From Heterodontus francisci (lineage: Eukaryota): 64,000 bases of DNA. Positions 1 through 64,000 of the stretch are shown in pieces; position 1 is the first letter of the stretch, and each line of letters opens with the position of its first letter. Below the pieces are notes generated by a model. The model worked only from the letters and a program-made list of their open reading frames with translations. It made no database searches and was not told the DNA's origin. The stretch is taken from contig NC_090380.1 in assembly GCF_036365525.1 (NCBI RefSeq), forward strand, positions 72,777,757 to 72,841,756, in the 5' to 3' direction. The position numbers were made by a program, and so were the translations under genes.

Positions 1-233
1 TGGAGTGGCTGTAAAGGCCAATTCTAGAGTGACAGGCTCTTCCGCAGGTGCTGCAGAAAAATTTGATTGTCAGGGCTGTTACACAGTTGGCTCTCCCCTT
101 GCGCCTCTGTCTTTTTTCCTGCCAACTGCTAAGTCTCTTCAACTCGCCACACTTTAGCCCCGCCTTTATGGCTGTCCGCCAGCTCTGGTGAACGCTGGCA
201 ACTGACTCCCACGACTTGTGATCAATGTCACAG
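1..233 (-). mobile_element. RTE-clade LINE, 3' fragment
   Basis: Near-identical to the 3' ends of the RTE copies near 3470-3700 and 47405-47640. Confidence 0.85.
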
Positions 234-1517
234 GTCTGTGATTTACACTGATAATAGTGATGATGTTGTGGAGTGGTCGCACTGCCGCCCATAGCTGGCT
301 TTTGAATGCCTAGACTGGTTTTAGATCGGACTCCGTCTAAATGTCTCCAGCGAGCTGCAAGCATTAAATATTTGGTCAGAGTTTAAAAATTTCAGTGGCT
401 TCATGTCGAGCTGTTTATTCTTTCACTTAGTTTATTTTCAAGGCTGTTGTCAGCATAAGGCTGAATTAAACTAAAGCCTTAATAGAAACCTAGAAAACAT
501 TTTGAATGTAAAATAACTTTTTTTAAATTACACTTATTTTGTTTCTGATTTTGTTCATGAATCTTAAAAAAAGTCACTGATCAGTGTAGACCTGCATCCC
601 ATTGTTGCTTGAACCCAATGTCAGAGGGTTAGGACGTGGTTTATGACTTTGTACAGCGAGGGGAAACTGCAAAGTGGAGGCTAGTTGTTTCCCCTCACGG
701 AAGTATCCACTCAGTGCATGTATTTATTATCCAACAGTCAAATTCAGATGAAAAGTTATGGGGGAAAAATGCAATCCACAAAGGATACAAAGTGAGAGGA
801 GGTCAAATTGAAACTGACACCAATGCCACTTTTTGTTATTGTTTATTACAAATTGGAATATAAGGGAACTGGATGGGTAGCCATGGAATTGGAGCAGCGG
901 ACTTACCCACTCTGTTCCCGCACTCTGGCCCTCTGCAATTTTAAATGGCAAGTGGCAAGGACAACTGCTCAAAGCCAGTAGTTTCTAAATATGCAAATTG
1001 GGCTCTGATGTCAACAGGGCTCCAGCTGCTATTTTTTACCTGAGGCCTGAAAGAGGAGGTAGTGGTGGCTTCCCCACCAAGCTAAACCCACCAGGAACAG
1101 GAACAAGGGTCAGATAAGACCTGTCCTGTGAATTGTTTTTCAAGTGGACTTTTATGTCTTACTGAAAATCTCTAATTGTAAACTCAAATGAAACATTGGG
1201 GTGTTACAGCTCTAAAAACAAGTTAATAGACATGAAGATATTGGAAATTCACAGTTGGCTCAGATTTTTATCAAAAATATATTCAGGCACTTACCAGCAG
1301 TTTATATAGGCTGGGAAATTCTCACCACTCATCCTGCTCTGATGCTGTAACTTCACAAGCGGAAACAGCTGGAAGGAATTTCCTGGCCATAATCTATCCA
1401 TTTTATGGGCATAAAAATGTGCCTTTTTAATAGGAAAACTGACCTGAACATAAGTTAATATATAAATATTTGTTGAAGGTTTTGTTTGTAACTGCATTAT
1501 TTTCATTCCTTATTCAG

Positions 1518-1856
1518 AGACAGTCACTGTTTCTACTGATCAGCATACTGGTGCGGAGATTGGCAAACATGTCATCCTCAAGTGTACTTTTGATCAGATT
1601 GACAATAACCCGACAGTGATGTGGGAGAAGGTAGGTGTGAAACAAACCGTGCACCAATACAAGGGAAACGTTGATGACTTCAGTGAACAGCACGGCAACT
1701 ACACCAAGAGAACTGAAATTGATGGAAGCACAATCAAAAAAGGAGATGCATCTCTTACACTGAAGAATGTTAATATCTGGGATGAAGGAATTTACAAGTG
1801 CAGTGTCAGTAATGATCATGGATTCGGAGAAGCATTCATGAATCTGTCTGTTTGGG
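1518..1856 (+). CDS. B7/butyrophilin-family (VTCN1/B7-H4-like) gene, IgV exon
   Basis: Acceptor ttattcag at 1517 and donor GTATGT at 1857, phase 1-1. Translation TVTVSTDQHTGAEIGKHVILKCTFDQ...VMWEK...VHQYKGNVDDFSEQHGNYTKRTEI...GDASLTLKNVNIWDEGIYKCSV shows B-strand C, C-strand W, DxGxYxC and the B7-type 'SEQ..Y..RT...GDASL.L.NV' motif. Confidence 0.9.
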
Positions 1857-3396
1857 GTATGTCAGCTGTTCTGTTCTTTCCCTGCAATCAGGAGCAAGTG
1901 TAACTTGGTGTTTCATTTATTTAATTATTACATACATTTCCAATGCCACCAGAGAAAAGAACAGTTTTAATTTTTTTAATTAAATCTGAACAGTTACAGA
2001 AAGACAGTAATAATGGCGTCTCACATGGAACATCAAATTATACAACAATGAAAATATACACCATTAATTTTTACAGGGTTCTCCTGATTTCCTGTGGTAG
2101 GATCAGTGATTATGCTATATTTTTCAGGGTGTCCACTGAAACTGCAGTGGCAGATCAGGCGACCACTGCTGAAATCCAAATCATATTCTTTAGATGATGC
2201 AGTTGTCAAACCTTACCCCATTGCAAAGGTAGGGATTAGAAAAACATCACGTTTCTGTAACACTGATGAATCTGTATTCCTGATGCCATTTCCAGCATTG
2301 CCTCTGTAGCGAAGCAGTGTGAATGCAGGCCCATAATTTGCATAAAAAAGCAGGGGCTTGGTAGCTGATGTCATAGATCATCTTAGTCAGGCAGTAGACC
2401 AAAAATCAAAGACATTAAAGAAACAAGGAATATTTGAATAGCTAAGGAAGCCACAGAGGAAAGTGAGAAAATAGGAGAGAGTGACAAGACAGAAAGCCAG
2501 TAAATCAGGTTAGAAAAGAAAACAAAAGTACAGTCAAAATATCATGAGGGTTGATTTATAACTTCTGCTGTTATATTCTTTTTAAATAGCATGACCCCCA
2601 AAAATTCCTAGGCCTTCAGCAATCCCTTTAAGGATATTTGCTTAGGTCATTTACTGCCTGGTACGAATGGGCTAAGAGTGCATGAGATGCACGTCACCCA
2701 CCTGTTCCTAACAATTATAACCAGATTCTTACAAACAGTGTTTGGGGCTGATTTGCATATTGTAAGGAGCCTCCTGTTTTAGGTGGCCATTCTGTTTTCC
2801 TGTTTGCAAGAAAATTGAATCAGTTGGGCCTTGGGTGTTCAATAGGAGGCTGAGGTCCCAAAACCCACACTCCAGGTTTTCAGTTCCGGCGAGAAATAAG
2901 CGGGTGGAAGTTGTAAGTCAGCCCCAGTCAACTTGCCGAGCTACATTTTATCAAGCCAGAGACTATATCAAAGCTGGGAGTATAGCTCAGATCTTCTGGT
3001 TCTGTCATTCTAAACTGGCACCAGTCAGCTAGTATAATTGGTGAAGATCATCCCATTTCTGTGCCTAACTGTATTGGATCACCAGAGCACAGCATGGAGA
3101 GGAAGCTGGAGTGGTGAGGATGATATATCTGTCAAAGCGCTTGCCCAGTTTTTGGTCCATTTAAATTAATAGAAGGAAAATCAGCATAGCTTTTTCACAA
3201 GTGTGCCATTCTCCCCACTGGATTTTATTTTCTACACTGTACAGGCAAATTTAATACCTCAGGCTCTGGAAAATCTGCCAGTGGTGTTCATTGTATCAAC
3301 ATAAAATGAAAAAGTCACAACGAAACAAGAAAACATGTTTATTAAAACAAAAGACAAAAATGGCAATGTTTATGAAGAACTTGGTTCATCTGCACC

Positions 3397-5800
3397 TTCT
3401 TTGGCCTCCTTGTTTCGAGAGACAATGGGTAAGCGCCTAGAGGTGGTCAGTGGTTTGTGAAGCAGCGCCTGGAGTGGCTATAAAGGCCAATTCTAAAGTG
3501 ACAGACTCTTCCACAGGCACTGCAGATAAAATTGGTTGACAGGGCTGTTACACAGTTGGCTCTCTTCTTGCGCTTCTGTCTTTTTTCCTGCCAACTGCTA
3601 AGTCTCTTCCACTCGCCACTCTTTAGCCCCGCCTTTATGGCTGTCCGCCAGCTCTGGCGATCACTGGCAGCCAACTCCCACAACTTGTGATCAATGTCAC
3701 AGGACCTCATGTCGCGTTTGCAGAAGTCTTTAAAGCGGAGACGTGGACGGCCGATGGGTCTGATACCAGTGACGAGCTCGCTGTACTATGTGTCCTTGGG
3801 GATCCTGCCATCTTCCATGCGGCTCACATGGCCAAGCCATCTCAAGCGCCGCTGGCTCAGTAGGGTGTATATGCTGGGGATGTTGGCCGCCTCGAGGACC
3901 TTTGCGTTGGAGATACGGTCCTGCCACCTGATGCCAAGGATTCTCCGGAGGCAGCGAAGATGGAATGAATTGAGACATCGCTCTTGGCTGACATACATTA
4001 TCCAGGCCTCGCTGCCGTAGAGCAAGGTACTGAGGACACAAGCTTGAAACACTCGGACTTTTGTGTTCCGTGTCAGTGTGCCATTTTCCCACATTCTCTT
4101 GGCCAGTCTGGACATAGCAGCAGACGCCTTTCCCATGCGCTTGTTGATTTCTGCATCGAGAGACAGGTTACTGATGATAGTTGAGCCTAGGTAGGTGAAC
4201 TCTTGAACCACTTCCAGAGCGTGGTCGCCGATATTGATGGATGGAGCATTTCTGACGTCCTGTCCCCTGCTGTTAGTTTTCTTGAGGCTGATGGTTAGTC
4301 CAAATTCATTGCAGGCAGCCACAATCCTGTCGTTGAGTCTCTACAGACACTCCTCAGTGTGGGATGTTAATGCAGCATCGTCAGCAAAGAGGAGTTCCCT
4401 GATGAGGACCTTCCGTACTTTGATCTTTGCTCTAAGACGGGCAAGGTCGAACAACCTGCCATCTGAGCTTGTGTGGAGGAAAGTTCCTTCTTCTGAAGAC
4501 TTGAACGCATGTGAGAGCAGCAGGGAGAAGAAGATCCCAAACAGTGTAGGTGCGAGAACACAGCCCTGTTTCACACCACTCAGGATAGGAAAGGGGTCTG
4601 ATGAGGTGCCGCTATGCTGAATTGTTCCTTTCATATTGTCATGGAATGAGGTGATGATACTTAGTAGCTTTGGTGGACATCCAATCTTGTTAGTAGTCTG
4701 AAGAGACCACGTCTGCTGACGAGGTCAAAGACTTTGGTGAGATCTATGAAAGCAACGTAGAGGGGCATCTGTTGTTTGCGACATTTCTCCTGTAGCTGAC
4801 GAAGGGAGAACAGCATGTCAATGGTGGATCTCTCTGCTCGAAAGCCACACTGTGCCTCAGGGTAGACACGCTCAGCCAGTTTCTGGAGCCTGTTTAAAAT
4901 GATTCGAGCAAAGACATTCCAAGCTATGCTGAGCAGGGAGATTCCATGGTAGTTGTTGCAGTCACCGCGGTCACACTTGTTCTTATAGAGGGTGATGATA
5001 TTGGCATCGCGCATGTCCTGTGGTACTGCTCCCTCATCCCAGCACAGGCAAAGCAGTTCATGGAGTGCTGAGAGTATAGCAGGCTTGGCACTCTTGGTTA
5101 TTTCAGGGGTAATGCTGTCCTTTCCAAGGGCTTTTCCACTGGCTAGAGAATCAGTGGCATCACTGAGTTCCTATTTTGTTGGCTGTTCGTCCAGCTCATC
5201 CATGACTGGCAGAGACTGGGCTGCATTTAGGGTGGTCCCAGTGACAATATTTTCCCTGGAGTACAGTTCTAGGTAGTGCTCCATCCAGCGGTCCATTTGC
5301 TTGCGTTAAGTCAGTGATTGGGTTCCCTGATTTAGACTTGAAGGGGAGCGATCTTCTTGATGGTTGGCCCAAAACCTCTCTAAATGCCATCATACATTCC
5401 TCTGATGTTTCCGGTGTCAGAGGCCAGCTGAATACAACTGCATAGGTGTTGCCAGTAGTCATTTGCACAGCGCCTGGCTGCTCTTTGTGCAGTGCTTCTG
5501 GCTACTTTAATTGCTACGGATGTTAACTCGCTGGGGGCTTGTAGTTCAACAGTGCAATGCGCTTAGCGGCTATGACAGGTTCCAGCTCTTCAAAGTGAGA
5601 TTGAAACCAGTCTGCATTCTGCTTCACACGTTTGCCATAGGTGGTCATTGCTGAGTCATAGATGGCATCTCTGATGTGGGCCCACTTGGTCTCTGCATCC
5701 CTTGTAGGAGTGTTTTGAAGGGCTTTTTCAAGTGAATTTAGAAACTTATGTAACAGGTGTGGATAAGAAATTCTCTTCGTGTTGATGCGCGGGCGGCCCT
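3397..5800 (-). mobile_element. RTE-clade (BovB-like) LINE, 5'-truncated, frameshifted
   Basis: RT motifs (PEAQCGFR, GVKQGCVLAPTLF, LLFADD, FGLTISLKKT, FTYLGS) and a C-terminal zinc knuckle. Candidate TSD tctgcacc at 3389-3396 and 5801-5808. Confidence 0.9.
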
Positions 5801-6912
5801 TCTGCACCGTGTAAGAACATAATTATCTATATATGGAGTGCATTCAGGGAAAAGATAGTTTAGGTACGAACTAGGAATTTTCTTTTGCTCTAAAAGGTAG
5901 AGCATCTAAAGCATCCTGGATAAGAAGGGAAATAAAAGTTAAAATAAAACAGAAAAAGAAGGCTTATGGCAAATCTTAGGGGCAAGATTCAGTTAATAAC
6001 CGGGAATATTATGGAATGTACAGGAGGGAAATGAAAAGTTAACATAGGAGGCAGTGAGTGTTTACTAGAACAGATTACCGGCAATGCTAAATTAAAACCT
6101 AAAATATTTCATATTTTAGCAGTAAGAAGTTGGCTCAGGGAAATTTTGGGCATATTAAAAACACAAAAGGAAATTGTTATATAGAGGCAGAGGACATGGC
6201 TAACAAATTTGTACTTTGCAGCTGTCTACACAAAGGAAGTGGATGATGTGAAGGTTACACTGAAAGAGGATAGTAATGGATAGAGAAGATGTGCTATAAA
6301 GATTAGTATGACTGAAATTTGGTAACTTGCCTGGTCCAAATGGAATACATCCTAGGTTGCTGATAGAACCAATAGTAGAAATGCAGAGGCATTGGTCACA
6401 ATCTTTTAATCTTTATTGGATGCAGCAGTAGTGTCAGAGGATTGGAAGGTTGCTTAGCTTATACCACTATTCAAAAAAGGGGAGTGGGATAAACCAAGAA
6501 ACTACAGGCCTGTCAGGTATTAACAGTGGTGGGCACGTTATTGGAAACAATTATCAGGGTCAAAATAAACTTTCATTTGGAAAGGCTTGGGTCAATCAAG
6601 AAGAGCCAGCATGGATTTGTTAAAGGTAAATTGTGTCTGACTGACTTGATTGAATTCTTTGAGGTAATAGATAAGGTTGATCACAGTAGGGCAGTAGCTG
6701 ATGTATATATGGACTTTCGGAAGGCATTCAACAAAGTCTCAGACACGAGGCTTATTAACAAGATGGAAGCCCATGGAATTAAGGAGAAAGTGGTAGTATG
6801 GATGTAAAATTGGCTTAGTGACAGGAAACAAACGGTGGATAGATGTTATTCAGGCTGGGACCTGGTTTGCAATGGTGTTCCCAAGGGTCAGTTTTGAAAA
6901 GAAAAAATAAAA

Positions 6913-7312
6913 GAAAGACTTGCATTTATATAGTGCCTTTCACAACCTCAGGATGTCCCTCAGCACTTTATAGCCAATGAAGTATTTTTGAAGTGTAGCC
7001 AGTTATAGGAAATGGCAGCCAATTGCACACAGCAATGTTAAAATCAGATCATCTGTTTTTTATATTGATTGCTAAATATTGGCCAGGACCCCAGAGATAA
7101 CTCTACCTTTGTTCAAAAAAATGCCAGGGGATCTTTTGGATCCATCCTAGAGAGCAGACCATCTCACCCAACAGATAGCATCTCTGATAGTGCAGCACTC
7201 TTCATTACTGCATTGGAGTGTCTGGCTAGAATTTTGTGCTCAAGTCTCTGGATTAGGACTAGAACCTACAATCTTTTGCCTTGAAGGCAAAAGTACTACC
7301 AACTGAGCCACA
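6913..7312 (-). mobile_element. Deu-SINE-like (SacSINE1-type) SINE
   Basis: Tail 'gacttgcatttatatagtgcctttcac...gccaatgaagtattttt' and head 'gtggctcagttggtag'. Homologous to 27830-28265 and 61540-61718. Confidence 0.65.
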
Positions 7313-7397
7313 GTCCATTACTCTTTTCACTTTTTATAAATGACCTAGACTCGGCTGTAGGGAGCAGCATAATAAAGTTTACAAAAGATTTATTTAT

Positions 7398-7709
7398 TAG
7401 CGATACAGCACTGAAACAGGCCCTTCGGCCCACCGAGTCTGTGCCGACCAACAACCACCCATTGATACTCACCCTACAGTAATCCCATATTCACTACCAC
7501 CTATCTACTACACGAGGGGCAATTTACAATGGCCAGTTTACCTATCACCCGCAAGTTTTTGGCTGTGGGAGGAAACCAGAGCACCCGGCAAAAACCCACA
7601 CAGTCACAGGGCGAACTTGCAAACTCCACACAGACAGTACCTAGAATTGAACCCGGGTCCCTAGAGCTGTGAAGCTGCAGTGCTAACCACTGCGCCACAG
7701 TGCCACCCA
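7398..7709 (-). mobile_element. tRNA-derived SINE (HE1/V-SINE-like)
   Basis: Reverse complement shows A/B-box head 'ggcacagtggcgcagtggttagcac...gggttcaattc'. Several further copies occur in the window. Confidence 0.8.
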
Positions 7710-8862
7710 TATGACACTTGTCAAATAGATAGTGATGAGGATAGTTATAGGTTTTAGGATGACATATGAGTTAGTGAAATGGCAGGAGCATGGCAGCTCG
7801 AGTTCAATGTGGAGAATTGGGAAATTATGTATTTTGTGAGGACTATTATGGAAAGACAGGATACTAAAAATGGCATGATTTTGAAAAGTGTAGATGAGCA
7901 GAGAGACCTTGGTGTCCATATACACAAATCCTTAAAGGTGGTAGGGCAAGTTGACCAGCTGTTTAAAAGGGCACATGGATTTCTCAGGTTTATAAATAGA
8001 GGAATATAATATAAAAGCAAGGAGATAATGCTAGAACTTTATAAACAACTGGTTAGGCCTCAGCTGGAGTATTGTCGACAATTCTGGACACGCCACTTCT
8101 GTTGAGATGTAAAGGGGTTAGAAAAGGTACAATAGAGGTTTACCAGGATGTTACCAGGGATGAGGAATTTCAGTGGTGAGAAGAGTTTGGAAAGGTTCAA
8201 CCTGTTCTCCTTAGAACAGGGAAGGTTAAGAGGTGATGAAATAAAGGATTTCAAGATCATCAGAGGTTTTGATAGAGTAGATAGAAAAAACTATTCTCTC
8301 TGGGGAGTGGGTCAATAACCAGAGGCCATAGATTTAAAATCATTGGCAAAAGATCTGGAGGGGAGATGAGAATTTATTTCATTCAGAGGGTTGCTGGGAT
8401 CTGGAACGTTCTACCTGAAAACATAGTGGAAACTGATTCCAGAAATAATTTTAAAAGGGAGTTGGACAGGCCCTTGTGGACGAGAAACTTACAGGGTTAT
8501 GAAAAAAGTGGGGGTATGTGACTAAGCATGACTACTGTTCTAAAGAACCAGCACAGACACGATGGGCCAAATGGCCTCCTTCTGTGCTGTAATTTTCTAT
8601 GATTCTGTGTTATCTTTATGGTGTAATTAGGGGCTTGGGATTAAATAAAGCATTCAACTCGTTCCTTGCAGTTCCTTTTTTTTTGTTCTGGAGTAAATAC
8701 CATTGCATTATTTGCGATATTTAAGCGCTTCCCTATACCAGGAACTCGCAGCTATCATGAAAACTAATGTTCTATAACAGGGTTGCAGGCACATTCTTGT
8801 TTTTATGGTGCCCTACATAATAATCTAAAGTTCAGTAACTATAAATCATATTTCTTTCTTAG

Positions 8863-9144
8863 CAAAAAGTACTGTTGGTATCCGTATCTTATGGAAGTCT
8901 AATGGAAGTGACGTGCTGTCTTGCCAGTCTTCAGGGTGGTACCCAGCCCCAGATGTTACCTGGAGTGACACATTTGGTAACAATCTGTATAAAGATTGTG
9001 AAACAAAAATGATCAGAGACAGCAGTGGACTCTTCCATGTGTCGCATGACCTGAAACAAATGCATAACTCTCAAAGTCAGTATGTCTGCTCCATACAGCA
9101 TGAGTGGATGGCGGAGCCTGAGCGTACTCGAGTCGCATTCACAG
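8863..9144 (+). CDS. B7/butyrophilin-family gene, IgC exon
   Basis: Acceptor tttctttcttag at 8862 and donor GTGAGT at 9145, phase 1-1. Translation AKSTVGIRILWKSNGSDVLSCQSSGWYPAPDVTW...RDSSGLFHVSHDL...YVCSIQH carries the B7/BTN 'LxCxSxGWYPxPxVxW...GLF' signature. Confidence 0.9.
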
Positions 9145-9419
9145 GTGAGTTTTTATGAGATGAACGCACATGTTAAAGGTAACTTAACAGATCATTATAA
9201 GAGTTGTGAAAAAGGGTAGAGGAGAAACACAGAACACGGCCTTAGAGGCTGAGTAAGGATAAAAATAACTTAAAGGAAAAGCAGATATATTTTAAAGGCA
9301 CAGGAAACATGTGCCATGAAATTATGCTGCATGAAAATACAGTGAACTCTTAACACATTTAATTGAAATTCCTTTGTCTGGTACTTTAATGGAGGTGTTA
9401 AACTGACAAGAAGGATTTA

Positions 9420-10700
9420 TGAAAAGAGTCTTTGCTCTATCTCTGGGGATAGGCAGTTCACTAATATTCATTATGAGCCCACCGACTCCCACAGCTACCT
9501 TCACTACATTTCCTCAAACGCAGCCTCTTGTAAGGATGCCATTCTATTATAAAAGCAAAATACTGCGGATGCTGGAAATCTGAAACAAAAACAAGAAATG
9601 CTGGATTCACTCAGCAGGTCTGGCAGCATCTGTGGAAAGAGAAGCAGAGTTAACGTTTCGGGTCACTGACCCGAAACGTTAACTCTGCTTCTCTTTCCAC
9701 AGATGCTGCCAGACCTGCTGAGTGAATCCAGCATTTCTTGTTTTTGTGCCATTCTATTATCCCAGTTTCACATCGCTGACACATCTATTCTGATGTTGCA
9801 CCTGCCACAGCAGTGCTTCTGATATGTCTTCCTTTTTCTTCAACCAAGGAATTCCCCCCTCCCCCCACTGTGGTTGACAGTGTCCTTGATGATGTCTTAC
9901 CCATTTTCCACACTTTTGTCCTCAACCCTTCCCCTCCTTCCCAGAACTGCGACAGGGTTCCCCTTGACCTCAGATTTCACCACACCAGCCTTCACATCCA
10001 AAGGATGATTCTCTGCCATTTCCACCACTTCCAGCACATCTTCATGTCCCTTCCTTGTCAGCTTTCCGAAGGGACCATTCCCTCCACAACACCCTGGTCC
10101 ACTCCTCCATCACCCGCGACACCTTGTCTCCTTTCCACAGTACCTTCCCATGCAATCGCAGGAGGTGTAACACCTCCCCTTTTACCTCCTCTCTCCTCAC
10201 CAGCCAAGGCCCCAAACACTCCTTCCAGGTGAGGCAGTGATTTACTTGTACTTCATTCAATTTAGTATACTGTATTTGCTGCTCACAATGCAGTCTCCTC
10301 TACATTGGGAAGACCAAATGCAGGTTGGTTGACCGCTTTGCGGAACACGTCCCCTCAATCCATAAACACGACCCCGAACTTCTGGTCGCCTATCATTTTA
10401 GTTCACCACCCTGCTCTCAAGCCCACATTTCGGCCCTTGGTCTTCTATGGTGTTCCACTGAAGCTCAACGTAAACTTGAGGAACAGCACCTCATTTTCCA
10501 ATTAGGTATGTTACAGCCTTCTGGACTCACCATTGAGTTCAACAATTTCAGTGCATGACTGCCATTTTAATTCTCTCAAAAGTTTTATTTATTTACTTTT
10601 AACCATGTGCCTGCCTTCAACCTGTTTTTCATGTTTTTGCTTTTGGACAGAGCTGTTCGTTATTTTGTCATTAACATTCTCTCTGGACTAATGCTTGAAT
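9420..10700 (+). mobile_element. Penelope-like element body (RT C-terminus plus GIY-YIG endonuclease)
   Basis: VYCICCSQCSLLYIGKT...RFAEH...AYHF...RKLEEQHLIFQLGMLQPSGLTIEF is the GIY-YIG signature of PLEs. Confidence 0.85.
9551..9746. mobile_element. Hairpin-shaped Penelope terminal fragment with 14-bp TSD
   Basis: Long inverted repeat centred on gggtcactgaccc. TSD tgccattctattat at 9537-9550 and 9747-9760. Confidence 0.85.
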
Positions 10701-11099
10701 GTGACTCCTCTTAATCTGCCAGTTTCCTCGGGGATTGAAATCTTAAATGAGAAACATACGGAAAACCCAACATAGATTTATATTTGTTTCAATATGGAAA
10801 AATGGAATACTGGAAAACTCAAAAGCGGGTCCTCACTCTGCATTACGAAAGAGAGGAGGGAGGGGTATATGCCGGGGTCTAACTCTGCATTCTGGAAGGG
10901 AGGAGGGTGGGGGGGATATGCAGGGGTCTAAGTCTGCATTCTGAAAGGAAGGGGGTCTGGGATTACTGGAGGGAAAGCTGTGCTGGCATGAAGGGAGGTA
11001 CCGTGTACTATCCCTCCGTTAACAGTGTACACTCTGTGAGGGGTCAGAGGCACACTAGGCACTCTGTATTTTTTAATTAATTTTTAAATTTTATTTCAT

Positions 11100-11388
11100 T
11101 TAGAGATACAGCACTGAAACAGGCCCTTCGGCCCACCGAGTCTGTGCCGATCAACAATCACCCATTTATACTAACCCTACAGTAATCCCATATTCCCTAT
11201 CACCTCCCTACACTAGGGTCAATTTACAACGGCCAATTTACCTATCACCTGCAAGTCTTTTGGATGTGGGAGGAAACCGGAGCACCCAGCGAAAACCCAC
11301 GCAGACACAGGGAGAATTTGCAAACTCCGCACAGGCAGTACCCAGAATCAAACCCGGGTCCCTGGAGCTGTGAGGCTGCCATGGCATG
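11100..11388 (-). mobile_element. tRNA-derived SINE (HE1/V-SINE-like)
   Basis: Homologous to 7398-7709. Confidence 0.8.
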
Positions 11389-11394
11389 CCACAT

Positions 11395-13050
11395 AGTTGA
11401 TCCAGGAAAGCAGCTGATGTACCCGTCAACACCAATCCCTGCCCTGTTAGGAACCTTCGAATACATGCAGGGTTCAACTTTATCACATGGAAATAGGTAT
11501 GGCTGATCCTACATTGTGTGATCCTCCGCTCGTGAGGACCTGTATGCACCAGAGGCAGTACCAACAGACAGGTGCAATTCACTTAAGAGGCCCCTGGTCA
11601 TGAGCAGCAGCCCCCAAGGGGAGCCCCCCATTATGGTTGCCGTGCACCTACAGGCCCCACATGACATGCCATCGATGTCAGAGCACCAGTGTCAGAGGAG
11701 ATTGTGCATATAAAGAGGGTGGTGACACATCTCTGTGCCCTGCTCAGGGATGACCCGCAGCCCATGGGCTCCGGTGGACATCCCATGCCTTTGTTTCTCA
11801 TAGTGGCAGTGGTATCAAACCTGATGCCTCTGCAGCCTTTTAGGGACCCAAAAGAGACCTTAGTGCAGTCACACAGTCAGCAGTGCACTGCTGCATCAGG
11901 GAGGTCACCAATGCCCTGCACCGGAGGGTCAGTGAGTATGTCCACTTCAGGACTGACTCTCACAGCCAGGCCCAGAGGGCCATTGGTTCTGGCACCATTG
12001 CTGCAGAACCATAGGTTGTAATGTTCATAGACTGCACTCATGTGACCATCAGGCTTCCCACCAGGCTACCACCTGCAGACGTCACCATTAAAGGAGCCCT
12101 CTCAATCTAGGTGAAGCTGGTATGTGAACACCACAGATGCTTGATGTGAATGTGTGACCACTTCTCAGACAGCTGCCATGACACCTGGGTCTTGCGCCAG
12201 TCCCAGCTGCCACCGCTGTTCACTGAACTGGCTCAGATGGAGGGGTGGCTTCTTGGAGATAAGGGCTATCCTTTGCAGACATGGCTCCCAACACTGGTGA
12301 GAGACTCCACCACTGCTGCAGAGGAGAGATACAATGCCAGCCACTGAACTACCTGAGCCACCATTGAGCAGGAGATCGGCATGCTGAAAGAGCGCCTCCA
12401 ATGCCTGGATGGATAGGGTGATGCCCTGTACTATGAGACAAAAAGGCCAGCTCCTTTCTTTGCTGCTCGGCACAACTACTCACCCAATAGGGGCCAGGCC
12501 TGGCATGATGAGGAGAGACGTCAACAGGATTCCTCCTCGGACTATGAGGACTCTGAGGAACTACAACATGAAAGACGCATGGAAGGGCAGATGGCACCCA
12601 GGCTCTGCACGCAGGGCTAGCAGTGAGCTGGGGGTGTACAGAAGTGGCTTATCAGACAAAGGCTGTCTGCTCCATAGGAACCGACATGAGCTCTGCAAGC
12701 CACACATCACCCTTGCTCACCTGCTGTGCATCAGTCCACATCTGCAGCATTCTTGTGTAAAGCATTACAGGCAGCAGCTGACTGAGCCAATGTCCATGTC
12801 ACTGCATGGAGACGCTCATGAGTAATGCTGGCATGGCAATGATGTTATTGCATACATTGGCTCTCCTGAAGGGCCAATGGTGCAAAGGGATGTGACATTG
12901 GCGCTACATGCTGGCACACATCATTCACACAGAGAAAAGGACACACATGTTGGTGAGGAACATTTAGTGAAAGACATATTTATATTGCTGTGACACTGGT
13001 GCATTCCCATTTGTGTCAGTGTGTTCTCTGTAAACCTCTAATACCTTTTA
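11395..13050 (+). mobile_element. PIF/Harbinger transposase relic
   Basis: [14 protein letters not shown] and [14 protein letters not shown]...EERYNASH...TIEQEIGMLKERL are HARBI1-type DDE motifs. Confidence 0.8.
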
Positions 13051-13105
13051 TGGTCTATTTAAGTCTCACGTCCTGGAATGTGCAAATTTAAGATTATTCA
13101 CCCAG

Positions 13106-13188
13106 GTGCAGCATGCCTACAAGAAGGAATATTACACTTGAGTGGGAGAAAAGGATCGCAACTTCACAGGACACTGGGACACAGCAAG
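13106..13188 (+). CDS. Candidate downstream exon of the B7-like gene
   Basis: Acceptor attcacccag and strong donor AAG|GTAAGT. Open in the phase-1 frame (GAACLQEGILHLSGRKGSQLHRTLGHSK). Not hydrophobic and no homology support. Confidence 0.35.
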
Positions 13189-13654
13189 GTAAGTATGTGG
13201 CAGCAAAGCGGAAAGTGCTGGGGTTGCTCAGCAGGTCATCTGTAGAGATAGAAGCCGAGTTAACTTTCAGGGCTGTGAACTTGGATAAGTTGACTCTGCT
13301 TCTCTTTCCACAGATGCTGCCTGACCTGCTGGATTTCTGCAGGATTTTCTGCTTTGCTGCCAAATTGACAGCAGCCCCAGTAGTCAGGTAAGTATTTCTT
13401 TGACATCTGTCAGGAAGCAGGTGGTGGGGCACTTAAAATAGGGCCCCTCCACCTGCTGCGCAGCTGTCAAAGGGTTCCTCACAGCACCGAATGTCCCACC
13501 TACCCACGTAAGATTGGGGGGAGGCTTGATGCAGTGATGATAATGAGCCCCGCGCGTAATATCGCGGGGGCTGTGTGGTGGCCGCTAAATGTGGACGCCA
13601 CGCTGAGTTGAAAGGGCGCCGCCACGCAGCGTTGCACCAGAATAAAATTCAGCC

Positions 13655-13855
13655 CACCATCCTGACTTGGAACTATATCGCCGTTCCTTCACTGTCGCTG
13701 GGTCAAACTCCTGGAATTCCATTCCTAACAACACCTACGCCCCAAGTATTGCAGAGATTCAAGAAAGCAGCTCACCACCACCTTCTCAAGGGCAATTAGG
13801 GATGGGCAATATCGCTGGCTTAGCCAGAGATGTCCACATCCCATGAATTAAAAAA
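13655..13855 (+). mobile_element. 3' tail of a CR1-like LINE family
   Basis: Tail 'caccaccttctcaagggcaattagggatgggcaat...cacatcccatgaa', shared with 16390-16640, 29150-29790, 41240-42570 and 57315-58520. Confidence 0.7.
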
Positions 13856-14927
13856 GAATTCTGGCGCCAACAACTTCCTAAAATTGGGTATGACTAACCA
13901 TTGTTAATTTATACAAAGTGGCAGCTTGTCTTTTTTTCTTCACTTTCTCCCCCTTATCTTTTGTTTGTCTCTATTGCCCATTAAAGAGATTAATTTACAG
14001 GCACTCTGCAAAGTCTCTGCAGACCCCTGGGGGTCTCTGGACCCCAGTTTGCAAACCATTGCACGAGCACAATAATTCTCAAATTTATTTCGTAGAAGGA
14101 CCCCTTTTTAAATAGATTAGTAATCACCAACCCAATCTAAATTAAAATACTAATTATGAATTCAAATCTACTGTTATAGGAGTTCTGAGATATTTAATGA
14201 AAGAATATTTAAAACATTTAATTCCCATTTTAAGTGGAACAGATAATTGATACACTGACAAGTTGGACTGAAATCTGAAATATTAAAGTAATGACTAAGT
14301 TAAGTAAATCCAGCACAGAATAACAAGAAGTGCGAGAATGAAAACAGAGCGATGGGGTTTGGGAGGATTTCATCAATAAACCTTTTGTGGACAGAGTTTA
14401 AAAACAGCACTGGGATATCAGCTCCCACAACTCATTGTCCAGTTCTAGAGAGAGGTGGCAGTGGTTAAGGAGACTGATGTGTGAACCGGCGGCTTGAACC
14501 TGCGTGTGTGCCCAGGAACATGTGGCTTCTCCAGGGAGGGAGGGGGGATTATTGTTGATTTTTGTCCTTTTGCTGCAAATGGAAGTGGCAAAAAGCAGCG
14601 CTAGAACTTTCTGTCTGAATATTGTGGCCGCTGTTCACAGCATCTGCCGGTTGCAATCACGGGCTCCACCCCATTCATGGCTCCAGACACCGATCATTAC
14701 TCCAGTTGCACATTTTGACTGCATTCCAAAAATGTCAAGAGATTTAAAAGTCCCACCATGAGATCATTAGCAAGGCTCAGAAATCGCATCCCTCATGATG
14801 GATTCATAAGAGTCGGCATGTCTACACACAACATTTTCAGAGCTTACTTTTGTGGAGCCAGAAATTACATGAGTGCTCCTCCTGGCTCCCCAAAGATATT
14901 GTGGCCACTGCTGGCCCATACTTGACC
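13823..14927 (+). repeat. Local duplication, copy 1 (~1.1 kb)
   Basis: Aligns with 16605-17709 at an offset of ~2.78 kb. The ORF-track peptides at 14504 and 17285 are nearly identical. Confidence 0.9.
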
Positions 14928-15228
14928 CCCAATCACATTTGGAAGAAGTGTGCATTTCAAAACTATGTTCCAGTTAAAACAGCAGCTAAGGAAGAAGGGA
15001 CACTTCTGTTATTTCTTTGAATTGAGGACAAATATATATACACATAAAATAGGCATCAGGCACTCTCTTGCATTTACAGTAATTGTAATCAGTTTAAGGT
15101 AGTTTGAACGGCCATCTTTGATCTTGTGGGACTGTAATGTGATGGGACTTGCTTTACACATCTGCACCTCATAACACAGCACTAACAGAAGAAATACTGA
15201 TATGTCTTTTTACTTGCTTTATTTTCAG

Positions 15229-15281
15229 ATGGGGCGACCATGATTCGTATGGATGATGGAAAAGGTAGTCCAGATTTATAA
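15229..15281 (+). CDS. Candidate terminal coding exon of the B7-like gene
   Basis: Strong polypyrimidine acceptor (ctttttacttgctttattttcag). The phase-1 frame gives DGATMIRMDDGKGSPDL*; the phase-0 frame gives MGRP*. Confidence 0.35.
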
Positions 15282-15592
15282 ATCAAAAGCGGCGTTACGA
15301 TTAAAGCCTTCAACTAGCTTCTCTGAATAATTCTTCGATCTTCACTATCGATTGCAAAGCTTTTCCAGAAGGAAATTCTTGGTGTTATAACCATTTAAAG
15401 CATTTTGTATTTGTTTTCCATAGATCACTGAACAATTAAAAAATACTTTATTCTTAGGAGAAAACTCACTGAGTAACTGGGAGAGAAATTCAACTCACAT
15501 CTGCCTGTTCTGCACCTGAAAAACGGATGATTAGCACTGAAAAATTGGAAATTGACAGGTGGGGGTATCCCGGCCAATCTATTGATGCTAGA

Positions 15593-15808
15593 GCAAAAAC
15601 AAGAAATGCTGGATTCACTCAGCAGGTCTGGCAGCATCTGTGGAAAGAGAAGCAGAGTTAACGTTTCGGGTCAGTGACCCTTCTTCGGTCACTGACCCGA
15701 AACGTTAACTCTGCTTCTCTTTCCACAGATGCTGCCAGACCTGCTGAGTGAATCCAGCATTTCTTGTTTTTGTTTCAGATTTCCAGCATCCGCAGTATTT
15801 TGCTTTTA
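15593..15808. mobile_element. Hairpin-shaped Penelope terminal fragment with 13-bp TSD
   Basis: Inverted repeat around gggtcagtgaccc...tcactgaccc, with attgatgctagag on both flanks. Confidence 0.85.
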
Positions 15809-16604
15809 TATTGATGCTAGAGTCCTGCCTGATGCCATGTTTAGGCATGCCTTTAAATAGATGAACATCCTACCTGTCTAAATAAGCATGAGGCTGCTTA
15901 AATGTGCAATTTGGGGTCTACAGCTGTTGCAAGACCGTGATGCAAATTCAGGTCCAAATTGTCAGGGCTTGCACCGTTCAGTCTCCTCCTAGGTCTTGAG
16001 TTGCCTACCCAGCAGGTTTTAAAGGCCACATACAGTCGTGCCAACTCCACCATCTCAAAATCAGGATACAAACTCCCAAAAATCAAGAGATTTGGTACAA
16101 AAATCATGAGTTGCTCTTTTATGCAAAATTGAACCAATATAGATTAACAGTTAGTTTATAAACATCATTAGAGTCTTATTTAATCTCTTAACAGGTCAAA
16201 GATCTTTACAAAAACTGTATTACCAGTTTGGAAAATGATTTACAAAAAACCTTTTGAAAGTCCTACCTGTTATCAGTTGTGCATTCTGTCTCATAAAACA
16301 GGGTCATGTTTATCAGCCTAGTATCTCTGGTTTGTGCAGTTGGTGAATGAGATAGGTTTTTGGGGGATATTCTATTTTGATTGACAGTCCCAGATGCATG
16401 GGAACACCACCACCAGTAAGTTCCCCTCCAAGCCACACACCATCCTGACTTGGAATATATCGCTGTTCCTTCACTGTGAGTGGGTCAAAATCCTGGAACT
16501 CCCTTCCTAACAGCATCCACACTTCAAGCGCCGCTAAGGTTCAAGAAGCAGCTCACCAGCATCTTCTCAAGGGCAATTAGGGATGTGCAATAAACACAGG
16601 CCTA

Positions 16605-17709
16605 GCCAGAGATGTCCACATCCCATGAATTTAAAAAAAATTCTGGCGCCAACAACTTCCTAAAATTGGGTATGACTAACCATTGTTAATTTATACAAAG
16701 TGGCAGCTTGTCTTTTTTTCTTTAATTTCTCCCCCTTGTTTTTTGTTTGTCTCTATTGCCCATTAAAGAAATAATTTACAGGCACTCTGCAAAGTCTCTG
16801 CAGACCCCAGGGGGTCTCTGGACCCCAGTTTGCAAACCATTGCACTAGCACAATAATTCTCAAATTTCTTTCGTAGAAGGACCCCTTTTCAAATAGATTA
16901 GTAATCACCAACCCGATCTAAATTAGAATACTAATTATGAATTCAAATCTACTGCTATAGGAGTTCTGAAATATTTAGTGGAAGAATATTTAAAACCTTT
17001 AATTCCCATTTTAAGCGGAAGAGATAATTGATACACTGACAAGTTGGACTGTGATCCGAAATATTAAAGTAATGCCTAAGTTAAGTAAATCCAGCACAGA
17101 ATAACAAGAAGTGTGAGAATGAAAACAGAGCCATGGGGTTTGGGAGGATTTCATCAATAAACCTTTTGTGGACAGAGTTTAAAAACAGCACTGGGATATC
17201 GGCTCCCACAACTCATTGTCCAGTTCTAGAGAGAGGTGGCAGTGGTTAAGGAGACTGATGTGTGAACCGGCGGCTTGAACCTGCGTGTGTGCCCAGGAAC
17301 ATGTGGCTTCTCCAGGGAGGGAGGGGGGATTATTGTTGATTTTTGTCCTTTTGCTGCAAATGGAAGTAGCAAAAAGCAGCGCTAGAACTTTTTGTCTGAA
17401 TATTGTGGCCGCTGTTCACAGCATCTGCTGGTTGCAATCACGGGCTCCACCCCACTCATGGTTCCAGACACCGATCATTACTCCAGTTACACGTTTTGGC
17501 TGTATTCCAAAAAAGTCGAGAGATTTAAAAGTCCCACCATGAGATCATTAGCAAGGCTCTGAAATCGCATCCCTCCTGATGGATTCACAAAAGTGGGCAT
17601 GTCTACACACAACATTTTCAGAGCTATACTTTTGTGGAGCTAGAAATTACATGTGTGCTCCTCCTGGCTCCCCAAAAATATTGTGGCCACTGCTGGCCCA
17701 TACTTGACC
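16605..17709 (+). repeat. Local duplication, copy 2
   Basis: High identity to 13823-14927. Confidence 0.9.
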
Positions 17710-19439
17710 GCCATGATTCTCCTCTGTCCCCATCCCAGACCCATATGTCTTGTTCCAGAAAGGGAGTCAGACAGAATTCTTCAGGTCCTGCACCTCTTCC
17801 ATTGAAGTATGGCCTAAGGAATTTGGCTCGGGTGGCATGGACTGGTGCACGGAACAACTGCTTTGCCAATTTGCAGCCCATTCTGGATGTATGTCAAATT
17901 TCTCCCACACAGTTACATTTTTGCAGATTCACGTTAAAGGGGAGATTTTAATGTTTCCCACCTGGCAGAAAAGAAGGTGAGCAGGTAGTTAAAATCACCC
18001 ATACAACTTCCTTCCTGAGGTCCTGCTTTCTTGCTGCACGTTCTGATTTTAACCCGCTTTTATCAGAAGTTGTCGGGGACACTCAGGTCTCCTTTAAGTG
18101 TACAGATCAGCTGAAAACAGGGTTTCTGTCACACTTTCATCAAATGTACGGTGGTAGAATGGGAGCAGCACCAAAGAAATACCAGGCCGTGTATGAAGTT
18201 CAGTGTGCATAATACAGTGTACATGACAGAAAGTTACTCTTGTAGAAAAGATTATGAATGACTGAAATTTGCTTTTGGTGGGTGATATTTGTATTTACTT
18301 ATAATGTTAAAGCTTTCTGTTGGAGCTATGTTGATATAATTGTGATTGGTTGCACTGCTATTGTTTTGTGGGGTGGCCCGTGATCCCATACAGCACATCT
18401 GATGTATATGGTGGGTATTGTTAGTGTCCTGCCCTTTATTAGCAGAGATCAAGAACCTAATATTGGAAACTGTTTCCAGCTCCAACTTTTGAGAATACAA
18501 CACCACTCCCTCTTCATAACTGGGTGCTGAGGTTTCTGTAGAAAGGTGTAAAGGTCACTTCATTGTATGTTCACTGGTCTTTTGGGATCAATCAAAGGCA
18601 GAGTCTGTGTACTGTGTCATGGACATCCCTGTGTGATTGCTTTGTTCCTTGACATGGGCAAACCCTAACTAAAACATAATAGTATCATCTAGCTGAAAGA
18701 AGTTTTCTTTTCTCTACTCATATATACTTTTTATTAAGAGTAAGCAGAATTCTAGCGGTAAATATATGTATGACAATAGCAATACATCAGTATTGGCTTG
18801 GAAAATGTGCACGATAGGTTTTGCCGTAGATGCCATAAATTACTGCTGGAGCAGTTTTGTTGCCAGAAGATTATATGGAGCATACTGATCTCCCCGCCAT
18901 ATGCTCTGTTCACTTCAATACCTTACACTGGCGTTGTGAATTGTGCTAGGCTTAATGTCATTTGTTGATGTGATATTGTAATTCTACCTTTGTCTGATTG
19001 CAAGCAACCTTTTTAACTTGTTTTAAATAAAAACCTTTAAACAAAATCTTTTGCATACCTTATTTGTTTTCTTGACCCTCCCCAATTGTGGTATTTTCGC
19101 ACCTCTCTAGTTTTTTGGACACATTCTATTCCCTATACTTCCATGTATGATACACCTGGTAAACCAGCTTCAGGCACAATTGAGATTAGAATTTCATTGT
19201 TTTGGAAATCAGAAGTTAATTGCGTTGGATGTTGCAGACACCAGCTTTTGTCTCGACACTTCAATGGAAAGATGGTTAGAATGGCAATTGATATTTCCTG
19301 CAATCTGTAAATGCTGAGATAGAATTTTCAAAGATGGCCTACATTTTATTATTTGTAATTGTGTGTAGGTGCTTCAATAATTGGATTTTCCTATTTAGAA
19401 TACTTAGCTCTATCAAACTTTCTCTCAAACTTTCATTGC

Positions 19440-20500
19440 AACTCAAGCAGCAGCCACACGATGTCTGAGTGCTGCAGTGGATGCTCAGCCTGCTGTCATC
19501 ATGAGTCTGGATGTCACTGTTCAAAGGGGTTTCAAGGGTGTCACAACAGTCCAGTAATCTGTTCTCCAACAGATGACTAGGATTGCTGAGGTGCCGCTTG
19601 GTGAGTGACAGGGTTCCATGAATCACAAACCCGATATCCTTTCTCAGGATGACAGCATTCATGCTCACACCTTTGTCACTGCACCATTGGTCTTGCTGTT
19701 GCCTGCCATTCACCTAGCTCAGAATGCTGCCACCCAGGCTGAGATGGTGCAGTTTGAAGCTGAACCTTCTAGGACCACAGTTGCTTGAGGTCGTCCTGCA
19801 AGGCAATCTGCAGCTTCCCCCGGTGAATGTCAGCAATTTTCCACTAGCCATGCTTCAGCCACTGGCGTAACACCTTTTAGGATCACTAGGACAGGTAAAG
19901 GCACAAGGGGAATGCAGAAGGGCAATTGCTTTATTTTGTAAATGATATGGCATGATTTCATTTATAAATTTGGATTGGAATGTGTACTTTGTGTTGGCTT
20001 TTACTTTTGCATTATGGGCAAGGGGACAATGTAATGACCAGTGCCTGAGGGTTCGAAAGGAATGTGGGACTATTGGTAAATGGGAAATTGGGTTGAGGTT
20101 ACTGGTATCATTCTCGATTTATTTGTTCACATTCAGCCCAGGCAGAAAGGGGTTGTCTTAGTTGCAGCCTTCCTTCCTCTTCTTCCACTTCTTCCTCTTC
20201 CTCGTGCTCCTGAGCTTCAGCTTCTTACCTGATCGCTGGTGACAATAGCTGTTCCCTCTTGATAGCAAAGTTGTGCAGCTGGCAGCGTACCGTGACATTT
20301 CTTGAGACTCGTTCAGTCAAGTACTGCAGGGCTTCTCTAATGCAATCCAGGCAGTGGAATCATTGCTTCAGGATGGTAATGGTCTGTTCTATCAGATTTC
20401 TTGTGGAAGTATTGCTCTCATGGTGACCACGTGTGCAGGTTGCAACCAGGGATCAGCAACATGGACACCAGTGCCTGTGGTAAACAAATTTGACATCCAT
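19440..20500. mobile_element. Harbinger relic (Myb/SANT-gene tail on +, transposase tail on -)
   Basis: Similar to 53000-54050. The minus strand has an EALQYLTERV...CQLHNFA transposase remnant. Confidence 0.55.
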
Positions 20501-21191
20501 GGTTTCTGTCCGGTTCGCCCAACCCTCTCTGACTGATAGCAGGCTACCCGAGGCTCGGTTTTGATTGACAGCTCTACTATTAAAGTGTACGTCAGGTGGA
20601 GGTGGGACCTGTGTCTGATGGATGGCAGCCCCCCTGTCTGTGATTGCTCACTGTGACTGAAAGCGGGCTGTCTGGGCAGGAGCGCTGATTGGCAGTTCAC
20701 AGCACAGCTGCACTGGTATCAGCCGCCACTGCTGTTTTGCGCGGTTTAGGGAGCGAGTGGGAATGGCTGCTGTGGGGGAAGGAGAGAGAGCAGCTGAGGG
20801 GAGAGCAGGAAGCAGGCCAGCGCATAGCCAGAGGCGTGGCATGGTGCTGAGGGAGCACACTGAGAGTCAGGCAGCTCTTTAAACAAGCACCGGCCCAGGG
20901 GGAGGATGGTGGGGAGAGAAGGATGGACACAGAGGGGGGGGGGGGGGGGGGTGGGGAGAGGGCAATGGCCACACAGAGGGGGGAGAGGGGGATGGACACA
21001 CAGAGGGGAGGGGGGCTAGACACAGAGAACAGGAATGGACAGAGAGAGAGAGAGAGAAACAGAAAGGGGAGGGAGAGAGATCACAATCAATCCTGACACA
21101 TGGACATCTATCCAAATTTCCGAATTCTCTACAGTAAGTGTGGGCAGACATTGACTGTTTGTGCAAGCATAAACAATGCCAGGTATCCTAC

Positions 21192-21755
21192 TGTGAGAAA
21201 CGTAGCCCACTTAATAATAATTTACACCAAGTCAAACTCTGAAGAAGTAAGTTTATTTAACGTTCTTGCAAGATCGGGTGTCCTACAAGCAGGCACACCG
21301 ATCAACATATTCAGTTCATGTTTATACAATACAAATCCATTTATCCACGCCTTTAGTTTACATTATTGGTTATAACATATTATGACACTAACCTATCCTA
21401 TAGTTGCTACAGTCTCCTCCTCTGTTTACTTCTCCCCCTACTCTAACTTTCTAGCCCCTAACTCTTGTTGTTGTTTTACCTTATTTGGCTCTCCATTGTG
21501 TGTTTTAACTTGCAGCTGTCAGCCTTTATCTTAGTGGGGCAGTTTCTTATTCACTACATCCTTTGTTCTAACTCTTGCTGTTTCTCTTTTCTCTGCCTAA
21601 GCACAATTTTTAACTGCTGTACTGTCTCAAGGTCTTTACTTACATCCCCTTATCAGTTCTCTTTTTCAGTGATTTCATTATGTTGTGTAGAAATGACTTC
21701 TCGGTAATTTTCCACAAGCTGTAGAAACAACATTTCAATATTTCTTATTCTCACA
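21192..21755 (-). repeat. ERV 3' LTR
   Basis: Direct repeat of 25736-26299; I noticed only 3 substitutions. Confidence 0.95.
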
Positions 21756-21771
21756 ATTCCCCCTTTTCTTT
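21756..21771 (-). promoter_or_regulatory. ERV polypurine tract
   Basis: Reverse complement AAAGAAAAGGGGGAAT immediately precedes the 3' LTR TG. Confidence 0.9.
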
Positions 21772-21839
21772 TACTTAATCCTTGTTGTTTTCTACATACT
21801 GAGGAGGGGTCTCATATGTCCTCTCAAATACTCTGAGCA

Positions 21840-23082
21840 TTATTTCAGCCGCCTTCTCAATGTCTGTACTCCCGTTGATACTATCCATTCTGTCATTTGG
21901 TTTCGGGCCTTGAATTCATCAGGTACCCTTCTTGGCACCCCTATGGAATCCAAGCACACCTGGTCGTCAAAAGAGTTCGCTATCGCTTCCCTTTTACCCC
22001 TTTCCCTCGTTATTATCTTTTGTTTCTCAAATGCCAAGGTGAATGGTGTTGCCAATTGAACAATTGCGCACGTCCCCTTCCACTGGGAGGGGAGGGTCTG
22101 TCTCAGGATTTTTCCTTCGCAATACCACCATAAATCCGCTCTGGGGACATTCAATGATGAGTAGTTCCCTCCCCTGACTCTTCCAGTTACGTCCTCAGTC
22201 TCTATGCATGACTTCAACTCTCCCATATTTCTGGTTAGCTCCGCACCGTGTCGACTTACGCATGATGTGTGATTCACACTGGTTGCTAAAAATGAAGGGG
22301 GAGTCCTTGAATCTTTTTTCTCTAGGGGAGGGAACATTAATGACAAGGATATGCAAGTTTGAATACCCCAAGCCGTCTTATCCTGATATAGGGCTAACAT
22401 GCATTCCATGCCCTTTCGGTCACGCTCCCACCCCAGCGGGAAAGGTACTACTTGAGCTATCGGTCTACCAGATGCACAAGCATAGCAATTGTTTTTGTTC
22501 AAACTTTTTACAGTATATTTTACCCATTCTACCCAGGCATTTGTGTCCCCGTAACCGGTTTCTATCTCAATTGTCTTTCTCAGGTCCTTTACCTCTATTA
22601 TTTTTACTATGTTAGGATCGTTATGAGAGGTCCCTTTTAGTTTGTTAGATGGTTTACCAGTCTTATCTATTGTTACCTGAAAACAACATTTTAATTCACC
22701 TTTCTTTTTCCCTTCTCTAACTGTTACTCTAAACACCTTGTTGTCTAATTGGAAGTGGGTATTTTTGATTTGTTGTTCTTCTGTTATCTGGACAATCTGG
22801 GCCTGGTTTTATGGGGCTCTGGTGAATGGATATAATCGGTGGGAGTGGGTCTCCTGTTAGTAGTCCATCCCCATAATAATGGAGGGACTCCACATAATAA
22901 TGTCTTTGGTTATGTATGCCCCCACATGGGATTAGGAAACATAAGTCTACTTCTACCACCTGAGGGTCCTGGCTCTTGGGGATTTCAATTCGTGTACCGT
23001 TGTCCCCGTCAGTTCCGTCCCACATTGTTATTTTTCCCATTACTGGGATGACTAATACTGCATACAAAAACATCCAACCCAT
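21840..23082 (-). pseudogene. env: ERV env remnant (signal peptide, SU with CxxC, furin site; TM subunit deleted)
   Basis: MGWMFLYAVLVIPVMG signal, CYAC, ADLWWYC...LPSQWKGTCA, RGKR and DSIGVPRRVPDEFKARNQ, then an abrupt end. Split over two frames at ~22730. Confidence 0.85.
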
Positions 23083-23227
23083 TTTATTTCCTGGCTACTT
23101 TTGAAAAGAAAGAGAGAAAGAGAGAAGGCACACAATATTACAGACAGTATTTCCGCGCTCGCGCCGCTATATAAAAAAAAGTTTGTTACTCAAAGTCTTT
23201 TTAGCTTTAGCTTCAATGGTTCTTCTG

Positions 23228-23701
23228 TTAATTCGGTTGTCCAAGTTCCTTCCTCGGCCGGGGGGGTTGTACCGGCCCCTTGATTCTTGTGTAGTGGGTC
23301 CAACCTCTTTCTGCCGTTCTTATGGCTGTTTCAGTGGTTAGGAGAGTCTGGTATGGTCCTTCCCAGTTCGGTTGTAGTTTAGTCTCTTTCCACGATTTCA
23401 CCAGAACCCAATCTCCTGGTTGGATCTTGTGTACTGCAAATCCGAGAGGTGGGGTCTGTGCTAACAGGCCTTGCTTCCTGAGGAATGACAATGAGGAAGA
23501 CAACGCCAGTATATAGTTCTTTAGAAACGAATCTTTAGTTTCTAAGGTTGGCATCTCGCCCCTGGTTCCCATATAGGGTAATCCAAATAGCATTTCATAG
23601 GGGGACAGTCCCACATCTTTTCTAGGGGCTGTCCGAATTCTGAGTATCGCTATAGGTAAACATTTGGTCCAGGATAACCTTGTTTCAAGTACCAGTGCCA
23701 T
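23228..23701 (-). pseudogene. pol: ERV integrase C-terminal remnant
   Basis: WTKCLPIAILRIRTAP...GLSPYEMLFG...HKIQPGDWVLVK...LQPNWEGPYQTLLTTETA...WTHYTRIK matches a gamma-type IN C-terminus with the GPY motif. Confidence 0.9.
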
Positions 23702-24410
23702 GCCTTTCTGCTCACTTCCACATTCCCCCTTTTATCATTCTATGATAACCTTCTCTCTACTGATATTCACGAGGATTATGTGGATCTATTTACTCAAATA
23801 ACATTTAAACAGTATAATATAAAAGCAAATATAAAAAACTCAGCAACTGCTGAATCAGAAGGGTAGGCTGAGCCACCCTCTAACAAGGGGGCGTGTATTA
23901 GCCTGGTCGGTATGTTTTTCATTCTAACTTTCCCCTGGGATTGTCATGTCTGGGTGATAAGAAGAGTGCTGTTGAAGTACAATGTCTCTCTCTCTCTCTC
24001 TTGCTGTACCAGCTGCAAGGCCAAGTTGCCTCTGCAGCCCTGAAGTTATGAAGTCAGCTAGCTTGTTAGCAATACATGACTAATTAATTGTTTCATCTTA
24101 AATGTTCCCATGTAATTCTGTACTTAAAAATTCTAAAATCTAAATTCTGTTCTCACAGTCCCCCTTTTGATTCTTCAAAACATTTTTAAAAAATCAATCC
24201 TTTGATCCCACCTAGGTGCCTTTAATGGTCTCTATTTGTCTAGAAACAGCCTTCAACACCCAGAGGGGTCGCACTCAATACGCCGCCTGCTTGTGCCATA
24301 AGAGGGGCCTGCGGTAACTCTGTAAAGGCATAAGTTTTGCAGGGGCTTCAACTACTTGTTTACAACATAAAAGGGTGGAACACTTGTACAATTACCATCT
24401 CATTTAAGAT

Positions 24411-25205
24411 TCACTGTTTTTCTCTGGCTTCATCTCTATTAACGAAAACTTTCTGCGCTTCTCTGAGCAGTTCGTCCAATTGTTTTTCACTCCATCCATC
24501 TATCTTTTGAATTTTCTTTTGGATGTCTGGCCATGATTTTGTTACAAAATGGACTCGAAGGAGTCCTTGGGCAACTGGGTCTTCTGGATCTAAACCTGAA
24601 TATTTCCTCATTGTGTCCCGTAATCTCTGTAAGAAATTTGAGGGAGTCTCATCCTTTTCCTGTCTTACTTCGAAGGCCTTATTCAAATTTTGTGATTTCG
24701 GGACAGATTCCCGAATGCCTTTTACTATCAGATTTCTAAGGTCTTTCATCTGGCCCCTATGGCCGACGTTATTGTTCTGCCACTGCGGGTCTTGATTAGG
24801 GTATTTTTGATCGGCTGGTTCGTTTCCCCCTACCCCGGGAGGGTTTTCTCTTTCCCAAATTTTCAGGGGTCTTCTACGAGGACTTTCATTTCCTTTTTAA
24901 ACACTCTTACCTCTCCTGACGTTAATGGTGCACTAACAAATCCAATTTTATTATTTCCTATTGGTACCTCTCTCAAGGGCATCATTGTCTTAGGAGACTC
25001 TCTGTCTCTATCGTCGTCGTTATCGTCGGGTTTAGGGGTGGTCCTTCTTGCTGTCCTTAGATCATATTTGGGTCTTTTTCTCCTTGGTTTTTGACTCTAA
25101 ATCCCAATACTCCAACATCCGTCCCAATGGACTTTCTGGAGGGATGTTGCCGGCAGACTTTCCTTGTCTCCCATCGTCTTCCTTTTTAGACGATTTATTT
25201 CCCAT
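24411..25205 (-). pseudogene. gag: ERV gag remnant
   Basis: ATG at 25205 gives MGNKSSK (myristoylation Gly2)...IPPESPLGRMLEYW. Capsid MHR VRQEKDETPSNFLQRLRDTMRKY and FVTKSWPDIQKKIQK. Contains internal deletions and frameshifts. Confidence 0.85.
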
Positions 25206-25211
25206 GGTAAA

Positions 25212-25412
25212 CTGAAGGGTCTTGTACCCTACGGTATTCACCTCCTAGCTGAAGGGTCTTATACCTTACGGTATTCACCTCCTAGCTGAAGGGTCTTATA
25301 CCCGACAGTATTCACCTCCTAGCTGAAGGGTCTTATACCTTACGGTATTCACCTCCTAGCTGAAGGGTCTTATACCATACAGTACTCACCTCCTAGCTGA
25401 AGGGTCTTATAC
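25212..25412. repeat. 37-bp tandem repeat array in the ERV 5' leader (5 full units + 1 partial)
   Basis: Unit ctgaagggtcttataccttacggtattcacctcctag starts at 25212, 25249, 25286, 25323, 25360 and 25397. Confidence 0.95.
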
Positions 25413-25715
25413 TGCAGGACTGTAAAATTCACTCCTCAAGGACTTTTAGTACTTAGAAGGTCTTATCCTACAGTTAACCATAAGTCACCAAGATAATACT
25501 TAAAAGTCATTTTTCTTACCTTGGTCCGTGCACGGAGTTGCCTGACTTCACGTGTGTACCTGCCACAATAAATACTCGTTCAGAGTGACTTCCCTAGGAT
25601 CGTTTTCAGTCGATTACTCGGGTCCGCTACCAACGAGAGAAACGAGACCGTTTTAAAATTAACGGGACGCGTCTTCTCGTCTGTCGTCGGCCGCGGTCCC
25701 GGCAATGATGAAGAG

Positions 25716-25733
25716 ATCCCGGACGAGCCCCCA
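25716..25733 (-). promoter_or_regulatory. Primer binding site, tRNA-Pro
   Basis: Reverse complement TGGGGGCTCGTCCGGGAT is the canonical 18-nt Pro PBS, 2 nt from the 5' LTR. Confidence 0.95.
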
Positions 25734-25735
25734 AT

Positions 25736-26299
25736 TGTGAGAAACGTAGCCCACTTAATAATAATTTACACCAAGTCAAACTCTGAGGAAGTAAGTTTAT
25801 TTAACGTTCTTGCAAGATCGGGTGTCCTACAAGCAGGCACACCGATCAACATATTCAGTTCATGTTTATACAATACAAATCCATTTTTCCACGCCTTTAG
25901 TTTACATTATTGGTTATAACATATTATGACACTAACCTATCCTATAGTTGCTACAGTCTCCTCCTCTGTTTACTTCTCCCCCTACTCTAACTTTCTAGCC
26001 CCTAACTCTTGTTGTTGTTTTACCTTATTTGGCTCTCCATTGTGTGTTTTAACTTGCAGCTGTCAGCCTTTATCTTAGTGGGGCAGTTTCTTATTCACTA
26101 CATCCTTTGTTCTAACTCTTGCTGTTTCTCTTTTCTCTGCCTAAGCACAATTTTTAACTGCTGTACTGTCTCAAGGTCTTTACTTACATCCCCTTATCAG
26201 TTCTCTTTTTCAGTGATTTCATTATGTTGTGTAGAAATGACTTCTCGGTAATTTTCCACAAGCTGTAGAAACAACATTTCAGTATTTCTTATTCTCACA
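25736..26299 (-). repeat. ERV 5' LTR
   Basis: Direct repeat of 21192-21755, adjacent to the PBS. Confidence 0.95.
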
Positions 26300-26469
26300 C
26301 TACTAAATAGGGAGAAATGTGTTTTAAATCAGATTGTGTTTTGATGGCCTTAGATTGGCTATATGCTTGATTAATTGCCTCCATGTCTGTGGCTCAGTCA
26401 ATAATTTTGTCAAATATCCATGGTGCAACATGTTGGTGCCTATCCCTGATTGCGACCAGAATCATGATC

Positions 26470-27207
26470 ATGGGAGGCCCCACCCACCGGCTGAAAAATT
26501 GGTGGTGAGCCTGCGTCCGCTAGGCCTGGGGAGACAGGCCAGGATTTTTCGCTCCCCAGGCCCTTAAATTGGTCTTGGATGGGACATCCACCTCCTTGAA
26601 GCAGGAGGTCCCTGGCCAATCAGTAGGCCAGTGGATCTTAGTCCCAGAAGTACCACTGGAAACGGTGGCTATTACTGGGACTACACCCAGCTTCAGTAGG
26701 AAGAGGAAAGATGGCTGCCAAAAGATGGTACGTTTTTGGAGCCTTGCCAAGGACAATCAGCTGGGCCGTAGCGAGGCAAGGGGAGGTCGGTGGGGGGTGG
26801 GGGGGAGGAGTGTTGTGTGTTGGGGGCGGCCCTCCGTGACCCACAGGGGGCCCGATCAGGAGGGCACTCCCCTCCCAGTCTGCAAGAAGGCCACCTGGTT
26901 TTACCAGGTGGGGTTCTTGAAGCTTTTTCTGTCCAGCCGCTGAAGGTAAAATACCCCTGGTGGCGAGAGGTGGCTCTTAAGTGCCAGTTAATTGGCCACT
27001 TAAGGGCCTTGATTGGCCTGGTGCAGGTGAGCCATATTTCGCCGCCGCAGCCCTGTGTAAAATTACAGTGGAGGTGGGAAGGCGTCGTGAACGGACCCCA
27101 CCCCCCACCTCTCACTCAATTTTACAGCTCCCCCCCACCCCGCCCCCACCACCAGCCCGCTCGTTGGGGGTGGGGGTGGGGGGGGGGGGGCGCGTAAAAT
27201 TCCAGCC
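26470..27207. mobile_element. GC-rich non-autonomous DNA element (probable Harbinger-type MITE)
   Basis: GC-rich island with 'cttaagtg...aattggccacttaag' palindromes and a 'taaaattccagcc' terminus seen at other Harbinger relic ends. Confidence 0.4.
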
Positions 27208-27829
27208 ATGGCCTCTGCTCATTCTCCCAGTAATTCCCAATGTAAAGAGGAAGGCCTACAAGTGCACCCATGTCTGGGAGGAACTGGATTGTGCAGAAGC
27301 CAGGAAGTCAGCAATAAAAGTCAGCAAACAACACCCCTTTGTTGTCCTTTGAAACTTTAACCAAGTAAAAAAAACACCTAAAATGTATAGAGTTGAAGCA
27401 ACAGCCAGAAGAAATAAACCAACAAGTCACTTATAGTAGTTGATGATCCCTTTAAACAATGTTGGTGGGGTGTCCTTCCTGCTGTGCAAGGTTAAGAGGG
27501 AGAGTAGGCTGGAACCTGGAGGACCAAAATGGCAGCGCTTGTGTCAAATCAGCATGCATCATGTTTTGCCTGTTTTTCATGCTGCCACCAGGTTTTAATT
27601 GTGCACATGCTAATCATTTTACCAGCATGATGTATGGTGCACTTCACGTCAGAAGTGTGCACGAGCATGGCTCCTGAAGGAGCCTCACTGCACCCTAAAC
27701 ATTGGCACTACCGAGTGCAGTTTTGTCCCTGATGTTTTTCCTTCCCAGAGCAGTAACTCCTTGAGCTGTATTTGAATTGTGCAGTCTGAGCAAAAGCATT
27801 GTACCTAATTCTCCTGATAGATCCATACC

Positions 27830-28265
27830 CTTCAGTGTCAGCCATAGCTCAGTTGGTACCAGTCTTGCCTCTGAGTCATTGTGGGTTCTCGTCCCACTCC
27901 AGGACTTGAGCATAAAAATCAAGACTGACACTCCATTGCAGTACTGAGGTGTCTGTAAAGTCTAAAAGTGCTGTCTTTCGGATGAGACATTAAAGCAAGG
28001 CCCCATCTGCCCTTGCTGTTGGATATCTCTTGTCACTATTTCAAAGAAGACCAGGGGAGTTATCCCTGCTATCCTGATCAATATTTATCCCTCAACAACA
28101 TAAAAATAGATTAAACAATCATATCACATTGCTGATTGTGGGAGCTTGCTGTGCACAAAATGGTTGCTGTGTTTCCTACATTACAACAGTGATAACACTT
28201 CAAAAGTACTTCATTGGCTGTAAAGCACTTTGGGACAGCATGTGGTTGCGGAAGGCGCGATATAA
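27830..28265 (+). mobile_element. Deu-SINE-like SINE
   Basis: tRNA-like head 'agctcagttggta', core 'gctgtctttcggatgagacattaa' and tail 'acttcattggctgtaaagcactttggg'. Confidence 0.7.
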
Positions 28266-29149
28266 AATTAGAATCTTTCTTCAATGAGCCATACCGATGA
28301 TATAATTTTATTAAGTTTCTAGCATAGATTTTCTTAAAATAACTGAAAAATGAAGACAAATTTCAAAAGCTTTATTGAGACAAGTTTCTATTAAATAGAG
28401 GCTCTGTTTGTGTGTATGTATGCACCTGTCGGTGCAGTAGAGAGTGAGAAATCATAATCATCTACTGATTAAATAGCTTTCTATCAACTTCAGAAAGTGT
28501 AATAGTCTAAGCAAAAGAGAGACTGAGGCCAGAGAGAAACAAAAGGGAGATCTGAAAGATAGTTTTGAAAGAGTTCATCTTGACACTTTTAAAGAAAAAA
28601 GTTGAATTTTGAAGCTAATAATGATCTCATTTCTGTTTGGTTGACAGTCAGAAAAAATAATTGTTACTTGCGTACAGCTGTGAGAGAAATTCTAATTGCA
28701 AATAACAATGAAAGAGAGAGACAAGGAAACAAAAGACAATTTCAGCGGGGCACAAAATAGGCGGTCGCAGTTCAGCTGCCCATTATACACCCTGCCTGAT
28801 TTTCTACCTCTCCTTTCCACAGTGCAGGTAAAATTTTCACAGGGAGTTTCCTCATCTCCTGCCATACATTTGGCAGAAAATCAGTGGAAAACCAGGAGAA
28901 ATAGAGAAGATGACCATTTGTACGATTTCTTCAAGGTTGCTGCCCATCTTTCACTGGAGTTATGATGGTCATAAAAATTTTACTCCACAGTGTTGTTCCT
29001 CATTGCAATCTGACTTTTTATAAAAAAAACAAGTTTCATTTTAAAATCAATCAAAGTCTTTTTGAGGGAAACAGAGAAGGAGAGGAGAGAAACAGGTTGA
29101 TGGTGAACAAACGTCTGATCTCTCACTATCAACATGCTGGTGTTTACCA

Positions 29150-29790
29150 TTGACCATACCCTTAACTGGACCGGCCATATAAATAGTATGGCTACAAGAG
29201 GAGGTCAGAGGCTGGAAATTCTGTGCAACTCACCTCCTGTCTCCCCAATGCCTGTCCACCATTGACAAGGCACAAGTGAGGAGTGTGATGGGAATACACT
29301 ATTTGTCTGGATGACTGCAACTCTAACAATGCTCACAAAACGCAACACCATACAGGCCAATGGAGCCTGCTTGATTGGCACCCCATCCACAACCTTAAAT
29401 ATTCACTCCCTGTACCACCAGCGCACAGTGCCAACAGTGTGTACCAGATATAAGATGCACCGTAGCAATTTGTCAAGGGTCCTTCAACAGCACCTTCCAA
29501 ACCTGTGACCTCTGCCACTTGGAAGAACAAGAGTAGCAGGTGCTTGGGAACATCATCACCCGCAATTTCCCCTCCAAGTCACACAACATCCTGACTGGAA
29601 ATTATATCGCCGTTCCTTCACTGTTGCTGGGTCAAAGTCCTGGAACTCCCTCCCTAACAGCACTACACTACATGGACCGTAGTGGTTCAAGAAGGCAGCT
29701 CACCACCACCTTCTCCAGGGCAATTAGGGATGGGCAATAAATGCTGGCCTTGCCAGCAATGCCCACATCCCATGAATGAATTTTAAAAAC
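29150..29790 (+). mobile_element. CR1-like LINE 3' fragment
   Basis: LNIHSLYHQRTV...YKMH and the shared tail. Confidence 0.75.
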
Positions 29791-29799
29791 TGCCTTTGC

Positions 29800-32700
29800 A
29801 GGGCATCTGGGAGTGGAAGGGTCTAAAATATACTGGTACAAATGGGACTTGAATATACAGGCCTACAAGCGAGTACACCAACTTAATTCAATACTGACCC
29901 AAGGCTGTGCTTCCTCTGAGGGTTCCCTCCCCTTACCATACCCCATCCAACGGCAGTGCATTTGTTTGGGATGGGCTGAGACTCAGTTCCAAGCAGGTCT
30001 CCAAGGCAATAGGTGAGGAAAGTATACAGCATATCCAGATCCCAACATCAGTGGGCATTAAACTTTTATCATGTGGTAGGCTCCCCCAGAATGGAAGGTA
30101 CGATAGATCACACCCATGACGCAATATAGGATGTAACTTAAAAATCCCTGCACTTATAAATCACAAGGGATTCAAATCTCTCAATATACACATAGTATGA
30201 ATCCAGCAAGACCTTGCATATCAATGCAGGAAGCTGCCATGATACCTTTATGTTGAGGAACTTCAGCATCCCTCCTCTGTTTCAGAGAGAAGGAGAAGGG
30301 TCTGACTGGATTCTTAGTAACAAAGATTATTTTTTGCTATCTTCACTAATTACCCTGTGCATCCCATCTGTTACTGGAGGGAACAGGAGGAGGAGAGCTG
30401 GGAGCCTGACCAAGCAAACCTGGCTGCAGATAGTGGAGGAGGTCAGCAGCCGTGAGGTCACACCAAGGACCTGGATCCAGTGCCGCAAGTGGCTCAATGA
30501 CCTCATCCAGGTTGTGAAAGTCATTAACTTCTTAAAGCCTTCACCTCTTGGGTCTTGCATCTGGCAAAGCAGGAGGGTGCATTGGGTGGAGATGGGGAGC
30601 CCACCCAGATGTAGGCAGAGGGTCAAGGAATGCAGACAAACTACTGGAGGCATGGCAAAATGGCCTTGAAAGGTCATATGTCACTGGAGACCCTCATGAG
30701 GTCCCTGGAAAGGGGCCAGATGCAGGAGGCATCTGTGTGCAACCATCTGTCACCAATGGACAAGTACCAGCATAAGTCTTGGGATTGTTCCCACTGGGAG
30801 ACCAACAGCATTCATCCTTATGTCTGCAGGAGAAGATTGCACACAATCACAGATTGCCGATTCTCCAAGTCCTGAGCCTGATGGAGGAGGAGGCCATGGA
30901 GCTGGCTGGGCTGCAGAATGGAAGAAGTGTTGCGGACGGAGAGACAGGGACACCTTCACATGGCAGTGAGTAAGGTCGTCATGGCCACAAGGGTGCATCT
31001 GGAGCAATGGAACCAAGGTGCTCATCAGACATCCGGTGCCTACAGGCATCTCCAATGTAGGGGTGTGTGTTCTGTTGGGAGGGGAGGCCCTTGACCCTTC
31101 AATGTCTCTGTTTTCTCATGCAGGTCATGCGGTGCCTACTCAAAGAGCCTCTGAGACTGTAGGACAGCCTGCCACCTCTGAGGGGGAGGGAGGAACCTCA
31201 GAAGGTGCATTATCACCTCATACCCCTGCACCCCCACCAGCGCAGATACTCACATGTTGGTGGGTTTGTGCTCGCGGTTAGATTCGGACACACAACCTGG
31301 TGAGGACATCACACATGCACCCGAGCAGTTGATGGAGGCTGTGACAGCCCAGGCCTCTAACATCGGAGGACTGTGGGAGGCTAGGCCCATGCTGAACCCC
31401 TGCCTCATGAAGTGACTCTGGTGTCAGTAGCATCATGGGAAATGTTGCAGCCGCAGTAAGAGATCAGGCCACACCTGATAGAGATGCCTGAGGCAATTTG
31501 CACCAAGGTGCGGACGATGGAGCAGTCCATCCAGGCCTTGAGTTCGGTATTATCTCTGACTGGTGCACGAGTGGCATCTTCCATTGAGAGATTGGTGGCT
31601 TTGATGGAGAGTCACATCCAGCACAGCATTCAGTGTCTCCAGCATATTTGTGCAGAGCTGCATACTCTCGCCTTGACCATGTGTGCAAGACAGCAGTGGC
31701 ATGGTGAGAGGGGGCAGGGGACCTGGAGTCACCAGCAAGTCCTTTACCCTCTCAGGTTAGCAGGGAGGCACAAGTTTTCCTTGCAAGGGAGGAGTATCGG
31801 CTGCCCGTTGGTGCTGGGGGCTCCTCTCAGGGTACACCTGGTGCAGCCAGCTGTTCCTCTGCCCTCTACCAGTGACACCAGGGCCTCCATCATCCCTGAT
31901 GACAGAGAGTGCCACTGCTTTTGTGCAGGAGGCCTCCACCATACCCACCAAGCCTCAGGCAACCAGAAAACGACTGCCAAAGTCATTCCTAGCCAAAGGA
32001 CAGCAACCTGCCTCCACTTCGGCTAACGGTGCAGAAGGAGCACCTTGTAGGAGTTCACACAAACAAATGAAGAAGATCACCTCAAAGTATGGGCTATTCA
32101 CGGGTGAATGTGTATTGTAGATGGAAAGGGTAGTGTTTGCTGTCACAGTCATTAAAGATTTTTTTTCTAACAATCAAGATCTCCTTCCTATTCTGTAAGG
32201 CCTTTGGCCCTTTGTTTGATTCTAGCCTTTGTGAAGAGGCTCAAGGAGAGGCAACATGCTGCGAGGGGTCCAGTCTGGAGCCTGGCTAGCTCAGCACTGC
32301 AACACTGATCAATGAGTGTTTGCTCCCTGAAGGTAAAAAGGTGACAGCAGGGTTGCATAAAGCTAGGTCTTTATTGGTCAATGTACAACTGGCAGTAAGT
32401 TTCAAAGGAAACACAAATGTAGAAGAGCATCTTGCGCCTCATATCTCATGCCATCTCTCCTGTTGTCCATGGGTCCTTCATCTGGCAATGCTTGGCCAGC
32501 TTCCTCCTCCGCATCCTCATCATCCGAGGAGGCATCACCCTCCTCGCATTCCTCATTGTTCAACACCTCCCACCACTGTAGCAACAGGTTGTGCAGTGCA
32601 CAGCAGAGCACCACGATATGTGAGACCCTTGCTGGGGCATACTGAAGGTTTCCACCAGACCAATCTAAACAGCTGAATCTCACCTTCAACAGGCCAACAA

Positions 32701-33545
32701 CCTGCTCTATAGTCACATGCATTGTGCCGTGGTGGGAGTTGTACTTTTCTTCTGCATCTGTGTGTGGGTTCTTCACAGGCGTCAGTAGCCATGTCCTCAG
32801 TGGGTAGCCCTTGTCTCCAAGGATCCATCCTTGAAGGTGTGAGGGAGGCTGGAAATGCTCTGGCAAAGGGGACTGCCTCTTTGACATCTGCAGGTGGTTG
32901 AGCCTTGACCTGGAGACCCTCACTGGAGGACAACTCCTCCTACGTAAGAGAGCCACCTCTCTTTCACCTCTGCGCCCTTCTCCACCGTCTGGAGCCTGCT
33001 GCTGACCCTTCTGTGACCTCAGTTTGTTGCAGTGCTGATGCAGGTGCCTAGCCTTCACTCCTGCTCTGCTCCACCTTCATTTCAACGGGGTACCCAAAGC
33101 CTGGTTGAATGAAGCCCATCATAGGTGGCCTCTCCCTAAGCACAAGACCCCCACAGTTCTGCGTCATTTTCTCCCACTCCTCCGACAATGCCCAATGCCC
33201 TGTCATCTCTACCCTGCCTAGCAGTTGATGTTGGCGCTCCAGATAGCTTCCCCTTGCAGTCAGCAATGCGCTCCCTTCTCCATGTCACCTCCTTCAACTA
33301 GGCGAGGCTCTGAAGCCCCGTGAATCATGTGCGCTATTATTAAAATTTAAAACCGGCAATAAAATCGCTGTCAATAGGCCTGTGTAATACCTTAATTGCC
33401 TGCCCGCTGCATCAACATCTGATCTCCACCCTCCGTGTTTGCCACCGTAGACAAAATCTAGATGGGATGCTCTGTCCCTATTTTATCCCTCCCCCCACCC
33501 TACCTCCTTACTTGTCCCCAAGGTCTGCACAAAATTCAGCCCATG
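29800..33545. mobile_element. PIF/Harbinger relic(s): Myb/SANT gene (+) convergent with transposase (-)
   Basis: WLQIVEEVSSREVTPRTWIQCRKWLNDL (Myb/SANT) near 30420. [21 protein letters not shown]...[15 protein letters not shown]...CCALHN (transposase) at 32402-32830. Confidence 0.8.
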
Positions 33546-33559
33546 GCATGGGTGGAAAT

Positions 33560-34130
33560 TGGATTGGTCAGGAATTTCCTCCTCGTCATCTTTTGATTTC
33601 CTGATCGCTTTCTTCTTCCTCATCATCTCGCTGTAACTCATTTAAGGGGGGACAAATGGAAAGACTTTAGTCATGCAGACAGTTTTGCTGGATGTCTCAC
33701 TAGTTCAATTAGAAGGAGGCTGATCAGGTTGGTTACGCGTGTGCTAGTGCTCAGAAGCTCTGATAGTTCTGCCAATCCTACAGCTGCTATTGGGACTCTA
33801 ACATGTCCTCACCCAACAGTTACTTCTGTCTGCCTCTTCAGAATCTGCAAGGCTTCCTCCTCTTGTTGTGGCAATGGTCTATTAGCTGTACATCCTCCAC
33901 CTGTAGCCTGCATATCTGTATTGTTGTGGAAGACATTCTCTTATTATAATTGTAGAAGAGAGTAGACATGAGTTCAATATTGACAGCAAGGCAGTGTCTC
34001 CTGTTCCAAAAGATCCACCCATCAGCTTCTGACAGGGGCTGATAGAGCAAATGAAGGCATTTCAGGAGGCATGCACATGTATCTTGCTTCAAGAGAGAGG
34101 GTTCATCATATTGTTGCAATTACTGCAGAG
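33560..34130 (-). mobile_element. Harbinger fragments
   Basis: HNNTDMQATGGG...LPQQEEEALQIL (Myb-protein motif) and FWNRRHCLAVNIEL (transposase motif). Confidence 0.5.
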
Positions 34131-35371
34131 TACTGACAAAGATGGCTATGTAACAGTTGAGTGATATCATAAAGAGTTTCATTCTTGAGGAACTCATGGT
34201 TTACACAGAATAATGACCAATCGTAATTCAATACCCAGTAAAAAAAAATCACAGAATACCATTCAATAAAAATTGTATTAGATGTTTTCAGTCACTGTAA
34301 TTAAGTGTCCTTGATATTTTCTCCGACATGGCAAAAAATAATACCCCATTGTTAAAATCAGCAAATCCTCCAACTCATCTTAGATAATACCACAGGAAAT
34401 CTACTAGAACAGAATTATAAATAGTTGAAATTGCATAAGAACCTGTAATTTCATATTATTCAAACATCATAAATCATGGGATCAGTAGAGAAGACTGAGG
34501 AAATGTAATAAATCTTTAAAAGTTAGCCGAAAAGGGAAAGGCTGTTTCCTCTGCTGGGGTGGTGAGTGATGAAGGGCCATCAGTTAAAATTGTCAATATA
34601 AGAGTGAGGAGGGTTAGGAGAAATTTATTTCCTCAGTTGTTGGAAAATAGACGGTTTTGCCATATATTATAGGTGAATCATAGGGCATTCATCTTTTAAT
34701 GTAAAGGTGGGTAAATATTTAAAGCAGTTGGAAATGACGATGGAGGGCAGCAGGATTAGTTTGGGATTGCTCTGGCAAAGAGGGGGCACAGACCCCAATG
34801 CCTTTCTTCTATGCTGGAAACTTCTTTGGTTCTAAATGTTTAATGGATGTCAACTAAACCCCGAGGGACATTGCAATGCACGATTGCACTATGTTTCTAA
34901 GTAAAATTTTTCTTCCACTTTATTATCTCAAAAAGTGAAAACAATGTGAACAAATAACAGTAGGGCAGAAAATTACCGAGAACTCTGACGACGTTTCACA
35001 ACAGAATGTGCAAAAGAGGACGAGACAGGTTGGATTAACAGCCGTTAGTAATACATCACATCGTTCAGTTGATCCATTAAACTAAATGTTGCTGTTACCT
35101 GAATTCTGGACGAGTTCCATCAGCTGGAATTCATGTAGTTTACAGCAGTATTTATTTTCGAATTTTTAAGCAAAGTTGTTGATGTCAGGATGGGGCAACT
35201 TTAGCACTCAATTTAAAATCAAATAATACTGTATTATCAGATTGCCCTGCAATGTACGGGATTTTAATGCACTGTATGTTAAGGGGGAAATACATTATTA
35301 TTGCACAGAAGAAATGAAGAGCCTGACACGTATACTTGGTGAAATTATTCCATTTGGTCTGTAACCAGCAG

Positions 35372-35389
35372 CCAATGTGATGTGACGCA
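35372..35389 (+). promoter_or_regulatory. Candidate proximal promoter motifs (CCAAT + CRE-like TGACGCA)
   Basis: Located 70-90 bp upstream of the receptor ATG. Short motifs only. Confidence 0.3.
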
Positions 35390-35460
35390 TAGTGAGCTAC
35401 AACCGCAATAATCTCCAGCAATCTTAAATTTATTTAGAGTAAGCAACAGGTCTCACCAAT

Positions 35461-35509
35461 ATGGGTGCATTTAGAAACATTGTTCTCAAACTCTGGCTCC
35501 TTGTCTTAG
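35461..35509 (+). CDS. VJ-C1-TM-ITIM receptor, leader exon
   Basis: MGAFRNIVLKLWLLVL(G) with donor G|GTAAGC, phase 1, followed by a 95-bp intron to the V exon. Confidence 0.85.
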
Positions 35510-35604
35510 GTAAGCTTTCACTTTGACTCCAGTTATCAGTAATTCCAGTTGTACTCAGATTATTTGAATTTTATGTTCCTACTTGTTGTAATTTTATGTC
35601 CCAG

Positions 35605-35946
35605 GGCCTGCTGTCGGTCTGGAAGTGATCCAGTCTCCTTCAGTTCTGTCCCTCCTGAGAGGACAGACAGCTCGGATCAACTGCATCCTGATACCCGGAG
35701 AGGAGCGAATGGATTCGGTGAAATATTATTGGTGTAGGGCAAGAGACAATCCTGGCATCGGATGCAACGAAACCAGGAAATTCCTCAATCAAAGCTCTCG
35801 CGTGTCTGTATCGATGCCTCGGGGTTCACTTGTCATTCGGGAGGTGATTGTGGACGATTCCGACACTTACCACTGCCTGGTCCTTAGAGAGAAGCCTCGG
35901 CCCTGGAAAAGCTTCACAGGAGAAGGAACAAAACTGAACATCGAAG
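35605..35946 (+). CDS. VJ-C1-TM-ITIM receptor, germline-joined VJ-type IgV exon
   Basis: Acceptor tcccag and donor G|GTAATT. GPAVGLEVIQSPSVLSLLRGQTARINC...YYWC...SLVIREVIVDDSDTYHCLVLREKPRPWKSFTGEGTKLNIE has a J-like GxGTxL G strand. Confidence 0.92.
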
Positions 35947-36261
35947 GTAATTATGAAATAACAGTAGAACATGCTGGAAATACTCAGCAGGTCAAGCAGC
36001 ATGTGTGAAGAGAGAAACAGAGGTAACATTTCAGGTAGATGACCTTGCTAATAAACTATTAAAGTTCTACCTGCTTCCAGTTCTGATCAGAAGTTTCCAC
36101 CTGAAACGTTACAGTTGCTTCTCTCTCCACATATACTGCCTGATACCTGAAACGTTAACTCTGTTTTTGTCTTCATAGTTGCTGCCAGACCTGCTGAGAT
36201 TTTGCAGCAATTTTTGTTTTTATTTCAGATTTCCAAAATCCGCAGTGTTTTCCTTCTGATT

Positions 36262-36550
36262 CAGGATCTGGACAGGATAGATAGAGAGAAACTATTCCCA
36301 TTGGCGGAAGGGTCCAGAACCACAGGACACCAATTTATGATGAATGGCAAAAGTACCAAGGCAGCATGAAGAAGTAGTTTTGGGCAACCAGTGGTTAGGA
36401 TCTGGAATGCACTGTCTGAGCGTGTAGTGGAGGCAGATTTAATCATAAAGGGAATTGGATAATTATCTGAAGAGAAAATGTTTGCCAGGCCACAGGAAAA
36501 GGCAAGGAGTGGGACTATCTGAGTCGTTTTTGCAGCGCGTCTGCACGGAT
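36262..36550 (+). mobile_element. CR1 LINE 3' fragment
   Basis: 'gatagagagaaactattcccattgg...ggatctggaatgcactg' is a CR1 3' region. Confidence 0.7.
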
Positions 36551-36552
36551 AC

Positions 36553-37372
36553 ATTTTTTTATTCCCAAAATATACTTTATTCATAAAAATCTGTAAAAAA
36601 ATACATGACAAAACAGTTCCAAACAGCACCAAGTCAAAAATTACAAACAGTGCAAAGGAGGTCAGTTTCCTTCAATACAATCATGAGTTGGCTCACAACC
36701 TTTCCATTTCATTTCTCGTGCCATATACATTTTACAGCAAACGAAAATTTTCCCGATACAGTTCGAGGGGTTTTCCATGGATCCAGCCCCTTCGTTCAGC
36801 TTGGTGGGGGGACCTTACACAGTGGTCTTTCCCCATTGAGCCTTTGCTGCGACTGCCCCAAGCTTTAGTGCGTCCCTCAGCACGTAGTCCTGGACCTTTG
36901 AATGTGCCAGTCTGCAACATTCCGTCGTGGACAACTCTGCGCTGGAAGACCAGCAAGTTTCGGGCAGACCAAAGGGCATCTTTCACCGAATTGATAGTCC
37001 TCCAGCAGCAGTTGGTGTTTATCTTGGTGTGCGTCCCTGGGAACAGCCCGTAGAGCAGACTCCTGTGTTACAGAGCTGCTTGGGATGAACCTTGACAAAA
37101 ACCACTGCAGCTCTTTCCACACCTGCTTTGCAAAGACACATTCCAGAAGGAGGTGGGCAACCGTCTCTTCCCCACCACAGCCACCTCGAGGGCATTGTGC
37201 GGAGGGCGTGAGGCTTCGGGCATGCAGGAAGGATCTGATGGGGAGGGCTCTTCTCACCAAGTTCTGAGGCATTCCGCCAAATGACTTTGGTGGTCTGCTC
37301 GGAGAACCATCCGACAGGATCCACCGTCTCCTTTTCCCGTAGGGCCTTGAGGACATTCCGTGCAGACCACTC
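36553..37372 (-). mobile_element. L1/Tx1-clade LINE 3' fragment
   Basis: ALPIRSFLHAR...CPRGGCGGEETVAHLLLECVFAKQVW (zf-RVT-type CCHC), KDALWSARN and an A-rich tail. Confidence 0.8.
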
Positions 37373-37868
37373 AGATACGACGGTCCGAATGTGCTGTAAC
37401 CATTCTATGATTAGATTAACGACCCTGAAATATTTCATTGTGTGGAGAAAGGGAACAGAAATATCTTCACACACAAACTGGCAAGCTTAGTGCACTGGAT
37501 GCCAGAGTACACCAGCGTTTAGCTTCAATGCCACAATAACTATTAAACAACAGGAACTTTCACTTAATTTTCAAAAACTTAGTTTGACGAAAAACAGCGG
37601 AGAGACAACATTGCATAATGCTGATACCAACGCAAAGTCCCGGAATGGTTTTCTGGCTCGTATTTCATTGTATTTCATTGTTATGTGTGTTGCATTTTAT
37701 TATATTTGTCTTGTGATTTGTATATTGATGTATAATTTAATCAAATTGATTCTGCAGTTCCTATTTAGTATCAAACTTGCACATAAGTTTAAATCTTTTA
37801 TATAGTAGCTGTCTATATATTTGCTACAACTCAGATTGATATAATTTGCGTTATTTTAATTAATTTAG

Positions 37869-38168
37869 CGGAACCTGAAGTATCTCTCTCTGCGGATCCC
37901 GAGAATGAAGTTGTTGCCATTCAGACTCTGACTTGTTTGGCTGCGGGATTTTTCCCAAGAGATCTGAACATGTCTTGGTTTGTAACGGGAGATGTCTCCT
38001 ATCAAACAGAACCGGGTTCCCTGATAGAAAACAGTGACAGCACTTACAACCTGAGCTCCCGGCTGCGGATTACAGACATTCACTGGGACCAGGGAACCAC
38101 CGTCACCTGTCAGGTTCAACACGTTACAGTCGTCAGGTCAGCAAGGAAAAGTTTCAGTCACAGCGGAG
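37869..38168 (+). CDS. VJ-C1-TM-ITIM receptor, C1-set Ig exon
   Basis: Acceptor taatttag and donor G|GTAAGT. AEPEVSL...TLTCLAAGFFPRDLNMSW...NSDSTYNLSSRLRI...W.QGTTVTCQVQH is a classic C1-set signature. Confidence 0.93.
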
Positions 38169-38718
38169 GTAAGTTGTTCAGAAAGGGAATAAATGTCACA
38201 GCTCGCTACCCCCAGTTACTGTTAATATATAGGGGTAAAAATAGTAATTTTGTAGAAGCCCGTGTAAAACGCCACACATTAATAGAATTACAAAGACAAC
38301 GCGATGTGAACATTTGGAGATATATAGTCTCAATTTTTAATTCGTAGCAATAAACAAATTGGACTTATAAATAAATTAAATTGATTAAATTCCGACGCTA
38401 TGTTTTATTGGTAAATACTACAGGTCATAATGGTGTGTCGAGAAGGTAAGTGAATTTAAATAGGCAACAATAACCAATTAGACTGAAACACAAACAGCGG
38501 CAAACGCATAGGAGCTGAGAGCAGATATTTATCTCAAACATCGACTGTTCTTTGCACTCTACAGATTCTAACTGACTACCATTTATTTCCTACATTTATT
38601 TTTCTGCTTGTTATTTATACCGACTAGATAGTAACTCCGCTTCTATTAACTATGTTGTACAGCAGAGAATAACTCAAAGAATTATAAAGAATGGAATGCA
38701 AGTATCAACGAGTTTAAA

Positions 38719-39116
38719 TGTTTGTACTTGCGGCTGTTCAATTTTCAGTCTGTTAACACCCTAGCTGTACTAATGCTTTGTCTTTCAACACCTCATTAAC
38801 ATATTGTTTGCCTTTGCTCCATGACCTTCTGGTCAGCTATTCTGTGAACTTGTCCTATTTACACCTTCTCCTTTGTTATCTCTTGCCCCACCCCCACTTT
38901 ACTTGCTTATAACCTTTTACATTTCTAATATTTGCTAAACTAAAAGCAAAATACTGCAGATGCTGGAAAATATTTGCTAGTTCTGAAGAAGGGTCACTGA
39001 CCTGAAATGCTAACTCTGCTTCTCTCTCCTCAGATGCTGCCAGACCTGCTGAGTATTTCCAGCATTTCTTGTTTTTATTTCAGATTTCCAGCATCCGCAG
39101 TATTTTGCTTTTATTA
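38719..39116 (+). mobile_element. Penelope 3' end with hammerhead motif, 16-bp TSD
   Basis: TSD tatcaacgagtttaaa at 38703-38718 and 39117-39132. Contains CTGAAGA-agggtcactgacct-GAAA. Confidence 0.8.
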
Positions 39117-39621
39117 TATCAACGAGTTTAAACCCGTTTTTTCTAATACTAAGTTGGTTTATAAAACAAATCCAGAGTGGAATCGGTTTGAACTCTGAGT
39201 TTTGGTTCGACACGGGTAGTCTTGGTCGGAATGACTGATAAGAGTTGTTAAATGTCATTTGTGTAACTGAAAAGATGCACATTATTAAATTTATTTTATT
39301 TATTCCGGCTTCATGAAGCGACAGAGGAAATGTCGACGGAAACCAGAATGGGTACTGTTCAAGCAATACAAAACAGGCAAATAAAACAACTTCATACAGG
39401 ATATAATGAGAACTCAGTCGCACCGTTGATGCCTCAGAACGGCTACACTACTGTCTCAATTAGCTGGAATTCCATATTTGTAAAGGAAAAATGTAGGGGA
39501 AATAAGGGGGGATTGGAATAAGGGGGGGGGGGGGGGGAATAAGGATGGACAGACAAGTGAGATAGAAGAAAAACAGCGGAAAGACAACATTGCATAATGC
39601 TGATACCAATCCTAACAGGCG

Positions 39622-39824
39622 AACAACTTCATTCTCGGGATCCGCAGAGGGAGGAAGAGACTTCAGGTTCCGCTAAGTTAATTAAAATATATTATATCAA
39701 TCTGAGTTGTAGCAAATATATAGCGCTACTATATTAAAGATTTAAACTTGTGCAAGTTTGATACTAAATGGAACTGCACAATCAATTTGATCAAAGTATA
39801 TATCAATATACAAATCACAAGACA
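39622..39824 (-). repeat. Inverted duplicate of 37707-37915 (intron end, acceptor and start of the C1 exon)
   Basis: Reverse complement matches 'tgtcttgtgatttgtatattg...ttagcggaacctgaag...gcggatcccgagaatgaagttgtt'. It is preceded by a direct copy (~39569-39609) of ~37591-37630. Confidence 0.9.
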
Positions 39825-40552
39825 TGGGCACATACACAGTCGGCCGAATGGTGTCCTCCTGTGCTGTAATTTATATAACTCCCATTAACAACCAGTTGGC
39901 ATAATTCTCAATGAATATAGGAGCTGTGAATAAAGTGCCCACATTTACAATGTGGCGCTTATATTCTGCAGAAAAACGCCCACATCCGCCAAATTTCCGC
40001 TGTAATGATACCAGCAGTGTACAGGCAATCGTCCTGGTCATGTAACACCATTACCGCTCGTTACAGATTAGACCGTCTTAAAATCATTCATCATACTAGT
40101 TTCATTGGTTGTTACAAAGTACGTTGAGATTTTAGATTCTAAGAGAGTACGAGCAAGAAAAAGACACTGAGTTCATTCCTTTACATCTCAGACCACTGAA
40201 AAGCGCTGTCTTTTTTCTGCCTCTGCTCATTAAAGCCCAATTAGTAATATGACTTTAATCCCCAAACTAGACACACTTTTTCAAAAGTATTTAACATATG
40301 GCTGTAACCCATTTCTTCAGGCAACACGTACAAATGAAACAGCAAGATAACAGATTTAAAAACTACAAATATACCGATTAGCCGCAAGCAAGGTTGAAAG
40401 CTATTGTTGCAAAGCTGGAGCGAGCGAGCGCTGGCACATTGTAAACGTACATTTACCGCAAACTTTGCAAAGTCATCTTGGAGAGCAGTGAATTAATGAC
40501 TGATTTAAGAAGTATTCGGGAATGAGAGTACAGGGACCAGCCTTAGGTTGAC

Positions 40553-40876
40553 ATTGGTTGATGCGCAGTGGTTAGCACCGCAGCCTCACAGCTCCAGTGA
40601 CCTGAGTACTGTCTGTGTGGAGTTTGCAAGTTCTCCCTGTGACCATGTGGGTTTCCTCCGGATGCTCCGATTTCCTCCCACAGCCAAAGACTTGCAGGTT
40701 GATAGGTAAATTGGCCATTATAAATTGCCCCTAGTATAGGTAGGTGGTAGGGGAATTGAGGGAAGGTGGGAATGTGAGAGGGTAATGGGATTAATGTAGG
40801 ATTAGTATAAATGGGTGGTTGATGGTTGGCACAGACTCGGTGAGCCGAAGGGCCTGTTTCAGTGCTGTATCTCTAA
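40553..40876 (+). mobile_element. tRNA-derived SINE (HE1/V-SINE-like)
   Basis: Homologous to the other copies. Confidence 0.8.
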
Positions 40877-41239
40877 ACAATAAACAAAATGTTTTTTTTT
40901 CGGTGCACATCAAGTGGCAGTATCACTCAGAAGATTACAGAATGCATCAATATCATCAGGGTCTAAGATTTCCTGGTGGAGGCTGCAAGGCGTTGGTTTC
41001 TGTTTTCAAAATGTGCAGTTTGAATCCGTTTTTTAAATTTGATATTTTATGCGGCTATGAGATATCTGCTAGGCCAGACAACTAACAAAATCTGCCCAAC
41101 TGCTTCAGAAAAGTTTGCAGCACAAAACGGCCCTCAATATAAATCGCTTCGCATATGAAGTCAAGGAGCTGAGTCTCATAGAATATGGGCTTGCTGTAAC
41201 AATTCGTAGGTATCGCCAACATTTACAAACAGACAGCAA

Positions 41240-42570
41240 CAAGCTAGTCTCAGTAACTGTGACCATGAAACTACCAGATTGTCATTAAAAACCTATCTGG
41301 TTCACTAATGTCCTTTAGGGAAGGAAATCTGCCGTCCTTACCTGGTCTGTCCGACATGTGATTCCAGTCCCACAGCAATGTGGTTGACTCTTAACTGCCC
41401 TTTGAAGTGGCCCAGCAAGCCACTCCATTGTACCAAACTGCTGCAGAACAGTCGAATAAGAAGAAAACCGAATGGACCACCCAGCATCCACCTAGGCATC
41501 GGAAACGGCAACAGCAAACCTGCCCGGTCGACCCTGCAAAGCCCTCCTTACTAACATCTGGGGGTTTATGCTAAGATTCTGAGAGTTGTCCCACAGGCTC
41601 GTCAAGCAACAGCCTGACATAGTCAAACTCATGGAATCATACCTTACAGACAATGTCCCAGACACTGCCATCACCATCCCTGGGTATGTCCTGTCCAAAG
41701 GCAGAACAGACTCACCAGAGGTGGCAGCACAGTGGTATACAGTCGAGAAGGAATTGCCCTGGGAGTACTCAACATTGACTCTGGACCCATTGAAGTCTCA
41801 TGGCATCAGGTCAAACATGGGCAAGGAAACCTCCTGCTGATTACCACCTACCACACTCCCTCAGCTGATGAACCAGTACTCCTCCATGTTGAACACCATT
41901 TGGAAAAAGCACTGAGGGTAGCAAGGGCACAGAATGTACACTGGGCAGGGGACTTCAATGGTACAAGAGCAGGTCAGAGGCTGGGAATTCTGTGGTGAGT
42001 AACTCACCTCCTGACTCCCCAAACCTGTTTACCATCTACAAGGCACAGGTCAGGAGTATGATGGAATGCTCTCCACTTGCTTGGATGAGTGCAACTCCAA
42101 CAACACTCAAGAAGTTTACCATTCAGGACAAAGCAGTCCAATTAATTCGTACCCCACTCATCACCTTAAACATTCACTCCCTCCACCACAGATGCACAGT
42201 GGCAGCAGTGTGTACCATCTACAAGATGCACTGCAGCAACTCACTAAGGCTCCTTTGACAGCACTTTCCAAACCTGTGACATCTACCACCTAGAAGGACA
42301 AAGGCAGCAGATGCATGGGAATACCACCATCTGCAAGCTCCCTTCCAAGCCACATACCATCCTGACTTGGAACTATATTGCTGTTCCTTCACTGTCACTG
42401 GGTCAAAATCCTGGAACTTCCTTCCTAACAGCATTTTGGAAATAATGGCACCAGATAGACTGCAGCAGTTCAAGAAGGCGGCTCACCACCATTTTCTCAA
42501 GGGCAGTTAGGGATGGGCAATAAATGCTGGCCTAGCCAGAGATGCCCACATCCCATGAAAGAATAAAAAA
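41240..42570 (+). mobile_element. CR1-like LINE, internally deleted (endonuclease start joined to 3' end)
   Basis: LVKQQPDIVKLMESYL...IPGY...GDFN endonuclease motifs joined to TIYKAQVRSMME.SPLAW and the shared tail. Confidence 0.8.
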
Positions 42571-42745
42571 TATATAATTTAGAAATTATTGAAGATGGAT
42601 GTGAATGCTCAAGGTATGAGATTTATTTTCAACAATATTTATATAGCATCTCTAACATAGTAAAACATCCCAAGATGTTTCACAGGAGTGTTATCAATCA
42701 AAATGTGACACTGAACCACATTTAAAAAGCAGATAAAATGCAATA

Positions 42746-43312
42746 AAAACAGAACGTGCTGGAAATACTCAGTAGGTCTGGCAGCACCAGTGAAGAGAGA
42801 AGCAGAGTTAGCGTTTCAGGTCTGTGACCTTTCATCAGAACTGGCAAAGGTTAGAAGTATAGGTTTTAAGCAAGTGAAGTGGGGCTGGGGGTGGGGAGAA
42901 GAGAATGAAAGGGAAGTTGTGTGATAGGCAGAGGGCAGGAGAGATTAACTGACAAGGAGGTCATGGGGCAAAGGTAAAGGGAGTGTGCTAATGGTGAGGT
43001 GCAAGACAAAGCATTAGTGCAAAGAGTGTGTTAATGACAGAATAATGAACAGCTCTTTCCAAAAACACAAACATGAAAAGCCATGATTAGGGCAGGCATG
43101 TGTAAAAAAAAATGATAAAACAAAATAAAATGCAATAATAAAAAAGGGGGCCAATCATGCCCTGAAATTATTGAACTCAATGTTCAGTCCGGAAGGCTGT
43201 AGAGTGCCTAATCGGAAAATGTCCCTCCAGATTACGTTGATGTTCACTGCAACACTGCAGCAAGCCCAGGACAGAGATAGGGACATGAGAACAGGATGGT
43301 GAATTGAAATAA
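42746..43312 (-). mobile_element. Penelope 3' end, 13-bp TSD
   Basis: IFRLGTLQPSGLNIEFNNF. TSD ataaaatgcaata at 42733-42745 and 43313-43325. Confidence 0.85.
42803..42845 (-). ncRNA. Minimal hammerhead ribozyme motif of the Penelope element
   Basis: Reverse complement ccagtt-CTGATGA-a-aggtc-aca-gacct-GAAA-cgcta-actctg has the conserved core, stem II and a short stem I (agtt/aact). Confidence 0.65.
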
Positions 43313-44817
43313 ATAAAATGCAATACCCTAGCAATCCCAACCCCCATTTTATTTCCAAACTAAAGCAATTTCGTAACTGAGGTAATCTGCATTCTCACAT
43401 AAAGATAGTTGGTGCTCTCACACCAAGGAACACCCACGTTATCTCAAGAAGGTGGGTGCAACCACTCGTTAAGAAAAGAAACCTTCCCATGAAACAACAA
43501 TCAGGCATGCTCCAAATAATTCCTTCAATGAAAATTGAAGCTTTATCTTATTTGTTATAAATAACTTTGTTTTAGTGGACATTAAATAAACACACCTATA
43601 AATGTGACTCTCAGAAACTATCAGCTCTTTTCCAGTTGTTAACCTTAAGTTTATACCTAAGAAAGAATGAGAGAATGTAGCATCTAATTGATTTCAGTTC
43701 TATCCTTTGATCAGTTTTGACCTGACAGGCTCCACTTCCAACCTTCAAATGATCTGATTGATTAGACTGACAACCTCCAATGCAGGCAAAAATAAAGTTC
43801 AAGTTTCTTTTTGAAACATTTCTGTCGGTTGAAATACTGATGGTTGTCATGTATGCATTGATCCAAATCAAAAAAAACGCAAACCATCTTTAGGAGGTAG
43901 TCTTGCTAATATTACAGTTGGACTTCGACAAATCTGTGGCATGAGGGAATGGGAAGGAGAAAGAATGCATGAACATTGTAAAGCAGTTCTGCAATTAGCC
44001 AGCATAATTTGAGCAGGGAGCTGAAGTTATACTGCCCACTTCAAGCCTGTGAAACTGCTGTAGGAGGGGTGAGAGGTGGGGGGAAAGGGTTCAGTAAAGG
44101 AATGGTAGAGCATTGGTTTCGTGCACTCAAGTACACACAGATAATTTGCTTATTATTATCTGGCCATGTTAAACTTATTACTGATTATGAAGTGTTAGAG
44201 ATTGGAAGGACAGCTTAGGCTTTAAAATTATTTTTTAATATCTATACAGTTAGTTAGTACAAAGTGAAAATATCATAAGACCATTTCTTAGGGAGTCAGT
44301 ATGTCACTATTTATGTCATGTGATTTTGGGTGTGCTTCAATTAAAAGTGGTAATATAATTCAGCAAGCTACTCAATACACTTAAACGACGAGGTGTGACA
44401 CCCCTCCAGGCAGTGATAGAATCACTTGTGAATAATAAGACTGTTACCATAGAGACTCCATGGTGGAATGGGCCTTCTCCTTCAACCAATAAAAGACTGC
44501 TTCTTTTCTTTGGGGGTTATCAGTAGAAATAGGATAATGCATGATTATGTAATAATACTGTTTCTACAAATGAAGTATTATTGACATTGATCCTCTATGA
44601 AGGTCCTGCTGTGGAAGTCTTTTGGTATATTTCACAAGAACAAGTCAACTCAACAACTCAAAAATGACATGTCAATTTCTGATTCAATATATGTTTTAAA
44701 TAATATGTCAGAAGATGTGTATTTAAAATTATTGCATGTAATGTAGTAAGCAATGGTAATGTTAGTAATTAATTGCTGCTATTGGTTTTGATTCATATTT
44801 CAATTGTATTTCTGAAG

Positions 44818-44922
44818 GCTTTTCCAAGTACTCTTACTTCAGCCTGCTGAGTCTTATCCTTATTGTACCATTTTGTCTTTGGATCATCAAGAGTCATTGC
44901 TGTAAACTGAAGATTGAGAAAG
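44818..44922 (+). CDS. VJ-C1-TM-ITIM receptor, transmembrane exon
   Basis: Acceptor tttctgaag and donor G|GTAATC, phase 1-1. GFSKYSYFSLLSLILIVPFCLWIIKSHCCKLKIEK has a ~20-aa uncharged hydrophobic span followed by a basic/Cys stop-transfer segment. Confidence 0.8.
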
Positions 44923-45590
44923 GTAATCAGATACAATATACATTGTATTTTGAAACTGAATTAAATATATCAAAAGCAAAAATTGTATTTAAATCCTGGA
45001 AAAAAATAAATCCAACAATAATAATCATAAAAAACGATTTCATATTCCCACAGGCCAGTGACAGTACTATTATACCACTGTGTACCAGCATAGATATAAA
45101 AGGCAGATCTTGCTTGACTAATTGAATTTTTTGATGAAGTAACAGAAAAGGTTGATAAAGGGAAGGCAATGAATGTTGTCTATATGGATTTTAAGAAAGC
45201 ATTTGACAAAGCAGCAAATTAAAGGCTGGTTAAAAAAGTTGAGGCTCATGGAATAGGAGGGTCAGTATCAGCTTGGATAAAAAAAATTGGCTTCAGGACA
45301 GAAAACAGCGAGTCATGGTAAATGGTATTTTTTCAGACTGGAAGATGGTAGACAATGGAGTTCCCCAAGTGTCAGTGCTATGACCACTGCTTTTTGGATA
45401 TAGATAAATGATGATACCAAACTTGGAGATGTGGCAAACAGTGAGGATGATACCAATCAATTGCAACGGGACATAGATATGCTCGTAGAATGGACAGACA
45501 AGTGGAAGATAGAATTTAATACAAAGAAGTGTGAGGCGATGCATTTTGGCAGAAGGGATAGGGAGAGGTAATATAGACTTAATAGCACAG

Positions 45591-47204
45591 TGTCATGAAA
45601 ATCTACTATGCTGAATGATGATTTTTAATCCATTGGTTGGAAACTTAAATTAAACTTCCAAAATGAAAGCTGGAACCCTAAATTCAACTTTTAAAAAGAT
45701 AGCAGCTAAGATGGCCACCGCAATTTGCATTGAAATATCTCATATTCCAAGCGATCAAAGTGGAGACGCATATTCTGAACAAGCCCTCATCCAGAACAAT
45801 GGCTTGAGCAGTTGAATGAATTATCTGATATCACCCGCGTTAGCAAGACATTCAAAGCCATCTTGGAACATTAACCCTAGTGGAGACAAACTCTAGGGGG
45901 TAAACATTGAAACAATGAGACCTGAGAGAGATTGAAATTCTTAGACTTGGATCTCATTAAAGTGAAAAAGAGAACACACTGAGAGAATCATGTGACAGTC
46001 TCCCCAGTCTGTGTGAAAATTTGGAGATTCTTTTTAACACATGAGACAAGCTTTGAGAGCTAATCAGTGCAGGACCCCAGTGGGGCTGTCTCTCTCTCTT
46101 TCTCTCCAGGTAAGTTTCAAACCCTGTCTGTGAACTGCAAAACATCCAAGTCTATCAATGCTGCAGACAGAGACTCTGGGGAGAAAGCAATCTACATCAT
46201 TGTCTCCAAGAAAACCCTGAACCAGGTGGCTACCTCTCCCAGCCAGAAACGTCAGGGCCACAAATTCATCCGGAAGACGACTGAATTACCAGACTCCACA
46301 GACTGTATATTATTTCTATTTGTTCTGGACTCTAATCCAACCAATCTATTCTTTGTCACTCTATAACCTATTTATGTGTTTAGTTTTTAGTTTAGAGATA
46401 CAGCACTGAAACAGGCCCTTCAGCCCACCGAGTCTGTGCCGACCATCAACCACCCATTTATACTAATCCTACACTAATCCCATATTCCTACCACATCCCC
46501 ACCTGTCCCTACATTTCCCTACCACCTACCTATACTAGTGGCAATTTATAATGGCCAATTTACCTATCAACCTGCGTATGTGTGTATGTGTGTGAAAGTT
46601 GGAGCGTAGTTTATTATTTTTACTTAGATGGGGTTTTGATTTTAAGTACAATAAACTAACCTCTTTCTTGTTATAAACTAACCTCTTTCTTGTTTTTACT
46701 GAAGAAAATCTGTCCAATTGGTTCTTTTATGATCATGGCAACTAAAAGTGTTGAACACAGTGGTAAGCACATTTATTGCTTAAAATAAATAAACCCTGTT
46801 GCAGTCAAACAAGGAGAGGGACAAGCCTTTTTAGAGATACAGCACTGAAACAGGCCCTTCAGCCCACCAAGTCTGTGCCAACCATCAACCACCCATTTAT
46901 ACTAATCCTACACTAATTCCATATTCCTACCACATCCCCACCTGTCCCTATATTTTCCCTACCACCTAACTATACTAGGGGCAATTGCTAATGGCCAATT
47001 AACCTATCAACCTACAAGTCTTTGGCATGTGGGAGGAAACCGGAGCACCCAGAGGAAACCCACGCAGACACAGGGAGAACTTGCAAACTCCACACAGGCA
47101 GTACCCAGAATTGAACCAGGGTTGCTGGAGCTGTGAGGCTGCGGTGCTAACCACTGCGCCACTGTGCCGCCCATTAGGTATTTGACCTCTCCTTACCTGT
47201 AATA
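45591..47204. mobile_element. Probable solo LTR carrying two SINE insertions
   Basis: Starts TGTCATG and ends TGTAATA, flanked by an ACAG direct repeat, inserted in CR1. SINEs at ~46391-46575 and ~46830-47172. Confidence 0.6.
46830..47172 (-). mobile_element. tRNA-derived SINE (HE1/V-SINE-like), full length
   Basis: Head 'ggcggcacagtggcgcagtggttagc' on the minus strand. Confidence 0.85.
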
Positions 47205-47328
47205 ACAGTTCAAAAGAGTGTGCTGGGACAGAGAGACCTTGGGTTCATGTGCATGGAACTTTGGAGGTGGCGGGACATATTGAGGAATACTTAGCAAAAC
47301 ATATGAGATCTTGCAGTTCATAAATAGA

Positions 47329-50300
47329 AGTCTTCTTTGGCCTCCTTGTCTTGAAAGACAATGGGTAAGCGCCTGGAGGTGGTCAGTGGTTTGTGAAGCA
47401 GCGCCTGGAGTGGCTATAAAGGCCAATTCTAGAGTTACATACTCTTCCACAGGTGCTGCAGATAAAATTGGTTGTCGGGGCTGTTACACAGTTGGCTCTC
47501 TCCTTGCACTTCTGTCTTTTTTCCTGCCAACTGCAAAGTCTCTTCGACTCGGCACGCTTTAGCCCCGCCTTTATGGTTGCCCACTAGCTCTGGCGATCGC
47601 TGGCAACTTACTCCCACGACTTGTGATCAATGTCACAGGATTTCATGATGCGTTTGCAGATGTCTTTAAAGCGGAGACAAGGACGGCCGGTGGGTCTGAT
47701 ACCAGTGACGAGCTCGCTGTACTATGTGTCCTTGGGGATCCTGCCATCTTCCATGCGGCTCACATGGCCAAGTCATCGCAGGCACCGCTGGCTTAGTAGG
47801 GTGTATATGCTGGGGATGTTGGCCCCCTCAAGGACTTCTGTGTTGGAGATACGGTCCTGCCACCTGATGCCAAGGATTCTCCGGAGGCAGCGAAGATGGA
47901 ATGAATTGAGACGTTGCTCTTGGCTGACGTACGTTGTCCAGGCTTCGCTGCCCAGAGCAAGGTACTGAGGACACAGGCTTGATACACTTGGACTTTTGTG
48001 TTCTGTGTCAGTGCGCCATTTTCCCACACTCTCTTGGCGATTCTGGACATAGCAGTGGAAGCCTTTCCAATGCGCTTGTTGATTTCTGCATCGAGAGACA
48101 GGTTACTGGTGATATTTGAGCCTAGGTAGGTGAACTCTTGAACCACTTCCAGAGCATGGTCGCCGATATTTATGGATGGGGCATTTCTGACGTCCTGTCC
48201 CATGAGGTTCGCTTTCTTGAGGCTAATGGTTAGGCCAAATTCAGTGCAGGCAGCTGCAATCCTGTCGATGAGTCTCTGCAGACACTCGTCTGTGTGAGAT
48301 GTTAATGCAGCATCATCAGCAAAGAGGAGTTCCCTGAAGAGGACCTTCCGTACTTTGGTCTTCGCTCTTAGATGGGCAAGGTTGAACAACATGCCCCCTG
48401 ATCTTGTGTGGAGGAAAATACCTTCTTCTGAAGACTTGAATGCATGTGAGAGTACCAGGGAGAAGAAGATCCCAAACAGTGTAGGTGCGAGAACACAGCC
48501 CTGTTTCACGCCACTCAGGATAGGAAAGGGCTCTGATGAGGCGCCGCTATGCTGAATTGTGCCTTTCATATTGTCATGGAATGAGGTGATGATACTTAGT
48601 AGCTTTGGTGGGCATCCGATCTTTTCTAGTAGTCTGAAGAGACCACGTCTGCTGACGAGGTCAAAGGCTTTGGTGAGATCAATGAAAGCAATGTAGAGGG
48701 GCATCTGTTGTTCACGGCATTTCTCCTGTAGCTGGCGAAGGGAGAACAGCATGTTAATGGTGGAAATCTGATTCCAGCATCCGCAGTATTTTGCTTTTAT
48801 GTTAATGGTGGATCTCTCTGCTCGAAATCCACACTGTGCCTCAGGATAGACACGCTCAGCCAGCTTCTGGAGCCTGTTTAAAGCGACTCGAGCGAAGACT
48901 TTCCCCACTATGCTGAGCAGGGAGATTCCACGGTCGTTGTTGCAGTCACCGCGGTCACCCTTGTTCTTATAGAGGGTGATGATATTGGCATCGCGCATGT
49001 CCTGTGGTACTGCTCCCTCATCCCAGCACAGGCAAAGCAGTTCATACAGTGCTGAAAGTATAGCAGGCTTGGCACACTTGATGATTTCAGGGGTAATGCC
49101 GTCCTTCCCAGGGGCTTTTCCACTGGCTAGAGAATCAATGGCATCATTGAGTTCTGATTTTGTTGGCTGTACGTCCAGCTGATCCATGACTGGCAGAGAC
49201 TGGGCTGCATTGAGGGCGGTATCAGTGACAACATTTTCCCTGGACTACAGTTCTAGGTAGTGTTCCACCCAGCGGTCCATTTGCTTGCAATGGTCAGTGA
49301 TTGTGGCCCCTGATTTAGGTTTGAGGGGGGCAATCTTCTTGATGGTTGGCCCAAAAGCTCTCTTAATGCCATCATACATTCCTCTGATATTTCTGGTGTC
49401 AGAGGCCAGCTGAATATGACTGCATAGGTATTGCCAGTAGTCATTTGCACAGCGCCTTGCTGTTCTTTGTGCAGTGCTTCTGGCTGCTTTAAGTGCTACG
49501 GATGTTAACTCACTGGGGGCTTTCTTGTAGTTCAGCAGTGCAATGCACTTAGCGGCTATGACAGGTTCCAGTTCTTCAATGTGAGATTGAAACCAGTCTG
49601 CATTCCGCTTCACACGTTTGCCATAGGTGGTCATTGCTGAGTCATAGATGGCGTCTCTGATGTGGGCCCATTTGGTGTCTGCACCCCCTGTGGGAGTGTT
49701 TTGAATGGCTTTTTCAAGTGAATTTAGAAACTTACGTAACAGCTGTGGATGAGAAATTCTGCTAGTGTTGATGCGCGGGCGGCCCTTCTGCTTGGAGTGA
49801 TGCAGCTTCTTTGGTTTGAGGCTAACCTTGCTGCACACCAGGGAGTGGTCGGTGTCGCAGTCCGCACTGTGGAAGCTGCGTGTGATTTAAACGCTGTTTA
49901 AAGAGGCTCGCCTTGTGACGATGAGTTCCAGCCGGAACCAACGACGTGATCTTGGGTGCCTCCAAGAAACCTGGTGACAGGGTTTTGTGTGAAAGAATGA
50001 GTTGGTGATGCAGAGGTTATGATAGCTACACAACTCAAGCAGTCTCTGTCCATTCTCATTCATCCTACCAATGCCATAGCGCCCAAGGCAGGAGGGCCAT
50101 GAGTCATGGTCGGCCCCAACCCTGGCATTAAAGTCCCCCAGTAGGAACAGGTGTTCGGTGTTGGGGATGCTACTAATGTTATTATGGAGTTCCTCGTAGA
50201 ACTGGTCTTTCGCTTCAGGTGCGGAGCAGAGTGTTGGAGCATAGATGCTGAGTAGGTGTACTAGACCAGAGGCGGTGAACAGTCAGATGGACAGTATGCG

Positions 50301-50470
50301 TTCCGAGCCATTTGAGGGTGGCTCTATCATTCTGAGCAAAGAGTTTCTGATGGCGAAGCCCACTCCATGCTGTCTTGGTTCCTCAGGATCCCTACCCTGC
50401 CAGAAGAAGGTGTAGTCTTGCTCTCTTAGAGATTCGCTCGCAGGGAGGCGTATCTCCTGAAGTGCTGCAG
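47329..50470 (-). mobile_element. RTE-clade (BovB-like) LINE, near-full ORF region (APE endonuclease + RT)
   Basis: 464-aa RT ORF, endonuclease motifs (IYAPT, LGDFNARVG, DTDHSLV) and high similarity to 3397-5800. Confidence 0.92.
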
Positions 50471-51349
50471 TATTGATTACAAAAGCAGGGAAGTTATGCT
50501 GAACCTTTATAAAGCTCTAATTAGGCCCCAACTAGAGTATTGTATCCAGTTCTGGTCACCACGTTTTAGGAAGGATGTGAGGATCCTCGAGAGGGTACAG
50601 AGGAGATTTACCAGAATGGTTCCAGGGATGAGGGATTTTAGCCACAAGGTGTGGTTGGAGAAGCTGGGGTTGCTCTCCCTGGAGCAAAGGGCATTGAGGG
50701 GAGATTTGATAGAGATGTACAAGATTATGACAGATTTAGATAAGGTAGACAAAAAAAAACTGTTCCCATTAGCTGATGGTGTAAGGACTGGGTGACACAG
50801 ATTTAAGGTTTTGGGCAAGCGATGGAGGGGGTTGTGAGGAAGAACTTTTTACACAGCAAGTGGTAATGACCTGGAACTCACTGCCCATGAGGGTGGTGGA
50901 AGCGGAGACAATCAACGATTCCAAAAGGAAATAGGATAAGCACTTGAGGGAAATAAACTTGAAAGGGCATGGGGATAGAGCTAGAATGCGACTGATTGGA
51001 TTACTCTACGAGAGCTGGCATGGACTCGATGGGCAAATGGGCTCCTGTGCCATATTGATTCTATGACTCTATTACTCTATTCCATCTGAAATTCACCTTT
51101 TGGAAAAAATACATTAACATAACCCGTAAAATTAATATTGTAGAGCTAAGGGAACTGTTCTAACACAGGTTGATGTGGAAAATTTTGACAGAGCTGAATA
51201 TAAATATCTTTGCATCCAAATATCCTTTCCAAGCTTTCATGTGTAAATGATGAAGCCTGAAATATATTATGTTAAAAATGGGAACAGTAATACTCATTTA
51301 GCATTTAAAAGTTATAAGCTGTGAAACTGGACAGGGTCTGAAAGTAGGC

Positions 51350-54300
51350 TTGGGTAACGCAGTGCATAATTAATCAGCGCCTGTTGCTTCCAATACAGGC
51401 AGCAGGCATGCTTCACACTGCTTACTGATTATCATTATAGTTACGTGCAGCCTGTGCTAAATGTACTGCTGAGTGGCTTCGTGCCTCAGCAGCGGGCCAA
51501 AGTTTGTGCAACCCGCACCTCTTTATGGGAAGGTGCATTCTGCCTGGAATAGGTGATAGAACTGGTTTCAGAAGAGGGTGTGAGCAAGAAGAACACTGAA
51601 TTATGGCATAACAAGGCAGAAAATGGGCTCCCAATTTCTCTGACACTGCATTGGAGGCCTTGCTAGAGGTGACAGGAGGAGAGGAGCCCTCTTCCCTCAG
51701 GGTGCCAGGAGGCCCTTCAGACAAACTGCGTGAAGGCACTGGGAGCAGATAGCTGTGGCGTTCAATGCCAGGACTCTAGCCCTGAGGACCTGGATGTAGT
51801 ACCTGAAGAAGTCCAATCACCTCATGCAAATGGTCAAGATCAGTGAATTCATCTTCATATGTCAAATCCTACCAAAGGCACCATGATCCTCACACACAGC
51901 TTAATGCACCACATCCCCATCACTCACATACTAATAATCTCTATCAGTTACGCCTGATACCTAACGTTCATAGCTTCACCTCACCCTCACACACTTCGCA
52001 CTGCTGCCAGCCTCACACTCACATCTCACAGCATGCACGCACTGCCAGCTATTCAACCATGACAGCTCCATAACCCAAACACATTGCACAACATGCACTG
52101 ACACACTTTCCTCCCTCCTGCAGGACAAGGTGCTGTATAACTAGAGACATCAGCATCTAACTAGAGGAGTCAGACACGGCTGAAAATCCTTACATTCATG
52201 GAAGAGACAATGCTCATCATTACTGGAACGGCCATGACTGAAGCCGTAGCCAACAGTGGGGCTGAAACCACTGAAGATGATGATATGCTTTTTTTTAACC
52301 CTCCTTCTCATATCCCACTTCCACCTCATACCACACTCTCCCCTGATTTACAAGTTGCAGATGGTATAAGCACGCACTTCTTTCTTTCCTCCTTCCTTCA
52401 CTACAACCCTACTCTTATGTCTTGCTGCTTTCAGATAGCCAAGAACTGCAATTTGATCAGCCAGTGATGGAAGAGAAGGAGGTGGAAGAGCAAGAGACAG
52501 TGTTTAAGAAGAAACATCATCACTTGCTCTTACATTCACAGCCATCAGCTCAGATACTGATACTTGACGAATTTTAGAGCATAGCTTAGAGTGCACATGG
52601 TAAGACACTGGGCATAAATGGCCTGCAACCAGGGCAGAGGACAAGGGTAGCACAAATGCCAGCTCATAGGAGGCCGAGGTCGCACATGCATTCTGTTGCA
52701 GACGACTCAGATGAAGATTTCGATGGGGTGGCCTACAGAAGTAGGCTGATGGATAAGAAGACTGAAATGCTTGGTGCATTGGCAGGCTTGTCAATGTCAA
52801 GAAGCATGGAAGAGTCCAGCTCCAACTTTGTATAGGGCTTTGTGCAGAGCTTGGAGCCCATGCTGTCCAGCTTGGATGTATGACCAACTCCATGAGAACA
52901 CTTGCGGACTCAGCCATGAAATAGCATCTGTTTCCTGATGCCTCAGCTCCAATGCAGCACAAGTAGAAACCATTTACCATCTGGGTTCCACAGTGGAAGC
53001 TCAGACTGAAGTCATGCAAACTCAGCTTGCTACCACACAGCTTCTGACAGCTGCCATCAAAGCTATGACTGCCAGTATTCAAGGGGGCTTGCAGGGTGTC
53101 ACAGCAGTCCAGTAATCTGTCCTCCATCACATTGTTCTTATTGTGGAGGCACTGCCCTGGGAAAGTGGCAGTGACTCTGTGGAGCAGGAACCTGCTGTCC
53201 TCTGTCAGGATGATAGCATTCTTCCTCCCAGCACTGCTATTCAACCAGTGCCACTGCTGTTGCTTGTCAACCAGCCAGCGCAAACTGCTGCTGCCCATGC
53301 AAAGGTGGTGCAGTCCAAAACTGGGGGTTTTAGGACCAGAGGTGCTTGAGTGCATCCTGCAAGGCCATCTGCAGTCTCCCCCACTGAAAGTCAGCAGCTT
53401 TCACCAACCATGCTGCAGCCAATACTGGGGTAGCACTTCGTAGGAACATAAGGATAATCAAAGCCACATGGAAGACAGGTATTAAGGGAATGTACAAGGG
53501 TGAATACTTGACTTTTGTATACCATGGTTAATGCCTGGTTGATTTATAAATTTGATTTGGAATGTTTGTTTTCTGGTGGCTTCTATTTCAGCATTGTGGC
53601 CAAGAGGATGCTGCATTGGTCAGTAAGAGAGGGACAGGAAGGTGTGGGAGTGTTGGTGGCTTATTGCTGTTGGCGAATTGGGGTTATGTGCACTGGTACT
53701 GCAGACAGATGAACCGATCATGGACAGCCAAGCCGGAAAGAGGCTGTGCTGGTTGCCTCCTCCTTTCCTCCTCCTCTTCCTCATCTTCTCCTCCTCCGCG
53801 GGTCACTGCATGGCTGGTGACTGCTGTTCACTTACAATGACCCCATTGTGCAGCATGCAGCAAACAACAATGATTCTTGACATGTGCTCTGCCGAGTACT
53901 GCAGGGCTCCTCCACAGCAATCCACGCAGCGGAAGCATTATTTAAGCAATAATCTGCTGTATCACAGTTTTTGTGGCAGCATGGCTTTCATTATAGGAAT
54001 ACTGCCCATTTGTGTTTGGGTTGCACACTGGAGTCATGAGCCAGGTGATCAGTCCCTAAAACAAAAGCAAAATACTGCGGATGCTGGAAATCTGAAATAA
54101 AAACAAGAAATGCTGGAGCCACTCAGCAGGTCTGGCAGCATCTGTGGAAAGAGAAGCAGAGTTAACGTTTCGGGTCAGTGACCCATCTTCGGAACCCAAT
54201 CAGTTCCGAAGAAGGGTCACTGACCCGAAACGTTAACTCTGCTTCTCTTTCCACAGATGCTGCCAGACCTGCTGAGTGGTTCCAGCATTTCTTGTTTTTA

Positions 54301-55010
54301 TTTTATATTAGTGGATAGTCCCTGTTGCCCAGTAGCCACCTTCAGGTTTATTGTGGTGGCTCAAATGCTGTGGTACGGTGGACTGCCGGAGAATAAAGGC
54401 ATCATGACTGCTGCCAGGATACCGGGCATTGACCTGCATGATACGCTGTGTATGGTTGCACACCAGCTGGATATTGAGGGAGTGGAATTCCTTCTGGTTG
54501 TGGTAGAGTTGTCAGAGTTGACAAGTCCTGCCTGCAAAGGGTGTGGATTCAATGAATGGCATCCTGCACCATAGGGAAGCCTGCAATCCTTGCAATTCAG
54601 CATCTCACTCTGCCTGCTTCTTTCTAGCAAGACAGAATGAAATATTGATAGCCCCCTTAGAATACAGAGTCTCAGTGACCTCCCTTATGCAACAGTGGAT
54701 GGAAAACTGGGAGATGATGCAAATATCACCTGGTGGGGAGGTATTTCCTGCTCCTAAACTCGTGTTCAGCTGTGTGAGGTTATGTGAGGGATTTAGCTGG
54801 AGCATTGAGCTCCAAACTGGCAGCACTGGTGTCAAACCTATGCTACACGCTGACTGACATGGCAAATGCCTCTGTTCATGTGCTAACACCCTCACCAAAA
54901 TGGCGTCTGGTGCAGCTAGCTCCAAAAATGTGCATGCACACAGTGGCTGCCATTTTGGAGGCAAACCGGCTCTCATAATGCCTAAAAGCCAGGTGCTGTG
55001 GGTCCAAATT
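51350..55010. mobile_element. PIF/Harbinger relic: Myb/SANT gene (+) and transposase (-)
   Basis: 'cccaatttctctgacactgcattggagg...tgggagcagatagct...aggacctggatg' Myb start. The minus strand carries [16 protein letters not shown] and ALQYSAEH...CCMLHNG transposase remnants. Confidence 0.7.
54063..54300. mobile_element. Hairpin-shaped Penelope terminal fragment
   Basis: Inverted repeat centred on 'cttcggaacccaatcagttccgaag', inserted into the Harbinger transposase. Confidence 0.85.
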
Positions 55011-57314
55011 TTGCGACCATAGATTCTTTTTATTGTTGCGGCTCACTACATACATCACAATACTATATGTTGCCTTAAAACATTTCTAATGTTCATGATA
55101 TTCTTATAGATTCATCGATCCATGGCAAAAATGTTGATGATCAAATAATGGGAAAATTGAAGAATGAATCAGTAAATGAAGTGAGTATATTGTTTTGATC
55201 TTTTTCCTACTCTGCATGAACTGGCGCTGTGTAGAACTGAATGCATTATAAAATATTGTCAGCTCATTTAAATAAATTGTCAACACTCATTGAAATGATG
55301 CACTGGAACCACAAAGGCGACAGACTATCCAGTGTCATTGGACTATTTTTTAACCACCTGGGTGTTAAGGGAGTGCAGCGAGGAAAGTTGGGTGTGGAGG
55401 ATCGCATCACTGCTCATTTTCCCTTTCAGCATTAGCTGCGAATGTCTGATAGAGGCTGAAGATTGGAATGTGTCCTGGAATGTAGCTGATTGAGATAAAA
55501 GTCTCTGCTCCAGGTGTGCTATACCCACACACTTGATACAGGTCAATGCAGAAACTCTTACCTTAGCAAGGTGGATTTCTTTTCCCCATCTGGCCAGCAG
55601 ACCTGGATCTATACATGGGAGGGTGCCTTTAAATCATTGTGACCTCCTCCCAAACAGCTAGGCTTTGTGCCCTTCTTTCCCAAAAAGAACAGCCCTTTTT
55701 AGCTGCACTTCTTCCAGAAGAGTTCTATAAAGGCTGAGTCAAAAAAAGTTGGTTGTCTTTTCACTTGGCCTAGGCCTGCTTCCAAATAAAGCTATCTTTA
55801 ACTTGATTTCAATAAGTTTCTGCTGCCAAATGTAACCTATTCCTAGTGCTGCAGTGTTCCTTTAAATAGCATTGGCAGCAAATTCTACTGAACTATTGCT
55901 CTGCTGAGTATATCACTGCTACAATTAGCACAGGGTTCCATGAATAATTATGTGAATAAGCAGACTTTGAAATGTCACAGAAGGTCTCTTCTGTGTTCTT
56001 TTATTGTGAGTTGAGCTCACAGTATCCAATCTAGGCTGTAATTAGCTAAGACAGGAAAATATACCCTTAAGTTACAAGCCTTCCAGGATGTCCAAGCACT
56101 ACTGATATTAACAAATAGGTCAGACTGGGACTATTAATACACTTCTTCATAAATTTTCCAAACAGATATTTTGGGACCAATGCTGAAGTAAGACTGAAGC
56201 CGACTGGTCTTTTATTCAGTGTTTTGGTAATCTGGGGAAATACCAAGGTGGAGGTGCGGTGACGGTGGTGGTTGGGGAGGGTGTCTATCTCTCCAGGACT
56301 GTCATTTATTTAGTTCTAACTCTTTTTGCCCTTCGTTAGAAAATGTTAGCATCATAAAAATTACAAACCACCAGCAACTGAGGAATATTCTCTGAAATAA
56401 TAATAAACATCTATGAAAGCAATGGTACCAGGAGTTTGCATTGGATCTCAGACTTGTCAACTAATTATTCCAGGATGTAAAACAATGAATTGCGGACCTC
56501 AAAAAAATCTTTGTCGTTTTAGTTGGTACCTGACCTGCTTCAGATGAATGACAATACTGCTGTTGGATACTCATGTGCTACAATGGTACAGCTGGTTTAA
56601 GTAATTCACATTTAATGAACTATTTTACTTTACATGTCTGCTGGAAGTTAACCATTAATGAACCCCTCTTTGAAGTTCTGTAATTTTTTTAATTAGTTGT
56701 CGTTCTACTACTCCTGAATGCATTTACTTGCACCGGAGTATGTCTCCACAGTCACAGTCGCTGTCTCATAACTCGTCCAGATGGCTTTTCTTTAGGTGTT
56801 AATCTAGGCCATGAACATTAAAACATTGTTTGACCAATGGGGCCATCATGGCCAAATCCAATCATGCAAGTGTGTGCACAGACACAATCATGCACATACT
56901 TTTCAGCAGGAGTCATTGGGAAACATTCAGGAGTAAAAACATTTTTCTGTCTCTAGAAGAGTAACACTCAGGCCAACTGAACTGCCTCAGCTGATGCCAG
57001 ATAGAGATCAGGGAATCAAAACTGCAATTTTCAGGTCTGTATGGATTAATAAACACAGGGTGATGCTTTACCCAGTAGACCATCACTGAATGTGTTGTAG
57101 GAGAGAGTGATTTGAGGTGGCTCTGTCTCTGGCACATATTGGATGGGTGGTACTCCACCTACCCAATAATATCGGCTGGAGGCCTGATCAATTTTAATGA
57201 TCAGGTTTCACTTAAATACAATAGGTGAACTGTCAACACTAATCATAGTGCTTAAAGGGGGCATGCTGCTTGGGAGAGTCAGATGTCCAGTGGGCTGGCC
57301 ACCATTTTTTAAAT

Positions 57315-58520
57315 TCTTTCACAGGATGTGGACATCGCTGGCTAGGACAGCATTTATTGCCCATCTTTAATTGCCCTTGAGAAGGTGGTGGTGAGTTATC
57401 TTCTTGATCCGTTGCAGTCCAAGTGGTGTAAGTACATCCACAGTGCTGCTAGGAAGGGTTTTAGGATTTTGACCCAGCGACAATGAAGGAACGGCAATAT
57501 AGCTCCAAGTCAGAATGGTGAAGGGGAAGTTGCAGGTAGTGGTGTTCCCATGCATCTGCTGCCTTTGTCCTTCTAGGTGGTAGAGGTTGTGGGTTTGGGA
57601 AGGTGCTGTCGAGGGAGCCTTGGTGAGTTGCTGTATTGCATCTTGTAGATGGTTAACACTGCAGCCACTGTGCATCAGTGGTGAAGGGAATCAGTGTTGA
57701 AGGTTGTGGATTGGGTGCCAATCAAGCTGGCTGCTTTGTCCTGGATGCTGTCAAGCTTCTTGAGCATTGTTGGAGCTGCGCCAATACAGGCAAATGGAGA
57801 GTATTCCATCACACTCCTGACTTGTGCCTTGTAGATGGTGGACAGGCTTTGGAGAGTCAGGATGTTCGTTACTCGCTGCAGAATTCCTAACCTCTGACCT
57901 GCTCTTGTAGCCACGGTAGTCAATGGTAACCCTCAGGATATTGATAATGGGGGATTCAGTGATGCTAATGCCATTGAATGTCAAGGGAAGATAGTTGAAT
58001 TCTCTCTTTTCGGAGATGGTTATTGCCTGGCACTTATGTGGCGCAAATGTAACTTGCCACTTATCAGCCCAAGCCTGAAAGTTGTAAGATCTTGTTGCAT
58101 CTGGACATGGACTACTTCAGTATCTGAGGAGTTGTGAATGGTGCTGAATATTGTGCAATCATCAGTGAACATCCCCACTTCTGACCTTTTGGTAGAGGGA
58201 AGGTCAGTGATGAAACAGTTGAAGATGGTTGGGCCTAGGACACTACCCTGAGGAACTCCTGTGGTGATGTCCTGGGACTGAGATGATTGACTTCCATCAA
58301 CCACAGCTATCTTCCTTTGTGCTAAGTATGACTCCAACCAGCAGAGAGTTTTCTCTCGATTACCATTGACTCCAATTTTGCTAGAGCTCCTTGATGCCAC
58401 ACTCAGTCAAATGCTGCCTTGATGTCAAAGGCAGTCACTGTCACCTCACCTCTTGAGTTCAGCTCTTTTGTCCATGTTTGAACCAAGGCTGTAATGAGGT
58501 CAGGAGCTGAATGGCCCTGA
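57315..58520 (-). mobile_element. CR1-like LINE 3' part
   Basis: GVPQGSVLGPTIF...MFTDDCT, TIYKAQVRSVMEYS and the shared tail. Confidence 0.85.
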
Positions 58521-59025
58521 TTTTAAAGACATCCCACAGTCCTTAAAGGTGAAGTTCACTTTTCAAAGTTCATTACTGAGGCAGTAAGCAGCATGACATT
58601 AGTCAGGGTCCCTGATTCTCCAATTCAGCTGTGGAGGTGCTGATAAACAGGAAGGAAGTCTTCTTTAACAGCAAAGGTCAGCAGGTACCCTGGCAAATTA
58701 GCCAGCAACAGTGGAGAGGGAAGGCTGTGTACAACAATCAATGATTCTAGTGCAATAACAATCAGGTAGGGTCATTACACAGCCTGCAATTCACCCTGTC
58801 AGATGACTGCGCAGGCAGTGAAGTCAGAAATTTACAGTTTACTGCTTGCCATTGGATGTTTGCTATTGGAGTTGGATTATTGACATTTCCATGTGGCTTT
58901 GCATTGCACAACAGGAAAGTGGAATTTATGCTAAATTAAGGTCAAGACAAATATTGAAAAGTAGCGTGTTTATAATTATTTAAGCGTGTGTGTTCTTATT
59001 GTTCTTTCTTATTACTGTGCTACAG

Positions 59026-59268
59026 GGTAATGTTTCTTTCAGCAGTGAAACTCTGCATTATGCATCTGTTCATGTCAGCAATCCTGTAAAGAAGAAGCAA
59101 AAACAGGAATTGAAACGACCAGAGCGGGACCAAGCATCTGAATATGCTGTTCTAAAGGTCAAAGATAAAAATAATCCGTTCTGTGAAGAATCGGTACATT
59201 GCTCCGCTGTTAGCATTTGCCCCACATCAAATAGAAGGCAAACTGCTAACTACACTGCAACCACATGA
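59026..59268 (+). CDS. VJ-C1-TM-ITIM receptor, terminal cytoplasmic exon with ITIMs
   Basis: Acceptor gctacag. GNVSFSSETLHYASVH...RDQASEYAVLK...* contains ITIMs LHYASV (59053-59070) and SEYAVL (59137-59154), with AATAAA at 59282. It starts in phase 0, so an intervening exon is needed after the phase-1 TM exon. Confidence 0.8.
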   Translation, partial: GNVSFSSETLHYASVHVSNPVKKKQKQELKRPERDQASEYAVLKVKDKNNPFCEESVHCSAVSICPTSNRRQTANYTATT

Positions 59269-59281
59269 GTTTCGCTTAAAC

Positions 59282-59287
59282 AATAAA
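59282..59287 (+). terminator. Candidate polyadenylation signal
   Basis: AATAAA 13 nt after the stop codon; further copies near 59346 and 59518. Confidence 0.45.
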
Positions 59288-60739
59288 CATTTGGCATAAC
59301 TCTGATATTATCTGACCGCCTTCTCAAGGTCCATAAGAGATGGACAATAAATCCTGGCCATATCAGCAATGCTCACATCCCTAAAATGAACAAACAACAT
59401 GTAATTTTTGTGAAGTACAGTTTTGTAAGTGCAAATACATAAACAAATGTAATATTAAACTGGCTCCTGTGTATCAAAATAGTTTTTGAAAGTGACTGTT
59501 CCTTTAAACTGAAATCAAATAAACTATTGATGGCTTAAATGGTTAGATTGCATTATGATGCTGACTAGATTGCATTATGATGCTTACTAGATTCATTGTA
59601 CATTTATCTGCTTCATTCACTACTTTTTAAAAAGAATATTAAATCATTAAACTATTAGTAGATTTTAAAAGTATATTGCATTATTCTCCCTGTTATTTTG
59701 ATTGATTACAGTTGTGTATTTTTATGTATTTTTTAAAAGTTATTTATTCATAGGATATGCGCATCTCTGGCAAGGCCAGGATTTATTGCCCATCCTCAAT
59801 TGCCTTTCATCCTTCTTTTTATATATCTAGAACTCGCATAGTACTCCAGCTGTGGTCTTACTAAGAGATTCACCATTACATTTTATATCCTATACTTATT
59901 GACATAAAACACAATATTCCATTAGCTTTACATGGCCATATCCACTTGATGTTGCTTTTAATGTTTTGTCAGCCTAAACCCTCAAATCCCTCAGCTCTTC
60001 CACATCACCCAACTTTACCTCATTCAAAGCATTTTTTTTTTATCAGTATGTATGTACCACCTCATATTTCTGACAATGTTCCAGAATTAACTGTAGCTGG
60101 CAAACTAATGGTGCTGGCCATTTGTTAGACTTGCCCTTTCCCATTTAATTTATATGGTCTTTAGCATTGGACGTTGCTGTTGGTTAGAAAGCCAAACAGT
60201 GCAGCACTCTCTACAGGCATCTAGGACCTGTGTGAACAGTGAAAGCAACTGTGTGTCACCTTAACTCATCAGATTGAAGTATTGTTAATGAGCAGCACAG
60301 TGTCTGAGCCAAGAAGTCTATGTTGGAATAGGGAAGCCTATGTCAAATCAGGTACAGAAAGTGAATAAGAAAGGGAAAGAAAGTTAGATTAAAAGAGAGA
60401 GAGAAAAGAGACACAAAAGAAGTAAAAATCTTTAAAAATCTCCAACAACAATTAAAATCTGGTGAAATGAGACTCCATACTTGTAAAAGTTAATTTTCAG
60501 TGCCAGAGAGATAGCTTGGCAGTAAATAAGACTTAGGACATGCAGGAACCTCATGCCATTCAATACATATGAATGGGGAGCCAGGTGTGAGATGCTGTTT
60601 TTGTGCAGTTTACAGAGGAGTGGCACATCTCCAACAGCAACTCTGAATATTTATGTTTAACTGTGTATCTGCTCCATCTGAAGTTGGTGTCTGCTTTGCA
60701 CATGAATAATGATGTGTGCAGTTAGCCTCACTATTCTCC

Positions 60740-61160
60740 TTACTAGAAGTTCTGGACCATTGCTTCCATCTGCCACTTTTTTTTCCCATTCCACCATCCA
60801 ATAAATTGTCACTTGCAGCTTCCTTTGGTCATCAGAATTATTTACTATGTTTCCAATTTTAGTATTGTCTGCAAATTTGGACACCATTCCCTCTAACCTT
60901 ATATCCAAGATATCCAAGATATTAAACAGGATCAGTTCCAGAACAGAATCCTGTGGGACACTTACAAGCATTCTGAGAAACTTCCCTTAACTCCTCGTCT
61001 CTGTTTCCTTCCTTCTAACTAGTTTTTAATCCAAGTTTCTACTTGTAGCCTATTTTCGCACTCCTTAAACATCTCCAATAATTTCCTTGAGGTGCCTAGT
61101 CCAAATATACCACATCCTCTGTATTTTTCCCATCCATCATTATCCTTCACTTCTAACACA
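60740..61160 (-). mobile_element. CR1 RT fragment
   Basis: VPQDSVLELILFNI...SKFADNTKIG. Confidence 0.7.
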
Positions 61161-61166
61161 CTACAT

Positions 61167-61430
61167 TAAAGGTGTGCAAATGAAACCCGACCCAACTCCG
61201 AATGCTGGACCCAGAAGTCTGACCCGACCCGTCCCCTATCCGACACATGCCATCGGATCCCGTTGGGGTCAGGTCGGGGAGCCGGCCTTTACCCATGTTC
61301 TGATGTAAAGGCCTGCCACCCGACCCAACCCCGACGGGTCCCGACGACATGTGTCGGTTAGGGGTCGGGTCAGGTTGGACTTCCGGGTCCAGAATTTGGG
61401 CTCGCATCGGGTTTTCTTTGCATACTTCTA
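61167..61430. mobile_element. hAT-type MITE
   Basis: Imperfect TIRs taaaggtgtgcaaa / tttgcatacttcta, 8-bp TSD cactacat (61159-61166 and 61431-61438), and internal cccgacc/ggtcggg subterminal repeats. Confidence 0.85.
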
Positions 61431-61539
61431 CACTACATCAGGTTTGTCAAAACTGATCTGGATTTTAAGGGGCAATGCATCTCCTCCTCTCATCATCATT
61501 AGAAGTGTGCACTCCTATGGGAGTAGCATCCATCCTGCT

Positions 61540-61718
61540 CCTCCACCTGAGAGGGCAGATGGAACGTTGGTTTAATGTCTCATCCAAAAGAAGGCACTTC
61601 CCTCAGTACTGCACTGGAATGTCAGCCTTGAGTTTTGTAATGAAGTCTCTGGAGTGGAATTTGAACTCACAACCTTCCGATTCAGTGATAAGAGTGCTAC
61701 CAACTGAGTGACAGCTGA
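61540..61718 (-). mobile_element. Deu-SINE-like SINE, 5' part
   Basis: Reverse complement homologous to 27830-28000. Confidence 0.65.
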
Positions 61719-63036
61719 CAATGCAGAATCATGTAATAAATCCAATATCAAACTCAATCATTGTTTTCAATTGATCTTTGTTCCAAATGTCAACACATAT
61801 TGGTTTTCTTCAAAGAAAATTTGCTAACTCTACTACACCAACAAGGTGCTCTCTCAAAGGCTGCAGCAAAGCTGGTGGAAGGTTGCTGTTGCTCATGTTG
61901 GAACCCTTGAGATGCTTGTCACTTTGAGTGCTTGGCTGCAGACTGCAGCTCTTCAGCTGCTGCTGGGGCAGTTTGGTTTAGTTGGCTTTCATGGTACTAT
62001 GGTGCATATTAGTTGAGGGGGTGTCATGGGAGCAGTTGCGATAACATCCTGAGAGAGGACAACTTGTGCCGCTAACATTGCACAACTGACACTGCCATGG
62101 AGCTATGGTTCATAAATCCCAGTCTTTCCAAAATAGGGATCAGAGTCTGAATGGCAGCTATTTGAGGTTCCACCAAAGCTACAAAGGCTGATGTCCCTGG
62201 AGGTGGGCTACAGAGTGATAATGCCTTGCAAGAAGATACCGCACAAAGCCATGTTGCTTTGCAGCCCTACCAATGCCTGTGTGCGACAAGCAGTCTTGTC
62301 TAAATAGCTTATGCCCTGAAGTCTGTGTCTCTGTCCTGCTGAGCTGAGCTGAAGAGGACCTCACCCTCTGGTGCCACTACTATCTGCTTCTGTTCACTCA
62401 TGCTGGGTGCTACATCGTGTATAGAACCCATTAACTCATGCAGGGTGTCAATCTCTGTGCTGAAGGCTGGAACAATAGACAGTGCCTTGATATATGTTCT
62501 CATAGCAGCATATTGCTTTTTATATTGCAGCAATCTCCTGCCCTTACACTACTTCCTGCTGTGATGAAAAACCTGCGTTTTAAAAGCTTATGCATTATCA
62601 GCATCATTGACAAGTTTTTGAGGATGCTATTTAAACCAATATTGTCTGCATTACTGTTCTGTCTTTATTGTAAATAAAAGTAATGCAAAAAAATTGATAT
62701 TCTTACATTGACAACAAAATGCTGTTAGTGGCTACTGAAATAAAAACAGAAAATGCTGGAAACACTCAGCAGATCTGTCAGCCTGTGGAGAGAGAGACAG
62801 TTAACTTTTCAGGTCATGACTATTGGGGGAGTAAAGAAGAGCTGAGAGTATGTTTGGAATGAGAATAAGAGGTGATACAATGTGTCCTTGTGATGGACAG
62901 TGGAGGATATGATGCAGATGAGGGAATTGCTCATAGTGCTACAGGAGGGGGAAGCACTGTTGCCAAGTGTTATGCAGTGTTACGATGAGGTGAGAAAGTG
63001 GTCTAAGGGTCCCTTTCAGCCTTCACCTGCTCTTAC

Positions 63037-63908
63037 TGTAACAGGGTTTAATTTTAAACACACCGTGTTTTTAGCTCCCCCTTGGTGAATCCTTGTTTGT
63101 TGCTTTCCAATTATAAGGCAAAGAAATCTGCACAACAGGGTTTCTCAGGTTTAAAGAAGAAAAGTGAAATTTTATTAAACTTAAACTCTAATACGGTAGA
63201 TGCTTATGGATACGCAATGCGCCTATGCTAGCATGCGCACGTGATACACACATGCAGATAGAGACAGAAAGAAAACAGAAGCAATAAAGTGGAAAAGTTT
63301 GAGGCAATATCTGAGGAGGTTTTTCTGCTACGGTTCTTCGAGCTCATTGTAGTGTCCTTGATTGTAGGTAGATCTTGCTTTTCATTGGGGCCCAGTATTC
63401 TTCTTAAACCTTGTTCACTGTAGGAGACTTTTCTCTCTTGGGGATCATGTGTTTTCAGTGGATTTGGAGTTCCATGGGAAAGAGATGGGAGCAGGCGGAC
63501 AGACAGGAGGTCTTCTTCAGTCCGGGAGCATTCTGATTTCTGTTCCAACTGTTTGTACAAATTCAAAAAAATGCAGGTTGCCAAGCAGGTTAGTTGTGTG
63601 ACTTACTGGTCTGACCACGTCCGTTTGTGTATTCGGCCATCTGAGCGGTCACCCTGGAATGCAAGCTCCCCCACCTTCAATGTCTGGTAATCAAAAGTCC
63701 ATTGTGGGTTGAATGTGCCAGGGAATGGCTGCTTTGTCCTTCCAAACGCTATCTGTTAATATGCAAATGTCTTTCCAGCCAAGATCTGGCAATTTTTTAA
63801 AGCAAGTCCTTCCTTCACTTCAACAACAGTTTGAAATTGAATGTCCATGTGGCGAAATTGATATGCCTCATTCTTGGCAGGGGGTGGGGGGCGAGATCTA
63901 GCATGACA
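63037..63908. mobile_element. Probable solo LTR
   Basis: TGTAACA...CATGACA termini; the reverse-complement start TGTCATG matches the element at 45591. No clear TSD. Confidence 0.5.
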
Positions 63909-64000
63909 TGCAGGGAGATGGAGAAATAAAAACCTGTACTCACCCTTGCTATCTTTTGAGGTAATTGAAGTGCTTCTTGCACTGAATCCAGTTCTTGAGG

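What the first reader, a model, noticed from the sequence alone, without database searches (positions are those of the whole stretch)
1518..59268. B7-family ligand gene directly upstream of a CD28/NKp30-like ITIM receptor: possible linked checkpoint pair
Seen: the only two host genes recognisable in 64 kb are a B7-type V-C gene and the VJ-C1-ITIM receptor. They are co-oriented and separated almost entirely by transposon-derived DNA. Established: B7 proteins are ligands for VJ-type receptors (CD80/86-CD28/CTLA4, B7-H6-NKp30, HHLA2-CD28H), and in mammals these partners are generally unlinked. Inference: this could be a physically linked, co-evolving ligand-inhibitory receptor module, or a relic of an ancestral B7/VJ cluster.
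Basis: inference. Interest (0 to 1): 0.72.

Follow-up and report, generated by a model that had tools for sequence, protein, structure and literature searches.

The report
Anchorless B7-H4 beside shark paired receptors
In this shark the immune-checkpoint gene B7-H4 has no membrane anchor and is likely secreted, and it sits between two near-identical antibody-like receptor genes, one predicted to inhibit and one predicted to activate immune cells; nothing tested here shows that B7-H4 binds them, so the neighbourhood is more likely inherited gene order than a dedicated ligand-receptor pair.

Summary
Both genes are real, intact, co-oriented and adjacent. Database proteins identify the genome as horn shark. 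The B7 gene is the VTCN1/B7-H4 orthologue by best hit and neighbours. It has no transmembrane exon: RNA contigs join the C exon to a short hydrophilic last exon, and 11 of 11 shark orthologues lack an anchor. The receptor is not CD28- or NKp30-like. It is a SIRP-like VJ-C1 protein with ITIM/ITSM-type tyrosines. It has a twin 168 kb upstream with a 98% identical ectodomain, a transmembrane arginine and almost no tail. A sawfish has the same two types (204/205 identical), while identity across species is 66%, which points to an old inhibitory/activating pair kept alike by gene conversion. A third VJ exon lies 45 kb upstream of the B7 V exon, so the 'pair' is part of a small cluster. Linkage holds in 7 of 7 other sharks at chromosome level. 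I found no V-V co-evolution signal. Ligand-receptor pairing stays a testable minority reading (about 0.17), of interest because B7-H4 has no accepted receptor.

The parts
1518..1856 (+). VTCN1/B7-H4-type gene, IgV exon (leader exon about 4.7 kb upstream of the window)
   Evidence: Pfam V-set; best PDB hit VTCN1, E 2.7e-15; matches P0021, named VTCN1 by NCBI
8863..9144 (+). VTCN1-type gene, B7/butyrophilin-type IgC exon
   Evidence: Pfam C2-set_3; V-to-C splice joint in 4 of 4 runs
15229..15281 (+). VTCN1-type gene, last coding exon: short hydrophilic tail and stop, no transmembrane segment
   Evidence: Loose ends behind the C exon match the start of this exon in runs X1 and X2; highest 19-residue hydropathy at most 1.17 in 11 of 11 orthologues, against 2.27 or more in receptor TMs
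21192..26299 (-). Short endogenous retroviral element between the genes; LTRs 21192-21755 and 25736-26299, 561 of 564 bases identical (recent)
   Evidence: (Gag_p30, MLVIN_C)
35461..35509 (+). Receptor leader exon (own ATG, so a separate gene from the B7 gene)
35605..35946 (+). Receptor VJ exon (joined V-J, G-x-G in the G strand, no PPP/EIP motif)
37869..38168 (+). Receptor C1-set exon
   Evidence: Pfam C1-set E 4e-17
44818..44922 (+). Receptor transmembrane exon, no charged residue in the hydrophobic core; skipped in database isoforms P0006 and P0007
55110..55180 (+). Receptor cytoplasmic exon 1
59026..59268 (+). Receptor last exon with two tyrosine motifs (LHYASV, SEYAVL); the third and fourth motifs of other sharks are lost here (Tyr to Cys; Tyr codon replaced by the stop)

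Best explanation
The window holds the shark orthologue of B7-H4 (VTCN1), which lacks a membrane anchor and is likely secreted, next to the predicted inhibitory member of a SIRP-like VJ-C1 receptor pair whose predicted activating twin lies 168 kb upstream; the adjacency is most likely inherited gene order, not a dedicated ligand-receptor module. How the pair would work (inferred): the receptor's ITIM/ITSM-type tyrosines would recruit SHP-1/SHP-2 and damp leukocyte activation when its VJ domain meets a self ligand, not yet known. The twin, with almost the same ectodomain, an arginine in its membrane segment and a 3-residue tail, would signal through an ITAM adaptor of the FcR-gamma/CD3-zeta type. 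Gene conversion would keep the two binding domains alike, so that a microbe that engages the inhibitory receptor also triggers the activating one, as described for CEACAM and Siglec pairs. Shown: gene structures, the missing anchor, the two tail types, exon-limited DNA identity, and within-species clustering of ectodomains. Inferred: secretion, signalling direction, adaptor, gene conversion as the cause, pathogen pressure.
For: Orthology: best PDB hit VTCN1; NCBI name VTCN1; upstream SNF2-type helicase and RING/B-box/coiled-coil TRIM exons and a downstream GH47 mannosidase at C10:73.20-73.27 Mb, matching the human TTF2-TRIM45-VTCN1 block (PMC11565109, abstract; MAN1A2 as next gene is recalled). 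No anchor. Pair: P0036 vs P0037 ectodomains 203/208 identical; sawfish P0201 vs P0200 204/205; same type or other type across these two species 66-67%. The arginine-type TM exon is homologous between shark and sawfish (16/29) and not to the inhibitory TM (6/15 local). DNA identity between the two horn shark copies is 48/49 (leader), 94/95 (first intron), 340/342 (V) and 292/300 (C1), but only 73-81% in patches of the V-C1 intron, and no TM or tail exon is shared. The tree groups the two horn shark copies (100/99), and a stingray arginine-type ectodomain with a stingray inhibitory one (96/90). Cluster context: third VJ exon 44 kb upstream of the window and a relic of a second arginine-type TM exon. 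No V-V co-evolution: partial r 0.27 against 0.36 for the C-C control, 8 species.
Against: The B7 gene and the receptor stay on the same chromosome-scale contig in 7 of 7 other sharks, with consecutive accessions in bamboo shark, which selection for linkage could also explain. A second B7 gene on this chromosome also lies beside VJ-C1 genes, these with a CD28H-type loop, so B7/VJ-C1 neighbourhoods may carry function. Both tail types in one species were seen in only two species (horn shark, sawfish). The co-evolution test has little power (8 related species, non-independent pairs). Contigs drop rare variants, so a minor anchored B7 isoform is not excluded. Transcription of the receptor and twin was not tested with reads.
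Confidence: 0.6

Rival explanations
1. Linked ligand-receptor module: secreted B7-H4 binds the VJ domain shared by the inhibitory receptor and its twin and tunes leukocyte activation as a soluble checkpoint ligand; linkage keeps matching alleles together.
For: Adjacency conserved in sharks; B7 proteins bind V-type receptors (established); B7-H4's receptor is described as poorly understood (PMC13588502, search listing and start of abstract); a parallel B7/VJ-C1 neighbourhood lies 9.5 Mb away.
Against: No membrane anchor on the ligand; the receptor lacks CD28-family loop motifs; no V-specific co-evolution; three VJ-bearing loci surround the one B7 gene; shark chromosomes evolve slowly (recalled), so conserved order is expected anyway.
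Confidence: 0.17
2. The anchorless B7-H4 is not secreted but retrieved to the ER through its conserved C-terminal x-x-D-L, acts inside the cell as a tapasin/TAPBPR-like helper, and never meets the receptor.
For: 10 of 11 orthologues end in x-x-D-L; D at -2 gives partial ER retention and RTDL is an ER motif (PMC2140024, passages).
Against: The same paper reports that proline at -3 is not tolerated; horn shark and three more of the 11 orthologues have proline there; positions -4 and -3 are not conserved.
Confidence: 0.1
3. The upstream copy is a recent, lineage-specific duplicate that is a non-signalling decoy or a decaying gene, so there is no old activating/inhibitory pair.
For: 98% identity is also what a recent duplication gives; a relic TM exon and an inverted C1 fragment show local rearrangement; one stingray short-tail form has histidine in place of arginine (P0202).
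Against: A homologous arginine-type TM exon exists in sawfish, stingray and devil ray; open frames and splice sites are intact; the V-C1 intron is far more diverged than the exons.
Confidence: 0.13

Closest known systems
VTCN1 / B7-H4
   Same: IgV-IgC B7 ectodomain, best structural-database hit, SNF2-helicase/TRIM/mannosidase neighbourhood.
   Different: No transmembrane segment in any of 11 shark orthologues; mammalian B7-H4 is membrane-anchored with shed soluble forms (search listings; anchor recalled).
SIRP-alpha / SIRP-beta pair
   Same: VJ plus C1 ectodomain; four tyrosine motifs in most shark orthologues; short-tailed partner with a charged TM residue; NCBI and the ESM Atlas give SIRP-like names.
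   Different: One C1 domain, not two; arginine, not lysine (SIRP-beta detail recalled); does not group with SIRP rows in the trees; CD47 binding unknown.
PRARP and other non-rearranging VJ-C1 genes (Fu 2019; Ohta 2019)
   Same: Joined VJ exon, C1 domain, ITIM/ITSM-type tail, occurrence in pairs (recalled). Relatives with the same build were found in caecilian, frogs and sturgeon.
   Different: PRARP is cited as MHC-linked (PMC10751288, passage); this locus is the VTCN1 block. Both primary papers were unavailable, so the locus may already be listed there.
CD28 family (CD28, CTLA4, PD-1, CD28H) and NKp30
   Same: G-x-G in the G strand; ITIM plus ITSM-like tail as in PD-1; TM arginine in the twin as in NKp30 (recalled).
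   Different: Those have a single V domain (PMC11599192); this receptor has V plus C1 and no PPP or E-I-P loop.
CEACAM1/CEACAM3 and Siglec-5/Siglec-14 paired receptors
   Same: Near-identical binding domains with opposite tails, adjusted by gene conversion (PMC5112662, abstract).
   Different: Different Ig family; ligand and pathogen unknown here.

Membership tests
B7 family / VTCN1 | IgV plus B7-type IgC ectodomain, closest to VTCN1 | tested here: met
B7 family / VTCN1 | Position in the TTF2-TRIM45-VTCN1-MAN1A2 block | tested here: met
   SNF2, RING/B-box/CC and GH47 exons in that order; gene names inferred from domain families; TRIM45's filamin exon was not found among 150 of 219 candidates scored
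B7 family / VTCN1 | Type I membrane anchor | tested here: not met
B7 family / VTCN1 | Inhibits T cells through a counter-receptor | not testable with these tools
   needs cell assays
CD28 family | Single IgV-TM-cytoplasmic build | tested here: not met
   C1-set exon present; criterion from PMC11599192
CD28 family | PPP or E-I-P motif in the CDR3 loop | tested here: not met
   against motifs (PD-1 also lacks the prolines)
CD28 family | G-x-G in the G strand | tested here: met
   shared by many VJ genes
NKp30 | Single VJ domain with a charged TM and short tail (recalled) | tested here: not met
   receptor has C1, uncharged TM and long tail; only the twin has TM arginine, and it has C1 too
SIRP | VJ domain followed by C1 domains | tested here: met
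   one C1 here; two in some rays and sturgeons
SIRP | Four cytoplasmic tyrosine motifs in the inhibitory member | tested here: inconclusive
   four in 6 of 8 other shark orthologues listed, three matched in the other 2; two in horn shark
SIRP | Groups with SIRP in a tree | tested here: inconclusive
   separate clades, deep nodes unresolved, long branches
SIRP | Binds CD47 | not testable with these tools
   needs binding assay
PRARP / VJC1 | Orthology by sequence and synteny | not testable with these tools
   papers not held; no named PRARP sequence among the hits looked up
Paired receptors | Linked genes, near-identical ectodomains, opposite tail types | tested here: met
Paired receptors | Ectodomains homogenised within lineages | tested here: met
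   two species hold both types
Paired receptors | Opposite signalling | not testable with these tools
   needs reporter assays

The most novel reading that the evidence does not exclude
Early jawed vertebrates encoded B7 ligands next to their own VJ-C1 counter-receptors. In sharks a secreted B7-H4 is the ligand of the adjacent inhibitory/activating VJ-C1 pair, and the V-C-V B7 gene 9.5 Mb away is the ligand of the adjacent CD28H-type VJ-C1 genes. These would be surviving ancestral modules, and would point to a receptor lineage lost in mammals as the reason B7-H4 looks orphan.
Probability: 0.15. Interest if true: 0.8.

Novelty: new variant of a known kind. Interest (0 to 1): 0.47.

Why it matters
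B7-H4 is a cancer-immunotherapy target without an accepted receptor. A naturally anchorless orthologue and an adjacent VJ-C1 receptor give a concrete candidate pair to test. Apart from that, an inhibitory/activating VJ-C1 pair shared by sharks and rays would place paired-receptor logic with gene conversion before the shark-ray split, in a class of non-rearranging antigen-receptor relatives that bears on the origin of antibodies and TCRs.

Tried and rejected
Fold of the receptor: mean pLDDT 41, not used. Fold of the B7 protein: ordinary B7/butyrophilin V-C fold, tail without a membrane helix. One fused V-C-V-C1 gene: rejected, since the B7 gene has its own stop and the receptor its own leader. 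First TM-exon scan missed its own positive control; the relaxed scan found the control but also many chance hydrophobic frames, so the no-anchor claim rests on RNA joints and orthologues. No run is on record as RNA; the runs are treated as RNA because they hold splice joints, and depth was not used to rank expression. Codon-level C1 comparison was misaligned and is discarded; base counts are used. In one search P0202 was mislabelled inhibitory; it is a short-tail form, and the stingray rows labelled 'inh' are dropped. The third VJ exon has no long homologue, and no C1 or clear TM exon was found behind it. 'HHLA2' for the second B7 gene: architecture fits, but IFT57 is on another contig, so the name is not claimed. 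Pfam found no family in 53 of the 214 unique frames of 60 aa or more tested from the 200 kb downstream. Four look-ups of earlier findings returned nothing. Flajnik 2012, Ohta 2019, Fu 2019 and Dornburg 2022 were not held.
Full report
What is in the window. The window is G000:C10:72,777,757-72,841,756. Its two Ig genes match database proteins of Heterodontus francisci at 99-100%. The first has a V exon at 1518-1856, a C exon at 8863-9144 and a last exon at 15229-15281, with its leader about 4.7 kb upstream of the window. The second has six exons from 35461 to 59268. All introns are GT-AG and the exons reproduce P0021 and P0037. No further Ig exon was found between them. At least 57% of the 20 kb gap is locally repeated DNA or a short, recent retroviral element; this is a lower bound.

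The B7 gene is VTCN1/B7-H4 and has no anchor. Its V domain hits VTCN1 best in the PDB, its C domain is of the CD276/butyrophilin type, and NCBI names it VTCN1. Upstream lie exons of an SNF2-type helicase and a RING/B-box/coiled-coil TRIM; about 0.4 Mb downstream lies a GH47 mannosidase. Human TTF2, TRIM45 and VTCN1 lie within one 200 kb stretch (PMC11565109, abstract); MAN1A2 as the next gene is recalled. In contigs of four runs (three from one sample, one from another organism; RNA status is a guess of the tool) the V-to-C joint is present in 4 of 4, and in X1 and X2 the letters behind the C exon are the first letters of the exon at 15229. That exon encodes a hydrophilic tail and a stop. All 11 shark orthologues aligned have the same build, with a highest 19-residue hydropathy of 1.17 or less against 2.27 or more for the receptor TMs. 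The loose-end table was cut and contigs drop rare forms, so a minor anchored isoform is not excluded. Ten of 11 end in x-x-D-L. ER retrieval is possible, but 4 of 11, horn shark included, have proline at -3, which PMC2140024 (passages) reports as not tolerated; secretion is the likelier fate.

The receptor is SIRP-like, not CD28- or NKp30-like. It has a joined VJ domain, a C1-set domain, an uncharged TM and a long tail. The CD28 family is defined by a single V domain and, in most members, PPP or E-I-P loop motifs (PMC11599192; I read the first three of six parts and passages); these are not met. Six of 8 other shark orthologues carry four tyrosine motifs; horn shark keeps two, the third having Cys and the fourth a stop in place of Tyr. 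Proteins with VJ-C1-TM and three or four similar motifs occur in a caecilian, two frogs and sturgeon, and a chimaera model carries a similar TM and tail (P0153). Trees recover the elasmobranch family as a group (93/98) but do not resolve its deeper ties.

It has a twin. A 98% copy of the V exon lies 168 kb upstream on the opposite strand. It belongs to an intact gene, P0036: leader, VJ, C1 and a different TM exon with an arginine and a three-residue tail. The ectodomains are 203/208 identical. The sawfish Pristis has both types too, 204/205 identical, while shark against sawfish is 66-67% whichever types are compared. The arginine-type TM exon is homologous between shark, sawfish, stingray and devil ray (52-78%). 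So the two types predate the shark-ray split while their ectodomains track the species. At DNA level the horn shark copies agree over leader, first intron, V and C1 (48/49, 94/95, 340/342, 292/300) but only 73-81% in patches of the V-C1 intron. This is the pattern reported for gene conversion between paired receptors (PMC5112662, abstract). Only two species show both types in my data. That TM arginine couples to FcR-gamma/CD3-zeta and that ITIM/ITSM motifs recruit SHP-1/2 is established for other receptors and inferred here.

The neighbourhood. The order on C10 is helicase (+), twin (-), TRIM (+), a third divergent VJ exon (+, 44 kb upstream of the window), VTCN1 (+), receptor (+), mannosidase (+). 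Both genes share the same longest-contig length in 7 of 7 other sharks where both were recovered. Accessions are consecutive in one bamboo shark annotation (GCC27321/GCC27322), 5 apart in basking shark and 39 apart in white shark; in the four other species, and in the second bamboo shark annotation, they are hundreds or more apart, which neither shows nor excludes adjacency. No ray VTCN1 was among the 10 hits, so rays, chimaera and coelacanth are untested. A V-C-V B7 gene at C10:82.26 Mb lies 32 kb from a VJ-C1 gene, one of three with a PPP loop, two of them with the full E-I-P-P-P of CD28H. On C48 a V exon with CD276 as best hit lies 25 kb from a group of five VJ exons. In a rough count 3 of 20 B7-like places lay within 35 kb of one of 18 VJ places. 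I left out 19 of the 39 rows, mostly repeats of one large cluster, and both lists were seeded by these very queries, so this is a hint only. VTCN1 and HHLA2 cluster together among human B7 proteins (PMC13262535, passage).

Do they bind? Nothing here shows it. Pairwise identities of the two V domains over 8 sharks correlate no better than those of the C domains (partial r 0.27 against 0.36), a weak test. I put dedicated pairing at about 0.17.

Novelty. Ten literature searches listed no paper on an anchorless shark B7-H4 or on this receptor pair, judged from titles, term counts and the passages read. The four most relevant papers (Flajnik 2012, Ohta 2019, Fu 2019, Dornburg 2022) could not be read and no supplements were opened, so the locus may already be listed as a PRARP or VJC1 gene. 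Verdict: real genes, partly misread; a new variant of known kinds, with a testable but unsupported ligand-receptor idea.

Noticed in passing
G000:C10:82.25-82.53 Mb (L046-L073): A V-C-V B7 gene (HHLA2-type build, best PDB hit VTCN1) directly downstream of a co-oriented VJ-C1-TM gene, with two more VJ-C1 genes nearby; their CDR3 loops match the CD28H/CD28X motifs of PMC11599192. A stronger candidate for a linked ligand-receptor pair than the finding itself. IFT57 is on another contig.
   Followed up: partly
G000:C48:7.30-7.42 Mb (L081-L090): At least five VJ exons (best PDB hits TCR alpha for the one tested) and a V exon with CD276 as best hit, 25 kb from the nearest; 110 of about 140 kb fetched.
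   Followed up: partly
L016:5870-6226 (44 kb upstream of the window): A single intact VJ exon, 31% identical to the receptor V, with no C1 or clear TM exon found behind it and no long database homologue; orphan exon, short gene or relic.
   Followed up: partly
about 129 kb upstream of the window, minus strand (L008): A second arginine-type TM exon (68% identical) within an old tandem duplication of about 7 kb beside the twin; no V or C1 exon found for it.
   Followed up: partly
window 39622-39824, minus strand: Inverted copy (89%) of the intron end and start of the receptor's C1 exon inside the next intron.
   Followed up: no
window 44818-44922: Database isoforms skipping the TM exon exist in horn shark (P0006) and sevengill shark (P0007): a possible soluble receptor form.
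   Followed up: no
window 59026-59268: Horn shark has lost two of the four tail tyrosine motifs found in most other sharks.
   Followed up: partly
window 21192-26299: Short retroviral element with LTRs 99.5% identical, holding gag and integrase-end pieces; a recent insertion between the two genes.
   Followed up: partly
window 13655-14931 and 16438-17713: A 1.3 kb duplication (94%) flanking the last B7-H4 exon on both sides.
   Followed up: no
P0153 (chimaera model): A TM and three-tyrosine tail like the receptor's joined to an unrelated V domain that looks CD2/CD58-like by eye (weak Pfam V-set hit only); possibly two neighbouring genes fused by the annotation.
   Followed up: no
G000:C29 about 3-12 Mb, C1207 and C13:119.8-119.9 Mb: Large clusters of B7/butyrophilin-like V exons (21 of 39 hits on C29 and C1207).
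   Followed up: no
about 29-35 kb upstream of the window (L017-L018): A tandem repeat array of several kilobases between the third VJ exon and the B7-H4 leader.
   Followed up: no

Follow-up and report, generated by a model that had tools for sequence, protein, structure and literature searches.

The window, a 64,000-nucleotide (64-kb) stretch of Heterodontus francisci DNA, contains a gene of six coding exons on the + strand that specifies a 369 amino acid type I membrane protein; its only neighbour there is a B7-H4 (VTCN1)/B7-H3-like gene. AG/GT is present at every border of the six exons, and their translation is identical, residue for residue, to RefSeq protein XP_067896840.1 (369 aa). The gene is thus already in RefSeq, where its title, "immunoglobulin kappa light chain-like isoform X1", is a mislabel. 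Its features are:

35461..35509, + strand: coding exon 1, with ATG at 35461 and a GT donor at 35510, ending in phase 1; it encodes the start of the signal peptide (MGAFRNIVLKLWLLVL-), residues 1-16 of XP_067896840.1
35510..35604, + strand: intron 1, the "split leader" intron, 95 bp, GT..AG borders
35605..35946, + strand: coding exon 2, leader end, V-set domain and J-like strand FTGEGTKLNIE
37869..38168, + strand: coding exon 3, single C1-set domain, phase 1 to phase 1
44818..44922, + strand: coding exon 4, short stalk, transmembrane (TM) helix and stop-transfer, 105 nt, phase 1 to phase 1
55110..55180, + strand: coding exon 5 (cyt1, 71 nt), DSSIHGKNVDDQIMGKLKNESVNE, phase 1 to phase 0, AG/GT borders
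59026..59268, + strand: coding exon 6, two-ITIM cytoplasmic tail and stop codon (59266-59268)
59053..59070, + strand: ITIM 1, LHYASV, read from the sequence
59137..59154, + strand: ITIM 2, SEYAVL, read from the sequence
59194..59211, + strand: decayed third tyrosine motif, VHCSAV, with its Cys codon at 59200-59202, from the orthologue alignment
59266..59286, + strand: TGA stop and in-frame relic VSLKQ*, from tblastn and the orthologue alignment

A sequence-only reading of this DNA had described a non-rearranging leader-VJ-C1-TM-ITIM receptor of five exons. All five are real and correctly placed, with AG/GT borders, and the split leader with its 95-bp intron (35510-35604, GT..AG) was confirmed; the sixth coding exon, at 55110-55180, had been missed. 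This cyt1 exon was found by tblastn with orthologues (71-79% identity) and is required for an open frame, because the phase-1 end of the TM exon does not match the phase-0 start of the ITIM exon. Transcript contigs from runs X1 and X2 contain the junction 55180->59026 (GT..AG, zero mismatches). The X1 contig also has a 139-nt overhang before 55108 whose end matches the TM exon's final 30 nt; the overhang exceeds the 105-nt TM exon, and the match was read over those 30 nt. RNA contigs span 59026-59400 without mismatch, and the 3' UTR extends past 59400. The transcript has good contig depth and its ORF is otherwise intact. These contigs, all of one sample, join the TM, cyt1 and ITIM exons, the 3' part of the transcript; what was read of them does not link V/C1 to the ITIM exon on one molecule.

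The TM exon encodes an uncharged helix (YSYFSLLSLILIVPFCLWII; residues 234-260 in the AF2 model), as predicted, followed by the stop-transfer KSHCCKLKIEK. The two ITIMs that had been recognised in the tail, LHYASV and SEYAVL, fit the consensus, have tyrosines 28 residues apart, and recur in most orthologues of sharks and rays. ITIM 1 aligns to HYACV in a caecilian relative, and almost every orthologue keeps ITIM 2 as (T/S/K)EYA(V/A/I)L (TVYAAL in Pristis). The tails of orthologues contain four tyrosine motifs, as does that of mammalian SIRP-alpha, and the horn-shark copy retains two. Its third, V(H/Q/D)YS(T/A)V in most shark orthologues, has Cys in place of Tyr. In other sharks the frame stays open, taking in a fourth motif, T(T/I)Y(A/V)SL, as far as a later stop, and the tblastn alignments of two orthologue queries (P0002 and P0043) extend across the horn-shark TGA. 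With two of the family's four tyrosine motifs lost, signalling in the horn shark may be weaker.

Could this inhibitory copy be decaying or changing its role, so that it mainly yields a protein that inhibits weakly, or a soluble one that acts as a decoy for the activating twin described below? The lost tyrosine and the TGA ahead of motif 4, beyond which the former C-terminus can still be read, would fit, as would RefSeq isoform X2, which lacks the TM exon in both the horn shark and the sevengill shark. Skipping this exon preserves the frame because it runs from phase 1 to phase 1, and the isoform modelled by RefSeq would yield a soluble form. However, both membrane-proximal ITIMs are intact, and one such pair suffices for SHP binding in other receptors. 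Furthermore, the reads contain a single kind of junction involving the TM exon, its join to cyt1, and this specifies the membrane form, and the otherwise open frame and contig depth also argue against decay, which we regard as improbable.

Pfam recognised the V-set domain at 36.9 bits (cut-off 26) and the C1-set domain at 62.9 bits (cut-off 21), the latter being the one C1 domain expected from the sequence-only reading. The C1 exon displays, in order, LTCLAAGFFPRDLNMSW, YNLSSRLRI and VTCQVQH, and there are no further Ig exons between 38169 and 59025. The germline J-like motif TGEGTKLNI (cf. G-x-G-T-x-L) sits within the V exon itself, and no RSS (heptamer-spacer-nonamer) was located near this exon or anywhere in 35000-60000, in agreement with the predicted single-exon VJ without RSS. 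The gene does not have the layout of a rearranging Ig or TCR gene, V and J forming one open exon with no RSS in that interval. The gene is not NKp30 (NCR3) either, since it has a C1 domain and an uncharged TM.

Orthologues with a matching order of parts were found in RefSeq in at least 13 elasmobranch species, most of them automatically named SIRP-alpha-like or SIRP-beta-like. Those of rays have the V-C1-C1 arrangement of mammalian SIRP. A caecilian "SIRP-alpha-like" protein is collinear (E 5e-34) through V, C1, TM and all four tail tyrosines, and the family is therefore not limited to cartilaginous fish. The horn shark also encodes an activating twin, XP_067896079.1, with an ectodomain 96.9% identical, a short tail and an arginine in the TM (PAIIRYLTIF). 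Activating twins sharing a conserved IP.I.R motif in the TM were detected in the horn shark, the sawfish and two rays, and the same inhibitory/activating pairing occurs in Pristis. Ectodomain identity is 97% within a species versus 65-77% between species. On the strength of the orthologues, the caecilian relative and the activating twin, we take the horn-shark gene to be the inhibitory partner in a SIRP-like receptor pair.

The same observations raise the possibility, which we rate as less likely than not, that it is a true (co-)orthologue of tetrapod SIRPA/SIRPB, derived from the same gnathostome gene. The second C1 domain would then have disappeared in sharks or never have been acquired there, and a CD47-like ligand would be probable. 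The titles given to most orthologues by the NCBI pipeline, the V-C1-C1 rays, the four-tyrosine tails, the existence of the twin and the collinear caecilian protein as a bridge to tetrapods are all consistent with such orthology. So are the closest named clusters in the ESM Atlas, which are SIRP-alpha (score 0.96), and the alignment of the family profile to SIRP-alpha (2wng) in a single stretch across V and C1 (142 bits). The two ray C1 domains, however, are near-identical tandem copies and therefore look like a recent exon duplication, unlike the old D2/D3 pair. Moreover, the V exon alone, which shows 54-72% identity to the best four relatives it retrieved among sharks and rays, gave no match to SIRP within an E threshold of 0.01. 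Both UrIg2 and Ig chains reach scores equal to or above those of SIRP.

Indeed, the matches of the V exon alone are V domains of IgNAR, light chains and TCRs, those of the C1 exon in the PDB are IgH constant domains, UrIg2 and SIRP-gamma, and Foldseek ranks TCR beta and Fab light chains highest (E about 1e-14, 23-28% identity). Against the PDB, the family profile scored shark UrIg2 best, at 179.5 bits over three stretches, with SIRP-alpha at 142.3, SIRP-gamma at 129.2 and a light chain at 127.5 bits, the numbers of domains differing among these matches. The ectodomain is thus like an antigen-receptor chain, as had been proposed. These matches, together with the B7-family neighbour (B7 genes are historically linked to the MHC), would also suit a separate old germline VJ-C1 lineage in an MHC-paralogous region, kin to UrIg/UrIg2, PRARP or the antigen-receptor precursor, with its ITIM tail and pairing acquired independently of SIRP. 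We consider this rather unlikely. UrIg2 owes part of its score to having three C1 domains and to its shark origin, and the architectures differ, UrIg being secreted with three C domains and UrIg2 having nine (PMC12227049). SIRP is the better fit for a tail with four tyrosines and for an activating partner.

The neighbourhood bears on the question of descent as well. There is no SIRP-locus gene beside the receptor in the 64-kb window, and synteny with the SIRP cluster was not seen there. VTCN1, the counterpart of its B7-H4-like neighbour, lies at human 1p13 and the SIRP cluster at 20p13, which argues against orthology with SIRP. A bolder proposal, to which we attach little probability, is that the family is the elasmobranch survivor of an ancestral germline VJ-C1 lineage once located with B7 genes in the proto-MHC or its paralogues. 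If so, a signalling paired receptor, rather than a secreted antibody-like protein, would stand near the root of the antigen receptors.

We conclude that this intact, transcribed gene is probably the inhibitory member of a pair of non-rearranging V-C1 receptors belonging to a SIRP-like family. Its likeness to SIRP lies more in architecture than in sequence. The proposed protein consists of a split signal peptide, a V-set domain with J strand, a C1-set domain, a TM helix and a two-ITIM tail. The V-set domain is presumably the ligand-binding face. Upon ligand binding the receptor would cluster, Src-family kinases would phosphorylate both ITIM tyrosines, and the phosphorylated pair would engage SHP-1 or SHP-2 at their tandem SH2 domains. 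Either of these would then damp activating signals in the same cell. XP_067896079.1 would recognise the same ligand and probably signal through an ITAM adaptor.

The sequence-only reading had gone further in holding that the gene fits no known family cleanly. The evidence (SIRP-named orthologues, V-C1-C1 in rays, four-tyrosine tails, the activating twin and the caecilian relative) points instead to a SIRP-type family, the very assignment it had named as refuting. Its view of a non-rearranging leader-VJ-C1-TM-ITIM receptor stands, then, and the unique placement outside known families does not. Nor is the family confined to cartilaginous fish, given a caecilian protein collinear from end to end, and nothing sets the horn-shark gene closer to a pre-RAG ancestor than SIRP or UrIg.

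No paper describing this SIRP-like shark and ray family was found. The idea of SIRP as a link to antigen-receptor evolution is not new and dates from 2009. Cartilaginous fish are the oldest living animals having antibodies and T-cell receptors, and their germline VJ-C1 genes are for that reason the chief source of insight into the target of the RAG transposon. The present gene indicates that sharks and rays keep a SIRP-like brake/accelerator pair, with a single C1 domain and an adjacent B7-H4-like gene. A tree combined with chromosomal placement could reveal whether SIRPs date back to the first jawed vertebrates and whether they originated in an MHC-paralogous region.

Among known systems, PRARP appears in PMC11599192 with the IgSF members that have a germline-joined VJ domain; PMC10751288 describes it as MHC-linked, whereas the shark gene has a B7-H4-like gene as its neighbour. 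Ig light chains and TCR chains share with the horn-shark gene the V-J-C1 order and the split leader, and provide its best Foldseek matches. It differs from them in having V and J in one exon without RSS, an uncharged TM and an ITIM tail, and in encoding no interchain-bond cysteine between the C1 domain and the TM.

UrIg and UrIg2 of elasmobranchs (Flajnik et al., PMC12227049; PDB 9dmx) likewise have a non-rearranging single-exon VJ and a split leader followed by C1-type domains, and occur in sharks and rays. UrIg is a secreted, liver-made homodimer with three C domains, and UrIg2 has nine or more C domains plus TM and cytoplasmic exons. In contrast, the horn-shark gene has one C1 exon, a TM, an ITIM tail and an activating twin. 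The UrIg2 paper (PMC12227049) makes no mention of an ITIM. The single C1 exon and the TM with ITIM tail place the gene outside UrIg/UrIg2.

SIRPs begin with a V-set domain that includes a germline J motif, followed by C1-set domains, a TM and an ITIM tail recruiting SHP-1/2 (PMC12975943, PMC2785349), and SIRP-alpha (V-C1, ITIM tail) was proposed in 2009 to be kin of the antigen-receptor precursor (PMC2785349). Sharks have one C1 domain and mammalian SIRPs two, the activating TM has arginine in the shark family and lysine in SIRP, and the horn shark is down to two ITIMs. The similarity of the shark V domain to SIRP is undetectable with the single exon, and the gene adjoins a B7-H4-like gene rather than one of the SIRP locus. 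Nevertheless, the horn-shark gene resembles mammalian SIRP in its V-set domain with germline J motif, C1-set domain, TM and ITIM tail, and its twin, whose ectodomain is nearly identical and whose TM contains a basic residue, recalls the pairing of SIRP-alpha with SIRP-beta1.

The gene at 35461–59268 (+) is, as predicted from its exons and domains, a germline VJ-C1 inhibitory receptor with the following parts.

35461 (ATG), 49 nt, + strand: exon 1, coding for a hydrophobic leader
35510–35604, 95 bp, + strand: intron 1, GT..AG
35605–35946, 342 nt, + strand: exon 2, end of the leader and complete V domain, with the J-like strand FTGEGTKLNIE at its end
37869–38168, 300 nt, + strand: exon 3, constant-type Ig domain containing LTCLAAGFFPRDLNMSW, YNLSSRLRI and VTCQVQH
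44818–44922, 105 nt, + strand: exon 4, transmembrane (TM) segment FSKYSYFSLLSLILIVPFCLWIIKSHCCKLKIEK with an uncharged core, phase 1 to phase 1
55110–55180, 71 nt, + strand: exon 5 (cyt1), DSSIHGKNVDDQIMGKLKNESVNE, flanked by AG/GT, phase 1 to phase 0, located by tblastn with orthologues
59026–59268, + strand: exon 6, tail (ITIM exon), starting in phase 0, with LHYASV and SEYAVL and then a stop

The sequence-only reading had described a receptor of five exons. The exons that it named stand, while the sixth, 55110–55180, was missed and is required for the frame: the TM exon in phase 1 and the ITIM exon in phase 0 leave five exons alone without a common frame, and the five-exon model was therefore discarded. 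The six exons, when spliced, are identical to RefSeq protein P0055 (XP_067896840.1), a 369 amino acid product of Heterodontus francisci named 'immunoglobulin kappa light chain-like isoform X1'. Searches with the model used individual exons, and P0055 was used for whole-protein work. Pfam assigned the exon 2 domain to the V-set (36.9 bits, cut-off 26) and that of exon 3 to the C1-set (62.9 bits, cut-off 21), C2-set_2 reaching just 20.3 bits. No RSS heptamer or nonamer was located near the V exon, nor any heptamer-spacer-nonamer arrangement across 35000–60000. In the ITIM exon the tyrosines of LHYASV and SEYAVL are 28 residues apart. The Pfam results, the RSS scan and the sequence thus agree with the earlier description of a germline VJ without RSS, a C1 domain, an uncharged TM segment and two ITIMs. 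A match of the tail to DUF4578 (E 0.00095) was dropped as it fell under the Pfam cut-off; no literature on DUF4578 was found.

The intron between the C1 and TM exons measures 6.6 kb. About 1.4 kb downstream of the C1 exon it contains an inverted 24-residue copy of the start of that exon (SADPENEVV..., 39577–39648, − strand). The remaining candidates for a TM segment in the 38–59 kb interval were rejected, being hydrophobic runs in transposon debris with no fitting splice phase. Such debris is plentiful in the long introns and flanks (47796–49187, 58023–58400, 3730–5014 and 32405–33058, all on the − strand), and includes LINE-type reverse-transcriptase ORFs (RVT_1, 94.9 and 39.6 bits) as well as a fragment of a Harbinger-type transposase (DDE_Tnp_4, 65.5 bits); the ORFs at 3730–5014 are LINE-like by eye. 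Gammaretrovirus-like provirus fragments were detected at 23231–24749 (−), with Gag p30 (77.6 bits) and an MLV-type integrase C-terminal domain (45.2 bits) lying within 1.5 kb, which indicates a heavily deleted provirus.

Parts of 55000–59400 were present in four RNA runs; runs X1 to X3 represent one sample. A repeat at 57.2–58.5 kb was very abundant among the RNA contigs of every run. The X1 (1697 nt) and X2 (1063 nt) contigs jump 55181–59025 precisely, at GT..AG borders and with zero mismatches, and are therefore spliced RNA. The X1 contig carries 139 nt more before 55108, the final 30 nt of which match the TM exon's 3' end, so that the TM, cyt1 and ITIM exons form one chain in RNA. Since this overhang exceeds the 105-nt TM exon, the contig must enter another upstream exon. 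Of the RNA joining V and C1 to the TM and ITIM exons that the five-exon proposal called for, the TM-cyt1-ITIM part was found; the further exon that the overhang enters may be C1.

RefSeq also annotates an isoform without the phase 1-to-1 TM exon in horn shark (P0048) and sevengill shark (P0049), in which C1 is spliced straight to the cytoplasmic exons with the frame kept. This isoform may be soluble and conserved. The TM-skipping junction was absent from the RNA contigs listed for 55000–59400 in the four runs.

A second horn shark protein, P0054 (XP_067896079.1, 261 amino acids), falls into the same 90% cluster as P0055, with an ectodomain that is 96.9% identical. Unlike that of P0055, its TM segment contains an arginine (DGFVPAIIRYLTIFVGMSLLLSAVICVQICK), and the tail is nearly absent; to judge by these features, P0055 and P0054 are a putative pair of classic paired-receptor design. 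An equivalent inhibitory/activating pair (96.8% identity) occurs in sawfish, and the activating forms in two rays share the TM motif IP.I.R. Ectodomain identity across species is just 65–77%, as against about 97% within species, which argues that the inhibitory/activating split is old and that the ectodomains have been kept alike in each species. We infer that gene conversion or repeated duplication accounts for this likeness.

When the V exon was compared with 1.8 billion representative proteins, four strong relatives (54–72% identity) were obtained, from sawfish, catshark, stingray and electric ray. A follow-up search revealed more orthologues, including Heterodontus francisci proteins with exons matching the window at 100%. 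The same order of parts was found in sharks, at least in Scyliorhinus canicula, Mustelus asterias, Heptranchias perlo, Stegostoma tigrinum, Rhincodon typus, Hemiscyllium ocellatum and Cetorhinus maximus, and in rays, at least in Pristis pectinata, Hypanus sabinus, Mobula birostris, Mobula hypostoma, Narcine bancroftii and Hemitrygon akajei. In the family alignment, Hypanus and Mobula possess two near-identical C1 domains, and most shark orthologues have four tyrosine motifs in the tail: LHYASV, TEYAVL, V(H/Q/D)YS(T/A)V and T(T/I)Y(A/V)SL. Within the horn shark tail region (59194–59286, +), the third is gone through a change of Tyr to Cys (codon 59200–59202) and the fourth through a TGA at 59266, beyond which the former C-terminus VSLKQ* is still readable.

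A caecilian protein (XP_029433897, automatically named SIRP-alpha-like) is collinear end to end with the sevengill shark orthologue (E 5e-34, 27% identity) across the V, C1 and TM parts and each of the four tyrosines, so the family extends beyond cartilaginous fish. A search with the caecilian protein returned only itself, and the family profile returned family members and weak unrelated matches only. No paper on this shark and ray family or on shark SIRP was found in the literature within reach. A second VJ-C1-TM family, represented by P0017 (Callorhinchus) and P0031 (Pristis), is 26–28% identical to the receptor family; its members, automatically named 'Ig lambda-like' or 'kappa light chain-like', have a short tail with one terminal G/AIYxxL motif and may constitute a further non-rearranging receptor lineage.

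Further Ig exons or paralogues of the receptor gene were absent from the window, which holds only the inverted C1 piece and two upstream B7-like exons.

1466–1900, + strand: B7-family IgV exon, with the V exon at about 1520–1858, best PDB match VTCN1/B7-H4 (4gos, E 3.5e-15), with B7-H3 almost tied
8829–9155, + strand: B7-family IgC exon, Pfam butyrophilin-type C2-set_3 (56.6 bits)

These would place the receptor gene next to a B7-H4-like gene lying upstream. In human, 1p13 is the location of VTCN1 and TTF2, and 20p13 that of the SIRP cluster; the position beside a B7-H4-like gene presumably resembles the 1p13 arrangement and does not favour an assignment to SIRP.

Among non-rearranging shark genes of VJ-C1 type, UrIg and UrIg2 have been described (PMC12227049), in a paper with no mention of SIRP or ITIM, and PRARP is cited elsewhere as an MHC-located VJ gene (PMC10751288). 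Relationship to SIRP was judged from several comparisons. In the family profile, V plus C1 aligned contiguously to SIRP-alpha (2wng, 142 bits), yet the best PDB match of that profile was UrIg2 (179.5 bits, in three stretches). The nearest named ESM Atlas clusters are SIRP-alpha (0.96, 200–206 of 256 features), whereas the lone V exon matched IgNAR, light-chain and TCR V domains (E ~1e-4) and no SIRP, and the C1 exon matched UrIg2, SIRP-gamma and the constant domains of IgH without distinction. NCBI automatic names, like the caecilian relative as a bridge, favour SIRP, with orthologues called 'tyrosine-protein phosphatase non-receptor type substrate 1-like' (equivalent to SIRP-alpha-like) or 'signal-regulatory protein beta-1-like'; the naming is inconsistent, others being 'immunoglobulin kappa light chain-like', 'Ig heavy chain Mem5-like' or 'T cell receptor beta chain-like'. 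Fold searches were set aside as a test, since they did not tell SIRP from other IgSF members: with an AF2 model (ectodomain pLDDT mostly 70–95, tail disordered), Foldseek gave predominantly TCR beta and Fab light chains, and VIA-align ranked B7-H6 first (Z 15.0), with many IgSF ectodomains of two domains behind it (Z 12–14).

In our reading, the receptor gene would work like a SIRP pair within a SIRP-like family, and is a possible SIRP orthologue. The architecture, four-tyrosine tail and activating twin of the family speak for SIRP, and chicken SIRP-alpha reportedly also has one V and one C1 domain. The view of a germline VJ-C1 inhibitory receptor outside known families is thus half right: the receptor type holds, while the gene is already annotated and belongs to a widespread SIRP-like paired-receptor family. 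The evolutionary idea tied to it, resemblance to a pre-RAG ancestor, is already in print for SIRP, the V-C1-C1 ectodomain of SIRP-alpha having been put forward in 2009 as related to the antigen-receptor precursor (PMC2785349).
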